This document shows positions 1 to 64,000 of a DNA stretch of 64,000 bases, one piece after another; position 1 is the first letter of the stretch; the number at the start of each line of letters is the position of its first letter. The DNA is from Eledone cirrhosa (Eukaryota). The notes beneath the pieces were generated by a model. It made no database searches, was not told the DNA's origin, and saw nothing but the letters and a program-made list of their open reading frames with translations. A program made the translations under genes and the position numbers. Location of the stretch: assembly GCA_964016885.1 (NCBI GenBank), contig OZ024742.1, positions 186,620,001 through 186,684,000 of the forward strand. Reading direction: 5' to 3'.

Positions 1-960
1 TCTTCAGGCGCTCACAGCCCTCGACCAATCAGGCAATGTGATCGGTGGAAACTCCACCTTGGCGTTCTATAGAGGATTAGTAGAGGGGAAGAGCGACGAC
101 GTACTTGGGGAAACTCTAGGCGTCGACGAAAATCAACTAGCCAATCTCTTCGGAAGAACTTTCGGGCCGGGACCTATGGGCAACTTCCTGAAATCCCTGG
201 CCTGGCAGTGCTACCGAGGAGCCTTGACAGTTCGGGATAAACTCTACAGGCGTGGAGGTGCCGTCAGCCGGGAATGTCCGAGATGCGCGCAGGGCGACGA
301 AACCGTCCTGCACGCACTCGTCCAGTGTCCGAGCATCGCTCACTTGTGGGTTTATGTCGAACACCTGCTGTCGCGTGTAGGACGGATCCAGCTATCAGCT
401 GTGTCCATCGTGAGGATTTCCCCGCCCTCTTCCTTTAGCCGGGAAGGGCAGGCTGTTTTTATCTGTCTGGTGGCCATGGCGAAAGAGATAGTATGGTGGA
501 CACGTTTGAAAGGGCTGAAGACGAGCACTTGCCTCTTCGGTGATGCCCTGATTAACTTTTTCAAATTTCATTTGAAAAGGAAAATCAGGGTAGAGAGGGA
601 AGTGCTCTCTTCCCAGCATTTTGTTGAAAGATGGGTGAGAGAAGCAAGAATGGCCCGAGTGAATGGGCCTACTCTGAGTACGTATCTGTAAATTAAAGGT
701 GGACAACTGGGAGAGGGCACTTGCCTTGGTGGTCAGGGTCACTGTGGCCTTTTACTGGGCTTTCTCCACAAATGTCCCTCCGAAGTCTCCCCCCTATTGG
801 GGAATTTTTCATTGTTATTCTTTTTGTTACATCCTCTGTTTTTATTCTTTACACGCAGAAATGCCCATTTGTACCGTCCTGTATTTTCCTGCACTGTCCT
901 TAATGTCTACTTTATGTAAACCCTTGTGGTTAATAAAGAAATCATTATTATTATTATTAT
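1..960 (+). mobile_element. Tx1-clade LINE family A, copy 1 (3' part; continues upstream of the window)
   Basis: ORF2 C-terminus (CPRC...ETVLHALVQC, stop at 691) nearly identical to 9239..12658; 3'UTR, AATAAA at 932-937, (ATT)n tail 944-960. Confidence 0.95.
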
Positions 961-1185
961 GGCCGCACATGTGTGAAGACAGACAAGTCTGCGGGGGGAA
1001 AGGTTCGTAGCTTTAAGCTGTTTTAAAGTGTCTTTTTTAGTATTTTCTTGTCATTAACGAAACTTAAGGTACACATCTTGATTTAAAGAGAGGGATACCT
1101 CTCAATATTCGGGCTTTAAGCCCGAATATTCAAATTTATTTTTTAAAAATTTCGAAAAAAATCGCTTCCCCACTAAAAAAAAATT

Positions 1186-3154
1186 ATGGAAATTTTCGAC
1201 CTTGAAACGGTAAACAACGTTCAGGTCAAAAGTTTAAAGGCAGCCACTGCAGATTTCACCACGACTACGACGGCTACAGTCATGCCTGTCATCCACTCTA
1301 CTGAATGGGAAGGCAAAACTAAAAAGCTACCAGCACAACCTTCTGCCATAGCAGCAGTATCATCTGAAAACGACATCACCACCCCGCCGCCACCACCACC
1401 ACCACCACCACCACCACAACAACAACAACAACTCAGAGCAATAACGACAATAACACCGACAGCTTCAATATAAATAAGGATGGCGGTGGCAACAGCAAGA
1501 ATGACAACAACAACAATAAGAAACACCACATTTGCTGCAGCAGCAGCAAAAACAAAGCGCTTATTGAATATTGATATTGATATTAGCGATAAAGACGAAC
1601 AGTTGGCCAAAGCGTGGAGGCTAATTAAACGGGAGAAGTCCTGGGCAAACCTGACCATCCCGGACGAGGCAATAGCGGCCATGCAAAGGAGGACGGTGCT
1701 CTTTCGATGTATATCGGTGCAGACACGAAAAGTGGAACTTGCGAGCCAAGCAGAGTAGAGGCTGCTTTGGAATACATCGGAAGTAACATAGAGTACAAAG
1801 CAAGAGGCAAACAGTTCGGTACCATCTTGGTACTGTTCAAAACCGAGGCCCTCGCTATTAAGCACTCGGTGACCCCCTGCAGAACGGAACGCATTATCAT
1901 GCATCCGTCCTATATGGGTAAAAGGACAGTGAAGGTACGCATTCCCAGCATCCCACCAGGAATGAACATATGGTGGCTGCTGGGATGCGTAATCGAGGAG
2001 GGGACAGACACTACCCTCCTGGACATCAAAAGGACAGAGAGAGAGAGGACTGGTCCGGAATGGATTTGGAGATTATTCTCCAAATGAAACCGGAGGATAT
2101 GAATAACATCCCAGATTTTGCCCGCCTGTAGGACTTGACAACAATCCAACTAATGATTGACGGAAGAAGGCCACGCTGCTTCGTTTGCGGGGAAGCAACG
2201 CATCTTCAAGCCTTCTGCCCTCAGCGCAAAAATGCAGGGGATCGCAAACCTCCTTTGTTGCCAACGCCAGTGTCAGCACGGAAAGCTGCACCACCACCAC
2301 CACCAAAAACAACATCAACAAAAACACGGACACCAACATCAAAAGCAGCCGGATCACCACCAACACCAAAACCAATCCAAGGAGAAAACGAGGAAAGCTC
2401 TCCCACTCCCCCTACATACACATAGACAAATTATACACATAGACAAAAAAAAAATAAACGCACACACAGACACAGAGACACTCACAGACACAGACCCTTT
2501 GTCTTCCAGCAGCGAAGATGAAGGAAAACCCCAAAGTGCAAAAAAACAGAGAAAACTGACAAAAAAAAGCCCCAACAAAACACAAAAATACACACAACAA
2601 AAAATACAGACACCACTAACGCAAACACATCCCCAATAACATCAGCACCATCAGCAACATCGACACCACCTCCACAATCCCCGAAACGCAAACAACCTAA
2701 ACAAACACAAGTACAAATAAACACACAAATACCTGAAATTGCAGACACCACACCTACAACAAACATAGACATACCCGAAGCTACACCACCTTCACCAAAA
2801 CGAAAACAAATAAAACCACACCAACAAAATGTTAAAAACTTCGTGCTTGTCAGAAGGGCCAACGATAAACTGATGGCCCTCTTAGCGCGAAGCGAGGACA
2901 TTCAAACAGAGGGGGAGATTTTTGAAATGAGCACATTTTGTGTGCCAGAAGATTTGCTTCTGGTCCGAATGTCACTCAATTCCTTCAAAGAAATTCGAGA
3001 GAGCTTTCCTCAAGACGTGGGAAACCCGAATGTGAAACCCACAACAAGACTTTTAAAGGGGTTCCCCAAAGAAACCCCACCAACCATGAAGGTCGAACCA
3101 TCCGACCTTTACAAGACCCGGGAGGTAAGTAAACCTTCCCTCTTTCTCTCTTAG
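1186..3154 (+). pseudogene. Family B ORF1 (gag-like, CX2CX4HX4C knuckle), broken by stop and frameshifts
   Basis: Fragments 1186..1473, 1480..1758, 1707..2087, 2135..2425 and 2843..3154; the central ones are collinear with family A ORF1 (e.g. VRIPSIPPGMN vs VKLTHVPPGMT, GRRPRCFVC vs GKRPKCFRC). Confidence 0.8.
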
Positions 3155-3163
3155 CTTACCAAT

Positions 3164-6100
3164 ATGGCCATATTAAGAGTAGGAAGTTTAAATGTTCGCG
3201 GCCTGGGGTCACCCTGGAAGCAGGGTCGCCTGCTCAACGACCTCCGGTCGCTGGAAATGGATGTGATTGCCGTAAGCGAGACCAGAATTTCCGACACGCG
3301 TGCACTAGCCCCCATTTTCGACGACTATCAGATCTTCGCATCTGTTAGCAGGCCGGGGATGGGGGGTGGGGTGGAAGTGCTGTTTAGGAAAGGACTGGAT
3401 CTCGAGGTAAGGTCGATCTTCCGGGACCCGGACGGTAAGTTGGTGGTCTTGGATGTGAGCAGTAGCGAAGGTGGTGCCTTTAGACTGCTAGCCGTCTACG
3501 CCCCTACAGGGGCCGGACGACCTGACTTCTTTAGGCGCCTGGAGACCTTTCTGGGTACGTCTCGCCCTTTACTGTTAGCGGGGGACTGGAATGGCATCTT
3601 AGACGCACGCTGGGATTGTGTGGGAGTAGCCGATAGGAGCGGGGGGTGCAAAAGCCTCAAGCACCTACTCAGCCAGTTCCAACTGTCTGACAGGTATCGA
3701 CTAGATTTCCCCAATGTGCCAGTATGGACATGGACCAACCGAATGGGGTCATCTAGATCGTATATAGACAGAATCTTCATTAGGAAAATAGATAGAAATA
3801 GAGTGGGCTGTCCACTTTTTAAAACGGTCGCCGATTCAGATCACAAATTTGTGATCTGTACGGTCGACCTAAATAAAACGTGTAGGTTAGGACCGGATTA
3901 CTGGAAGCTGAACATGTCATTTCCGGCACGTAAGGCTTACAGGGACCGAGTCAACAAGTTAGTTAAGCAAAAGTTGACAGGGGGGATCATCAACAACAGA
4001 TGGTGGGGGGCTCTCAAAAGAGAGATTAGAGTAACTTCGATAGAGTTCAGCAAAGAACTAGCGTTAGAGAAAAATAGAAAGGAGGGGGAGCTGGTAGTTA
4101 AGTTAGACGAGGCTATTTGTAGTGGCATCGTAACTGACGTGCTAGCGGCGAGAATGGCATTAGACCATTTCTTCAATGCGAAACACGAAGTTTGCATTGT
4201 CAGAGCTAAGGCGCGTGCGCTGAGAAACGAGGGAACTAAAGGGGTTCGATGGGCCCGCGTGGCGGAGGCGCAGCGTGGTAATAAAACCACAATTCGGTCT
4301 TTGGCGGACCGAGACGGACACGAGATAAGCGATTCCAAGCGGATGTGTGAGGCCTTTCGCCAGCACTTTGCTCGGTTGTTCAGGGAGAGTGGCGAGTCAG
4401 AGAGAGTAGCGGATTTCAGTCCCTACCATGACGGCTTGCCGCGCATCTCGACGGTCGACGCTGAGCGCTGCGAAAGGCCGATTACTTCAGCCGAAATTCA
4501 GGACGCCCTTGTCGGCTGCATGAGGCGCAAGTCACCCGGTTTGGATGGCCTGCCCTACGAGCTTTACGTAAATATGCCAGACTTGTTCTCCGAACTCCTC
4601 GAAGCACTCTACTGTAACTGGCAGCAGATTGGGAGTATTCCCAGTTCTGTGAGCAGGGGAGTGGTGACGCTGATAAGGAAAGACGAGAACAAGAGGGATA
4701 CATTAGACAACTTCAGACCCATAACTCTGCTCAACACAGAGTTTAAGATTTTGGCCAAGGTGTTAGCAAAGAGATTGGCGCTTGTCGTCGAGGATTTGGT
4801 TGGGGAGGCGCAAACTTGCGCAATCCCAGCCAGGTCCATACACGACAATCTCCACCTCATGCGATACATCATAGAGAGGGTTGTGTGTAAACCTGGCCTC
4901 GGTGGGGCACTGATCAATTTAGATCAATCGAAAGCATTCGATAGGGTCGACCATCGGTATCTGGAGTCTGTCCTCAAAGCAGCTGGCTTCGGCCCTGTCT
5001 TTAGAAGCTGGATCGTTGCAATGCACAGCGGCACACGCTCGGTGGTCAAGGTTAATGGCCACCTCTCGACACCATTTCGGCTCTCCCGATCGGTCCGTCA
5101 AGGGTGCCCTCTCTCTTCCCTTCTGTACGTATTGACTCTCGAGCCTTTACTGCGGAAGCTGGAGCTGTTGCAGGGCATCCCGCTCGAACCGGGACGTAGA
5201 AAGGCGGTGTCGGCTTATGCGGACGACATCACCGTGATGGTGTCGAACACCTCAGAAATCGAGGTGGTCGGCACCTTATTGAAGGAATATGAAAGGTTGA
5301 CAGGAGCCAAACTTAACCCGGAAAAGTCGGTGGGCTTGCAGCTCGGAACCTGGAGAGGCAAGCCCATGCCGTCCAACAGCGTCGTGGGGCGCTGGACGGA
5401 CGGACCAGTAAAATCTCGGGGTTTGGTTCGGGCCAGACCTCCAGGTGGAAAAGAATTGGGACGAGGTAACGAGCAGAGTAGCCAGTCTCACCCAAAAATG
5501 GGCTGGGAGGAAGCTATCACTGAAAGGTCGCGCGGAGGTGGCGAATGCGTACATCGCGTCCGTCATCTACTACCGCCTAACCGTCGTGCCTTGCCCCCGT
5601 CCGCGCCTCATCAAGTTGGAACGGCTCCTCTTCAAATTCTTGTGGAGGGGATAAGTTCCGTTGGTGAGGCGGTCCATCTGCTGCCAGCACTCTCTACGCG
5701 GAGGGCTGGGCATGCCGTGGCTAATGATGCGCAGACATGCGTTGAGGCTGCGACATCTCCAGATATTCTGCCTCAATGGTGAACAGGTGTGGTCGCCGTT
5801 TATCAGACGGGCCTTTCCGCAGCTCATTTCTTTGACTGAGCTGCAGTCCTGGGTCAAGAAGAGACCGAGACTGGGTGACTGGCACCTGGAATGTTGCCAG
5901 GCACTCACTGCCCTCTACCAAGCGGGCAATACGATCAGTGGAACTTCCACTCTCGAGTTCTATAGAGGATTAGTGGTGGGCAAGTGCGATGACGCACTCG
6001 GAGAAGCTTTGGGCCTCGACCAAGTCGAACTGACCAGTCTGTACCGGAGGACTTTTGAGCCGGGGACGATGGACAATTTCCAGAAATCCCTCGCTTGGCA

Positions 6101-6588
6101 GTGCTACCGGGGGGCACTGCCGGTTCGGGATAAACTCTACAGGCACGGAAGTGCTGTCAGACGGACCTGCCCAAGATGCGCACAGAACGACGAAACCGTT
6201 CTGCACGCACTTGTCCAATATCCGTGCATTACTGACTTGTGGAGTTATGTCGAACAGCTATTGTCGCGTGTGGAACGAATCCGGCTATCGGCCGAGTCCA
6301 TAGTGAAGATCGAGCCGCCACCTTCCTTAGGTCAGGAAGAGCAGGACATTTTCCTCTGTCTGGTGGCAGTTGCGAAAGAGATTATATGGTGGACCAGGTT
6401 GAATGGACTAAAGACAGAGACTTTTCTCTTCGGCCAATCCCTCATCACTTTCTTCAAGTTTCACCTGGAAAGGAGGGTGAGGGGGGAGAGAGAAGTGTTG
6501 CCCCCCCCCCAGTACATTTGCTAAAAGGTGGGTGAATGTGGCGAGAATGGCTCGTGTGAATGGGCCTACTCTGACCATGCGCCTATAG
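3164..6588 (+). pseudogene. Family B ORF2 (APE endonuclease + reverse transcriptase), disrupted
   Basis: APE motifs (SLNVRGL, VSETR, GDWN, SDH) and RT motifs (KSPGLDGLP, LDQSKAFDRVDH, QGCPLS, YADD); frameshift near 5410, TAA at 5652-5654, frameshift in the C-run near 6501-6510. Confidence 0.9.
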
Positions 6589-7106
6589 GCTGGCTAACTT
6601 GAAAAGAGGGGTGCTCTCCTGGGTGCCCTAGAAGCGCAGGGTGGTTCAGGATTGGTGGTGTACCCGAATCACGCCAGGGTCGACCACCCCCTATCGGGGA
6701 ATTTATTTTGTTATATTTATGCATAGTTTATTTTATATTTTTATATTTTCATTGTTAAATTAGTCTTGCCATTGTGCACTTTTATTCGACCTTATTGTAA
6801 ACCCCCACTGTCCCTGTCTTTGTATTGTCCCCTACATGTCGGCCCTTGTGGCTAATAAATGAAATCATTATTATTATTATTATTATTATTATTGAATGCC
6901 ATGGTTGACGGAGGCTCGGCTCTGTAAGGTATAGTAATTTTTAACCGTTAAAACAATTGTAAATTGTTTAAAACTTGAACCAAATTGTTGATAAAGACAC
7001 CCTCCTCCTCGTGAGAGGGGTCTTTCTGTCCGTTATTTGGCCCTTCGGGGTTAAATAACCAGTTATTGGGGTTTTGTACCCAAAATTTCATTTTAAACAA
7101 AAAAAC

Positions 7107-9203
7107 ATGGCTACGAAAAAGAAATTTCATACGTCACTCCCACTCATTCCGTCTTCTTCTTCCTCAATCATCACTACATCAGAGAGAAGATTGTCTCTCT
7201 CCCTCCCTTCTTTAAATGTGTCTCTCTCCCTCCCTTCTCTTTCGCAAGCGACGAAAGAAAAGAAAAGTCTCGTGCAAAGCGTGCAAGGTTTCTCCACGAC
7301 GACGACGACAGCGACGAAACAGGTGTGCGGGAAATACGAAAACCCAGTTCATTCGTCTGACGTCAGGAATAATAGCAGTAGCAGCCGTAATAACAACAGC
7401 AACAGTGACAATGAAAACAACAGTAGCAGCCGCAACAGCATCACCAGCAGCATAAACAACAACAGCATTAGCAGCAGCAACACCAACAACAACCACAGCA
7501 ACAGCGGCGGAGGCAGTAGTCGTAGTACCTGCAGCAACAACAAAAGTACCAGCAGCTCTGACGACAACAACAACAGCAGAGAAAAACCAATCTCATTTGC
7601 AGGTATTGCGAAAAACTTGGAAACAATCCTCATAACAAATGAGGAATTAGAGGAAGCGAAGAAGATGGTGACAAAGAACGGACACCGAGCAATCTGCAAG
7701 GCAGCGAAAAATTTTTTCGAAACCCAAGAGCACTGTACGGTCACGTACCGTACAGTAAGTACAAAATCCCGTAGGGTGGAAAGAGCCACAGAGGCCCAAA
7801 TACAAAAAGCCTTGGGGTCTGTGTGGCAGAGGAAAACGCACATCACCCGAGGCAAAAAATACGCCACCGTAGACGTACTTTTTGCCACACCCCAGGAGGC
7901 AAAGGCCCAATCAGTAGTGACCCTAAGGAGCGAGGAAATGGTGTTGGTGCCCTCCTACTGCGGGCAAAAAATTGTGAGGGTCAAACTGACCCACGTCCCC
8001 CCCGGAATGACCCCTTCTTGGCTGGCCGCGTCTGTCCTCGTCGGAATCGAGGACAAAACAACTGTACTGCAAGTACAGAAAAAAGTAAGAGAAGATTGGG
8101 TCGGCTCCTCCATTGAGATGCTAATCCAAACCAACCAGGAGTGCATCGAAGCTATCCCGGATGTGATAGACTTCGATAACGGCACTCAACTGCCCATAAG
8201 TGTTGAGGGCAAACGCCCGAAATGCTTTCGCTGTGGATCGAAGACTCACCTCAGAGCCTTCTGCAACGAGAAGACCCTGAGAAAGGAGAAAACCCCCCTC
8301 CTTCCGAATCCGGCTCCACGGCTACCAGCAACAGGACAAGCGGCAACCAGGAACGATAGGTCCGTGGCACCCATACCCACTCCACGGAAATCAAAGACAG
8401 CAGCAGCAGTGGAAATATTAACAACAACAACAGCAATACCAAATGCAGCTGCAACAGAGACTCCAGTGCAAACATCACCAACAACAACAAGTGAAAGAGT
8501 GGAGCTGGTACCCCTCCCCGACCTTACAGAATCAGACATGGAGTGTGAGGTGGGAGAGGGATGGCAAAAGGTCGCAAGAAGGCACAAACGCAGAAGCAGC
8601 GCATCGTCGCCTTTGAAAAGGGAGGAAAGAAATGAGAAAAGGGTAAAGTCTACTGCAAAGAGACCCACAGCAGCAACACCACCAACACCATCACCACCCA
8701 CACCAGCACCACCATCACCACCGGCGACAACCCCACCGCCAACAACACCTTCAACACCACCACCACAAGCACCAACATCGCAAACACAACAACAAAACAC
8801 ACACACCCAGCAACAACGACAAGAAAATAGCAGAACCACACCCCACCCCCAGAAAAACAAATGCACGGCAATAAACACACACAACAAGAAACTAATGACT
8901 TACATAATTGAACACACAGACATTTCACTACAGGACTACATAATACCAGCACCAATCAAAACGCCAACTAACATAAGACTGCTAAAAATAGCACAGAAAC
9001 AATACACAAACATTAAAACGAAATTCCCCAACGCAGTTGGTGATTTCAGGGACCTAGGAGGAACCATCAATCGAAGAGTATATTCAGACATTCTCTTAGA
9101 AGAGCCGACGACCAGCCGAAGGGACGATTCAACGGTCCCTTCACCAGACGATCAAGTGAAAAGGGATGTAAAAACCATCCCTCCTCTACCAAAAGTACGG
9201 TAA
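7107..9203 (+). CDS. LINE ORF1p: N/S-rich N-terminus, putative RNA-binding core, CCHC zinc knuckle, P/T-rich C-terminus
   Basis: First ATG at 7107 (MATKKK; the track's 7074 start is TTG); CFRCGSKTHLRAFC knuckle; position upstream of an APE-RT ORF. Confidence 0.9.
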   Translation: MATKKKFHTSLPLIPSSSSSIITTSERRLSLSLPSLNVSLSLPSLSQATKEKKSLVQSVQGFSTTTTTATKQVCGKYENPVHSSDVRNNSSSSRNNNSNSDNENNSSSRNSITSSINNNSISSSNTNNNHSNSGGGSSRSTCSNNKSTSSSDDNNNSREKPISFAGIAKNLETILITNEELEEAKKMVTKNGHRAICKAAKNFFETQEHCTVTYRTVSTKSRRVERATEAQIQKALGSVWQRKTHITRGKKYATVDVLFATPQEAKAQSVVTLRSEEMVLVPSYCGQKIVRVKLTHVPPGMTPSWLAASVLVGIEDKTTVLQVQKKVREDWVGSSIEMLIQTNQECIEAIPDVIDFDNGTQLPISVEGKRPKCFRCGSKTHLRAFCNEKTLRKEKTPLLPNPAPRLPATGQAATRNDRSVAPIPTPRKSKTAAAVEILTTTTAIPNAAATETPVQTSPTTTSERVELVPLPDLTESDMECEVGEGWQKVARRHKRRSSASSPLKREERNEKRVKSTAKRPTAATPPTPSPPTPAPPSPPATTPPPTTPSTPPPQAPTSQTQQQNTHTQQQRQENSRTTPHPQKNKCTAINTHNKKLMTYIIEHTDISLQDYIIPAPIKTPTNIRLLKIAQKQYTNIKTKFPNAVGDFRDLGGTINRRVYSDILLEEPTTSRRDDSTVPSPDDQVKRDVKTIPPLPKVR

Positions 9204-9238
9204 GTGGTCTTTCCCATTTTTTCCACTCTATTTTAAAC

Positions 9239-12200
9239 ATGACCTCACTCAGAATAGGCAGCATAAATGCGCGTGGCTTGGGGTCGTCATGGAAGCAGGG
9301 TCACCTGCTCAACGACCTCAGGTCACTAAACATAGATGTAGTGGCCATCAGCGAGACCAGAATCTCCGAAGCACGGGCCTTCGCACCGATCTTCGGCGGC
9401 TACGATGTGTACGCATCTCCCAGCCGTCCTGGATCGGGTGGAGGAGTTGCTGTGCTTTTTCGGAGAGGTTTGGATCTCGCCATACGGGCCATCTTCCTGG
9501 ACCCAGAGGGTAAGCTGGTGGTGCTGGACGTGACCAGCGGAGACGGGCAAGCTTTCAGGCTAGTGGCCGTCTATGCCCCGACAGGAGCAGGGCGGCCTGA
9601 TTTCTTCCGGCGTCTGGAGACCTTTCTTGGAACGTCCCGCTCTTTAGTGTTAGTGGGCGACTGGAACGGGATCTTAGATGCACGCTGGGACTGTGTGGGA
9701 TTAGCGGATAGGGGTGGAGGGTGCAAGAGCCTCACCAACCTGCTCAGGCGTTTTGAACTGTCTGACAGGTACCGATTGGATTTCCCGAATGTGCCAATGT
9801 GGACTTGGACAAACCGCATAGGGTCATCCAGATCATATCTAGATAGAGTATTTTGTAGGGAAATAGATAGGTCTAGCATAGGCTGTCCACAATTCAAGAT
9901 AGTCAGCTACACGGACCACAAATTCGTGACCTGTGTGCTTGACTTAGATAGGCTTCATAGACGAGGACCCGGCTACTGGAAGCTAAACGCGTCCTTACCA
10001 GCGCGCAAGGCCTACAGAGACCGGATTAGCGAACTAGTTAAGCGGGCGTTGACGGGGGCCATCGTCAACAACAAGTGGTGGTTTGCTCTGAAAAGAGCGA
10101 TTAGAATAGAATCGATTAGGTTTAGTAAGGCTTTAGCAATAGAGAAAAATAGAGCAGAGGGAGAACTAGTTAGAAAATTAGACGAGGCGCTTAGCAAAGG
10201 CATTGCGACCGACGTGCTTGCGGCGAAATTGGCCCTTGACCAATTCTTCAATGCAAAGCACGAAGGCTGCGTTGTCAGAGCTAGGGTGCGTGCTCTCAGA
10301 CACGAGGGGACGAAAGCCGTTCAATGGGCCCGAGTGGCGGAGGCGCGTCGTGGCAACAAAGCCACGATCCGGTCTTTGGTGGACCACGACGGGCGCATGC
10401 TACTCGATCCCGGGCAAATGTGTGAAGCTTTTCAGCGACACTTCGCTCAGCTGTTCGGGGGCAGCGGGGGGCCGGGTAGAGGGATGGACTTTAGTGTCTA
10501 CCTCGACGGACTGCCGCGGCTCTCGGCCACTGAGGCGAGGTGTTGCGAAAAGCCGATAACAGCCGCTGAAGTACGGGAGGCAATGACTGGCTGCACAAGG
10601 GGTAAATCGCCTGGTTTGGATGGTCTGCCCTATGAACTTTACGTACAGATGCCAGACTTGTTCGGAGGCCTCTTGGCGGACGTCTACTGCAACTGGCAAC
10701 AGAACGGGAGAATTCCCAGTTCTGTGAGCCGAGGAGCGGTGGCACTGCTGAGAAAGGATCCGAACAAGGGGGATAACATAGACAATTTCCGGCCCATAAC
10801 TCTGCTAAACACAGAGTTTAAGATTTTGGCCAAGGTGCTAGCAAAGAGGTTGGCGCTTGTCGTTGGTGGTCTGGTGGGAGAGGCGCAGACATGCGCCATT
10901 CCCGACAGATCCATCCACGACAACCTCCACCTCATGCGATACATCGTAGAGAGGGTAGCTAGGGAACCTGGCACGGGTGGGTCCTTGATCAATTTAGATC
11001 AGTCGAAAGCTTTCGATAGGGTCGACCATCGTTACCTAGCGGCAGTCCTGAGGGCGGCTGGCTTTGGGCCCGTCTTCAGAGGCTGGATCGCTGCCATGCA
11101 CAGCGACATCTGCTCTGTGGTGAGAGTGAACGGTCACCTGTCGGAACCGTTCAACATCATGCGCTCGGTCCGCCAAGGATGTCCCCTCTCGTCCCTCTTG
11201 TACGTATTGACTCTCGAGCCATTACTGCACAAACTGGAGACGTTGAGGGGAGTCCCGCGAGAACTAGGATGCGGAAGATCCGTGTCAGCATATGCGGACG
11301 ATGTCACCGTAGTGGTGTCGAACGCCAAACACATCGAGGCGATCGGCACTACACTAAGAGAATACGAAGCGGTGACAGGAGCAATGATCAACCAGGAAAA
11401 GTCAGTGGGCCTGCAGCTCGGCACCTGGAGAGGCAGGTCCATGCCGTCCAACAGCGTCGTCGGGCGCTGGACGGACGGACCGGTTAAATTGCTAGGGGTC
11501 TGGTTCGGTCCGGACCTCCAGACGGACAAAAACTGGGACGAGGTGACGAGCAGGGTGGCTTCTCTCACCCAGAAATGGGCGGAGAGGAAGCTATCCCTGA
11601 AAGGTCGAGCGGAGGTGGCTAACGCGTACATCGCGTCTGTCATCTGCTACCGCCTAACCGTCGTACCTTGTCCTAAGCCTCGCCTGACTGCGCTGGAGCG
11701 TTTGCTCTTTCGCTTTTTGTGGAAGGGACGTGCTCCGATGGTCAGGCGGTCCATCTGTTGTCAACACCCGCTACGTGGAGGGCTGGGCATGCCGTGGCTG
11801 ATGATGCGCAGGCACGCGCTCAGGCTACGACATCTCCACCTCTTCCTCGACGGTGATCAGGTGTGGTCGCCGTTTGCTAGACGCGTTTTTCCCCAGCTCG
11901 TTTCCTTGACGGAGCTGCAGTCCTGGGTCAAGCGAAGACCGAGAGGGAGCGCCTGGAGACTGGAATGTCTTCAGGCGCTCACAGCCCTCGACCAATCGGG
12001 CAATGTGATCGGTGGAAACTCCACCTCGGCGTTCTATAGAGGATTAGTGGAGGGGAAGAGCGACGACGTACTTGGGGAAACTCTAGGCGTCGACGAAAAT
12101 CAACTAGCCAATCTCTTCGGAAGAACTTTCGGGCCAGGGCCTATGGACAACTTCCAGAAATCTCTGGCCTGGCAGTGCTACCGAGGAGCCTTGCCAGTTC

Positions 12201-12658
12201 GGGATAAACTCTACAGGCATGGAGGTGCCGTCAGCCGGGCATGTCCGAGATGCGCGCAGGGCGACGAAACCGTCCTGCACGCACTCGTCCAGTGTCCGAA
12301 AATTGCTGACTTGTGGGTTTATGTCGAACACCTGCTGTCGCGTTTAGGACGGATCCAGCTATCATCTGAGTCTATCGTGAGGATTGCCCCGCCCTCCTCC
12401 TTTAGCCGGGAAGGGCAGGCAGTTTTTATCTGTCTGGTGGCCATGGCGAAAGAGATAGTATGGTGGACACGTTTGAAAGGGCTGAAGACGAGCACTTACC
12501 TCTTCGGTGATGCTCTGATTGACTTTTTCAAATTTCATTTGAAAAGGAAAATCAGAGTAGAGAAGGAAGTGCTCTCTTCCCAGCATTTTGTTGAAAGATG
12601 GGTGAGAGAAGCAAGAATGGCCCGAGTGAATGGGCCGACTCTGAGTATATATCTGTAA
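9239..12658 (+). CDS. LINE ORF2p, 1139 aa: APE endonuclease, RT, C-terminal Cys/His motif (Tx1/L1 clade)
   Basis: SINARGL, ISETR, VYAP, GDWN, YLDR, TDH (APE); NFRPITLLN, LDQSKAFDRVDH, QGCPLS, YADD (RT); GGLG and CPRC..ETVLHALVQC. Confidence 0.97.
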   Translation: MTSLRIGSINARGLGSSWKQGHLLNDLRSLNIDVVAISETRISEARAFAPIFGGYDVYASPSRPGSGGGVAVLFRRGLDLAIRAIFLDPEGKLVVLDVTSGDGQAFRLVAVYAPTGAGRPDFFRRLETFLGTSRSLVLVGDWNGILDARWDCVGLADRGGGCKSLTNLLRRFELSDRYRLDFPNVPMWTWTNRIGSSRSYLDRVFCREIDRSSIGCPQFKIVSYTDHKFVTCVLDLDRLHRRGPGYWKLNASLPARKAYRDRISELVKRALTGAIVNNKWWFALKRAIRIESIRFSKALAIEKNRAEGELVRKLDEALSKGIATDVLAAKLALDQFFNAKHEGCVVRARVRALRHEGTKAVQWARVAEARRGNKATIRSLVDHDGRMLLDPGQMCEAFQRHFAQLFGGSGGPGRGMDFSVYLDGLPRLSATEARCCEKPITAAEVREAMTGCTRGKSPGLDGLPYELYVQMPDLFGGLLADVYCNWQQNGRIPSSVSRGAVALLRKDPNKGDNIDNFRPITLLNTEFKILAKVLAKRLALVVGGLVGEAQTCAIPDRSIHDNLHLMRYIVERVAREPGTGGSLINLDQSKAFDRVDHRYLAAVLRAAGFGPVFRGWIAAMHSDICSVVRVNGHLSEPFNIMRSVRQGCPLSSLLYVLTLEPLLHKLETLRGVPRELGCGRSVSAYADDVTVVVSNAKHIEAIGTTLREYEAVTGAMINQEKSVGLQLGTWRGRSMPSNSVVGRWTDGPVKLLGVWFGPDLQTDKNWDEVTSRVASLTQKWAERKLSLKGRAEVANAYIASVICYRLTVVPCPKPRLTALERLLFRFLWKGRAPMVRRSICCQHPLRGGLGMPWLMMRRHALRLRHLHLFLDGDQVWSPFARRVFPQLVSLTELQSWVKRRPRGSAWRLECLQALTALDQSGNVIGGNSTSAFYRGLVEGKSDDVLGETLGVDENQLANLFGRTFGPGPMDNFQKSLAWQCYRGALPVRDKLYRHGGAVSRACPRCAQGDETVLHALVQCPKIADLWVYVEHLLSRLGRIQLSSESIVRIAPPSSFSREGQAVFICLVAMAKEIVWWTRLKGLKTSTYLFGDALIDFFKFHLKRKIRVEKEVLSSQHFVERWVREARMARVNGPTLSIYL

Positions 12659-13154
12659 ACTAAAGGTGGAAAACTGGGAGAGGGCACTTGCCTTGGTGGT
12701 CAGGGTCATTGTGGCTTTTTACTGGGCTTTCTCCACAAATGTCCCTCCGAAGTCTCCCCCATATTGGGGAATTTTTCATTGTTATTTTCATTGTTATTTT
12801 TGTTACATCCTCTGTTTTTGTTTTTTTACACGCAGAAATGCCCATTTGTACCGTCCTGCATTGTCCTGCACTGTCCTTAATGTCTACTTTATGTAAACCC
12901 TTGTGGTTAATAAAGAAATCATTATTATTATTATTATTATTGAATGCCATGGTTGACGGAGGCTCGGCTCTGTAAGGTATAGTAATTTTTAACCGTTAAA
13001 ACAATTGTAAATTGTTTAAAACTTGAACCAAATTGTTGATAAAGACACCCTCCTCCTCGTGAGAGGGGTCTTTCTGTCCGTTATTTGGCCCTTCGGGGTT
13101 AAATAACCAGTTATTGGGGTTTTGTACCCAAAATTTCATTTTAAACAAAAAAAC

Positions 13155-15266
13155 ATGGCTACGAAAAAGAAATTTCATACGTCATTCCCACTCATTCCGT
13201 CTTCTTCTTCCTCAATCATCACTACAGCAGAGAGAAGATTGTCTCTCTCCCTCCCTTCTTTAAATGTGTCTCTCTCCCTCCCTTCTCTTTCGCAAGTGAC
13301 GAAAGAAAAGAAAAGTCTCGTGCAAAGCGTGCAAGGTTTCTCCACGACGACGACGACAGCGACGAAACAGGTGTGCGGGAAATACGAAAACCCAGTTCAT
13401 TCGTCTGACGTCAGGAATAATAGCAGTAGCAGCCGTAATAACAACAGCAACAGTGACAATGAAAACAACAGTAGCAGCCGCAACAGCATCACCAGCAGCA
13501 TAAACAACAACAGCATTAGCAACAGCAACACCAACAACAACCACAGCAACAGCGGCGGAGGCAGTAGTCGTAGTACCTGCAGCAACAACAAAAGTACCAG
13601 CAGCTCTGACGACAACAACAACAGCAGAGAAAAACCAATCTCATTTGCAGGTATTGCGAAAAACTTGGAAACAATCCTCATAACAAATGAGGAATTAGAG
13701 GAAGCGAAGAAGATGGTGACAAAGAACGGACACCGAGCAATCTGCAAGGCAGCGAAAAATTTTTTCGAAACCCAAGAGCACTGTACGGTCACGTACCGTA
13801 CAGTAAGTACAAAATCCCGTAGGGTGGAAAGAGCCACAGAGGCCCAAATACAAAAAGCCTTGGGGTCTGTGTGGCAGAGGAAAACGCACATCACCCGAGG
13901 CAAAAAAAAAAAAAAAAAAAAATACGCCACCGTAGACGTACTTTTTGCCACACCCCAGGAGGCAAAGGTCCAATCAGTAGTGACCCTAAGGAGCGAGGAA
14001 ATGGTGTTGGTGCCCTCCTACTGCGGGCAAAAAATTGTGAGGGTCAAACTGACCCACGTCCCCCCCGGAATGACCCCTTCTTGGCTGGCCGCGTCTGTCC
14101 TCGTCGGAATCGAGGACAAAACAACTGTACTGCAAGTACAGAAAAAAGTAAGAGAAGATTGGGTCGGCTCCTCCATTGAGATGCTAATCCAAACCAACCA
14201 GGAGTGCATCGAAGCTATCCCGGATGTGATAGACTTCGATAACGGCACTCAACTGCCCATAAGTGTTGAGGGCAAACGCCCGAAATGCTTTCGCTGTGGA
14301 TCGAAGACTCACCTCAGGGCCTTCTGCAACGAGAAGACCCTGAGAAAGGAGAAAACCCCCCTCCTTCCGAATCCGGCTCCACGGCTACCAGCAACAGGAC
14401 AAGCGGCAACCAGGAACGATAGGTCCGTGGTACCCATACCCACGCCACGGAAATCAAAAACAGCAGCAGCAGTGGAAATATTAACAACAACAACAGCAAT
14501 ACCAAATGCAGCTGCAACAGAGACTCCAGTGCAAACATCACCAACAACAACAAGTGAAAGAGTGGAGCTGGTACCCCTCCCCGACCTCACAGAATCAGAC
14601 ATGGAGTGTGAGGTGGGAGAGGGATGGCAAAAGGTCGCAAGAAGGCACAAACGCAGAAGCAGCGCATCGTCGCCTTTGAAAAGAGAGGAAAGAAATGAGA
14701 AAAGGGTAAAGTCTACTGCAAAGAGACCCACAGCAGCAACAACACCAACACCATCACCACCCACACTAGCACCACCATCACCACCGGCGACAACCCCACC
14801 GCCAACAACACCTTCAACACCACCACCACAAGCACCAACATCGCAAACACAACAACAAAACACACACACCCAGCAACAACGACAAGAAAATAGTAGAACC
14901 ACACCCCACCCCAAGAAAAACAAATGCACGGCAATAAATACACACAACAAGAAACTAATGACTTACATAATTGAACACACAGACATTTCACAACAGGACT
15001 ACATAATACCAGCACCAATCAAAACGCCAACTAACATAAGACTGCTAAAAATAGCACAGAAACAATACACAAACATTAAAACGAAATTCCCCAACGCAGT
15101 TGGTGATTTCAGGGACCTAGGAGGAACCATCAATCGAAGAGTATACTCAGACATTCTCTTAGAAGAGCCGACGACCAGCCGAAGGGACGATTCAACGGTC
15201 CCTTCACCAGACGATCAAGTGAAAAGGGATGTAAAAACCATCCCTCCTCTACCAAAAGTACGGTAA
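13155..15266 (+). CDS. LINE ORF1p (copy 3; in-frame +5 Lys)
   Basis: Near-identical to 7107..9203; A6 run expanded to A21 at 13902-13922. Confidence 0.9.
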   Translation: MATKKKFHTSFPLIPSSSSSIITTAERRLSLSLPSLNVSLSLPSLSQVTKEKKSLVQSVQGFSTTTTTATKQVCGKYENPVHSSDVRNNSSSSRNNNSNSDNENNSSSRNSITSSINNNSISNSNTNNNHSNSGGGSSRSTCSNNKSTSSSDDNNNSREKPISFAGIAKNLETILITNEELEEAKKMVTKNGHRAICKAAKNFFETQEHCTVTYRTVSTKSRRVERATEAQIQKALGSVWQRKTHITRGKKKKKKKYATVDVLFATPQEAKVQSVVTLRSEEMVLVPSYCGQKIVRVKLTHVPPGMTPSWLAASVLVGIEDKTTVLQVQKKVREDWVGSSIEMLIQTNQECIEAIPDVIDFDNGTQLPISVEGKRPKCFRCGSKTHLRAFCNEKTLRKEKTPLLPNPAPRLPATGQAATRNDRSVVPIPTPRKSKTAAAVEILTTTTAIPNAAATETPVQTSPTTTSERVELVPLPDLTESDMECEVGEGWQKVARRHKRRSSASSPLKREERNEKRVKSTAKRPTAATTPTPSPPTLAPPSPPATTPPPTTPSTPPPQAPTSQTQQQNTHTQQQRQENSRTTPHPKKNKCTAINTHNKKLMTYIIEHTDISQQDYIIPAPIKTPTNIRLLKIAQKQYTNIKTKFPNAVGDFRDLGGTINRRVYSDILLEEPTTSRRDDSTVPSPDDQVKRDVKTIPPLPKVR

Positions 15267-15301
15267 GTGGTCTTTCCCATCTTTTCCACTCTATTTTAAA
15301 C

Positions 15302-18300
15302 ATGACCTCACTCAGAATAGGCAGCATAAATGCGCGTGGCTTGGGGTCGTCATGGAAGCAGGGTCACCTGCTCAACGACCTCAGGTCACTAAACATAGAT
15401 GTAGTGGCCATCAGCGAGACCAGAATCTCCGAAGCACGGGCCTTCGCACCGATCTTCGGCGGCTACGATGTGTACGCATCTCCCAGCCGTCCTGGATCCG
15501 GTGGAGGAGTTGCTGTGCTTTTTCGGAGAGGTTTGGATCTCGCCATACGGGCCATCTTCCTGGACCCAGAGGGTAAGCTGGTGGTGCTGGACGTGACCAG
15601 CGGAGACGGGCAAGCTTTCAGGCTAGTGGCCGTCTATGCCCCGACGGGAGCAGGGCGGCCTGATTTCTTCCGGCGTCTGGAGACCTTTCTTGGAACGTCC
15701 CGCTCTTTAGTGTTAGTGGGCGACTGGAACGGGATCTTAGATGCACGCTGGGACTGTGTGGGATTAGCGGATAGGGGTGGAGGGTGCAAGAGCCTCACCA
15801 ACCTGCTCAGGCGTTTTGAACTGTCTGACAGGTACCGATTGGATTTCCCGAATGTGCCAATGTGGACTTGGACAAACCGCATAGGGTCATCCAGATCATA
15901 TCTAGATAGAGTATTTTGTAGGGAAATAGATAGGTCTAGCATAGGCTGTCCACAATTCAAGATAGTCAGCTACACGGACCACAAATTCGTGACCTGTGTG
16001 CTTGACTTAGATAGGCTTCATAGACGAGGACCCGGCTACTGGAAGCTAAACGCGTCCTTACCAGCGCGCAAGGCCTACAGAGACCGGATTAGCGAACTAG
16101 TTAAGCGGGCGTTGACGGGGGCCATCGTCAACAACAAGTGGTGGTTTGCTCTGAAAAGAGCGATTAGAATAGAATCGATTAGGTTTAGTAAGGCTTTAGC
16201 AATAGAGAAAAATAGAGCAGAGGGAGAACTAGTTAGAAAATTAGACGAGGCGCTTAGCAAAGGCATTGCGACCGACGTGCTTGCGGCGAAATTGGCCCTT
16301 GACCAATTCTTCAATGCAAAGCACGAAGGCTGCGTTGTCAGAGCTAGGGTGCGTGCTCTCAGACACGAGGGGACGAAAGCCGTTCAATGGGCCCGAGTGG
16401 CGGAGGCGCGTCGTGGCAACAAAGCCACGATCCGGTCTTTGGTGGACCACGACGGGCGCATGCTACTCGATCCCGGGCAAATGTGTGAAGCTTTTCAGCG
16501 ACACTTCGCTCAGCTGTTCGGGGGCAGCGGGGGGCCGGGTAGAGGGATGGACTTTAGTGTCTACCTCGACGGACTGCCGCGGCTCTCGGCCACTGAGGCG
16601 AGGTGTTGCGAAAAGCCGATAACAGCCGCTGAAGTACGGGAGGCAATGACTGGCTGCACAAGGGGTAAATCGCCTGGTTTGGATGGTCTGCCCTATGAAC
16701 TTTACGTACAGATGCCAGACTTGTTCGGAGGCCTCTTGGCGGACGTCTACTGCAACTGGCAACAGAACGGGAGAATTCCCAGTTCTGTGAGCCGAGGAGC
16801 GGTGGCACTGCTGAGAAAGGATCCGAACAAGGGGGATAACATAGACAATTTCCGGCCCATAACTCTGCTAAACACAGAGTTTAAGATTTTGGCCAAGGTG
16901 CTAGCAAAGAGGTTGGCGCTTGTCGTTGGTGGTCTGGTGGGAGAGGCGCAGACATGCGCCATTCCCGACAGATCCATCCACGACAACCTCCACCTCATGC
17001 GATACATCGTAGAGAGGGTAGCTAGGGAACCTGGCACGGGTGGGTCTTTGATCAATTTAGATCAGTCGAAAGCTTTCGATAGGGTCGACCATCGTTACCT
17101 AGCGGCAGTCCTGAGGGCGGCTGGCTTTGGGCCCGTCTTCAGAGGCTGGATCGCTGCCATGCACAGCGACATCTGCTCTGTGGTGAGAGTGAACGGTCAC
17201 CTGTCGGAACCGTTCAACATCATGCGCTCGGTCCGCCAAGGATGTCCCCTCTCGTCCCTCTTGTACGTATTGACTCTCGAGCCATTACTGCACAAACTGG
17301 AGACGTTGAGGGGAGTCCCGCGCGAACTAGGATACGGAAGATCCGTGTCAGCATATGCGGACGATGTCACCGTAGTGGTGTCGAACGCCAAACACATCGA
17401 GGCGATCGGCACTACACTAAGAGAATACGAAGCGGTGACAGGAGCAATGATCAACCAGGAAAAGTCAGTGGGCCTGCAGCTCGGCACCTGGAGAGGCAGG
17501 TCCATGCCGTCCAACAGCGTCGTCGGGCGCTGGACGGACGGACCGGTTAAATTGCTAGGGGTCTGGTTCGGTCCGGACCTCCAGACGGACAAAAACTGGG
17601 ACGAGGTGACGAGCAGGGTGGCTTCTCTCACCCAGAAATGGGCGGAGAGGAAGCTATCCCTGAAAGGTCGAGCGGAGGTGGCTAACGCGTACATCGCGTC
17701 TGTCATCTGCTACCGCCTAACCGTCGTACCTTGTCCTAAGCCTCGCCTGACTGCGCTGGAGCGTTTGCTCTTTCGCTTTTTGTGGAAGGGACGTGCTCCG
17801 ATGGTCAGGCGGTCCATCTGTTGTCAACACCCGCTACGTGGAGGGCTGGGCATGCCGTGGCTGATGATGCGCAGGCACGCGCTCAGGCTACGACATCTCC
17901 ACCTCTTCCTCGACGGTGATCAGGTGTGGTCGCCGTTTGCTAGACGCGTTTTTCCCCAGCTCGTTTCCTTGACGGAGCTGCAGTCCTGGGTCAAGCGAAG
18001 ACCGAGAGGGAGCGCCTGGAGACTGGAATGTCTTCAGGCGCTCACAGCCCTCGACCAATCGGGCAATGTGATCGGTGGAAACTCCACCTCGGCGTTCTAT
18101 AGAGGATTAGTGGAGGGGAAGAGCGACGACGTACTTGGGGAAACTCTAGGCGTCGACGAAAATCAACTAGCCAATCTCTTCGGAAGAACTTTCGGGCCAG
18201 GGCCTATGGACAACTTCCAGAAATCTCTGGCCTGGCAGTGCTACCGAGGAGCCTTGCCAGTTCGGGATAAACTCTACAGGCATGGAGGTGCCGTCAGCCG

Positions 18301-18721
18301 GGCATGTCCGAGATGCGCGCAGGGCGACGAAACCGTCCTGCACGCACTCGTCCAGTGTCCGAAAATTGCTGACTTGTGGGTTTATGTCGAACACCTGCTG
18401 TCGCGTTTAGGACGGATCCAGCTATCATCTGAGTCTATCGTGAGGATTGCCCCGCCCTCCTCCTTTAGCCGGGAAGGGCAGGAAGTTTTTATCTGTCTGG
18501 TGGCCATGGCGAAAGAGATAGTATGGTGGACACGTTTGAAAGGGCTGAAGACGAGCACTTACCTCTTCGGTGATGCTCTGATTGACTTTTTCAAATTTCA
18601 TTTGAAAAGGAAAATCAGAGTAGAGAAGGAAGTGCTCTCTTCCCAGCATTTTGTTGAAAGATGGGTGAGAGAAGCAAGAATGGCCCGAGTGAATGGGCCG
18701 ACTCTGAGTATATATCTGTAA
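15302..18721 (+). CDS. LINE ORF2p, 1139 aa (copy 3)
   Basis: I see two differences from the copy-2 protein (ELGCGR>ELGYGR, EGQAVF>EGQEVF); all APE and RT motifs intact. Confidence 0.97.
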   Translation: MTSLRIGSINARGLGSSWKQGHLLNDLRSLNIDVVAISETRISEARAFAPIFGGYDVYASPSRPGSGGGVAVLFRRGLDLAIRAIFLDPEGKLVVLDVTSGDGQAFRLVAVYAPTGAGRPDFFRRLETFLGTSRSLVLVGDWNGILDARWDCVGLADRGGGCKSLTNLLRRFELSDRYRLDFPNVPMWTWTNRIGSSRSYLDRVFCREIDRSSIGCPQFKIVSYTDHKFVTCVLDLDRLHRRGPGYWKLNASLPARKAYRDRISELVKRALTGAIVNNKWWFALKRAIRIESIRFSKALAIEKNRAEGELVRKLDEALSKGIATDVLAAKLALDQFFNAKHEGCVVRARVRALRHEGTKAVQWARVAEARRGNKATIRSLVDHDGRMLLDPGQMCEAFQRHFAQLFGGSGGPGRGMDFSVYLDGLPRLSATEARCCEKPITAAEVREAMTGCTRGKSPGLDGLPYELYVQMPDLFGGLLADVYCNWQQNGRIPSSVSRGAVALLRKDPNKGDNIDNFRPITLLNTEFKILAKVLAKRLALVVGGLVGEAQTCAIPDRSIHDNLHLMRYIVERVAREPGTGGSLINLDQSKAFDRVDHRYLAAVLRAAGFGPVFRGWIAAMHSDICSVVRVNGHLSEPFNIMRSVRQGCPLSSLLYVLTLEPLLHKLETLRGVPRELGYGRSVSAYADDVTVVVSNAKHIEAIGTTLREYEAVTGAMINQEKSVGLQLGTWRGRSMPSNSVVGRWTDGPVKLLGVWFGPDLQTDKNWDEVTSRVASLTQKWAERKLSLKGRAEVANAYIASVICYRLTVVPCPKPRLTALERLLFRFLWKGRAPMVRRSICCQHPLRGGLGMPWLMMRRHALRLRHLHLFLDGDQVWSPFARRVFPQLVSLTELQSWVKRRPRGSAWRLECLQALTALDQSGNVIGGNSTSAFYRGLVEGKSDDVLGETLGVDENQLANLFGRTFGPGPMDNFQKSLAWQCYRGALPVRDKLYRHGGAVSRACPRCAQGDETVLHALVQCPKIADLWVYVEHLLSRLGRIQLSSESIVRIAPPSSFSREGQEVFICLVAMAKEIVWWTRLKGLKTSTYLFGDALIDFFKFHLKRKIRVEKEVLSSQHFVERWVREARMARVNGPTLSIYL

Positions 18722-18981
18722 ACTAAAGGTGGAAAACTGGGAGAGGGCACTTGCCTTGGTGGTCAGGGTCATTGTGGCTTTTTACTGGGCTTTCTCCACA
18801 AATGTCCCTCCGAAGTCTCCCCCATATTGGGGAATTTTTCATTGTTATTTTCATTGTTATTTTTGTTACATCCTCTGTTTTTGTTTTTTTACACGCAGAA
18901 ATGCCCATTTGTACCGTCCTGCATTGTCCTGCACTGTCCTTAATGTCTACTTTATGTAAACCCTTGTGGTTAATAAAGAAA

Positions 18982-19040
<59 letters not shown>

Positions 19041-22000
19041 GAATGCCATGGTTGACGGAGGCTCGGCTCTGTAAGGTATAGTAATTTTTAACCGCTATAA
19101 CAATTGTAAATTGTTTAAAACTTTAACCAAATTGTAGACAAAAACACCCTCCTCTTCGTGAGAGGGGTCTTTCTGCGCGTTATTTGGCCCTTCGGGGTTA
19201 AATAACCGCTTATTGGGGTTTTGTGCCCAATATTTATTTTAAACCAAAAAAACATGGCTACCAAAAATAATTTTCACAAGTCACACCCACTCATTCGTCA
19301 CTACATCAGAGAGATGATTGTCTCTCTCCCTCCCTTCTCTAAATGTGTCTCTCTCCCGCCCGTCTCTTTCACAAGCGACGCTAGTAAAGAAAAAGAAAAA
19401 TATAGTTTCTGATAGTTTCCAAGAGCACGTGCAAAACGTGGAACATTTCTCCACGACGACAACAACGACGAAAAATGTGTGCTGTAAATACGGAAAGCCA
19501 TTTCATTCGTCTGACGTCATGAATAATAGCAGTAGCAGCCGTAATAACAGCAGCACCAGCAACAGTGACAAGGAAAACAACAGTAGCAGCCGCAACACAT
19601 CAGTAGCAGCATAAACAACAACAGCATTAGCAGCAACAGCAACAACAACAGCAGCAGCAGCACCAACAACAACAACCACAGCAACAGCGGCGGCGGCAGT
19701 CGTAGTACCAGCAGCAACAACAAAAGTAACAGCTCTGACGACAACAACAACAACAACAAAGAAAAACCAATCTCGTTTGCAGGTATCGCAAAAAACCTGG
19801 AAACCATCCTTATAACAAATGAGGAATTACAGGAAGCAAAGAAGATGGTGACGAAAACAGGACACCGAGCAATCTGTGAGGCAGCCGAAAATTTTTCGAA
19901 ACCCAACAGAACTGTACGGTCACGTACTATACAGTAAGCACAAAATCCCGTAGGGTTGAAAGAGCCACAGAGGCTCAAATACAAAAAGCCTTAGGGTCTG
20001 TTTGGCAGCGGAAAACGCATATCACCCGAGGCAAGAAATATGCCACCGTGGACGTGCTTTTTACCACACCCAGGAGGCAAAGGCTCAATCCTTAGTGACC
20101 CTAAGGAGCGAGGAAATGGGGTTGGTGCCCTCCTACTGCGGACAAAAAATTGTGAGGGTCAAACTGAGCCCCCCCCCCTTTCTTGGCTGGCCGCGTCTGT
20201 CCTCGTCGGAATCGAGGACAATACAACTGTACTGCAAGTACAGAAAAAAGTACGAGAAGATTGGGTCGGCACCTCCATTGAGATGTTAATCCAAACCAGC
20301 CAGGAGTGCATTGAAGCTATCCCGGATGTGATCAACTTCGATAACGGCACTGAACTGCCCATAAGCTTTGAGGGCAAAAGCCTGAAATGCTTTCGCTGTG
20401 GATCGAAGACTCACCTCAGGGACTTCTGCAATGAGAAGACCCTGAGAAAGGAGAAAAACCCCTCCTTCCGAAACCGGCTCCACTGCTACCAGCAACAGGA
20501 CAAGCGGCAACCAGGAACGAAAGGTCCGTGGCACCCATACCCACGCCACGGAAATAAAGAACAGCAGCAGCAGTGGAAGTATTAACAACAACAGTAATAC
20601 CAACTGCAGCTGCAACAGAGACTCCACTGCAAACATCACCAACAACAACAAGTGAAACAGTGGAGCTGGTACCCCTCCCCGACCTCACAGAATCGGACAT
20701 GGAGTGTGAGGTGGGAGAGGGATGGTAAAAGGTCGCAAGAAGGCACAAACGCAGAAGCAGCGCATCGTCGCCTTCAAAAAGGGAGGAAAGAAATGAAAAA
20801 AGGCTAAAGGCTACTGCAAAGAGACTTACAGCAGCAACACCACCAACACCATCACCACCCACGCTAGCACCACCATCACCACCGGAGGCAACCCCACCGC
20901 AAACAACAACACCTTCAACACCACCACCACAAGCGCCAACATCGCAAACACAACAACAAAACACACACACCCCGCAACAACGACAAGAAAATAGCAAAAC
21001 TACACCCCACACCCAGAAAAACAAATGCACAGCAATAAATACACACAACAAGAAACTAATGACTTACATAATTGAACACACAGACATTTCACTGCACGAC
21101 TACATAATACCAGCACCAATCAAAACACCAACGAACATAAGACTGGTAAGAATAGCAGAGAAGCAATACACAAAAATTAAAACGAAATTCCCCAACGCAG
21201 TTGGTGATTTCAGAGACCTAGGAGGGTCACTCAACCGGAGAATATATTCGGATAAACTCACAGAAGAGCCGACGACCAGCCGAAGGGACGATTCAACGGT
21301 CCCTTCACCAGACGATCAAGTGAAAAGGGATGGAGAAACCATCCTTCCTCTACGAGAAGTAAGGTAAGTGGTCTTCCCCATCTTTTCCACCCCATTTCAA
21401 CATGACCTCACTCAGAATAGGCAGCATAAATGCGCGTGTCTTGGGGTCGTCATGGAAGCAGGGCCACCTGCTCAACGACCTCAGGTCACTAAACATAGAT
21501 GTAGTGGCCATCAGCGAGACCAGAATCTCCGAAGCACGGGCCTTCGCACCGATCTTCGGCGGCCACGATGTGTACGAATCACCCAGCCGTCCGGGATCGG
21601 GGGGAGGAGTTGCTGTGCTTTTTCGGAGAGGTTTGGATCTCGCCATACGGGCCTTCCTCCTGGGCCCAGAAGGTAAGTTGTTAGTGCTGGACGTGACCAG
21701 CGGAGATGGGCAAGCTTTCAGGCTAGTGGCCGTCTATGCCCCGACAGTAGCAGGGGGGCCTGTTTTCTTCCGGCGTCTGAAGACCTTTCTCGGAACGTCC
21801 CGCTCTTTAGTGTTAGTGGGCGACTGGAACGGGATCTTAGATGCACGCTAGGACTGAGTGGGATTAGCGGATAGAGGAGGAGGGTGTAAGAGCCTCACCA
21901 ACCTGCACAGGCGTTTTGAATTGTCTGACAGGTACCGATTGGGTTTCCCGAATGTGCCAAAGTGGACTTGGACAAATCGCATAGGGTCATCCAGATCATA

Positions 22001-23181
22001 TCTAGATAGAGTATTTTGTAGGGAAATAGATAGGTCTAGCATAAACTGTCCACAATTCAAGATAGTCAGCTACACGGACAAAAATTCGTGATCTGTGTGC
22101 TTGACTTAGATAGGCTTCATAGACGAGGACCCGGCTACTGGAAGCTAAACGCATCGTTAACAGCGCGCAAGGCCTACAGAGACCGTATTAGTGAACTAGT
22201 TAAGCGGGCGTTGACGCGGGCCATTGTCAACAACAAGTGGTGGTTTGCTCTGAAAAGAGCGATTAAAATAGAGTCCGTTAGGTTTAGTAAGGCTTTAGCA
22301 ATAGATAAAAATAGAGCAGAGGGAGAATTAGTTAGAAAATTATATGAGGTGCTTAGCAAAGGCATCGCGACCGACGTGCTTGCGGCGAAATTGGCCCTTG
22401 ACCAATTCTTCAATGCAAAGCACGAAGGCTGCGTTGTCAGGGCTAGGGTGCGTGCTGTCAGACACGGGGGGACGAAAGCCGTTCAATGGGCCCGAGTGGC
22501 GGAGGCGCGTCGTGGCAACAAAGCCACGATCCGGTCTTCAGGGCGATGAAACCGTCCTGAACGTAGTCGTCCAGTGTCTGAGCATTGCTCACTTGTGGGT
22601 TTATGTCGAACACCTGCTGTCGCGTGTAGGACGGATCTAGCTATCAGCTGTGTCCATCGTGAGGATTTCCCCGCCCTCTTCCTTTAGCCGGGAAGGGCAG
22701 GCAGTTTTTATCTGTCTGGTGGCCATGGCGAAAGAGATAGTATGGTGGACACGTTTGAAAAGGCTGAAGACGAGCACTTACCTCTTCGGTGATGCCCTGA
22801 TTAACTTTTTCAAATTTGATTTGAAAAGGAAAATCAGGGTAGAGAGGGAAGTGCTCTCTTCCCAGCATTTTGTTGAAAGATGGGTGAGAGAGGCAAGAAT
22901 AGCCCGAGTGAATGGCCCTACTCTGAGTATGTGTCTGTAAATTAAAGGTGGAAAACTGGGAGAGGGCACTTGCCCTGGTGGTCAGGCTCACTGTGGTCTT
23001 TTAATGGGCTTTCTCCACAAATGTCCCTCGGAAGTCTCCCCCCTATTGGGGAATTTTTCTTTGTTATTTTATTTCATCCTCTGTTTTTTACACGCAGAAA
23101 TGCCCATTTGTACCGTCCTGTATTGTCCTGTACTGTCCTTAATGTCTACTTTATGTAAACCCTTGTGGTTAATAAAGAAAA

Positions 23182-23215
<34 letters not shown>

Positions 23216-23227
23216 GTTATTGTTATT
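19041..23227 (+). mobile_element. Tx1-clade LINE family A, copy 4 (degenerate, RT deleted)
   Basis: Same 5' end; many stops and frameshifts; junction at 22538/22539 removes the equivalent of 10377-12256; tail 23183-23227. Confidence 0.93.
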
Positions 23228-26200
23228 CCTTGAATCTCAGTCATTGATGTTGGTTAACTGGAAAGTCCGTTGGATTGAATATCAAGCCACTACCTGCAGC
23301 CTCAGATATTCAGGACGTATCGGAGGGTTCTTGCTGTTCCAAGCAAGCATGCCTTTTGAAGCGTTCCAAAAAGCGTGAAGGGGCCGATTTTCTTTTAACC
23401 ATCCCTGGAAACCTTTGGAGATAGTCCCCAGTGCGCCTATGACAATCGGGATCACTTTGACTTCATGGCAGTTCCAAATCCTTTTCACCTCCCACTTTAG
23501 GTCCTGGTATCGGTTAATTTTCTCCCTCTCCTTCTCTTGCACTCTCGTGTCGAACGGGCAGGCCACATTCACAATCAGGCACGATCTTTTTTCTTTGTCC
23601 ACAACCACCAGGTCAGGTCTATTGTGTTCCAGTTTTTTGTCCGTCTGTATCCTAAAATCCCACAGCACCTTCACCTGACTGTTCTCCATCACCGCCTCTG
23701 GCCTATGCTCATACCATTTCTCAGAATGTGGTAGATTGTTTACTTTGCACAGGTGCCAGTGGATCACCCTGCCCATCACATCGTGTCTCCAGCCCTTATA
23801 GTGGGTCTGGGCTAGGTGTTTACACTCGGACACAATGTGAGCCACAGTCTCCTCTCTCTCTCCACAGATCCTGCACAGTGGGCTAGCCTCCTCCTTGTAT
23901 ATATGGTGCTTCAACCACTTCGTTTTGAGGGCCTGCTCCTGCGCAGCCATTAGCATTCCTTCTGTAGCCTTTTTGAGGTCTCCTCTTCTCAACCAGTTCC
24001 ATGTCTGTGGATCTCTAAATTCAGTTTTCTCAAGGAAGGTACTATGAAGGGATTTTCCCTTAAGGCTGCTCTTTCTCCTTGATGTTATTTCCTCCTTGGA
24101 TATCCCCTGGCCTACTGTCCCCTCCTTCAGTACAGCTCTGAGCATTGGCTCCTTACTATAGGTCACGTATTTGTATAGGTTGTTTTTCTCCATCTGAACA
24201 CAGTCCTCTATGCTGATAAGACCTCTTCCACCCTCAGATCTCCTTAGGTAGAGTCTATCGACATCACTCCTCTTGTGGAACATGTTGTAGATAGTCAATA
24301 TCTTCCTAGTCTTCCTATCCATTTCTTTTTGTTCAGCAACATTCCATCTCAGAATTCCCGCACTGTACCTAATAATAGACACAGCTCGGGAATTTACTGC
24401 GCTTATGGCATTTCTGCTGTTCAGATGTGACTTCAATACGCTCCTTACTCTCCGAATGTATTCAGTTCTTAACAATTCCTTCATTTTTTTGTTCTTTATG
24501 CCATCAGCCTCCAGAACGCCCAAATACTTGTATCCTTCCTCAGAGTCAATTTCCTTTATCATCTCACCTGTTGGTATCTGGATCCCGTTACTTCTGCTCA
24601 ACCTACCCCTCTTCATCACAATGACTCCACATTTACCAATACCAAACTGCATACATATATCACTGCTGAAAATACGGAGAGTGTCAACAAGCACATGCAA
24701 CTCCTTCTCACTTTTCCCGAAGAGCTTAAGATCGTCCATGAAGAGGAGGTGATTGATGGTAAGCTCTCCCCTTCCCAACTTGTATCCTGCTCTCACTTTT
24801 CGCAGCATAATGGTCAAGGGCATCAGGGCAAGGACAAACAACAGAGGGGACAGGCTATCTCCCTGGAAGATACCTCTCTTGATCTTCACGCTTCCCAAGG
24901 ATACTCCAGTTGATGTCAACTCTGTCTCCCAGGACCCCATACTCCTGTCCAGCAACTGTCTGATGTTATCTGCCACCCTGAAGATCTCCAGGCTTTTGGT
25001 GATCCAGGAATGAGGCACCATGTCAAATGCCTTTCTGTAGTCTATCCATCCCATGGCAAGATCAGTGTGTCTCCTCCTGCAATTCCCCATTACCATCTTA
25101 TCAATAAGCAACTGGTCTTTTGTACCACGTGACTTCTTTCGGCATCCTTTCTGTTCGTCCGGTAACAAGTTGTTTGTGTGGAGGTGATGGTAGATTTCCT
25201 CAGACACAATGCTCGTCAACAGTTTCCACATTACGGGCAGACATGTGATAGGTCTATAGTTGGTAACATCATTACCCTTGATTCGGTCTTTCATTATCAG
25301 AACTGTGGTACCTTTTGTCAACCACTCTGGCACCTCACCCGACACCAAGCAGTCATTGAACATGGCCGTCAGCTTCGGGTGGAGGGATGTTAAATGTTTA
25401 ATCCAATACCCCTGCACACCATCTGGGCCTGGTGATTTCCAGTTGGTTAGTTTTTTGGCTTGCCCCTTAAGAGTTTCAACTGTGATACTCAAATCAGTCT
25501 GTTGTTGTGCCTGCTCACCGATCTCCCTCTGTACTGTCTCAATCCACCCTGCCTGGGCATTGTGTCTAACATCCTGCTCCCATATTCCTCTCCAGAATGT
25601 TTTAGCTTGTTCCGCCCCAGGGATCAAGTCGTTGCCTCTTTCTTTCCCCTCAAGCTGTCCAAACAGCATCTTCTGGTTGTTGTCGAACATGCGGTTCTGT
25701 TTATACTGACTGACTCTGTTCTCGTATCGCCTGATTTTGGCACTCTTTGCTACAATGCGTTGCTTCAATTCCTCTATGATAATATTTAGCTTTTTACTCC
25801 TAGTTTTGTATTTTATTTCCAGTCTATTTTTAGTGCCTATGTTTTTTAGTGTCCCATTCAGTAGTGACTCAAGCTTTCCTATGTCATTTCTCATTTCCCC
25901 GATTTGCCCACTCAGTCGCTTCTTCCACCACGGCTCTGCTCTTTCTTGTCTGTTGTTTCCTCTCGCTTTTATACCAAGTAGTTTCCTCACCGTATTTGCT
26001 GTTGCTTTGAGGATATTGTTGCACTGGTGAAGACTCCTCGCCTCAAGGTATGGGATGACTTTGTTTACCTTAGCTGTTGTTTCTTTTAACTTTTTCCTGT
26101 CTACAAATCTTAGGTTCATAGGTCTCCCACTATCATTGTTCAACTCATCTACCACTATATTTAGGATGTCAACCGAATCTTGTCCTAGCCCGTCAGCATT

Positions 26201-27750
26201 CATCTCCTCAGTGGCCGTATCTCTGTTCCAGGTATTATTTATCTCAGTATTCAGATCATTGTCTGCTTCGGGTGGTTCCTCCGTTCTCAGGACCTCCTCA
26301 CCTTCATTTCCCGCCGGCTCGCTTGTCTGGCATACTACACCCGCCATCTCCAAGCCATTCTCTCTGCTCAGTTCCTCCAGTTCCAGCTCGCTTATCCACC
26401 CATTAGTTCTTATTACCCGAGCCTGCCCGGCCAATTTTTGTTCATCTAATTTAAATAAACCAATCTCGTTCCAGATGTTATGCATCCGTCTCCTGTAGCC
26501 CCTCTCCTTGGGGTTACTTTTCAGGTAGCATTGCATAACAGTTCTATTCAATTCTTTCGTCCAGTTGGTTCTGGCCCCTTTCCTTCTTCTTCTTCCTCCA
26601 ACATCAGCAGTATTTGGTTGACAGTCAGGTTCCTGCTGCTGAGCCAGGGGGCACCTGTTGGGTGAGAGTCTGTCACATGACGTTCTAGTCTCCATTTCAC
26701 CGTTATTCGAACTGTTTATGTTCGATATTTAAACACTCTTATCGAGGATTGGCGAATGTATGTTTACATAGCCATCTGTGGATCCGCCATCCCACTTGGC
26801 CCTTGTGTGGCATTATCACCACGCTGTATACGAACACACATAAACAAACAAACACACGGGCAGAAAGGGCCCCAAAAATGAATAAGCATAAGTTTCATTG
26901 TAATGTAGTATTCGAATGTCTGACTTAGTTTTTGTTTTTTAAGTTTTACTTTTTCCCCCCTCTTCTCTGTCCGTCCGCTTGCTTCTCTCTTCATTCTTAT
27001 TTTCTTTACGTTTTTGGGGTTTCTTTTTTTGTTTTTGTTTTTCTCTGTTTGTTTTTCTCGTTTTTTGCTGTTGTTGCTGTGCTGTTTGGTTTTGTTGTTT
27101 GTTTTTTATTTTTTCTTTTGAGTCTATCTATATATTTTGATGCCTTCCTCTTTGTTAGTAGTAGGAATTCTATAATGTGGAAGTGGCAGCCAGCAGAGAC
27201 TGGCGGCGTTGGCGATACTGAGACAGTGGTGGTGGTGATGTCGATACCGAGGCAGTGGTGGCGGTGATGCGACCGTATTACTGTAGTGATGGTGCTGTAG
27301 CGGTGGCAGCAGCAGTGAAGGAGTCAAGGGGTGGTGGCGGCGGTGATGGGATAGTGGTGGTAATGATGGCCGTAGTGAGCGGTGGCGGTGAAGGTGAAAA
27401 TGCTGTTGTGTTTAGTGTACACAGATGATGGGGTGGGTGGTGTATCTAGTTTCTGGTGTTGGTGAGTTTAGCTGTCCTATATAGTGTAGCCAGAGGAGAG
27501 GAGGGGGGGGGGGTTCTTCTTCTTCCATTTATAGCCATTTTTTTTTTGGGATATACAGTGTACAATACAAAGTTGAATATTTGAATATTTGAGCCTTATA
27601 ACAATATATTTTGGGTCCGAATTTTTTGGGGCTCAAGCCGGGTGCTTTACGTAGCATTTGTACTAAGAGTTGTTATTTCACAAATGATTTAAATATGTTA
27701 AAAATTCAAAACTTACGGGAGCGATTTCATGACCTCCGTCACCTCGTGCG
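23228..27750 (-). mobile_element. R4/Dong-type non-LTR retrotransposon (RT + restriction-like endonuclease) with about 1 kb of upstream leader
   Basis: Single long ORF; 3' end abuts the copy-4 (ATT)n tail; (CTT)25(ATT)9 on the other side. The true 5' boundary is uncertain (26.9-27.75 kb). Confidence 0.85.
23282..26695 (-). CDS. RT-RLE polyprotein (R4/Dong clade), probably defective at the C-terminus
   Basis: NYRPITCLP, EQKGCR, IDYRKAFDMVPH, GIFQGDSLSP, LFMDDLK; CRIC..ETVAHIVSEC, RHD, RPDLVV..NVACPFD..K. The typical LQKACLLGTA C-terminus lies in another frame (shift near 23390). Confidence 0.9.
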   Translation of the reverse strand: METRTSCDRLSPNRCPLAQQQEPDCQPNTADVGGRRRRKGARTNWTKELNRTVMQCYLKSNPKERGYRRRMHNIWNEIGLFKLDEQKLAGQARVIRTNGWISELELEELSRENGLEMAGVVCQTSEPAGNEGEEVLRTEEPPEADNDLNTEINNTWNRDTATEEMNADGLGQDSVDILNIVVDELNNDSGRPMNLRFVDRKKLKETTAKVNKVIPYLEARSLHQCNNILKATANTVRKLLGIKARGNNRQERAEPWWKKRLSGQIGEMRNDIGKLESLLNGTLKNIGTKNRLEIKYKTRSKKLNIIIEELKQRIVAKSAKIRRYENRVSQYKQNRMFDNNQKMLFGQLEGKERGNDLIPGAEQAKTFWRGIWEQDVRHNAQAGWIETVQREIGEQAQQQTDLSITVETLKGQAKKLTNWKSPGPDGVQGYWIKHLTSLHPKLTAMFNDCLVSGEVPEWLTKGTTVLIMKDRIKGNDVTNYRPITCLPVMWKLLTSIVSEEIYHHLHTNNLLPDEQKGCRKKSRGTKDQLLIDKMVMGNCRRRHTDLAMGWIDYRKAFDMVPHSWITKSLEIFRVADNIRQLLDRSMGSWETELTSTGVSLGSVKIKRGIFQGDSLSPLLFVLALMPLTIMLRKVRAGYKLGRGELTINHLLFMDDLKLFGKSEKELHVLVDTLRIFSSDICMQFGIGKCGVIVMKRGRLSRSNGIQIPTGEMIKEIDSEEGYKYLGVLEADGIKNKKMKELLRTEYIRRVRSVLKSHLNSRNAISAVNSRAVSIIRYSAGILRWNVAEQKEMDRKTRKILTIYNMFHKRSDVDRLYLRRSEGGRGLISIEDCVQMEKNNLYKYVTYSKEPMLRAVLKEGTVGQGISKEEITSRRKSSLKGKSLHSTFLEKTEFRDPQTWNWLRRGDLKKATEGMLMAAQEQALKTKWLKHHIYKEEASPLCRICGEREETVAHIVSECKHLAQTHYKGWRHDVMGRVIHWHLCKVNNLPHSEKWYEHRPEAVMENSQVKVLWDFRIQTDKKLEHNRPDLVVVDKEKRSCLIVNVACPFDTRVQEKEREKINRYQDLKWEVKRIWNCHEVKVIPIVIGALGTISKGFQGWLKENRPLHAFWNASKGMLAWNSKNPPIRPEYLRLQVVA

Positions 27751-27751
27751 T

Positions 27752-27796
27752 CTTCTTCTTCTTCTTCTTCTTCTTCTTCTTCTTCTTCTTCTTCTT

Positions 27797-27855
<59 letters not shown>

Positions 27856-27865
27856 TACTACTACT
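27752..27865. repeat. Compound microsatellite (CTT)25(ATT)9(ACT)4
   Basis: Read directly. Confidence 0.95.
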
Positions 27866-28065
27866 ATTGTGGCACTGTTACGAAGCAATTAATGTCACTT
27901 TTGATTGAGCACCGTTTCTATTTCCAAGTTTCTATGACAGATGATTGATATATTTAGATCAATTCAAAGTCTCATCAATAATTTTAAAAATAATAAATCT
28001 ATTATTGAATACCAGAGTATCCAGCAGGTTGTATAGGACTGGCTTCAATATGTATTGAAATATAA

Positions 28066-28260
28066 GGGTGGTTGATTAGCAGAATTGGTAGAGCGTCGGA
28101 TACATGTCATTGCAGTATTTGTTCTGGGTCATTACAATCTGAGTTCAAATCATGTCAAGTTCATCTTTATCTTTCATCCAGTCAAGTAGTGAGGTTGATT
28201 TAATTAACCAGTCCCTTCCCTCAAATTTGCTGGTTTTGTGTCTAAATTAGAAATCAGTAT
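28066..28260 (+). mobile_element. tRNA-derived SINE type 1, diverged copy
   Basis: A-box-like TAGCAGAATTGG, B-box GAGTTCAAATC, tail TTTGTGTCTAAATTAGAAATC. Confidence 0.7.
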
Positions 28261-28384
28261 GTATTGGAATATAATATATTCTTCAATTAGCGATAGCACT
28301 AACACAGCGTGATTCGGAATAAAGGACTATACAGCGCTCTTACACCAAAAGCGAGTTAGATGGGATTTGATGAAGGCTTAAATA

Positions 28385-29342
28385 TCTACAAGGAGACTAA
28401 ACGTATAATTATCCTGATAGCAAAATAACTTAAATTACTTTGAATAAATAATTGTTTCTACTTTTGGCACAAGGCCAGCAATTACCCAGTACATTACTGT
28501 TACTTTATTTTATCGACCCTGTAAGGCTGAAAAGCAAAGTTAACCTCGGCGCGATTTGAACTCAGAATGGCAAGGGGCGTAACTCTATGTGTCAAAGCAT
28601 AGTGTCCGACCCTCTACCGATACTGCCAATCCACTTTGAATAAATAATTGTTTCTACTTTTGGCACCAAGCCAGCAATTATCTCAGTGCATTACTGGTAC
28701 TTTATTTTATCGACTCCGTAAGGATGAAAGGCAAAGTTAACCTCGGCGGGATTTGAACTCAGATCATAAAGGGAGGTAACTCTATGCTTCAAAGCATGGC
28801 GCCCGATCCTCTACCGATACTGCCAATCCACCGTAATGAATGAATATTACATCATTTTTTGTACTAAATTTCGTAGCTGCTGATTAAACATAAATATTCT
28901 TATATATAATGATTGCTTATTTTAAGATTCACTTTTAAAAAAAAATTCAAATGTCTACACTTCAGGTTAGCGTCCATTATATCTTGTGCCAATAGTAGAA
29001 ACAATTATATCATAACACTTATTACATCGCTTATGTAAACGTACATATATTTGCATCGTTATATAAGGTTTATATTTCTGTCATTAATTTTCTCCTTTTT
29101 CGTTTTCATTACATTTCACCATAATGCAGTTTATATATAATATCGCCTTTTTTCAATGTATCATGGATTACTTTACTGATTACGGAAGAGAGTGTAACAC
29201 AGTCTCTCTTCAATTTCTGTGCATATTGTCAATTAGGATTTTATTTCACATATATCTACATGCATATATATTTGCGTATAATATCAATATACACACTACA
29301 CATGCTAGCAGAAAACCACCCGATGGATCGTTTTCCTGCTAG
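28385..29342 (+). mobile_element. Non-autonomous Helitron-like element, interrupted by two SINEs
   Basis: A|TC 5' end, subterminal hairpin then CTAG|T 3' end; homologous to the inverted copy at 35631-36111. Confidence 0.65.
28451..28833 (-). mobile_element. Two head-to-tail SINE type 1 copies
   Basis: Each has TGGCAGTATCGG (A box), GAGTTCAAATC (B box), a core like GCCTTTCATCCTTACGGAGTCGATAAAATAAAGTAC and a GGCCTTGTGCCAAAAGTAGAAAC-type tail; duplication ACTTTGAATAAATA at 28437-28450 and 28633-28646. Confidence 0.9.
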
Positions 29343-30099
29343 TTATACATAAAACATAAAATTTATTGTATATAGGTGTATATACACTTTTATAATGTAT
29401 AACGTTTTGGGCCGTTTTGAAAATCCTTTGTAACTAAACAGGTATTTATATATATTTTAGCCTTTTAGTAATTCCAAGTAAAACTTTTGGCAAACCCAAT
29501 TTGTACCGAATGGTATAGTTATATAGTATAGAGAGCTCTAGATAGTGTTGTTAGCTTTGATTACTTTCATTCTGCTTTCGAAGTGATAGGGTGAACAGGC
29601 ATCATTGTTTTTCATCGATCTTCTAAATCTCTCACGTGTTGTTTTAAGCTCCATACTCTGGTAAACTTCTTTAACTGTCGAGAAAAGCAATGTGATGGCG
29701 TTAATGTTAACACCATACCGCTTAGTGAAGGAGTTCCATGACAAAGTCACCGACCAGGATGGCAAAAGTAAGTTCACCTATAAACTATTACAGCCTTGTG
29801 TTCTTAAGTCAGGCGAACAAATTTGGAAGAAATTTGTTCTGATTAGACTCAGAGAGGGATAGATTTCGTCAGGTTTAAAGGGCCAAGACGTAATGAACAA
29901 ACTGAGAATCAACTCTAAATCGAACTTGGAGCAGCTCAGTTTAAGAGTGAATGCGCCACCCGACATCTACCAGGCCAGATACGACAAATTTGCTACAGGT
30001 GACTCAAGAGTAAAGATTCGTGTGGCAGAGAGAGCATCATTGGGAAACTAAAATGACTCGCATATGAGATGGACAAATACAACTATTCATTGTTATAAT

Positions 30100-30235
30100 T
30101 TTTTACCGGTTTCAGCCATTAGACTGCGACCATGCTGGGGCATCACCTTAAATGGATTAAGTTTATTATATCGAGTACAGTACTTGTTTTTTTAAGGCTA
30201 GTACTTATTTTATTGAACCGTTAAGTTACGTGACA
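30100..30235 (-). mobile_element. 3' part of a SINE with a CR1-like tail
   Basis: Minus strand ends GGTGATGCCCCAGCATGGTCGCAGTCTAATGGCTGAAAC, similar to the LINE 3' end near 49015-49050. Confidence 0.6.
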
Positions 30236-30249
30236 GAAACTTAAAAACA

Positions 30250-30434
30250 TGGATTGGCAGTGCCGGTAGAAGGTCGGACGCCATGCTTTGACGCATCGAG
30301 TTACGACCCTTGCCATTCTGTGTTCAAATCCCGCCGAGGTTAACTTTGCCTTTCATCCGTACGGGGTCGATAAAATAAAGTACCAGTAATGCACTGGGTA
30401 ATTGCTAGCCTTGTGCCAAAAGTAGAAACAATTA
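30250..30434 (+). mobile_element. SINE type 1
   Basis: Same A/B boxes, core and tail as 28451-28833. Confidence 0.9.
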
Positions 30435-30439
30435 TATAT

Positions 30440-31022
30440 ATATACTCCGGTTTTCCTAATGTTTGATGAGTGAGATGGAAATTGGTCAGAGTATCGCTAT
30501 TAGCTTTCTCCGTTTATGTAATTATGTAATATACTCTTGGATCACCAGACTGAGTATGTATTATTTTTCACGGTAGCCCCCCCCCCCCCCCCATTTTGGG
30601 GACAGTGTGAGATTTTCTTTCGAACTGCTGGACTTACAACCTAACAGTTCCTGCTAGCACTGATGGTGATTATCGCTAAATATTGATGTTGATTTAGTTA
30701 TTAATATTAATATTATTGGGCACCCACTAAAGATTTGCAAGAGCCCACTTGCATAAGAATCCATTGATCTTACACAGGTTTCTGCATAACTTGGTATACT
30801 TTCACACACCATGTAGAAATCTTACAATGAAGCGATTCGTTTGGGAAATGAGATCTTTAATATATCTCATATAAAGTAATACAGCCAATTATCCACACAA
30901 TACAATATAGTTAGCACTCCAAACGTTTAATTGGGAATATACTCCAGTATTTCCTAATCTTTATTTAGTGAGTTGGAAATTGGTCGGAGTATCGCTATTA
31001 GCTTTCTCCGTTTATGTAATTA
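30440..31022 (+). repeat. About 85-bp imperfect direct repeats (30440-30523 and 30938-31022)
   Basis: Shared GGAAATTGGTCRGAGTATCGCTATTAGCTTTCTCCGTTTATGTAATTAT. Confidence 0.8.
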
Positions 31023-31275
31023 TATATATATATATATATAATGTTTGTGTTTTTAAGTATCCGTCACGTAACTTAACGGTTTCCTTCTAATTTTATTTTT
31101 AAAAATCTTTATATATAATGTCCGATGCGTTGATTATGCAACTCACTCTCTTTCTTTGAAGCGTGATTCTAATACGAATTTATGTTAATGCAACCTCTTG
31201 TTTGTTCTTTTTTTGCTTGCTTGGTATATATATATATATATATATATACATATACACATATATGTATATATACTT

Positions 31276-31326
<51 letters not shown>

Positions 31327-31361
31327 AAAGAATAGAGGTGTAACACACAAGTTATTATATA

Positions 31362-31854
<493 letters not shown>

Positions 31855-32005
31855 CAAGGAGGGTGAGGTAAGATACCAGGTGGACCATAACGCACTAGAG
31901 TACTCGATACTTGGGGTAGTAGAGTGTGTGATAGGAAAAGAGTCAGGATCCTCTCGGATGTAGCTGTCGAAACGGCCGGAGCTCAGCCGTCAGGGACCTG
32001 ACTCT

Positions 32006-32072
<67 letters not shown>

Positions 32073-32122
32073 ATTAAATATGTTATGATGCAACACTGAA
32101 TCCTTGTTCCTTTATTCTTATA

Positions 32123-32181
<59 letters not shown>

Positions 32182-32231
32182 ATTAAATATGTTATGATGC
32201 AACACTGAATCCTTGTTCCTTTATTCTTATA

Positions 32232-32274
<43 letters not shown>

Positions 32275-32607
32275 ATCTTTTGAAACGTTTCGTGTACATT
32301 CACTGGACGATTCATAGTCACATGATCTCTGTTATTTCCTGTCAGAAGGTCTGCAGTAATAAAACACACATGCACACTTCCTCTTCGTTTCTATATAAAG
32401 TCTCTATAAAGTCTGTAGTTAACGGACGTTTGACAGGCAATGCTGTTGCTATGGCAATAAATATGCTAAACCTGTTATGTAACGTATGTTTTCATACATA
32501 GAATTAATTAATAAGTAATTATTTTCACATGGCAGATTAATTTATTGACGCATAGGCACGCGTATATATACAGTTACGTATGGAAATATGGAAATATGTG
32601 TAGATGC

Positions 32608-32709
<102 letters not shown>

Positions 32710-32849
32710 TTGTATAAGTAGATCGAACAGCAGTTGCACACCTAACTAGCACCCGCACATATTAATACGTATGTGCATGCGCACGCGTGTGTTTGTACAC
32801 ACATATATATATGTATGTATATATATATATATATATATATGCATATATA

Positions 32850-32925
32850 CCGAGTGTCCCAAAAATGTATATATACCTCAACAGCATTCTAATAAATATG
32901 TGTATAGATTTTTTGGGACACCCTG
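32850..32925. mobile_element. Tiny Tc1/mariner-type MITE
   Basis: TA-CCGAGTGTCCCAAAAA ... TTTTTGGGACACCCTG-TA imperfect TIRs with TA flanks. Confidence 0.7.
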
Positions 32926-32941
32926 TATACACACTCGCACA

Positions 32942-33037
<96 letters not shown>

Positions 33038-33242
33038 TATATACTATGGAGACATGTATTTCCACTTTCTGCCTCCAGGCTAGATAAAGAAGCAGTATTG
33101 TATATCCAGACTACAGACCCTACAAATGATCTTCAAACGAATCAATACGTTCATTTGTTCAGCATAAATCATGTAACTATTTCAACTTCACTTCTAAATA
33201 ATATTCATTATACTCACACACACACGCGCGCACGCGCGCGCA

Positions 33243-33308
<66 letters not shown>

Positions 33309-33359
33309 GATACACAAACGCATATACTCAGACACGAATGCACACACTCACACAAGCAC

Positions 33360-33392
<33 letters not shown>

Positions 33393-33475
33393 CATGTACA
33401 CTATCGAGATATGTAGGTATATATATATATATAAATATATATAAAATAAATATAGTTTCCATTTATTAATATCAT

Positions 33476-33573
<98 letters not shown>

Positions 33574-33605
33574 TTATATATATATATATATATATACATG
33601 TATTT

Positions 33606-33637
<32 letters not shown>

Positions 33638-34327
33638 GTATATATATGTATATGTATATATGTGTGTATATATGTATATATATGTATATATATATGTATA
33701 TACATGTATATATGTGTATATATATGCATATATGTGTGTATATATATGTGTATATATGTATATATATACATATATATATATTTATATATTTATACATGCA
33801 TACATACACATATACAGTCATACACACATATACACGCACGCACACACACACACACACACATATATATATGAGTGTGTGTTTTTTTGTCTGCTGTGTATAT
33901 GTGGGGAACCGAGGGTTGTCTAACATAAGCCAATGACTATGCTATCACTAAGGTAGCTGAACATTATATCAAGACAGTTATATATCAGAACTGAACTTTC
34001 TGTGACATTGTCTGAAGAAACAATGGTATTAAATACAATAAGAAACCAGCGAACGATCTCCGATCTTTCTAGCAGCGTTTTCTCAAAGAATTCGATTGAG
34101 AGACTATAAACGAATATAGATACCGAGAAAGATATATGTATATGCTTCTCCTCTCTCTCACATTCTCTTTTTATATCTATATTTACATACACTCATGTGC
34201 ATATATATATGACTATATATGTATATGTATATATGTATGTGCGCGCGCGTGTGTGTGTATGTGTGTGTGTATGTATATATTAATGTATGTATGTATATAT
34301 ACACCTGCATATATATGACTATGTACG

Positions 34328-34404
<77 letters not shown>

Positions 34405-34435
34405 ATACATATGCATATATATATATATACATATA

Positions 34436-35275
34436 CGAGGTGTGTCAGAAAAGTTCCAGAACTGATGTCACAAAAGATTTATTTCAAAGCCAAACTTCAC
34501 ACTAAGAGTTTTCTCCTTCAAAGTAATCCCCCTGGAGTCTAATGCATTTTTCCATCCTTTTCTGCTATGCTTGAATGCACTCCGCAGTTCCGTCGACACG
34601 GCCTTTTTGATGTCGTCCACGTCTTTAAAACGGGTACCCTCCGGGTCGTACTCGAAGATCCATGACTCATCACCGGTGATGACTGTCCCTAGCAAGTCTG
34701 GTTCGGTTTCAAGGCGCTCTAAGATGTCCTGGCACACTTGCATGCGTCAACCCTTCTGGTCATCGTTCAACAGTTTTGGCACCATCTTCGAGCAGACTTT
34801 CCGCATGTCCAAATATTCAGTGAGAATCTTCCAGACGCTGTCCTGATTCATGCCCAGCTCATTTGCCATCAGTCGAACAGTCAGCCGACGATCGCTACGC
34901 ACCATCTGCATGACGCACTCTACGTTGACCCCAGTCCTGATTGTTGAGGAACTTCCGCTCCTGGGGTCATCCTGCACTACTCAAAAACACGTGAGCGTGA
35001 CATCGTCTCATCTCCATACACTTGCTGCAGCAATCCCAGTGCTTCTGATGGAGTTTTCCCCAACCGTACCAGAAACTTCAAGTTTGTTCGTTGCTCTGTG
35101 CTCATGCTTGACGACCTGAAACAAAGGACATGTATATAAAATTATGATCGCTGCAGAGAGCTAAGATTACATACTCCAGGGGGATTACTTTGAAGGAGAA
35201 AACTCTTAGTGTGAAGTTTGGGTTTGAAATAAATCTTTTGTGACATCAGTCCTGGAACTTTTCTGACACACCTCG
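34436..35275 (-). mobile_element. Internally deleted mariner-like element with about 102-bp TIRs
   Basis: TIRs 34436-34537 and 35173-35275; transposase remnants (MSTEQRTNLKF.., DDPRSG, KMVPKLL, ITGDESWIFEYDPE joined to GTRFKDVDDIK). Confidence 0.9.
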
Positions 35276-35531
35276 TGTATATATATATAAGCAAAGTGAT
35301 ATTTAATTTGTTGGTAATTCAAAAAATATATACATTTATAACTGATTCGAAGCACTCGACAGTTTTCTGGAGTATAATATCAATGATATTAATAAATGGA
35401 AACTATATTTTAAAACCATATTTATTCTATTATATATATTTCAAGGGTACAATTCAAGTTTTACCTGGTAAAACTCGAACCGTTAAGATCTCGTTCCTGG
35501 ATATGTCAATATTTATAAAACAAACTTTGTT

Positions 35532-35588
35532 TTTTATCTGATGAGTGCGTACCAAAATTTTGGTACCCTTGAAATATATATAATAGAA
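35532..35588 (+). ncRNA. Minimal type I hammerhead ribozyme motif (Penelope pLTR-like) within inverted repeat 35384-35630
   Basis: TTTTAT-CTGATGA-[GTACCAAA/TTTGGTAC stem]-GAAA-TATATA-TA-ATAGAA; base of stem II is mutated. Confidence 0.65.
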
Positions 35589-35630
35589 TAAATATGGTTT
35601 TATAAACATAGTTTCCATTTATTAATATCA

Positions 35631-36111
35631 CTAGCAAAAAAACCACCCTTCGGGTGGTTTTCTGTAGAGCATGTGTAGTGTGTATATTGAAATTATACGC
35701 AGGTATATATACATGTAGATATGATACATCAAATAAAATCGTAATTGACAATATATAATACATAGAAATTGAACGAAGACTGCGTTACACTGTCTTATTT
35801 AATCAATAACGCAATCCATGATTAAAAAAGACGATATTATATATAAACTGCATTAGGAGAAAATTAGTGACAGAAAATTAGTATGTTTATTTAAGCGATG
35901 GCCAACCGGAAGTGTTGACATTTCAGAAATTTTAAAGAAGTGAATCTTTAAATAAACAAAATATATTTAATCAACAGCCACGACATTTAGTAGATAAATT
36001 ATGTAATATTCATTCATTATTTATTCAAAATAATCCAACTTATTTTACTAATGGGATAAACAATTATAAACCGTACGCAGTCTCGCGCTCCTTACTTTAT
36101 TATAGTTTAGA
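35631..36111 (-). mobile_element. Non-autonomous Helitron-like element
   Basis: Minus strand A|TCTAAACTATAATAAAG ... AAACCACCC-GAA-GGGTGGTTT hairpin ... CTAG|T. Confidence 0.75.
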
Positions 36112-36114
36112 TTG

Positions 36115-36146
<32 letters not shown>

Positions 36147-37171
36147 ATAAAGTCAGACAGTAACAGGGAACAAGCTAACTTCTATTTTAGCTGCTACTAC
36201 CACCAAACCACCAATGAAGAGGGAGAGAGAGAGAGAGAAACAATGTGAATTTTTATATATATGTAAAGTATGTTCTCTAATACCCCCTTTTAATCAATAT
36301 ACACCTTCATTTTATTATATACTTTTTATCATTTTTCCTGTAGCATGAAGAAGTCGAAATATTTATCGGCTGAAACCGGTACTATAAATTATTTAAAAAA
36401 AATGATTTGTTGTTATTCTGTGAGAATCCTATTAGCATTTATTTTTTTATTATTTTGGTAATATATATACCACAACAAAAATGTATCTTTTGTCGTACTA
36501 CTAGTCGGAGCAGCAGATCGATACTGGAGTCGGATCTATAACTCCTATGGCCAATCATCTGATGGACTACGCGGTATGTGTAAGGTACAGTAAATAAAAA
36601 AAAAACATTATTTCTTTTCTGTAGAGATGACTTTTTCGATGTGCTGGAACGCATCCCTATCTATTTCATATGTTATAATGGGTTTTTTATACGGTAATTC
36701 GATATACGGTAAGGGTTTCAGGAACGCATATATACCGTATATATATATGAACAAATTATAATTTGATTTCTCGCTTTCACGAAACGGGTTACATAAATGT
36801 ATTTATGAATTTTACATCGAATAATAATAATAATATTCGATTCGTTTGTAAGCAAACAGCTTCATTCTTCCTTACGCAATGTAGTGAAGATGATCACCAT
36901 CGTCCGTTCATTCTAGCAGTGGCACAGAGAAACAGTCAACATGTTTCTGGGTTATTGACCTTTGTCAAGACTGTTTATCTCTTTATCACTCGCTTGAACT
37001 GTTGAAAATATATAGCAATTCCTCAAGTATGCATCGGCTTATTAGTCTCATTTGCATACCGAGAAATTTTACGGCTGGCTTTGCCGAACATGTAAACAAA
37101 ATTATAATTTGATTTCTCGCTCTCACATAGCGGATTACATAAATGTATTTATGAGTTTTATGTCGACTAAT

Positions 37172-37593
37172 AATAATTGTTTCTACTTTTGGCACAAGGC
37201 CAGCAATTACCCAGTGCATTGCTGGTACTTTATTTTATCGATCCCCGTAAGGATGAAAGGCAAAGTTAACCTCGGCGGGATTTGAACTCAGAATGGCAAG
37301 GGCCGTAACTCTATGCGTCAAAGCATGGTGTCCAACCCTCTACCGATACTGCCAATCCAATCGACTGATAATAATGGTTTCTTATATAGGCACAAGGCCA
37401 GCAATTTTGGGGGTGGGAAAAGTCGATTATATCGAACCCCCAGTGCGTTACTGGTACTTTATTTTATCGACTCCGTAAGGATGAAAGGCAAAGTTAACCT
37501 CGGCGGGATTTGAACCCAGATCATAAAGGGCCGTAACTCTATGCTGCAAAGCATGGCGTCCGACCCTCTACCGATACTGCCAATCCACCGCCC
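37172..37593 (-). mobile_element. Two head-to-tail SINE type 1 copies
   Basis: Same motifs; inserted in the second copy of an old local duplication whose empty paralogue is at about 36750-36945. Confidence 0.9.
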
Positions 37594-37996
37594 TCAATAT
37601 CGAATAATAATAGTAATATTTGATTCGTTTCCAAGCAAACAGCCTCATTATCCTATGTTTTTAAATGACCACTGTCATCCATTCATTCTAGCAGTGGCAT
37701 AGAGAAACAGTCAACATATTGACTATATTGTGATTCTGCCCGTCGAGTTACCATATTTGGTGAATATATTTTTGTGTCTTAATGACAGGACATCTAGTCT
37801 TATCATGAAAAGTAACTTAAAATGAAAGGTCTTCCCCAAGAAGACAACGCACAAAGCAGTCGAACAATTGATTCGACGGCATTATGATCGTGAGCGCAAC
37901 ACACTAACCACTACACTTCGCTCCTTCACTTTCTACGTATACCTTTCTTTAAGTCACACTGTCGCTTTATATGTTGTTATATTTCAAAATTGTGAA

Positions 37997-38315
37997 GGCG
38001 TGTGGCTGTGTGGTTAGGGTATTCGGCTTACGATCGTAAGCTTGTGTGTTCGATTCCCGGCGACGCGCTGTGTCCTTGAGCAAGACACTTTATTTCACGT
38101 TGCTCCAGTCCACTCAGCTGGCAAAAATGAGTTGTACCTGTAATTCGAAGGACCAGCCTTGTCAGTTTCTGTGTCACGCTGAATCTCCCTGAGAACTACG
38201 TTAAGGGTACGCGTGTCTGTCCAATGCTCCGCCACTTGCACGTTAATTTCATGAGCAGGCTGTTCCGTTGATCGGATCAACTGGAACACTCATCGCCGTA
38301 ACCGACGGAGTGCCT
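37997..38315 (+). mobile_element. tRNA-derived SINE type 2
   Basis: TGGCTGTGTGG A box, GTTCGATTCC B box, TGTGTCCTTGAGCAAGACACTT core; related fragments at about 48020-48110 (-) and 48560-48600 (+). Confidence 0.85.
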
Positions 38316-38807
38316 CAGTTATATTACGAATGTTTTTTTCCCTACAAACTATAAACTAATCATTAGAAAGACGTCTTTATAACCGATCGATCAACAGCTC
38401 TTTCTCTCTCCCTCTCCCGCCTTCTCTCTCTCCCACTCACATTCTCCCTCTTCTTGTCTCGGTGGAAAATCGTTGGATATTTTGGTGTTCTGTCCACTTG
38501 AAAGACAATCCTTCTTGTTTCAAGTAACAGCTGAAGATTATCGGTTCCAACATTTATTTATATCTATTGAACCATTTCAATGACTTGATATTCAGCTATC
38601 AACTTTCAAAACCCACTTTTGCTATAAACCTGATGTACATGCACCCATCTGTTGTAGATCGTTGCTGGTTGTTGACTTACACTCTACAGGGTATTAGCTG
38701 CCATAATGCTTCTATGTTTGGTTGTGTAGTATTATGAATAACACAAACATATATATATACTATAAGAATAAAAGAACAAAGATTCAGTGTTGCATCATAA
38801 CATATTT

Positions 38808-38875
<68 letters not shown>

Positions 38876-39478
38876 AGCAGGCCTAGAGAGGAGATGGGCC
38901 TAGCCAGGCTTAAGTTGTCCTAGAAACGCCGCATGTTAATTCGCGCCCCAACGACCCCATCAGGGGTGAGATAGTGAGAGCGCGTGTTTTAGTGGTTAGG
39001 TTGAATCTTGTGTCATTGTGTGACTTCAGTCATGACATTTCCTCGCACACATGTAAGTCTGGGCAAGATGTTTTATGGAAGATCTGCATGCCAATCTCCC
39101 ATCTCTGTCACACCAATGTTGTCCAAAAAGATAGTGCCGATACAACATGGCACCAATGTCCTTGCAACTCACACCTTTCATAAATACCAAAGACCCCGTT
39201 ATGTTGCAGTCATGGCATGGCCGAGTGGTTAAAAAGCGCTCTTGGGTTTGATCTCATTTAACAAGTGTTTTGACCATAGCCTCGGGTCGAACTAAATCAT
39301 GTGAAATGGGAAGAAGCACGTCAAATTAACTAGAATAGTAATTAAAATAATCAGCTGTGTCACATATCGTGTCATGTTCATTTGTCCGAGGAATACTCAA
39401 CCACGTACATCATGTCTTACACCATGTCTCACATTTTGTTCATTAAGATCATATCTATAAAGTAATAAGTTGAAGTAG

Positions 39479-40037
39479 ACCGGAACTGTCACCATTCCAT
39501 CAATTCACCAACCGGAACTGACAACATTCCACCAATTCACCAACTGGAACTGACACCATTCCATCAATTCACCAACCGGAACTATCACCATTCTATAAAT
39601 TCACCAACCGGAACTGACGCCATCCCACCAATTCATCAAGCGGAACTGACGCCATTCCACCAATTCGCCAACCGGAACTGTCAACATTCCATCAATTTAC
39701 CAACCGGAACTGACAACATTCCATTAATTCACCAACCGGAACTGACACCATTCCATCAATATACCAACCAGAACTGTCACCATTCCATCAATTCACCAAC
39801 CGGAAGTGTCACCGTTCCATCAATTCACCAACCGGAACTGACACCATTCCATCAATATACCAACCAGAACTGTCACCATTCCATCAATTCACCAACCGGA
39901 AGTGTCACCGTTCCATCAATTCACCAACCGGAACTGACACCATTCCATCAATATACCAACCAGAACTGTCACCATTCCATCAATTCACCAACCGGAAGTG
40001 TCACCGTTCCATCAATTCACCACCCTGGACTGTCACT
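39479..40037. repeat. 32-bp minisatellite, about 17 copies
   Basis: Unit ACCGGAACTGTCACCATTCCATCAATTCACCA. Confidence 0.95.
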
Positions 40038-40254
40038 TTATTTTATCAGTAGAAGGATGAAAGACTTAGTTGATTTCAGCAGAATTTGATCAGAGAACGT
40101 AAAAATCCTGATCTAACACAGAAAGACATTTTGTTTGATGCTCCAGCGACTCTGCCAATCCAATGTTATCCTCTGTTGGCCCTACTTGTCAATATTGATT
40201 TTACTGAAGATTGTTGTTCTTGGTGTTCATATTTATTTGTCTGTTCCTCTTAGG

Positions 40255-42115
40255 AGCTGTTACTGCTGTTGCTGCTGTTGTTGTAACTGCTGTTATTGTT
40301 GTAGCCGTTGTTGTTGTAACTGTTGTTGTTATTGTTGTAGTTGTTGTTGTAACTGTTGTTATTGTTGTAGTTGTTATTGTAGTCGTTGTAGCTGTTGTTG
40401 CTGTAGCTGTTGTTGTTGTTGTAGCTTTTGTTGTTGTTGTAGCTGCTGTTGTTGTTGTAGCCGCTGTTGCTGTTGTAGCTGTTGTTGTTGTTGCAGCTTT
40501 TGTTGCTGTAGCTGTTGTTGTTGTTGTTGTTGTTGTTGTAGCTGTTGTTGTTGTTGTAGCCGTTGTTGTTGTTGTTGTTGTTGCTGAAGCTGCCGTTGTT
40601 GTAGCTGTTGTTGTTGTTGATGCAGCTGTTGTTGATGTAGCTGTTGTTGCTGTAGCTGTTGTTGTTTTTGCAGCTTTTGTTGTTGTAGCTGTTGTTTTTG
40701 TTGTTGTTGTAGCTGTTGTTGTTGTTGTTGTTGTTGATGTAGTTGTTGTTGTAGTTATTGCTGTTGTTGTTGTTGTTGTAGCTGGTGTTGATGCAGCTTT
40801 TGTTGTAGCTGTTGTTGTAGCTTTTGTTGTTGTTGTAGCTGCTGTTGCTGATGTAGCGGTTGTTGTTGCAGCTTTTGTTGTTGTAGCTGTTGTTGTTGTT
40901 GTTGTAGCTGGTGTTGTAGCTTTTGTTGTTGTTGCAGCTTTTGTTGTCGTAGCTGTTGTTGTAGTAGCTGTTGTTGTTGTAGCTGTTGTTGTTGTAACTA
41001 CTGATATATCTGTTATCATTGTTGAAGCTACTGTTGTTGTTGTAGCTGTTATTGTTGTTATTTAGTCCCATGTCTAAATGTTAAGCACTCTGTTTGAGTT
41101 TGGTTTTAATGTTTCCGCCATCCATTTTAGAGGAATCAATATCGACAAGTAGGAGCAAGAGACGGTAACACAGAACGGAAACAATAAACTAAACAATAAA
41201 CTGAACAATAAACTAAACAATAAACTGAACAATAAACTAAACAATAAACTGAACAATAAACTAAACAATAAACTGAACAATAAACTGAACAACAAAGTAA
41301 ACAACAAAGTAAACAACAAAGTAAGCACAAAAGTAAACAATAAAGTAAACAATAAAATAAACAACAAAGTAAACAACAAAGAAAACAACAAAGTAAACAA
41401 TAACTCAAACAATAAAGTAAACAATAAAGTAAACAATAATATGAAGAATAAAGTAACCGGCAAAGCAAACAACAAAGCAAACAATAAAGTAAACAACACA
41501 GTAAACAATAAAGCAACCGATAAAGTAAACAATAAAGTAAACAATAAAGTAAACAACAAAGTAAACAACAAAGTAAACAATAGACCACACAAAGAACACC
41601 ATTGGTAGAAATAGCAATATAAACAACTACAACATCAACATCATCAACAACAACAACATCAACATCAACATCAACAAGATCATCATAAAAACATCAATAA
41701 CATCAACATCACCAACAATATCAACATCAACAGCAACATCAACATCAACAGCAACATCAACAACATCAACAACATCAACAACATGACCATCACCAACAAT
41801 ATCAACATCAACATCAACATCAACAGCAACATCAACATGCAAATCAACATCAACATCAACAGCAACATCAACAACACCATCAACATCAACAGCAACAGCA
41901 ACAACAGCAACAACAACAACAACAACACCAACAACAACAGCATGAATATCATCAACAACATCAACAACATCATCAACAACAACAACAGCAACAACAACAA
42001 AAACAACAACAACATGAATATCATCAACAACATCATCAACTACATCAACAACAACATCAACAATAACAACAACAACACCATCAACATCATCAACAGCAGC
42101 AACATCAACAACTAC
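40255..42115. repeat. Low-complexity block: GTT-rich, then 12-bp AACAATAAAGTA minisatellite (about 41180-41580), then CAA/CAT-rich
   Basis: Read directly. Confidence 0.9.
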
Positions 42116-42231
42116 TTATGTACAAGTGAAGTGGCGGGGAACTGCACAAAGAAACAACGAAAAAAAACTAGATAATAAAATACAAAATTGAAACAATGGA
42201 ATTCAATGGATTCAAAAGTACAATAACCTCA

Positions 42232-42408
42232 AGGCACAAGGTCAGCAATGATCCCTGTACATTACTGGTGCTTTATTTTATCGACCCCCGTAAGGATGAA
42301 AGGCAAAGTTAACCTCGGCACGATTTGAACTCAGACCATAAAGGGCCGTAACTCTATGCTTCAAAGCATGGCGCCCGACCCCCTACCGATACTGCCAATC
42401 CACCACCC
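42232..42408 (-). mobile_element. SINE type 1
   Basis: Same core and head motifs. Confidence 0.85.
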
Positions 42409-42631
42409 TCAACAATATTAATAAAAATGTCACGACAACAACAATAACAACATCTATAAGCGCAACAACAACCCAAAATGCAACATAACTACTATTTTAC
42501 AACAAGAAATATAAATACAATAACAACCACAAATGCAACAATAACTACTACTACAACAACACTAACTAACAGCAGTAATAATAACAACTATGGTTGTTAT
42601 AGAATAAAACAGCCACGTAGAATGAAGTGTT

Positions 42632-42698
<67 letters not shown>

Positions 42699-42767
42699 GA
42701 GAAGAAAGAGGAATACTGTGTGGTTGCACATGGGTTACATAGTATAAAATTAGTCCCTCGTCAGTGG

Positions 42768-42803
<36 letters not shown>

Positions 42804-42845
42804 CACATATATATATATATATATATAATATATATATGTGTGTGC

Positions 42846-42878
<33 letters not shown>

Positions 42879-42991
42879 ACACATGTATATATATAATATA
42901 TATATATACGTGTGCATATATATATATATATATATATACATGTATATATATATAATTAAGTTAAAAATATATATATATATATGTATGTATA

Positions 42992-43054
<63 letters not shown>

Positions 43055-43165
43055 CATATATATATAATATATATATATGTGTGCATATATATATATATAC
43101 ATATATATATTATATATACATACACATATATATATATACACACACACATATATATTTATATTATG

Positions 43166-43265
<100 letters not shown>

Positions 43266-43327
43266 CATATATATACATATATATACATATATATATATAC
43301 ATATATACATATATATAAATACACACT

Positions 43328-43363
<36 letters not shown>

Positions 43364-43435
43364 CACATTCAAATATATGTATATATATATGTATATATAT
43401 ATACATATATTCATGTATATATATATGTTTATGTC

Positions 43436-44041
43436 AGGTCACCAGTTGGTGCTACTGGTAACATGTATCCCAGTACAACCCGTCCCATGGTCGGGTCGTT
43501 GGCGACTAAACTGGCAACCCCACCAAGGTTTCTTGGTGAGGAGGGTAACTTTGGACATCCTGCAGGTCTAAAAACAAAACCTGTCAAAGGGCAAAGGAGC
43601 TCTTAAGAGTCAATGGCCATCCAAAATCACCGAGAGAGATGACCCCTTAGCCTTTGTCAAGGCAGAATTTTAGGAGAAGGAAAACTCTTATATAACACCT
43701 GCAAGCCTGATGGTATCCAATGATGTTGACTTGTTCTTCTTTTTGGTAAATATCATCTTGGTTAAGAGAGTGGGACTGGCTTTGTGCAGTGCCTTTGCTC
43801 ACTATAAAAGCTTCACGTCACAGGCATTGCTTTGTATCTGGATATCTCTCTGCACTTGTCGTCACATGGCACCATGGGCCCAGCACTATGTGTCAATAAT
43901 TGTCACGAGTGTAGTGTTTGTACCAGAGTTTTCAAGTCGCTGGCTGGACTAAAAAGTCACACTCGTTCAGCGCATCGGTAGGGGTTCTCCTACATGGATA
44001 TAAAGTAGTGGCCGTACTCGAAAACGAGTTGGCAGCCACCA
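43436..44041 (+). mobile_element. Non-autonomous element with RTE-like 5'UTR (second copy at 60865-61286)
   Basis: TAGGAGAAGGAAAACTCT motif, which I recognise from RTE-clade 5'UTRs; about 400 bp shared with the 60.9-61.3 kb copy; no RT ORF. Confidence 0.65.
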
Positions 44042-44436
44042 TATATATATATATGATTTTATGAAATATAGGTTAATTATTAAGCCGTTTAGATTGGTGG
44101 CAGAAGTAGGATGTGGAGAAAACATCAGAACAACAACAACAACAACAACAACAACAGAGCAACAACCAGTACAACAGTAGTAGCAACAGCAGCAACAACA
44201 GAAGAGGGGAGGGGGAGAAAAAGAAGAAGAAGAGGTGCAGTAACAGTAGTAGCAGCAGTCACCACCAGCACATAAGTAGCAGCAGCAGCAACAACGACGA
44301 CAACAACAATATCAACAACAATAGCTGCAGTAGAAACAATAGCAACTACAGATGTATAAGTGGCTACTTATGATATTAAAAATATAGAAATCCTGATGAA
44401 TTTGATGATGATGATGACGATGATGATGATGATATC

Positions 44437-44872
44437 ATTGGTTCTAATTTAGGCACAAAGCCAGCAATTTTATAGGAGAGGAAAATCGACCCCAGTGCGC
44501 GACTTTTACTTTATTTTATCGACCCTATAAGGAGGAAAGGTAAAGCTAACCTCGGAGAGATTCGAACTCAGAACATAAAGGGCCGTAACTCTATGCTGCA
44601 AACCATGTTGTCTGGCGCTCTACCGATATTGCCAATGCACCATCCAATAGTAATAATAATGGTTTTTGATTTAGGCACAAGGCCAGCAATTTTGGGAGAG
44701 GGGAGAATCTATTAAATCAACCCCAGTGCATTCATTACTGGTACTTTATTTTATCGCCCCTGTAAGGATGAAAGGCAAAGCTAACCACGGAGGGATTTGA
44801 ACTCAGAATGTAAAGGGCCGTAACTATAGGCCACAGACCATGTTTTCCGATACTCTAATGACTCTACCAATT
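44437..44872 (-). mobile_element. Two head-to-tail SINE type 1 copies
   Basis: Same motifs, separated by AGTAATAATAAT. Confidence 0.85.
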
Positions 44873-45059
44873 CGAATCCCAGGGAAACCAACAATCTACG
44901 AGGTTCAAAATTTGTGCTCACATCAACCACTTACCTTTTCAGGAAGTTTCGCTCCATCTAATGTATACGTGCTTTAGGTCTCTGGTGGAGATCCAGACGG
45001 AAGATGAAATAAACTGGAAATCAAACGAAAAATAATAAAAAAAATAATATCAGCAATAA

Positions 45060-45200
45060 TATTTCAAAGATTGCTGTTGAATTGTATAGTCAGTTACTGC
45101 AAAAGACTGTATACATGGGAAAAGCCAGAATTATTTGAAGAGTACTACAGATATTGTGGTTGATGTGTAAGTGTAGGGCCCTTGTTCCTGCAGGGTAATG
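45060..45200 (+). pseudogene. R4/Dong-like 3' end remnant
   Basis: Translates LLQKTVYMGKARII*RVLQI, similar to LQKACLLGTARTLRYVLNI of the 23 kb element. Confidence 0.5.
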
Positions 45201-45271
45201 ATGATGACAAAAGATAAGCCTGAGTATAAAGAAATAATATCAAATAATGATAATACTGATGAAGATAATAT

Positions 45272-45743
45272 TAATTGTTTCTACTTTTGGCACAAGGCCA
45301 GCAATTATCGCAGTGTATTACTGGTATTTTATTTTATCGACCCCGTAAGGATGAAAGGCAAAGTTAACCTCGGCGGGATTTGAACTCAGAATGGCAAGGG
45401 CCGTAAATCTATGTGTCAAAGCATGTCGTCTAACCCTCTACTGATACTGCCAATCCACCGCCCCCAATGAGGATAATAATAATGATGATGATAATTAAAC
45501 TATTTTTTAATAAGTGTTTCTACTTTTGGCACAAGGCCAGCAATTATCCCAGTGTATTACAAATTAATTCTTTCTACTTTAGGCACAAGGCCAGCAATTA
45601 CTCAGCACATTACTGGTACTTTATTTTATCGATCCCGTAAGGATGAAAGGCAAAGTTAACCTCGGCGGGATTTGAACTCAGACTGTAAAAGGACGTAACT
45701 GTGCTAGAAAGCTTGGCGTCCAACCCTCTACCGATACTGCCAA
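45272..45743 (-). mobile_element. SINE type 1 cluster (two copies plus a tail fragment)
   Basis: Same motifs, same orientation. Confidence 0.85.
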
Positions 45744-45759
45744 ATTACAAATTCATGAT

Positions 45760-46110
45760 ACAAAATATGTTAAATATCTGCAAAATATGTTGAGATTTGA
45801 AAGAAACAATTAACCACATTGTGTCTGGTTGTCCAGTCTTAGCAAAAAAAAGTATGTATTACAGATATGATATATTTCATATATTGGACGTTATGTCATT
45901 ATTATGAGATACCAACGAAATAGCGATGGTAGAAACATAGTTAAGAAAATGTCTTAGAAACTGACAAAGGGATCACATGCTCTGGGATATATCAATCCAC
46001 AAACAGTGTGTGATCGAGGCTAATATCCGGATACTGTTATCTAGGACCAGGAAGAAAAGAAGGATCTGTCCCAATATACGATGATATCTCTCTCGAGGAA
46101 ATGGAGGAAT
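45760..46110 (+). pseudogene. R4/Dong-like zinc-knuckle/RLE remnant
   Basis: CKIC*DLKETINHIVSGCPVLA, followed by WTLCHYY and WDISI fragments. Confidence 0.65.
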
Positions 46111-46129
46111 TTCAATCCAATCTAATCCA

Positions 46130-46440
46130 ATCCTGGGCCGTCTCACTTCTATTGGAGTAATTCCTCTCTGGTTGACCTTTAGCGCTTTCTATTTGGTTTT
46201 GTTCATGTCAGGGACGTAGCCGTACTCACTACGTTTGGATAATTGCAGGTTGGTGCGGCTAAGCAACCCATAGTAGGGGTGGATGGCCGCTGATTGAGGA
46301 GTTCATCTGCCCTTTTTACAGCTCTTGATTTTTGTACTGCTGGAGTTCCACTTACTCGGCTCACCTTATAAAGGTCTGGAGGGGAAGTCGGCTTAGTTGC
46401 TGACCACTCGATCATGGAGCAGGTAGTACAGGAGGAATTA
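46130..46440 (-). mobile_element. Diverged relative of the RTE-like 5'UTR at 43436
   Basis: Minus strand CTGTAAAAAGGGCAGATGAACTC..GGCCATCCA aligns with CTGTCAAAGGGCAAAGGAGCTC..GGCCATCCA. Confidence 0.5.
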
Positions 46441-46509
46441 TTGATAGATAACTATCTGGAAATAGAGATAACTAGAGTTTGGAGATTACAACGTACATAA
46501 TATATAAAG

Positions 46510-47424
46510 TTGTTTCTACTTTGGGCACAAGACCAGCAATTATCCCTGTGTATCACTGGTACTTTATTTTATCGACCCCGTAAGGATGAAAGGCAAAGCT
46601 AACCTCGGCGGGATTGGAACTCAAACCGTAAAGAGCCGTAACTCAATAATGCTGCAAAGCATAGCACCCGACACTCTACTGATACTGCCAATCCACAGAA
46701 TATATAATGTACATAACGTAAAAGCTACAGAACTTATAGCGTACAGAACATATAAAGTACACAAAATACAGCACTTGTAACACATAGAACTTATAACGTA
46801 CACAGCGTATAAAGTACAGAAATTATAACGTACAGAACTTATAGCGTACAGAACGTATAACGCAGAGAATGTATAACGTACACGACGTTTAAGTTAGAGC
46901 ACTTATAGCGTACAGAACCTATAGTTTACAGAAATTATAACACACAGAACATATAAGGTACAGAAATAATAGTTTCTGATTTTGGCACAAGGCCAACAAT
47001 TTTGGGGCAGGGAAAAGTCGATTAAATCGAACCCTGTAAATTAATGGTACTTTATTTTATCGACGCCGTAAGGATGAAAGGCAGAGCTAAACTCGGAGGG
47101 ATTTGAACTTAGAACGTAAAGTGCCATAACTCTATGCTGCAAAGCATGTTGTTGTTGTCCGACGCTCTACCAATACTGCCTATCTACCGCCCTACAGAAA
47201 TAATGGTTTGTAGTACAGACACAAAGCCAGCAATTTTTTGGGGAGGGGAAAGTCAATTAAATCGACCCCAGTACGTTACTGATCCTTTATTTTATCGACT
47301 CCGTAAGGATGAAACGCAAAGCTAATATAGGCGGGATCTGAACTAAGGAAGTAAAGGGCTGTAACTCTATGCCACTAAGAATGTTGTTGTCCGACGCTCT
47401 ACCAATACTGCCAATCAACTCCCC
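46510..47424 (-). mobile_element. SINE type 1 cluster (46510-46696, 46967-47192, 47199-47424) with an intervening degenerate ~16-bp tandem repeat
   Basis: Same SINE motifs; ACAGAACTTATAGCGT-like repeats at about 46700-46965. Confidence 0.85.
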
Positions 47425-48114
47425 TACAGAAATGATAAAGGAAGAACTTACAACGTACAGACTTTGTAAGGCACAGAATTTACAATGTACAGAAAATATC
47501 TTTACTAGGATACTAGGCACTGCACATATATTATGTAGAGAATTCTGAATATAAAAGAAAAAAAATATTTAGAAAATATACTTCATCAAACGTTTGACAT
47601 TTGATTTGCTGTTGCCGACATTCAACCAAAGAGACAATAACAAGTTAAAGCAAACATCCAAACCATTGGGATAAGGTTGTGTATGTGGGGTGTGTGTGTG
47701 GTGTGTTGAAAGTGGGAGTCGAGATTGGATGTAAGAGAAGAATAGAAAGAGGGGGAAAGAAAATAAAGATTAACACTTGGGAAAAAGAATTAGTATTCAA
47801 TTCGTTTCTAGATTAAAATGTAAAATTGATGGCGGATTAGTGACGGATTAGATTCAATGAAGCAAACACGAGAATTTAGACTGCGCAGAATAAAATAAAA
47901 GCAGGTCATTTTATCAGAAATTATTTCACTGTTGTCATCTCTAGAAATTTATATACAAATACAATTTGTTGATTCACTAACTAGAGCGGCAACTTATACA
48001 CTGGAATGGAATAGAATGGATTAGAATGGACATCCGTCGGTTTCGATGATGAGTAATCACGTTCCTCAATCAACGGAACAGCTTACTTCTGAAATCAATG
48101 CAGCTGTAACGATT

Positions 48115-48562
48115 AATAGGTCAGTCATATCATAAAATATAATAGGTCAGTCTTGTCACAAAATATAATAGGTCAGTCATGTAATAAAATAAAATAGGTC
48201 AGTCATGTTATAAAATATATGTCACAGAAGGTAATAATAGTCATGTAATAAAATAAAATAGGTCAGTCATGTCATAAAATATAATATGTCACAGAAGGTA
48301 ATAATAGGCCAGTCTTGATACAAACTGTAATAATAGGTCAGTCATGTCACAAAATGTAAAAGGTCAGTTTTGTCTCAAAATATAATAGGTCAATCTTGTC
48401 ACAAAATGTAATAGGTCAGTCTTGTCACAAAATGTAATCCGTCTGTCATGTCACAAAATATAATAGGTATGTCATCTCTTAAAATGTAATAGGTCAGTCA
48501 TGTCACAAAATGTAATAGGTCAGTCATGTCACAAAATGTAATATGTTAGTCTTGTTACAAAA
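48115..48562. repeat. About 26-bp minisatellite
   Basis: Unit AATAGGTCAGTCATGTCACAAAATGT. Confidence 0.9.
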
Positions 48563-48604
48563 TGCGTCACACTGAATCTCTTTGAGAATTACGTTATATG
48601 TACG

Positions 48605-49072
48605 CAGCTTTACTCCCTGGAACGAAGAAGGGAGAGATACACATTGATATACACATGGAAGATCCTGGAAGTTTAGCACCAAACTTCGGCATTGCATGCA
48701 GGTCCAGCCAAGAACAGGACACCACTGTTTAGTGCCAAATGTCCCATCTGTCGTGTCAAGAATAAGGACCACATTCTGCAATAGCCTGACGTTCAAAGGA
48801 TCCCAGTTCTTTAATAAACTGCCAAAAATCTGAGAGATCTACATGTTATGCATGTAGATGTTTTCAAGAGACATCCACATATTCTGATGACCAATATCTC
48901 GGATGAACCCACAACACGAGGCGATGCGCAAATAAGGGCAGCTACAACAAATTCCCTTTTGCATCAATGACCAAACAAGGTAAGCTGACTATAGAAAGTG
49001 GAGCGTCAATGGCAGTGCCCCAGCAAGGCCTCAGCCTCTCTGCTGGAACACATAATAGAGTAATAGAGTAAT
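48605..49072 (+). mobile_element. CR1/L2-group LINE 3' fragment
   Basis: QLYSLERRRERYTLIYTWKILE C-terminal motif; 3' GTGCCCCAGCAAGGCC and short (TAATAGAG)2 tail. Confidence 0.7.
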
Positions 49073-50303
49073 GACTGTGGAAAGCTTCGCTATTTACACA
49101 GTAATTGCAAAAGCAGGCCATTTCGATATTTTTTGTCAGACAAATGGAAAACTCACCACCGAAACCGACGGAGGCACATTTAAGTTATATTATTATATAT
49201 ATTGATAGGAAAAGCATTCCAACTGAAGAAAACCTGCCAAAGATGTATCAAGGACAGATGTATCAAGGACAACCTAAGTAGTGGAATAATAACATTGCTT
49301 TCATTATGTTTCTTCATATTTTAATGTGTCTGTGTCTGTGTTACCCATTTCTAGCTAATGTTTCTATTATTTGAACAATCTGTCGTTACCAATTTAATAT
49401 TTCCTTTTAGTGTTCAATTTAAAATTTGAAAAAATATTTCAAATCCATTTATCTTCACTATGATGCGATAGTTATTGTGCACTTTTAAATTGTACATATA
49501 TAAATACATACGTATATACATATATGCATGCATACATAAGCATGCATACATAAGCATGTATGTACATACATGCTTATGTATACATGCATATATGTATACA
49601 CACATACATTCATGCATACACACATACATATATACATACATGCATACATACGTACATACATACATGCATAGACAAATATTTACATGCATACGTACAAACA
49701 TATTATATACATGCATACATACACACACACACACACATACTCACACACATATATATATATACATATATACATACATATATACATAGTTACATACATACAC
49801 ACATATATATACACATACATATACACACATACTCACATACACACATACATATAGATACATACAGACATACACATACATATACACATACATACATGCAATC
49901 ATGCTTACATACATACATGCATTCACAGATACATATGTACGTACATACGTACATACGTAGAAACGTACATACGTACATACATACATGCATACATACATAT
50001 ATACGTACAAACATCCGTACATACATGCATAGACACATGCATGCACGCATACATATATACATACAGAGATACATACATACATACATAACAAATTTGAAAT
50101 GTAGTAGTCCAAAAATTTCCCTACCCTAAATATTCTTTATATAGGGATCAACTATTACTATAGTTTTTACGTTGGATAACTCTACTTCAAATTTTTCCAG
50201 TGTACCTTCACACCGCAGACACACATACATAATACATACATGTATATATATATATATATATACGATATTAAATAAATGGAAACTATATTTATAAAACCAT
50301 ATT

Positions 50304-50369
50304 TATTTCATTATATATATTTCAGGGATATCATATTAAAAATATGGTATGCCTTCATCAGACAAAATA
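50304..50369 (-). ncRNA. Minimal type I hammerhead motif
   Basis: Reverse complement of 51310-51375. Confidence 0.7.
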
Positions 50370-50621
50370 CAATATAAACAGTCTTATAAATAGATAGATT
50401 TGACATACCTTACACTTCAACTTCCATTTAAAAAGTTGATTTGGTAGTGAAAAATGTTAGGGACAGTTATAGAGAAAAAAAGAAAGAAAGAAAGAAAGCG
50501 AAGAAAAAGAAGAAATGCATGCAACGAAAAACAGAGAGAGATAGATATAGAGAGATAGATAGAGAGAAGAAATTCATGTAAAGAAAAAACAGAGAGAGAT
50601 AGATAGAGAGAGAAAAAACAG

Positions 50622-50658
<37 letters not shown>

Positions 50659-51309
50659 AAAGAGAGAGAGAGAGAAAAAATAGAGAGAGATAGATATAGA
50701 TAGAGATAGAGAGAGAGAAAAATAGGTAGTTGGGCACCAGTTGAATGACGTATCAATGATATATTTATTTATTTATTTATTTATTTAGTTCTAGTATTAA
50801 GGTAGAGAGAGATATATGTGGTTAGGAGAGAAAACAGCGTCTATGTAACGGCTGTTTTCTCTCCTAACCACATATATCTCTCTCTACCTTAATACTAGAA
50901 CTAAATAAATAAATAAATAAATAAATATATCATTGATACGTCATTCAACTGGTGCCCAACTACCTATTTTTCTCTCTCTCTATCTCTATCTATATCTATC
51001 TCTCTCTATTTTTCTCTCTCTCTCTCTTTTCTCTCTCTCTCTCTCTCTATCTATCTCCCTCTGTTTTTTCTCTCTCTATCTATCTCTCTCTGTTTTTTCT
51101 TTACATGAATTTCTTCTCTCTATCTATCTCTCTATATATCTCTCTCTCTGTTTTTCGTTGCATGCATTTCTTCTTTTTCTTCGCTTTCTTTCTTTCTTTC
51201 TTTTTTTTTTCTCTATAACTGTCCCTAACATTTTTCACTACCAAATCAACTTTTTAAATGGAAGTTGAAGTGTAAGGTATGTCAAATCTATATAAGACTG
51301 TTTATATTG

Positions 51310-51375
51310 TATTTTGTCTGATGAAGGCATACCATATTTTTAATATGATATCCCTGAAATATATATAATGAAATA
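51310..51375 (+). ncRNA. Minimal type I hammerhead motif
   Basis: TATTTTGT-CTGATGA-AGG..CATATT/AATATG..CCT-GAAA-TATATA-TA-ATGAAATA; stem I pairs over 8 bp including GU. Confidence 0.7.
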
Positions 51376-51533
51376 AATATGGTTTTATAAATATAGTTTC
51401 CATTTATTTAATATCGTAAATATACTCCAAATACTTGTTGAGTGCTTTTATATCAGTTATAAATATTTACTCGTTGCAACCCAACAATTTAAATAAAACT
51501 TTGCATATATATATATATATACTCACTCCGTCA

Positions 51534-51658
<125 letters not shown>

Positions 51659-51669
51659 TAGATAGATAT

Positions 51670-53212
51670 GTTTCTTTACTAACGACAAGGGCGCACAAGA
51701 AAAGGGGACAAAACAAAGACACAATCCGGGGATTTTACATACAATCGTATAAAAATATGAAACAAACAAATATAACAATCGAAATCCCCAATAGTGGGGA
51801 GGCGCCACAAATGGGTTGTTTAATACCCCGTAGATAGAACAACCCTCAACTTCAGGAGCGTGTTGTGCAAGTGCTCCTTTCTTCCTTTTATTCTCTTCTT
51901 CAACCTACAGGTTTATATACAGAGAAGGCCCAATCACTCGGGCTATTTTTGCCACATTCACCCACCTTTCAGTAAATTTACTGGGGTGCAGTGCCTCTCT
52001 CTCCACTCTGATTCTCCTTCTAAAGTGGTACCTAAAGAGGAGAATGAGTTGTTGTCCGGAGAGAAAGGCATCTGTCCTCAGTCCTCTCAATCTCGTCCAC
52101 CATATAACCTCTTCCACCATAACCACTATACAGAGGAAAATCGCCTCTCTTTCGTTTTTGAAAGAAGTTGGCGGTTTGATCCTTACTATGGACTCGGCAG
52201 TCAACTGGATTTGTCCCATACGCGACAGCAGTTGTTCTGCATAGTTCCACAAGTCGGTTACGCCTGGGTGGTGTACAATTGCGTGCAAGACAGTTTCAGT
52301 GTCCTGCCCGCATCTTGGACACGTCCTCTTGGAAGGATCCTGCCTGTATATCTTGTCAGGAACTGGTAGAGCACTGCCAGGCCAGGGACCTCTGGAGGTT
52401 GTCCATAGGTCTCGGACGGAAATTCCTACCAAACTGACTGGTGAGTTCGACGCCTAGAGTCTCTCCGAGCACGTCGTCGCCATTGTGAATTACTAACCCC
52501 CTATAGAATGTCGAAGTGGAGTCTCCACTGATTGGTGTGCCCGCTTAACAGAGGACTGTGAGCGCCTGAGCGCATTCAATGTGCCAGGCGCCCATCTTCT
52601 TCGGTATCTACTTGACCCAGGACTGCAGCTCCGTCAGCGAGACAAGCTGCGGGATGGCATGTCTCACAAACGGTGCCCACATCGGTTGGGGGTCAGTGAG
52701 GAATACCTGTAGATGCCGTAGCCCTAGCGCATCTTTGCACATCATCAGCATTCCCAGCCCTCCGTTGGAAGGGTGCTGACAGCAGACGGATCTCCTCACC
52801 AGTGGAGCCTGCTTCTTCCAAACGAATTCGAAGAAAATGCGCTCCATCTTGGTGAGGTACACGGGGACAAGGCACGACGGTCAAGCGGTAGTAGATGGCG
52901 GACGCTATCCTTTCAAGGATAGTTTTCACTCTGCCCACTTCTGGGTGAGCGCAATACCTTGGCCGTGACCTCGTTCCAGTTTTCCTCCACCTGGAGGCCG
53001 GACCGAATCAGACACCGAGCAATTTCACCGGTCCGTCCGTCCAGCATCCGATGACGCTGTCGGACGGGATCGGTTTGCCTCTCCACGTTCCGAGTTGCAA
53101 ACCGACAGACTTGTCCGGGTTCAGTTTTGCTCCTTCAGCCTTTCGTATTCCTGCAGTAAGTTGCCGATCGCCCCAATTTCAGAGGTTTCCCACACCATTA
53201 GTGTCACGTCGT
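51670..53212 (-). mobile_element. Tx1-clade LINE family D, 5'-truncated and degenerate
   Basis: Starts at the DD of the YADD motif (DVTLMVWETSEIGAIG); YYRLTVVPCP, LVSLTELQSWVK, CPRCGQDTETVLH; 3' end CCCTTGTCGTTAGTAAAGAAAC running into ATCT/TC repeats. Confidence 0.9.
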
Positions 53213-53660
53213 AGATTGACGGAGTGAGTAAGCAATCCCAAATTAAATCGGGGGTAACTAGAGTTCAAAAGGTAGTCAATGCATTAGTAGAGTATAAAAA
53301 TCACGAAGCCATTCTATATTAAATGATAATAGCTTTTCCATGATGTCAACAAAAAATTCTATGTGTACATGTTATACCTTAATTGGTATAAATTATTGTT
53401 TTGTCTTCTACATACTCCACTGGACGGCGCTTTGGATTGTGTCAGATGCTGTGACACCAGATGGACCTGCAGTACCGTTGGTAGAGGGTCAAAACTGCCA
53501 AAGTCCATCTCAACGGTTGAAGACCCTGGAGTTCTGTGTCTTTCATTTGAATTTTTATTTTCAAAAAATATTTATTTAAGGTTTCCCCTTCAAAAGAATT
53601 GTTTTCCATTTTGCCTTGTTTTCGTTAGTTGTCTCGTCCTCTCTTTGTTAATTTTCCTAA

Positions 53661-53706
<46 letters not shown>

Positions 53707-53710
<4 letters not shown>

Positions 53711-54723
53711 AATTAATATATCTACCGACATATGTATACAGATGCATACCTACACTAGCAGATATATATGTTTTGTCTTAGTAACTTTGTAGTTCTATGC
53801 AGGGGAATGCAGAACAATTATATGAAAGACGTAAATAAGAAAGTTATGAAAATTGACTTACTAAAATTTCACTCCAACTAATTAGTTTCTGTAAGGGGAT
53901 AAATACAGTTATGTAATACCTGTAGAGAAGCCTTACGTCATCAGGAAGTCTATTCTCAGCTAAGCCACCAGGCAATGCGAGGACACTGGAAGCTTATATA
54001 ACAATAATTCAGTGGACTGAAAAATTCGCTGCCTCCTTGGTCAAGTGGCAAATTCAAAAGAATTAATCACGTGACACTGAGGTTAACCAGCTTGGAGTGG
54101 GGGTGCTATTAAGACAGAGCCTAGCCACTACTATCAGTCACAGTAGTAATTTGGCAAATTTTGCTCAACAAATAATTTGGAGAAGAATATAAAGAATTAA
54201 TATATCTACCGACATATGTATACAGATGCATACCTACGCTAGCAGATATATATGTTTTGTCTTAGTAACTTTGTAGTTCTATGCAGGGGAATGCAGAATA
54301 ATTATATGAAAGACGTAAATAAGAAAGTTATGAAAATTGACTTACTTACTAAAATTTCACTCCAACTAATTAGTTTCTGTAAGGGGATAAATACAGTTAT
54401 GTAATACCTGTAGAGAAGCCTTACGTCATCAGGGAGTCTATTCTCAGCTAAGCCACCAGGCAATGCGGGGACACTGGAAGCTTATATAACAATAATTCAC
54501 TGGAAGCTTATATAACAATAGTCCACTGAATTATTGTTATATAAGCTTCCAGTGTCCCCGCATTGCCTGGTGGCTTAGCTGAGAATAGACTCCCTGATGA
54601 CGTAAGGCTTCTCTACAGGTATTACATAACTGTATTTATCCCCTTACAGAAACTAATTAGTTGGAGTGAAATTTTAGTAAGTAAGTCAATTTTCATAACT
54701 TTCTTATTTACGTCTTTCATATA
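53707..54723. mobile_element. Hammerhead-containing 484-bp unit: full copy, partial tandem copy, then an inverted partial copy (Penelope/retrozyme-like)
   Basis: Direct repeats start at 53707 and 54191; inverted arm 54520-54723; hammerheads at 53871-53949 (-), 54359-54437 (-) and 54589-54667 (+). Confidence 0.85.
54589..54667 (+). ncRNA. Type I hammerhead motif with long stem II
   Basis: ACTCC-CTGATGA-c-GTAAGG...CCTTAC-a-GAAA-CTAATTAG-TT-GGAGT; helix III is the palindrome ACTAATTAGT. Confidence 0.75.
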
Positions 54724-54733
54724 TATATATATA

Positions 54734-56974
54734 TGAATATAGACATAGAATATTCGAAAATATTCTGTATGTTTATAATAAACATTTTGAAGACCTAATC
54801 GCTATAGAATAGAATACGTCACGTATTACAATTAGATTCTCGATAAAAGCAAGGGAAGTAATCTACGCGTTTCATTCTTGTTAGAAATCATCAGGACTAC
54901 ATATCCAGTGCTTTTATCGAGAATGACACAGCTAGAGACTTATAGAATACTTAGCTGTGTACAGGAACTGGTTTGAAAGAGCGGTTGCCGGTCCGGCAGA
55001 AATTAGAAATTGGAATAAATGCTCTGAAATAGCGATATATATGTGAATATAGACATAGAATATTCGAAAATATTCTGTATGTTTATAATAAACATTTTGA
55101 AGACCTAATCGCTATAGAATAGAATACGTCACGTATTACAATTAGATTCTCGATAAAAGCAAGGGAAGTAATCTACGCGTTTCATTCTTGTTAGAAATCA
55201 TCAGGACTACATATCCAGTGCTTTTATCGAGAATGACACAGCTAGAGACTTATAGAATACTTAGCTGTGTACAGGAACTGGTTTGAAAGAGCGGTTGCCG
55301 GTCCGGCAGAAATTAGAAATTGGAATAAATGCTCTGAAATAGCGATATATATGTGAATATAGACATAGAATATTCGAAAATATTCTGTATGTTTATAATA
55401 AACATTTTGAAGACCTAATCGCTATAGAATAGAATACGTCACGTATTACAATTAGATTCTCGATAAAAGCAAGGGAAGTAATCTACGCGTTTCATTCTTG
55501 TTAGAAATCATCAGGACTACATATCCAGTGCTTTTATCGAGAATGACACAGCTAGAGACTTATAGAATACTTAGCTGTGTACAGGAACTGGTTTGAAAGA
55601 GCGGTTGCCGGTCCGGCAGAAATTAGAAATTGGAATAAATGCTCTGAAATAGCGATATATATGTGAATATAGACATAGAATATTCGAAAATATTCTGTAT
55701 GTTTATAATAAACATTTTGAAGACCTAATCGCTATAGAATAGAATACGTCACGTATTACAATTAGATTCTCGATAAAAGCAAGGGAAGTAATCTACGCGT
55801 TTCATTCTTGTTAGAAATCATCAGGACTACATATCCAGTGCTTTTATCGAGAATGACACAGCTAGAGACTTATAGAATACTTAGCTGTGTACAGGAACTG
55901 GTTTGAAAGAGCGGTTGCCGGTCCGGCAGAAATTAGAAATTGGAATAAATGCTCTGAAATAGCGATATATATGTGAATATAGACATAGAATATTCGAAAA
56001 TATTCTGTATGTTTATAATAAACATTTTTCAGAGCATTTATTCCAATTTCTAATTTCTGCCGGACCGGCAACCGCTCTTTCAAACCAGTTCCTGTACACA
56101 GCTAAGTATTCTATAAGTCTCTAGCTGTGTCATTCTCGATAAAAGCACTGGATATGTAGTCCTGATGATTTCTAACAAGAATGAAACGCGTAGATTACTT
56201 CCCTTGCTTTTATCGAGAATCTAATTGTAATACGTGACGTATTCTATTCTATAGCGATTAGGTCTTCAAAATGTTTATTATAAACATACAGAATATTTTC
56301 GAATATTCTATGTCTATATTCACATATATATCGCTATTTCAGAGCATTTATTCCAATTTCTAATTTCTGCCGGACCGGCAACCGCTCTTTCAAACCAGTT
56401 CCTGTACACAGCTAAGTATTCTATAAGTCTCTAGCTGTGTCATTCTCGATAAAAGCACTGGATATGTAGTCCTGATGATTTCTAACAAGAATGAAACGCG
56501 TAGATTACTTCCCTTGCTTTTATCGAGAATCTAATTGTAATACGTGACGTATTCTATTCTATAGCGATTAGGTCTTCAAAATGTTTATTATAAACATACA
56601 GAATATTTTCGAATATTCTATGTCTATATTCACATATATATCGCTATTTCAGAGCATTTATTCCAATTTCTAATTTCTGCCGGACCGGCAACCGCTCTTT
56701 CAAACCAGTTCCTGTACACAGCTAAGTATTCTATAAGTCTCTAGCTGTGTCATTCTCGATAAAAGCACTGGATATGTAGTCCTGATGATTTCTAACAAGA
56801 ATGAAACGCGTAGATTACTTCCCTTGCTTTTATCGAGAATCTAATTGTAATACGTGACGTATTCTATTCTATAGCGATTAGGTCTTCAAAATGTTTATTA
56901 TAAACATACAGAATATTTTCGAATATTCTATGTCTATATTCACATATATATCGCTATTTCAGAGCATTTATTCC

Positions 56975-56978
<4 letters not shown>
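54734..56978. mobile_element. 310-bp hammerhead monomer array: about 4.2 forward and 3.1 inverted copies (non-LTR retrozyme-like)
   Basis: Period 310 (AGACATAGAA at 54741, 55051, 55361, 55671, 55981); inversion at 56026-56028; flanked by (TA)n. Confidence 0.9.
56156..56198 (+). ncRNA. Type I hammerhead (also 56466-56508 and 56776-56818 on +; 54858-54900, 55168-55210, 55478-55520, 55788-55830 on -)
   Basis: GTAGTC-CTGATGA-tTTCTaacaAGAAt-GAAA-CGCG-TA-GATTAC; stem I extended by ATTCTCGATAAAAGCA/TGCTTTTATCGAGAAT. Confidence 0.8.
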
Positions 56979-57022
<44 letters not shown>

Positions 57023-57137
57023 AATATAGAAATAGCTTCTACAGGAACTAGAAATGTTTCATTCGAAGGAAATCATCATATACTCTGCTATGTATTGAGT
57101 ACCTTGCTAACCCTGGTTTCCTTCTATTGAATCCGGG

Positions 57138-57225
<88 letters not shown>

Positions 57226-57424
57226 ATATGTATATATATATATATGTAGAAGGTGAGTAATATTGTAGAAAATGAAACTATGCTTATATCAGATAAGTAC
57301 CATTCAACAGTTGGTAGAACTGGAGTATATATAATAAAGAAGAAATTATATATGTAGACTTAGCACTTTCCTGTAAACAAGTGCTATTATGCCTCATATC
57401 ATGTTACATTATTTTACCTGATGA

Positions 57425-57612
57425 GTGGTGGATTGGGAGTAGCGGTAGAGTGTCGGACGCCATGCTTTCCAGCATAGTTACGTCCCTTTATGATCTGAGT
57501 TCAAATCCCGCCGAGGTTGTCTTTGCCTTTCATCCTTACGGGGTCGATAAAATAAAGTACCAGTAATGCACTGGGTGATTGCTGGCCTTGTGCCTAAAGT
57601 AGAAACAATTAT
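57425..57612 (+). mobile_element. SINE type 1
   Basis: Same head, core and tail. Confidence 0.9.
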
Positions 57613-57734
57613 TTTACCTTATGAGAACACAATTTTTGTCCCAGGATTATTTTGTTTTAGAAATGCGCATAATAAAACATATGGAACTCTTTTAACCATC
57701 TTTTAATTTCTTCTTTATTTATCCCTATCTGAAC

Positions 57735-57770
57735 TTTCCTGAAGAAGGACTTCTGTCCGAAACGTCAAAA
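57735..57770 (+). ncRNA. Minimal hammerhead-like motif
   Basis: CTGAAGA-a-GGAC-ttct-GTCC-GAAA-CG-TC; stem I is weak. Confidence 0.5.
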
Positions 57771-57850
57771 CCTCCTCCATTTCCATCAAGCGTTAACCTA
57801 ATATAACTATGCAAAATTTGCCTCCTGTGTTTTGTTTGTTTTCATTTATC

Positions 57851-57919
<69 letters not shown>

Positions 57920-58353
57920 CATACGCACACAAATATTCATAATTTGCCAACTTTCCACACATACAACCAATGCAATCAATGTATGTATATGTATATGTAT
58001 ATGTGTGTATATGTATAAGTAATTTTCTGCCTGTATTAATTTTCATTTAAAACGGCTTAACCAAGTAATTAATTATTGTCTAAACTATTTTATAGTTAAT
58101 CTCTGTTTTAAGTGTCACAGGAGCTGTAGGCTGTTGTCTGTGCAAGTATGAAAAACACAATATAGTTTCTTATTATTCACTAATAACTGACAAACACAAC
58201 TATGATGAATTGTTGAAATAAGATATAAAATTTAATTACAAATCATTTCTACAAATTAAAAAAAATGGTAACTAATTGCAATAACTTGTCCTTCCTTAAA
58301 TAAATTTCATGTAAAAACGGTCATAGGTCTGTGTATGTATGTATGTATGTATG

Positions 58354-60636
58354 TTTTCTCTTTCTCTTAATTTCGAGTATATTTTTTTGACCGGCCACCT
58401 TCCTGGTGGCAAGGTGTGTAAAAGAAAAGAAATTGTCATCCCTTGAATCGCAAGAATGTTTTGCATATTTTGAAGGTGCCAGCTATCGCAGCCATTTGTA
58501 GACTATGAATTAGGGAGCTGCGCTTTTTGTCCGCAAATCCAAGTTCGGTCATACTTTGGTCCAAGCGGGTTGGTATATAACCCGTAGCACCAATAATGAT
58601 GGGTATGAAGCTAAAGGTGTATCTTGGATACTGGATTTGTAAACTCCTCATCAATGGTCCGTAGATGTCCTCCTTCTCCTGTATTTTTCTGACAACGTTT
58701 ACATCAAGTGGGCAGCTGATCTCCACAACAGAACACGTTTTCAATGTGTGGTCCCAAACTACAATATCAGGCCGGTTGTGCTTTAATTTGGTGGCAGTTT
58801 TTATTTTCAGGTTCCACCAGTATTCCTTAGTGCCTTCTGTCTCAATATATTCTTCCTCGTTTGTTGTTAATTTTGTTTTCCGAAGTGCGTTCCAGATAGT
58901 TCTAGCTATCCCATCGTGTCTCATGGGGAGGTAGTAGCGAGATGACATTCTTTCGCAGCTGGCAACAATGTGGCTTACATCCTCGATCTTTGTTTTACAT
59001 AGCCTACATTTATTGTCAGCTGCTGGCCCTCCTCTTTTGTGCAGCAGATATTTGGTAGGGAGTTCTTGTTCCTGTATTGCATAGAGATATCCCTCAAGGT
59101 GTGATGTCATAAACTTGTCGGAACTCCATGCCAGGCTTTTTGAGTGGTTTATCCCCTCCATGGTCTGTGTTTTACGCCTCAAGTATCCATGCACAACTTT
59201 CTCTGTAAATTGGTCAATTTTTTTTTCTTGTTTGAATATTGAATAGGATCTTCCGATTTCTCTGGGTGAGAGATTTATATCAGGCTTTATTCCATATCTC
59301 TCCTCCAGATCAGTCGCTATTCTAATGATATTTCTTTTTTCATGCCCATAAACCTGAGCAAGATGGTCGCCAACCTTTTTCCTCTGTTGAAGGTGTTGCT
59401 TCAGTGTTACTATCCGGGTCTCATATGTTGTTAATATTGATTTTAGACCCCGGCCACCTTCCTTGCGTGAGAAGTATAGCCTATCCACATCACCATTGAT
59501 GTTAAAGTTCCCAGTAACACTGAGAAGTTTGCGAGTTCTAACATCCATCTCACTTAGTTCTTGCAATGACCAGTTCAGTAGGCCAGATGTTGGCGTTAGA
59601 ATTGGCACAGCATAGGTATTGTGGGCAATGTATTTGTTGTATGCTGACAGTTCTGATGACCATATTTTTTTTACTCTTCTGAGGTATTCAGTTCTGGTTC
59701 TCTCCTTATTTATGGGTCCATCATATCTGACATTCTCATCCTGTCCAAGATATCTGTAGTTGTCACCTGACTGCAGAGGTTGTATTGTCAGGCCGTTCAT
59801 ATCTAGATTTCTAGAGGAGGGCACAGCTCTTCCACGTTTTACTGCCAAATATGCACACTTGGACTCACCAAATTTCATTTTGATGTCGGTTGAAAATTGT
59901 GTAATGAGGTCCAATTGTTTCTTGATGTCATTGATATTTGGCCCATACAACTTCAGGTCATCAACAAAGAAAAGATGGGAGATACTTCTGGGCCCACTTC
60001 TTTGTCCACCTTGTTTCCTGAGTAGGTAAGATAGTGGATTCAGTGAGAGAACGAAGAGTAGTACTGACAAGCTATCACCCTGAAAGATGCCCTTCTGGTA
60101 ATGTATCCTATCAGTCTTAACCTGCTCCTTCTCACCTCTAAGGATCAAATTGGTGTACCAGTTCTTGGTCAGGCGTTCAACAGCAGCTACTAATGGTTGT
60201 GGGACTTTAGCTAACTGTAAAGCCTTAATAATCCACCCATGAGGTACACTATCAAATGCTTTTTGATAGTCCAGCCACACGACAGTCATGTTTCTGCGAT
60301 TCTTTGTTGTTTTTTCCTGAATCATTTTGTTAGTTAGTAGGTGATCTATGCAACGCCACACCTCCCTCTTTCCACCAGCTTGCTCAGGTGTTATGATGTT
60401 GTTGGTAGCACAGTGATCCTGTAAGAACAGGTTAAGGCACCCAGTATATAATTTATACATGATGTTTTGGCAGGCAATTGGGCGGTAATTTTTAGCAAGG
60501 GTGGTTTGGCTATTTTTGGGAATGAGGAGAGTAGTGGCAGTTGATAACCATCTGGGAAGTTCTTGTGTGCCCTTAATGGTTTCTGTAAACAGCCGTATGA
60601 GATCTTGCCGATAGAAAGTGAAATTCTTCAACCAGT
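58354..60636 (-). mobile_element. 5'-truncated R4-like RT-RLE element within (ACAT)n
   Basis: (GTAT)n on both flanks; 3'UTR hairpin GCCACC-AGGAA-GGTGGC. Confidence 0.9.
58436..60636 (-). pseudogene. Uninterrupted but N-truncated RT-RLE reading frame
   Basis: NYRPIAC, LDYQKAFDSVPH, GIFQGDSLS, FFVDDLK, CRLC..HIVASC, RHD, RPD..EISCP..K. The track's MHTYIHTY N-terminus is microsatellite. Confidence 0.88.
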
Positions 60637-60864
60637 ATGTATGTATGTATGTATGTATGTATGTATGTATGTATGTATGTATGTATGTATGTATGTATGT
60701 ATGCATGTATGCATGTATGTATGTATGTATGTATGTGTATGTATGTATGTGTATGTATGTATGTAGGTAGGTAGGTATGTATGTGTATGTATGTGTGTTT
60801 ACATATGTATGTATATATATATATGAATATATATATGTATGTATGTATGCATGTATGTATTTAT

Positions 60865-61286
60865 GTCATCTCTCCCGGGAGAGATGGCCCCTTAGCCTTT
60901 GTCAAGGCAGAATTCTAGGAGAAGGAAAACTCTGATATAGCACCTGCAACCCTGATGGTATCCAATGATGTTGACGTGTTCTTCTTTTTGGTAAATATCA
61001 TCTTGGTTAAGAGAGTGGGACTGGCTTTGTGCAGTGCCTTTGCTCACTATAAAAGCTTCACGGCACAGGCATTGCTTTATATCTGGAGATCTCTCTGCAC
61101 TTGTCATCACATGGTTCAATGGGCCCAGCACTATATGTCAGTAATTGTCACAAGTGTATTGTTTGTACCAAAGTTTTCAAGTCGCTGGCTGGACTAAAAA
61201 GTCACACTCGTTCAGCGCATCGGTAGGGGTTCTCCTACATGGATATAAAGTAGTAGCCGTACTCGAAAACGAGTTGGCAGCCACCA
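60865..61286 (+). mobile_element. 5'-truncated copy of the 43436-44041 element
   Basis: Collinear to the same 3' end GGCAGCCACCA; starts with fold-back GTCATCTCTC-CCGG-GAGAGATGGC. Confidence 0.85.
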
Positions 61287-61359
61287 TGTATATATGTATG
61301 TGAGTATGTACGTGTGTATGAATGTGTGTATGTGTGTATACATGTGTGTTTACGCATGT

Positions 61360-61690
61360 AAGCGCATGGCTTAGTGGTTAGGGCATTGGGCTTGCAATCG
61401 GGAAGTTGTGAGTTCGATTCTCGGACCGGGTGATTCGTTTAACCTTGAACAAGACACTTTATTTCACGCTGCTCCAGTTTACTAAGCTGTAGAAATTAGA
61501 TGCGACGTCACTGGTTCCAAGCTGTATCGGCCATTTCAATCCCCTTGGACAACATCAGTGCCGCAGAGAATGGAGACTAGTATACATTGGCCACTGCTGG
61601 CCTTCCACAAACAACCTTGCCCGGATTTGAGCCACGGAGGGGAACTTTCTAGTTGCAAATCCCAAGGTCATTTGTAATCGAAGTAGCGGG
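61360..61690 (+). mobile_element. tRNA-derived SINE (type 2 head and core, different 3' half)
   Basis: TGGCTTAGTGG A box, GAGTTCGATTC B box, CCTTGAACAAGACACTTTATTTCACG core. Confidence 0.8.
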
Positions 61691-61717
61691 TCGGTCTTTT
61701 TTACATGTATGTATGTA

Positions 61718-64000
61718 CGTTCTTCTGGTTTTATAATTTCACAAGTTTTTTTTCCCAATAGAGAGAGAGTCGGTTTCTAACATAGACACAAGACTCTCTC
61801 ATTGGAATGTACACAACATCTACTAGGTAGATTATGTATGGATGCATGTGTAGATATGGATGTTATTGTATGTGGGGATGTGTATGTTTTGAGTTGTATG
61901 TGTGCATGTGTAATTGCTTTGTATCTGTACATGTGTATATGCAGTTATTAGATGCAAAATATTTGGAATGTTTTACATATTTTTACTGTTCTATTAATGG
62001 ATTGTACTTATAATTTCCTAACTAGTTGTGTTCTTTCTGTTCCTGAGAAGCTCAGCTTCTCAAGATTTGTATTGAGGCAGTTGCTAACATATCCTAGTGC
62101 CCCAATAATCACAGGCATAAATCTGAAGGTGTAATCAGGGTGGAGTATCTGCAGATTTCTCATCAGTTCTGCATAAATATTCTCCTTTTCGCTAATCTTT
62201 GATATTATCTGCTGGGCAGCTAATTTCCACTACTGTACATGCTTTCTTCTCCCTGTGCCATATCATAATATCTGGTCTGTATGTCTGCATTATATTGGGG
62301 TTTTTACTGGAACATTCCACCAGTACTCTTTCATATTATGTACATGGATGTCTTCCACATTGCTGTAGCTTTTAATGTGTTTATTATCGGGGCTATCTTT
62401 TTTACGAACTGCATTGTACAGTGTTTTGGCCACTACATCATGCCTCATATGTAGATAGTACCGCAATGACATCTTTGGACAGCTGCTGATGACATGGGTG
62501 ATATCCTTGATGCTAGTTCTGCAGAGCCTGCACTTGTTATCACATCTAGGTGTTTTGTCTGCATCCCCATCTCTTTTGTGAATCAGGTATTTCGTGTTAA
62601 TCTCCTGTTCTTGGAGTGCAAAAGCGTATCCTTCAAAGTGGGAGCCAATATACCGGTTGTTGGTCCAAGATAGACTACTTTCCTTATCTATATTACTCTC
62701 ACTCTGGAACTTCCTGGCAACATATCCATGCATGATTTTTGGCTGATAAGCATGCAGTTTCTCATCCATGGATTCACTGCGATACTGCTGAGCGACTTCC
62801 CTGTGTGCGAGATTTTGATTATCACACAGGGAATATCTCTTGAGGAGTCCCTTCCCAACTCTTATGATCTTATCTGTTTCATGCAGATAGACTTGCTCGA
62901 GAAACGGGCTCCTACGCTTCGAGGTTCGTAGATGTTGTCGGAGGGATATGATGCGACATTCAAGTTCTGTCTGGACTGATGTTAGGCCTCTGCCTCCCTG
63001 CTTACTTTTCAAGTAAAGGCGGTCTATGTCAGTGTTGATGTATAAGTTTCAGGTGTTGTTTAGTATTTTTCGAGTTCCAACATCAACTGCTCGGATTTCG
63101 TCTATTGTCCAATTGAGTATTCCAAACGTTGGTGATAGGACAGGCACAGCAAACGCATTGTGAGCCACTGTTTTGTTTTGCGCAGAGAGTTCCGATTACC
63201 AAATCTTTCTTAATCGGGTGTAGTATTCCCTGGTTACGCGTTCCTTATTACAGATACCATTATAGGATACGTTCTCATCTACCCCCAGGTATCTGTAGCA
63301 GTCCTCATCAGATATCGGTGAAACAGTTAGGCCATTGATGACAATGTTGCTAGATTGGGTTGTTGTTTTTCCCCGCTTTACAGTCATATATGGACATTTA
63401 TCTTGGCCAAACTCCATTCCTATATCCTTTGAGAATGTTGTAATCAGGTCAAGATTTTTCTTCATCCCATCCATGTTTTTGGCATAGAGTTTCAGATCAC
63501 CCACAAAGAAATTATGGGTTAGGTTCGTATTTCTGTCCTCCTGTGAGCCAATGATGTATCCCTCACATTTCTTGAGCAGAAAGGGCAAGTGGTTTAGTGA
63601 CCAGATGAATAATATCACAGAGAGACTGAAACCCCGAAATATACCTTTGCGATATTTTATTTTATCAGTAAAAATAGAGTCCCCCCTCCCTTAGGATAGT
63701 TGCCCAAGAAGAAGACAGCCTCTCTATGGCTCTGACAATAATGTCTGGGACTTTAGCAAGTTGGAGGGCCTCTATAATCCAAGAGTGGGTAACAGAATCG
63801 AAAGCTTTCCTGTAGTCAAGCCAGACTGTAGCCATATTCCTCCTAAGTTGTCGCACCTCCGACATCGCAGTTTGTTGATTAGGAGTTGTTCAGCACATCC
63901 CCAAACCCCTTTCTTTCCAGCTGCTTGTTCATCTATGATGATGTTATTATTTTCACAGTGATCTTGGAGGAATAGGTTCAGGCAGGCCGTATACATCTTA
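61718..64000 (-). mobile_element. Degenerate R4-like RT-RLE element (runs off the window)
   Basis: WLDYRKAFDSV, YRYLGVDENV, CRLC..HVISSC, RHD; ORF end near 61948; 3' end runs into (ACAT)n. Confidence 0.88.

What the first reader, a model, noticed from the sequence alone, without database searches (positions are those of the whole stretch)
1..23227. Self-templating LINE train: Tx1 elements that insert into their own (ATT)n tails
Seen: five elements (A, B, A, A, A) lie head-to-tail with only (ATT)n between them (junctions 960/961, 6893/6894, 12941/12942, 19040/19041). The three visible family A starts are identical (GAATGCCATGG) and family B also retains its 5'UTR. Two copies have intact ORFs, and degenerate and intact copies of two families are interleaved. 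Known: the Tx1 clade has sequence-specific APE families (Kibi/Koshi in microsatellites, Keno in U2, Mutsu in 5S), and LINE insertions are usually 5'-truncated. Inference: the APE cuts (ATT)n, each insertion regenerates the target, and arrays grow like HeT-A/TART trains. Read-through RNA starting with (AUU)n could anneal to the target and explain the full-length 5' ends.
Basis: partly seen in the sequence, partly recalled or inferred. Interest (0 to 1): 0.8.

Follow-up and report, generated by a model that had tools for sequence, protein, structure and literature searches.

The report
ATT-homing LINEs copying neighbours' front ends
Thousands of copies of a jumping gene in a probably octopus genome sit precisely in ATT repeats, mostly full-length and often stacked head-to-tail, likely because their RNA starts inside the repeat and pairs with the landing site, and some newer copies carry the front end of the copy next door.

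Summary
The train is real and one of many. The L1/Tx1-group families are (ATT)n-specific genome-wide: 1585 of 1628 family A starts follow (ATT)3 in phase, and 67 of 98 sampled copies keep their 5' end. 'Own tails' is only partly right. 21 of 67 follow a Tx1 tail, about twice the base rate, and Dong/R4-like elements use the same repeat in antisense. The arrays are dispersed, not telomeric. Two new results. (1) Family A has a sharp floor of six pure ATT units at its 5' junction (19% loss from 6 to 7 units, 8% at tails). Truncated copies lack the floor, which fits an 18-nt (AUU)6 RNA leader that anneals to the target. No RNA data confirm it, and families C and D show no sharp floor. (2) In other trains, spacers up to about 0.9 kb are duplicated exactly, and the upstream copy shares up to 2.9 kb of 5' sequence with its downstream neighbour. 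In two cases a young 3' part is joined to the old neighbour's 5' part. The window's copies 3 and 4 do not show this. The scan has noted ATT-targeting Tx1 and a repeat-borrowing promoter on other DNA (e1-9512120, e1-9582433). Verdict: new variant of a known kind.

The parts
1..943 (+). 3' part of copy 1, a decayed C-type element (own 5'UTR/ORF1, A-type ORF2 and 3'UTR) that begins 4926 bp before the window
944..960 (+). spacer (ATT)5 AT
961..6866 (+). family B copy, 5'-complete, ORF1 broken, ORF2 split into 3164-5782 and 5712-6524; about 77% identical to A over ORF2
6867..6893 (+). spacer (ATT)9; the last six units are the predicted RNA leader of copy 3 (inferred)
   Evidence: genome-wide floor
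6894..12920 (+). family A copy 3, intact: 213-nt 5'UTR, ORF1 7107-9203 with CCHC, ORF2 9239-12658 (APE, RT, zf-RVT), AATAAA at 12909, no poly(A)
6903..6907 (+). GGTTG, matches the DPE consensus RGWYV at +28..+32 if +1 is the A of the sixth ATT upstream (post hoc, untested)
   Evidence: sequence; consensus from PMC1538597 passages
12921..12941 (+). spacer (ATT)7
12942..18983 (+). family A copy 4, intact: ORF1 13155-15266, ORF2 15302-18721; 25 substitutions from copy 3, 21 of them in the first 3 kb
18984..19040 (+). spacer (ATT)19
19041..23182 (+). family A copy 5, older (about 90% to copy 3), frameshifted, 1880-bp internal deletion at 22538/22539
23183..23227 (+). (ATT)11 GTT ATT GTT ATT, shared between copy 5 and the antisense Dong-like 3' end
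23228..27750 (-). Dong/R4-like LINE, tail-to-tail with the train; ORF 23282-26695 (1137 aa, RT, C-terminal CCHC, RPD motif), no APE domain
   Evidence: clade name from recalled domain layout plus the TAA target of Dong in PMC3812793
27751..27853 (.). (TCT)25 then (ATT)9, the repeat on the 5' side of the Dong-like element

Best explanation
These are several active L1/Tx1-group LINE families that sit in phase in (ATT)n repeats across the genome and pile up because ATT runs lie on both sides of each insertion; their endonuclease likely nicks the repeat, family A RNA likely starts 18 nt upstream inside the repeat so that its copy pairs with the target, and new copies landing upstream of a relative likely finish their 5' end by copying it. 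Shown: target specificity, the high full-length share, the six-unit 5' floor in A, exact spacer duplications and 5' chimeras. Inferred: endonuclease specificity; priming at a 3' AUU without poly(A); an internal downstream promoter that places the start site in the borrowed repeat; and strand invasion of the downstream neighbour during insertion (a synthesis-dependent annealing step that duplicates everything between the nick and the switch point). Odds by step: targeting 0.95, (AUU)6 leader in A 0.55, neighbour copying coupled to insertion 0.55.
For: Targeting: 1585 of 1628 A starts follow (ATT)3; 97 of 98 3' ends continue with ATT directly after AATAAA..AAA[T/A/G]C. Full length: 67 of 98, and at least 3959 exact A+C starts against 7322 exact 3' ends. 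Target left on both sides: upstream plus downstream run has a median of 26 units, against a median of 6 for 79 control runs. Leader: A 5' run survival is 1585/1544/1489/1204 at 3/5/6/7 units, against 3071/2710/2534/2332 at A-type tails; the 6-to-7 loss is 19% against 8%, p 1e-24. At least 6 units precede 61 of 67 complete copies but 6 of 27 truncated ones. Several truncated junctions beside ATT show 1-4 nt microhomology to the repeat (read by eye). Uniform junctions go with target-bearing RNA in R2 (PMC3774820 abstract). Neighbour copying: of 12 A-to-A junctions with a marked spacer, 7 have it duplicated upstream, including 816 bp with 0 differences, 757 bp with 1 and 163 bp with 0. 5 of 25 adjacent A pairs have no substitution in the first 700 nt or more, against 1 of 380 non-adjacent pairs. 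In T76 and T63 the upstream copy is old-type for about 1.5 kb, matches its old downstream neighbour there, and is young thereafter.
Against: No RNA evidence exists here. My written prediction of floors at 5 (A) and 7 (C) failed in detail: A's floor is 6, and C decays gradually (2387/2265/2170/2020/1667 at 3/5/6/7/9 units). Family D, with GGACG at the same place as A's GGTTG, loses 29% between 3 and 6 units (573 to 406). The GGTTG fit is post hoc. The GTT(ATT)5 marker is not linked to one haplotype at dispersed loci. Truncated copies may have lost their flank by deletion. Neighbour copying was seen in 0 of 7 C-C pairs and not in the window's own pairs. 4 of 12 marked A-to-A spacers are not duplicated, and 1 only in part. 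The trains were chosen for having two exact A starts, which favours shared 5' ends.
Confidence: 0.65

Rival explanations
1. RNA starts at the first G from an ordinary internal promoter. The six-unit floor reflects how much pure repeat the protein needs upstream of the second-strand cut, and a processive RT plus added A residues makes the junctions look precise.
For: All sampled family starts begin with G after T, a plausible start dinucleotide (own knowledge). The floor is soft or absent in C and D. Counts at 7 and 8 units are as high as at 6 in the sample, so there is no single spike.
Against: Truncated copies use the same enzyme but lack the floor (6 of 27 against 61 of 67). Tails lack it too, so it is not an 18-nt target duplication.
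Confidence: 0.35
2. The duplicated spacers and 5' chimeras arise after insertion: by unequal crossing-over between a new copy and the neighbour on the allele that lacks it, or by repair of an endonuclease break in the ATT run using the neighbour as template.
For: Both routes give the same product as copying during insertion (reasoning). Young A copies are widely mosaic. Copies 3 and 4 in the window are closer in their 3' half (4 substitutions against 21), as recombination between neighbours could give.
Against: All eight switch points lie in the first 2.9 of 6.0 kb (crude p 0.003), whereas crossovers should spread evenly. No adjacent pair is near-identical throughout (minimum 22 substitutions among the pairs). 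Break repair would also be 5'-biased and is not excluded.
Confidence: 0.4
3. Read-through from the upstream element or flank makes long RNAs that are reinserted, as the first reader proposed by analogy to HeT-A.
For: No poly(A) tails are seen, so some 3' read-through into AUU is plausible. Tx1 tails are over-represented upstream (21 of 67 against at most 15%, p 8e-4).
Against: 46 of 67 complete copies have no Tx1 tail upstream. The closest pair (13 substitutions) has unrelated upstream flanks. Duplicated leaders come with different 3' parts, which a whole read-through RNA would not give. No HDV-like fold or Rfam hit was found to trim such RNA.
Confidence: 0.12
4. The array is a tandem duplication or an assembly error.
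For: Copies 3 and 4 are 99.2% identical, and duplications that include flanks occur in the sample (L100/L101, L129/L131).
Against: 25 substitutions is an ordinary distance between unlinked young copies, and copy 3's nearest relative lies on another contig at 15. Three 5' types are interleaved.
Confidence: 0.03

Closest known systems
Kibi (TC)n, Koshi (TTC)n and crocodilian (TTCC)n/(TTTC)n Tx1 families (PMC4494074, PMC3812793; passages read)
   Same: APE-type LINEs specific for a microsatellite. Sequential tandem insertions sandwiching a target duplication are reported for the Tx1-mobilised SINEU-3.
   Different: The target here is (ATT)n, which these passages do not list for Tx1. There are thousands of copies, about two thirds 5'-complete, with a 5' run floor and neighbour chimeras not mentioned there.
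Dong (R4 clade), TAA microsatellite target (PMC3812793 passages)
   Same: Same repeat. A Dong-like element sits tail-to-tail in this window and after at least 33 of 98 sampled 3' ends (two families).
   Different: A different endonuclease class (recalled) and the opposite strand. The shared target is convergence, not kinship.
R2 elements whose RNA keeps upstream 28S sequence (PMC3774820, abstract and outline)
   Same: Target sequence at the RNA 5' end is proposed to anneal to the target and give uniform 5' junctions.
   Different: R2 uses co-transcription and an HDV-like ribozyme. None was found here; the leader would come from a start site inside the repeat.
L1 templated insertions and chimeras by synthesis-dependent strand annealing (10.1101/2024.08.27.596794 passages, citing Gilbert 2005, which could not be read)
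   Same: Growing cDNA pairs with nearby homologous DNA and duplicates a genomic segment.
   Different: There the templates are non-L1, typically under 250 bp and somatic. Here the template is the adjacent family member, up to 2.9 kb of 5' end plus up to 0.9 kb of spacer, fixed in an assembled genome and recurrent.
Drosophila HeT-A/TART telomeric trains (recalled; PMC1636488 passages only for promoter motifs)
   Same: Head-to-tail arrays of mixed families.
   Different: Here the sites are dispersed and internal, targeting is sequence-specific at a microsatellite, and there is no sign of a promoter in the upstream copy.

Membership tests
L1 group (L1/Tx1) LINE | ORF2 with N-terminal APE endonuclease and RT, closer to L1 than to R2 | tested here: met
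   PF03372, PF00078, PF13966; L1 ORF2p E 2e-52 against R2 1e-21; catalytic-site motifs present
L1 group (L1/Tx1) LINE | Separate ORF1 upstream of ORF2 | tested here: met
   698-aa ORF1 with one CCHC; no Pfam hit; look-alikes are CCHC and ZCCHC3-type RNA-binding clusters at 0.89-0.93 (lead only)
Tx1 clade | RT phylogeny groups with named Tx1 families (Tx1L, Kibi, Koshi, Keno) | not testable with these tools
   No named Tx1 sequence was returned; no tree with references was built
Microsatellite-specific Tx1 (Kibi/Koshi type) | More than 20% of flanks carry the target (criterion in PMC4494074) | tested here: met
   1585 of 1628 A starts; 64 of 67 complete copies follow at least 4 in-phase units
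Microsatellite-specific Tx1 (Kibi/Koshi type) | Endonuclease cleaves the target sequence | not testable with these tools
   Needs a nicking assay
HeT-A/TART-like telomeric train | Arrays at chromosome ends | tested here: not met
   Window at 186.6 Mb of a 378.9-Mb contig; copies spread along C1
HeT-A/TART-like telomeric train | Upstream copy's 3' end is carried as a 5' tag (recalled) | tested here: not met
   46 of 67 complete copies have no Tx1 tail upstream; among 30 A starts, same-family upstream neighbours ran on for more than 1 kb, not as short tags
R2-like 5' processing | HDV-like ribozyme at the 5' end | tested here: not met
   0 Rfam hits at E<=1 in 1-28000; 0 descriptor hits in 9 5' regions (home-made descriptor, no positive control run)
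DPE-type internal promoter (jockey, Doc, F, G, I) | RGWYV about +28 to +32 from the start site | tested here: inconclusive
   A fits post hoc with its six-unit floor; D has the motif but no sharp floor; C lacks the motif at that place; the start site was not mapped
Dong/R4 clade (neighbour element) | RT with C-terminal CCHC and restriction-like nuclease, no APE, TAA target | tested here: inconclusive
   RT, CCHC and RPD motif, best structures are R2; flanked by (AAT)n; no R4 reference tree

The most novel reading that the evidence does not exclude
An APE-type LINE that has outsourced its start site to its target. It transcribes six ATT units of the landing repeat, uses them to pair its cDNA with the next repeat, and so inserts full-length most of the time. 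When it lands ahead of a relative it completes itself by copying that relative's 5' end, which swaps promoters and ORF1 types between families (as in the C-type 5' part on an A-type ORF2) and duplicates up to about 0.9 kb of neighbouring DNA.
Probability: 0.35. Interest if true: 0.8.

Novelty: new variant of a known kind. Interest (0 to 1): 0.62.

Why it matters
How LINEs join their 5' ends, and why most are truncated, is an open question. These families give thousands of natural junctions, a mostly full-length outcome, intact active candidates (19 of 39 full-length A copies examined) and marked spacers that record each event. A target-derived leader in an APE element would parallel R2 by another route. 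It would bear on the design of precise, full-length RNA-templated insertion. Neighbour copying offers a concrete route for 5'UTR/ORF1 exchange between LINE families. It also warns that tandem copies with duplicated spacers need not be DNA duplications. Two unrelated LINE clades sharing one repeat on opposite strands helps explain how repeat nests grow in this genome.

Tried and rejected
A DNA search of the genome with the A 5' end returned nothing, because common words are skipped; patterns were used instead. No RNA holder was listed. Laying four contig sets gave no information on RNA starts. The Rfam and HDV-descriptor searches were empty. The metagenome scan with a 42%-identical relative found no locus, so the targets of relatives in other species are untested. 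Homologs carried no useful names, and NCBIfam gave only a weak RT hit. One paper search was swamped by unrelated hits. Gilbert 2005 was not held under the id tried, and the supplements of PMC4494074, which may list further Tx1 targets, could not be read. The prediction of floors at 5 (A) and 7 (C) from an ACG motif was not met. The test for an RNA-borne GTT(ATT)5 marker was negative. A short upstream 3' tag as in HeT-A was not seen.
Full report
OBSERVATION. The train is present as described. Five elements lie head-to-tail, separated by 5 to 19 ATT units. Two A copies have intact ORF1 and a 1139-aa ORF2 with APE, RT and zf-RVT domains. Human L1 ORF2p is the closest solved relative. Fetching 40 kb upstream showed that copy 1 begins 4926 bp before the window with a third 5' type, C, joined to an A-type ORF2. 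It follows (ATT)7 and a 129-bp B fragment. Downstream, a Dong/R4-like element lies in antisense at 23228-27750 and shares the last repeat. The window is mid-contig, at 186.6 of 378.9 Mb, in a 3.0-Gb genome. No tool named the organism. Octopus is likely from unchecked earlier notes and from the young L1-Tx1 and Dong-R4 families reported in Octopus vulgaris (PMC13282606, first third of the text read).

TARGET. The A start 24-mer occurs 1628 times; 1585 of these follow (ATT)3 in phase. The C start occurs 2331 times and the shared 3' end 7322 times. I fetched 98 of the first 100 listed 3' ends, all on C1, leaving out two that repeat a third at 395-bp spacing. The script called 62 copies 5'-complete and 36 not. 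By eye I moved 5 variant starts to complete and set 4 aside as undetermined, giving 67 complete and 27 truncated. 97 of 98 3' ends run straight into ATT without poly(A); 9 have at most one pure unit, so a long tail is not obligatory. Upstream neighbours of the 67 were a Tx1 tail 21 times, a SINE tail 6, CTT repeats 3, a Dong-like 5' end 3 and other 34. The base rate for Tx1 tails is at most 10,120 of 67,123 runs, so own tails are enriched about twofold but are not the main target. Downstream neighbours by pattern (lower bounds) were antisense Dong-like 3' ends 33 times, Tx1 starts 21, SINE 2 and other 42. One Dong-like 3' end occurs 8588 times. Flanking runs sum to a median of 26 units against 6 for control runs. 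That fits either repeat gain at insertion or a preference for long runs; empty alleles are needed to decide.

5' JUNCTION. I tested the footprint that this predicts. For A, pure upstream runs of at least 3, 5, 6 and 7 units number 1585, 1544, 1489 and 1204. For A-type tails they number 3071, 2710, 2534 and 2332. Loss is about 1-4% per unit up to six and then 19% on the 5' side, but a smooth 6-8% at tails (p 1e-24). At least six units precede 61 of 67 complete but 6 of 27 truncated copies. This is what an 18-nt (AUU)6 leader annealing to the target would leave. It parallels R2 lineages whose RNA keeps upstream 28S sequence and has uniform junctions (PMC3774820, abstract). GGTTG at element positions 10-14 would then sit at +28 to +32, matching RGWYV (PMC1538597 and PMC1636488, passages). 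That fit is post hoc. My noted prediction (floors of 5 and 7) failed: C decays gradually, and D, a related family, falls from 573 to 406 between 3 and 6 units despite GGACG at the same place. Older age may blur these floors, but that is untested. No ribozyme was found, and no RNA data were available.

HOW TRAINS GROW. I fetched further trains on C1, chosen for close A or C starts. Neighbours differ by 22 or more substitutions, like unlinked copies, so they are not plain duplications. Yet interrupted spacers are often repeated exactly upstream of the upstream copy: 34 bp, 59 bp, GTT(ATT)5 twice, 232 bp holding a 163-bp fragment (0 differences), about 890 bp holding an 816-bp antisense fragment of a second Dong-like family (0 differences), and about 880 bp holding a 757-bp fragment (1 difference). 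That is 7 of 12 marked A-to-A junctions, with 1 partial and 4 not duplicated. Five of 25 adjacent A pairs have no substitution for the first 740, 1224, 1515, 1652 and 2917 nt and then diverge; 1 of 380 non-adjacent young pairs does so beyond 700 nt. A sixth pair has 4 substitutions in 1.5 kb and then 16-42 per 500 nt. In T76 and T63 the downstream copy is old and decayed, while the upstream copy is old-type for 1.5 kb and young thereafter. This fixes the direction: the newcomer sits upstream and took its neighbour's 5' end. Four of the nine genome-wide GTT(ATT)5 starts lie in one train, and the other five do not share its haplotype, so the marker spreads locally. The simplest reading is that the cDNA invades the downstream relative and copies back to the nick, akin to L1 templated insertions (10.1101/2024.08.27.596794, passages). 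Later crossing-over with the empty allele, or break repair, gives the same product and stays open. Limits: the trains were selected, none of 7 C-C pairs shows the pattern, and the window's own pairs do not. Most full-length copies have no relative downstream, so this route does not explain the high full-length share.

COMPARISON. Microsatellite-specific Tx1 families and TAA-specific Dong are known (PMC4494074, PMC3812793, PMC4640811; passages). Paper searches returned no description of an (ATT)n-specific Tx1 family, of cephalopod trains or of recurrent neighbour capture. The library lacks most subscription papers, Repbase and the supplement of PMC4494074, so absence from print is not established. 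Tx1 clade membership was not tested against references. The telomeric-train membership test fails.

VERDICT. A real feature and a new variant of a known kind. Target specificity is firm. The RNA leader and insertion-coupled neighbour copying are supported by sequence footprints only. Interest 0.62.

Noticed in passing
window 27300-27760 (-), 6894-7106, 961-1190 and loci of families C, D, F: The 5'UTRs of five Tx1 5' types and the Dong-like element share a layout: about 205-225 nt, hairpins 40-90 nt before an A-run and ATG. D and Dong share TCGCTCCC(A)GTAAGT.
   Followed up: partly
T114 train (G000:C1 about 114,792,200-114,792,390, minus); antisense pair at window 28437-28831: An abundant 189-bp SINE-like repeat ends in AGTAGAAACA(ATT)n (17,658 exact tails with four units). 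Its 3' end resembles the Tx1 3' end weakly (13 of 1000 shuffles reach the score for B, 32 for A), and 4 of 9 starts follow ATT. Possible partner SINE.
   Followed up: partly
window 58436-60706 (-) and 62290-62769 (-): Further RT ORFs with Dong/R4-like C-termini; the first begins in a (GTAT)n repeat.
   Followed up: no
window 51920-53198 (-): Fragment of a more distant Tx1-like family, about 72% identical to A and B.
   Followed up: no
window 54725-56978: A 310-bp tandem repeat, 4.2 copies followed by 3.1 copies in the opposite orientation, nearly 100% identical: a 2-kb palindrome.
   Followed up: no
window 50255-51424 and 31225-31787: Long inverted-repeat segments (96% and 88%), fold-back or MITE-like.
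   Followed up: no
L102, L138 (G000:C1:28,992,631 and 42,482,118 3' ends): Copies that keep only the first 8-10 nt of the 5' end and then jump far into the element, as a template jump or deletion would give.
   Followed up: no
window 23282-26695 (-): The Dong-like ORF is open over 1137 aa, but its nuclease motif reads IVNVAC where a second family fragment has IDMSVP; an acidic residue may be lost.
   Followed up: no

Follow-up and report, generated by a model that had tools for sequence, protein, structure and literature searches.

The window (the whole 64,000-nt stretch of Eledone cirrhosa DNA that was analysed) contains, between positions 54734 and 56978, a block of hammerhead-bearing units that face in two directions. 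This arrangement raises the question of how such an array was written into the genome, and by which enzyme. An earlier note had described seven identical monomers, four on one strand and three on the other, joined at a TT and flanked by (TA)n, and had read them as a viroid-like retrozyme copied by rolling reverse transcription of a circular RNA, with a strand switch. The description of the locus stands: the period is 310 nt, with zero mismatches among the units across 54734..56028 (4.18 units, hammerhead on the − strand) and across 56027..56978 (3.07 units, hammerhead on the + strand). The interpretation needs changing in part. The element is probably (roughly 0.68) a young non-coding non-LTR retrozyme, whose arrays would be written into (TA)n by the enzyme of a Penelope-like element (PLE) priming twice on one RNA, most plausibly a monomer circle.

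Anatomy of the two-armed arrays

The features of the window element are listed below. Phases are numbered from 56193 (phase 1), the first base past the predicted cut.

54720..54733, no strand: (TA)7, left portion of the microsatellite target, as read from the sequence
54734..56028, − strand: left arm of 4.18 units of 310 nt, all identical, running from phase 76 at its 5′ end to phase 130 at its 3′ end (short, tail-less)
54836..54924, − strand: first of four − strand hammerheads; cores start at 54894, 55204, 55514 and 55824
56027..56028, no strand: TT common to both arms, the head-to-head junction of two 5′-truncated ends
56027..56978, + strand: right arm of 3.07 units, all identical, running from phase 145 at its 5′ end to phase 166 at its 3′ end (long, with tail)
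56132..56220, + strand: type I hammerhead, stem I extended by 16 bp; core segments 56162-56168 and 56183-56186, predicted cut after 56192
56942..56951, + strand: start region of the short ends (phase 130-139), ACAUAUAUAU, able to base-pair with a (TA)n primer; putative first start site of reverse transcription
56952..56978, + strand: tail, phase 140-166, at one end only of each two-armed insertion; its 3′ end is the putative second start site
56979..57020, no strand: (TA)n, right portion of the microsatellite target

The seven hammerheads (CUGAUGA...GAAA-CGCG-UA) are found at 56162, 56472 and 56782 on the + strand and at 55824, 55514, 55204 and 54894 on the − strand, the copy at 56132..56220 recurring at +310 and +620. 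The G+C content of the unit is 34% (106/310). The longest ATG ORF on the circularised unit encodes 30 aa, so the unit is non-coding, as had been claimed, and the arrays are tandem, without terminal repeats (no LTR structure). The (TA)7 at 54720..54733 doubles as the 3′ flank of an adjacent hammerhead element of another family (family B), and the segment 57480-57570 is presumably a SINE of the octopus type. Rfam matches to WsnRNA46 and to microRNA precursors near 54440-54590 were discarded, as they lie under the threshold and fall in an adjacent palindrome.

Genome-wide counts were obtained by exact-pattern matching. The 27-nt core variant of the window has 4,600 copies in its own genome (3.0 Gb), and a less variable 27-nt hairpin has 16,488, which corresponds to at least 16,488 units and at least 5 Mb. 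Long ends at phase 165-167 running into (TA)n gave 1,341 matches, and short ends at phase 130-139 running into (TA)n gave 1,253; the genome contains about 1,300 or more insertions. The locus therefore belongs to a dispersed family, as the earlier note supposed, and is not a single-locus satellite. Sporadic differences amount to 3.8e-4 per base in the array set, so the family is young, and its approximately 1,300 insertions are close to newly made products.

For the first 218 Mb of contig C1, the listing gave 97 long and 100 short ends, which include 64 head-to-head pairs within 16 kb; judged by coordinates alone, all 64 combine a short with a long end (short/short 0, long/long 0). The detailed set comprised 141 regions (987 kb), namely the window and C1 loci picked by the core pattern, from the 100 listed long ends, from 35 unpaired short ends and, in four cases, by the hairpin pattern. 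Most of these loci were thus picked by an end pattern and, with the exception of the window, all lie within the initial 223 Mb of a single contig.

In this set, 121 of the 122 adjacent arm pairs are head-to-head, the exception lying inside L041, an array that switches twice. The first limits set in the script classified 107 of the 121 as short/long, and seven more have a long end at phase 156, 159 or 172; the rest are the two halves of L041, whose outer ends are short and long, and five pairs cut by an assembly gap or a region edge. Every complete two-armed insertion (115/115) is consequently short/long, with no short/short and no long/long case: the 3′ end of one arm lies at phase 126-139, and that of the other arm about 20-45 nt beyond it. 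Beyond the 3′ ends, (TA)n follows in 215 of 228 cases. Informative direct repeats of 11-38 nt surround 10 of 114 insertions, the others lying mostly in uninformative (TA)n. An insertion has a median of 8 units (largest 48) and an arm a median of 3.4 (up to 45). Single arms number 22, some of them adjoining gaps or edges.

The junctions are far less regular. Of 121, 71 have an overlap of at least 1 nt, 18 are blunt and 32 carry inserted bases. The 5′ junction phases scatter across the unit (chi-square p 0.10) and are mostly unequal between the two arms, and the longer arm is the long-end arm in 40 insertions and the short-end arm in 32. The anticipated dispersed arrays with permuted start points were thus found as far as dispersal and random 5′ ends are concerned, but the 3′ ends fall at two fixed sites. 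The L037 junction carries a 272-nt insert, which gave no match in loci L031-L126, the window or Rfam. The arm facing another PLE in L033/L121 was not accepted as a chimera, since an assembly gap lies between the two.

These data also bear on the possibility that the inversion is an artefact of assembly or of fold-back long reads, a concern raised with the original description. Some arrays do adjoin assembly gaps. However, a fold-back would mirror both the end and the flank, while here ends and flanks differ; moreover, the polarity is the same in 121/122 adjacencies and target duplications surround 10 insertions. An artefact is hardly credible on this evidence, and the inversion is regarded as real.

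The hammerhead and its conservation

The intact core, the GUA site after 56192, the palindromic ACGCGU helix III and the perfect 16-bp extension of stem I were all confirmed. Stem I consists of 6 bp, followed by an internal loop and then the perfect 16-bp helix; stem II has 4 bp closed by U.U; and GUA immediately precedes the predicted cut. The Rfam model Hammerhead_HH9 (RF02275) matched 111 nt with 19.2 bits (E 0.009), below its gathering threshold of 52 bits. The linear monomer is predicted to fold more stably than its shuffled counterparts (z −4.4; 0/100 shuffles equally stable). The circular monomer, whose folding the earlier note had proposed as a check, likewise exceeds shuffles in stability (z −4.7), but its unconstrained minimum-energy fold is without the hammerhead core, and forcing the core costs 6.7 kcal/mol.

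The U-U pair closing stem II, entered as a caveat in the earlier note, is a mild one. The axolotl hammerhead HHR_Amex2 resembles the 310-nt unit in its basal U.U of stem II and its 2-bp helix III, and a U.U-closed axolotl hammerhead is active, with weak cleavage of the monomer and good cleavage of the dimer (PMC7229834). A U.U-closed stem II also occurs in 17 other hammerheads of the fetched DNA. Within the family, the commonest variants affect N7 or loop II, or convert U.U, at phase 287, to U-A (26/121 arm pairs).

Among the 121 arm pairs there is no array-wide variant at the 12 core positions. Over the 66 hammerhead positions, damaging changes account for 1/8 of array-wide but 21/25 of sporadic changes (p 5e-4). 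When all confident helices are considered, array-wide changes broke the pairing in 2 cases and kept it in 9, compared to 46 and 12 for sporadic changes (p 2e-4). A sister family of about 321 nt, identical to the 310-nt unit at 196/306 positions (64%), keeps the extended helix I fully paired (16/16) through 8 two-sided changes, closes stem II with G-C, and has core C3-G8 replaced by U3-A8, both bases having changed together; this comparison comprises four rows from two lineages, and its covarying changes are not independent samples. The self-complementary hairpins pointed out in the earlier note are all present in the unit, but ACACAGCTA and AATACG are not retained in the sister-family alignment. 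Overall, the pattern of changes suggests that the hammerhead fold is needed for spread.

The direction of the changes was also uneven. On the sense strand, array-wide changes comprise 14 A>G and 5 T>C (p 0.02), and rare variants 8 and 4, respectively (p 0.15). Sporadic changes favour T>C (A>G 10, T>C 25), a difference from the array-wide class with Fisher p 0.002. The array-wide bias fits A-to-I editing or selection for G.U pairs, and the sporadic T>C excess fits reverse transcriptase (RT) errors. Since either reading of the A>G bias implies it, a sense-strand RNA stage is indicated. ADAR editing was not accepted as the demonstrated cause, because selection for G.U-tolerant changes gives the same excess.

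Template and mobilising enzyme

At least one cleavage site is crossed by 228 of the 242 arms, five or more by 92, and 45 by one arm; 5′ ends within 5 nt of a cleavage site number 5/242, compared to 7.8 expected. Because the arms cross cleavage sites without stopping there, the template must have been continuous across the cut, and the earlier proposal that reverse transcription runs on through the cleavage site holds good. Of the array-wide variants in 121 arm pairs, 173 occur in the two arms alike, against a single arm-discordant one. Among the 55 arrays in which each arm contains a full unit there are 25 haplotypes, nearly all uniform array-wide, and two unrelated templates would agree in haplotype in only about 13.5% of cases. 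Thus, both arms were copied from the same molecule, or the cell expresses a single source locus. In addition, variants are fixed through whole arrays (in L035, a 2-nt deletion is present in 20/20 units), which argues for a one-unit bottleneck.

Minor variants give a more mixed picture. Where the two arms cover the same stretch, 6 are common to both and 74 are unshared; the 74:6 argument is weakened, however, by the sequencing errors and later mutations among the sporadic variants. The six shared variants come from three insertions (L071, L142 and L093) and occupy the same turn in both arms; such in-register sharing implies that both primings begin in the same unit and that some templates are multimers. 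In L093, both arms open with two units of one haplotype and continue with another. The block or period-7 patterns in the long arms of L035 and L077 point to later tandem duplication or assembly error. On balance, a monomer circle is favoured over a linear multimer as the usual template by roughly three to one.

The same observations can be arranged differently, by retaining twin priming by a PLE but making the usual template a long linear uncleaved read-through transcript, with arms lengthened by unequal crossing-over or slippage and circles a by-product or absent. The in-register variants of L071, L142 and L093, the change of haplotype after two units in both arms of L093 and the block patterns of L035 and L077 would follow naturally, and there are precedents: the anole PLE took unprocessed RNA in vitro (PMC11167929), and 8/9 Xenopus retrozyme dimers were uncleaved (preprint 10.64898/2026.07.22.740005). 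Yet fixation of a variant throughout both inverted arms, as in L035, needs a one-unit bottleneck, unshared minor variants far outnumber shared ones, and arms reach 45 units in spite of a median of 3.4. Selection on the hammerhead is also left unexplained if cleavage is irrelevant. We regard a linear template as the usual one as rather unlikely, though worth keeping in mind, and prefer two primings on a circle.

As regards the enzyme, PLE insertions are described as partial tandems accompanied by an inverted 5′-truncated copy, with a 30-40-bp tail that is often one-ended and a bias for (TA)n, and the origin of their tandem/inverted structures is presented as an open problem (PMC8557442). The anole PLE protein (PAc) cuts and extends both target strands, starting at two internal sites that bound the tail and lie downstream of the hammerhead; in vitro, it used unprocessed RNA and hammerhead cleavage was dispensable (PMC11167929). 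The insertion signature of endonuclease-bearing (EN+) PLEs, namely an inverted 5′-truncated copy, a one-ended tail and a microsatellite target, was found in 115/115 complete insertions of the 310-nt unit. The Penelope tail signature had escaped the earlier note.

A young PLE is present in the same genome. It contains an intact 1,210-codon ORF with an RT-like domain followed by a GIY-YIG-like motif, and occurs in tandem 4-kb units. Its endonuclease region gave at least 150 matches, and 150/150 of those scored were identical over 185 aa. Pfam analysis of the PLE proteins returned RVT_1 (E 1.7e-4) and GIY-YIG (E 0.009), both under the cut-off, the GIY-YIG motif having been read from the sequence; comparison with PDB gave no match under E 0.05. 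From its cysteine linker, we tentatively take this PLE to be of the Neptune type. At 20 loci picked for facing or tandem copies, all 17 complete head-to-head pairs are short/long, and three loci gave no complete pair. The tail of this PLE (about 45-59 nt) is longer than that of the 310-nt unit.

The 310-nt unit was compared with the young PLE (one PLE family; best E 0.33-0.39) and with PLE pieces from loci L031-L126, and neither comparison gave a significant sequence match. At least three further PLE-like families are represented by fragments in the fetched DNA. As the kind of mobiliser, a PLE is well supported. An autonomous EN+ PLE has a single ORF with RT and GIY-YIG, and the 310-nt unit is non-coding; it behaves as a non-autonomous passenger, not as a member of the PLEs.

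The strand switch favoured in the earlier note, in which a single RT rolls round a circle and then turns back, either by folding onto its own cDNA or on an antisense template, is not supported by the comparison of arms. It would account for the variants common to both arms and for the frequent short microhomology at the junction, and one proposal has PLE inverted junctions arise through self-priming on an antisense template (PMC3846280). A fold-back copy, however, cannot exceed the arm from which it was copied, and the longer arm may be either one (40 long-end, 32 short-end). The second arm would also need a fixed stop every time (115/115), and the junction phases are scattered over the unit and mostly unequal. 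We consider a switch by one enzyme improbable: the fixed, different 3′ sites at the target, the 40 to 32 division and the random-phase junction are better explained by two separately primed copies meeting head-to-head.

Still less probable is a mobiliser outside the PLEs. The candidates are a (TA)n-targeting LINE (e.g. Tx1- or Dong/R4-like) with L1-style twin priming, and a route through DNA satellites or extrachromosomal circles. A fragment that we take to be Tx1-like (51660-53660, with computed reading frames) likewise lies within (TA)n in the window. L1 twin priming is not known to use a fixed site for its second start, whereas both starts are fixed here and match the rule of the co-resident PLE. 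Dong-R4 and L1-Tx1 elements have been reported as recently active in Octopus vulgaris (PMC13282606). A DNA-only route would predict neither the selection on sense-strand structure nor the A>G bias (14 vs 5 T>C).

The preferred course of events, with a PLE enzyme priming twice, would be as follows. An array would be transcribed and its hammerheads would release 310-nt monomers, to be circularised by a host ligase or by the ribozyme itself. The RT/GIY-YIG protein of a PLE, probably as a dimer, would bind the RNA and nick both (TA)n strands with a stagger. At one nick, cDNA synthesis would be primed within phase 130-139, a stretch of the RNA able to pair with (TA)n; at the second nick it would be primed within phase 156-172. 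Each RT would then circle the template for less than one to 45 turns, and the two unfinished ends would be joined head-to-head by microhomology-based, blunt or insert-bearing end joining. Failure of one priming may produce the single arms (22 seen), and a multimeric template may be used in a minority of events. Long dsRNA would presumably form only by read-through from a flank, because transcription begun inside the units would run outward.

A stricter version, to which we give somewhat less than even odds, would make each array the product of one reaction, in which a PLE RT dimer occupies two fixed sites of one 310-nt circle and copies it for up to 45 turns, hammerhead-derived circles being obligatory and A-to-I editing founding new lineages. 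If true, such a one-circle dimer reaction would account for two general features of PLEs, namely their one-sided tail and their tandem/inverted structure.

Known elements and public read runs

The closest known elements are the animal non-LTR retrozymes of Acropora millepora, Mytilus galloprovincialis and the axolotl (Rtz_331/353), which share with the present family tandem non-coding units of 150-450 nt, low GC content, one type I hammerhead per unit, a self-paired fold and thousands of copies (PMC7229834). At the sequence level, all the defining properties of this class were found: size, GC below 50%, absence of coding capacity and of LTRs, and a hammerhead in each unit (7/7), as well as dispersal, target duplications longer than 4 bp where visible and a stable self-paired monomer. 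The retrozymes described in the available text form plain tandem arrays, whereas each array of the present family has two arms that meet head-to-head and run out into (TA)n at fixed sites, one end being short and the other long. Furthermore, self-cleavage and circular RNA have been demonstrated for the former, while the 310-nt unit is known from sequence alone. A preprint (10.64898/2026.07.22.740005) presents retrozymes as non-autonomous PLE derivatives, on the basis of co-occurrence and pLTR homology, and in its available part leaves the mechanism open.

With the EN+ PLEs (Neptune, Naiad and Penelope/Poseidon; PMC8557442, PMC3846280) the family has in common tandem and inverted 5′-truncated copies, a one-ended tail and the (TA)n bias, but it differs in having no ORF and up to 45 tandem units per arm. 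The likeness to anole PAc (PMC11167929) lies in the two internal RT starts downstream of the hammerhead and the extension of both strands. PAc showed no difference between strands in the start site and did not need cleavage, in contrast to the family, where each site is used exactly once per insertion and the hammerhead is under selection.

The term viroid-like, used in the earlier note, is not retained. Hammerhead viroids (Avsunviroidae type) have ribozymes in both polarities and replicate through RNA only, without DNA copies. The 310-nt unit resembles them in size, lack of coding capacity, compact fold and possession of a hammerhead, but it has a hammerhead in one polarity only and thousands of genomic DNA copies (16,488), and its membership among viroid-like replicons was therefore rejected.

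No report of an octopus retrozyme or of head-to-head retrozyme arrays was found in the literature covered, most subscription papers, Repbase and two supplements lying outside its scope. The words ribozyme and retrozyme are absent from the available text of a 2026 repeat annotation of Octopus vulgaris. What is new here is the insertion anatomy, the rule of one site each and the selection on the ribozyme; the element class was already known. The family ties the re-entry of retrozymes into DNA, so far based on co-occurrence and pLTR homology, to the problem of tandem/inverted PLE insertions, and its insertions yield a strict rule: two start sites, each used once per insertion, on one template. 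The 310-nt RNA, the (TA)n target and the intact ORF of the co-resident PLE make the model directly testable in vitro. If true, rolling target-primed reverse transcription that writes multi-kilobase concatemers from a small circle would be of interest to builders of genome-writing tools.

At least half of the words of the unit were found in 20 rows of public runs, from 16 studies and under 17 organism labels; none of them was an RNA run, and they say nothing on expression. Two other runs labelled organism H contain next to none of these words, and a Hi-C run with the same organism label as run X12 gave 0/12.8 million reads, the presence of the organism in that run not being established. An infectious RNA was rejected as the source of the spread over 17 labels, which is read as the result either of related hosts or of bulk host nucleic acid having been carried over; that the circle also moves between species is quite unlikely. 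Three of the 20 rows (runs X12, X10 and X3) were assembled, and each produced one closed 340-nt contig (depth 365, 34 and 10, respectively), of a kind that arises equally from tandem DNA. Pieces of family B in these three runs have about a quarter to a seventeenth of the depth of the closed contig; in the genome, the exact-pattern ratio of the 310-nt unit to the neighbouring family B is about 12:1.

Hammerhead elements neighbouring or resembling the 310-nt array

The (TA)n that holds the 310-nt retrozyme array lies at the right end of another hammerhead element, designated family B, and three further hammerhead families were recognized in the window or in loci fetched from the same genome (L-numbers, with their own coordinates):

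Window 53703-54728: family B element, with hammerheads at 53944 (-), 54432 (-) and 54594 (+)
Window 50255-51507: element C, the third such element, with hammerheads at 50361 (-) and 51318 (+)
Window 57022-57137 (-), and L033/L121, L129, L062, L134, L143, L088 and L105: family D, the fourth, short and abundant
L104 5660-6480 and L046 1310-1840, also L079, L094 and L109: sister retrozyme of ~321 nt

The family B unit is ~486 nt long, and the window copy, which carries three hammerheads, lies in (TA)n with the head-to-head layout of the 310-nt array and two unlike ends. A 25-mer of this family gave 1,395 exact matches in a genome-wide pattern count. Element C, with relatives in L040 and L145, is a 1.2-kb palindrome within (TA)n, in which one end is short and the other long. 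Short and long ends, i.e. two different 3′ ends per insertion, are a signature of Penelope-like elements (PLEs); they also occur in family D at (TA)n and, together with the head-to-head arrangement, in the ~321-nt sister retrozyme, as in the 310-nt arrays. The sister has the hammerhead core U3-A8, and its extended helix covaries in full. Stem II of the family D hammerhead is closed by U.U, as in the 310-nt unit, with 17 hits outside the 310-nt arrays; one core letter is altered in the window copy.

Irregular arrays and the 310-nt unit in public runs

Between its two arms, the array in L037 has captured a GC-rich, unrelated segment of 272 nt (2899-3170). This insert matched nothing in Rfam, in the window or among loci L031-L126, and is possibly another RNA copied in during end joining. 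In two other arrays the haplotype switches part-way along: after two units in both arms (L093), or as an A>G change present after four turns in one arm and throughout the other (L062), a pattern that editing during copying could give.

Near-identical sequences of the unit were present in 20 public sequencing runs (X1-X20; 17 organism labels, 16 studies). In the three runs examined the majority haplotype differed in each, and all three contained traces of family B. Carry-over or related hosts most likely account for the unit in differently labelled runs.

PLE families and other elements

Elements of PLE type, LINEs and a SINE were also identified:

L128, L178-L227 (one example is L208 438-8061): autonomous PLE, very young
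L074 5906-8368 (-): PLE-like family, intact 820-aa ORF (presumably Hydra-like), long-stem hammerhead upstream
L033/L121, L117 and L145/L163 (in list order): GC-rich Neptune-like PLE element, Poseidon-like PLE fragment, relative of the L128 family
Window 57739-57766 (+): minimal hammerhead-like motif, PLE pLTR type, poor stem I
Window 51660-53660 (-): LINE insertion in (TA)n, a broken fragment assumed to be Tx1-like
Window 3155-19000 (+): LINE copies, ~3 in tandem, 6 kb apart, ORFs of 875-1,204 aa
Window 57480-57570: tRNA-derived SINE, which we take to resemble an octopus SINE

The L128-family PLE, with 38,279 first-look candidates, contains an intact 1,210-codon ORF with an asparagine-rich insert and bears a hammerhead-like motif of its own. 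It forms ~4-kb head-to-tail tandems, with three copies in succession; since these are full-length, they suggest that the RNA of this element may itself circularise.
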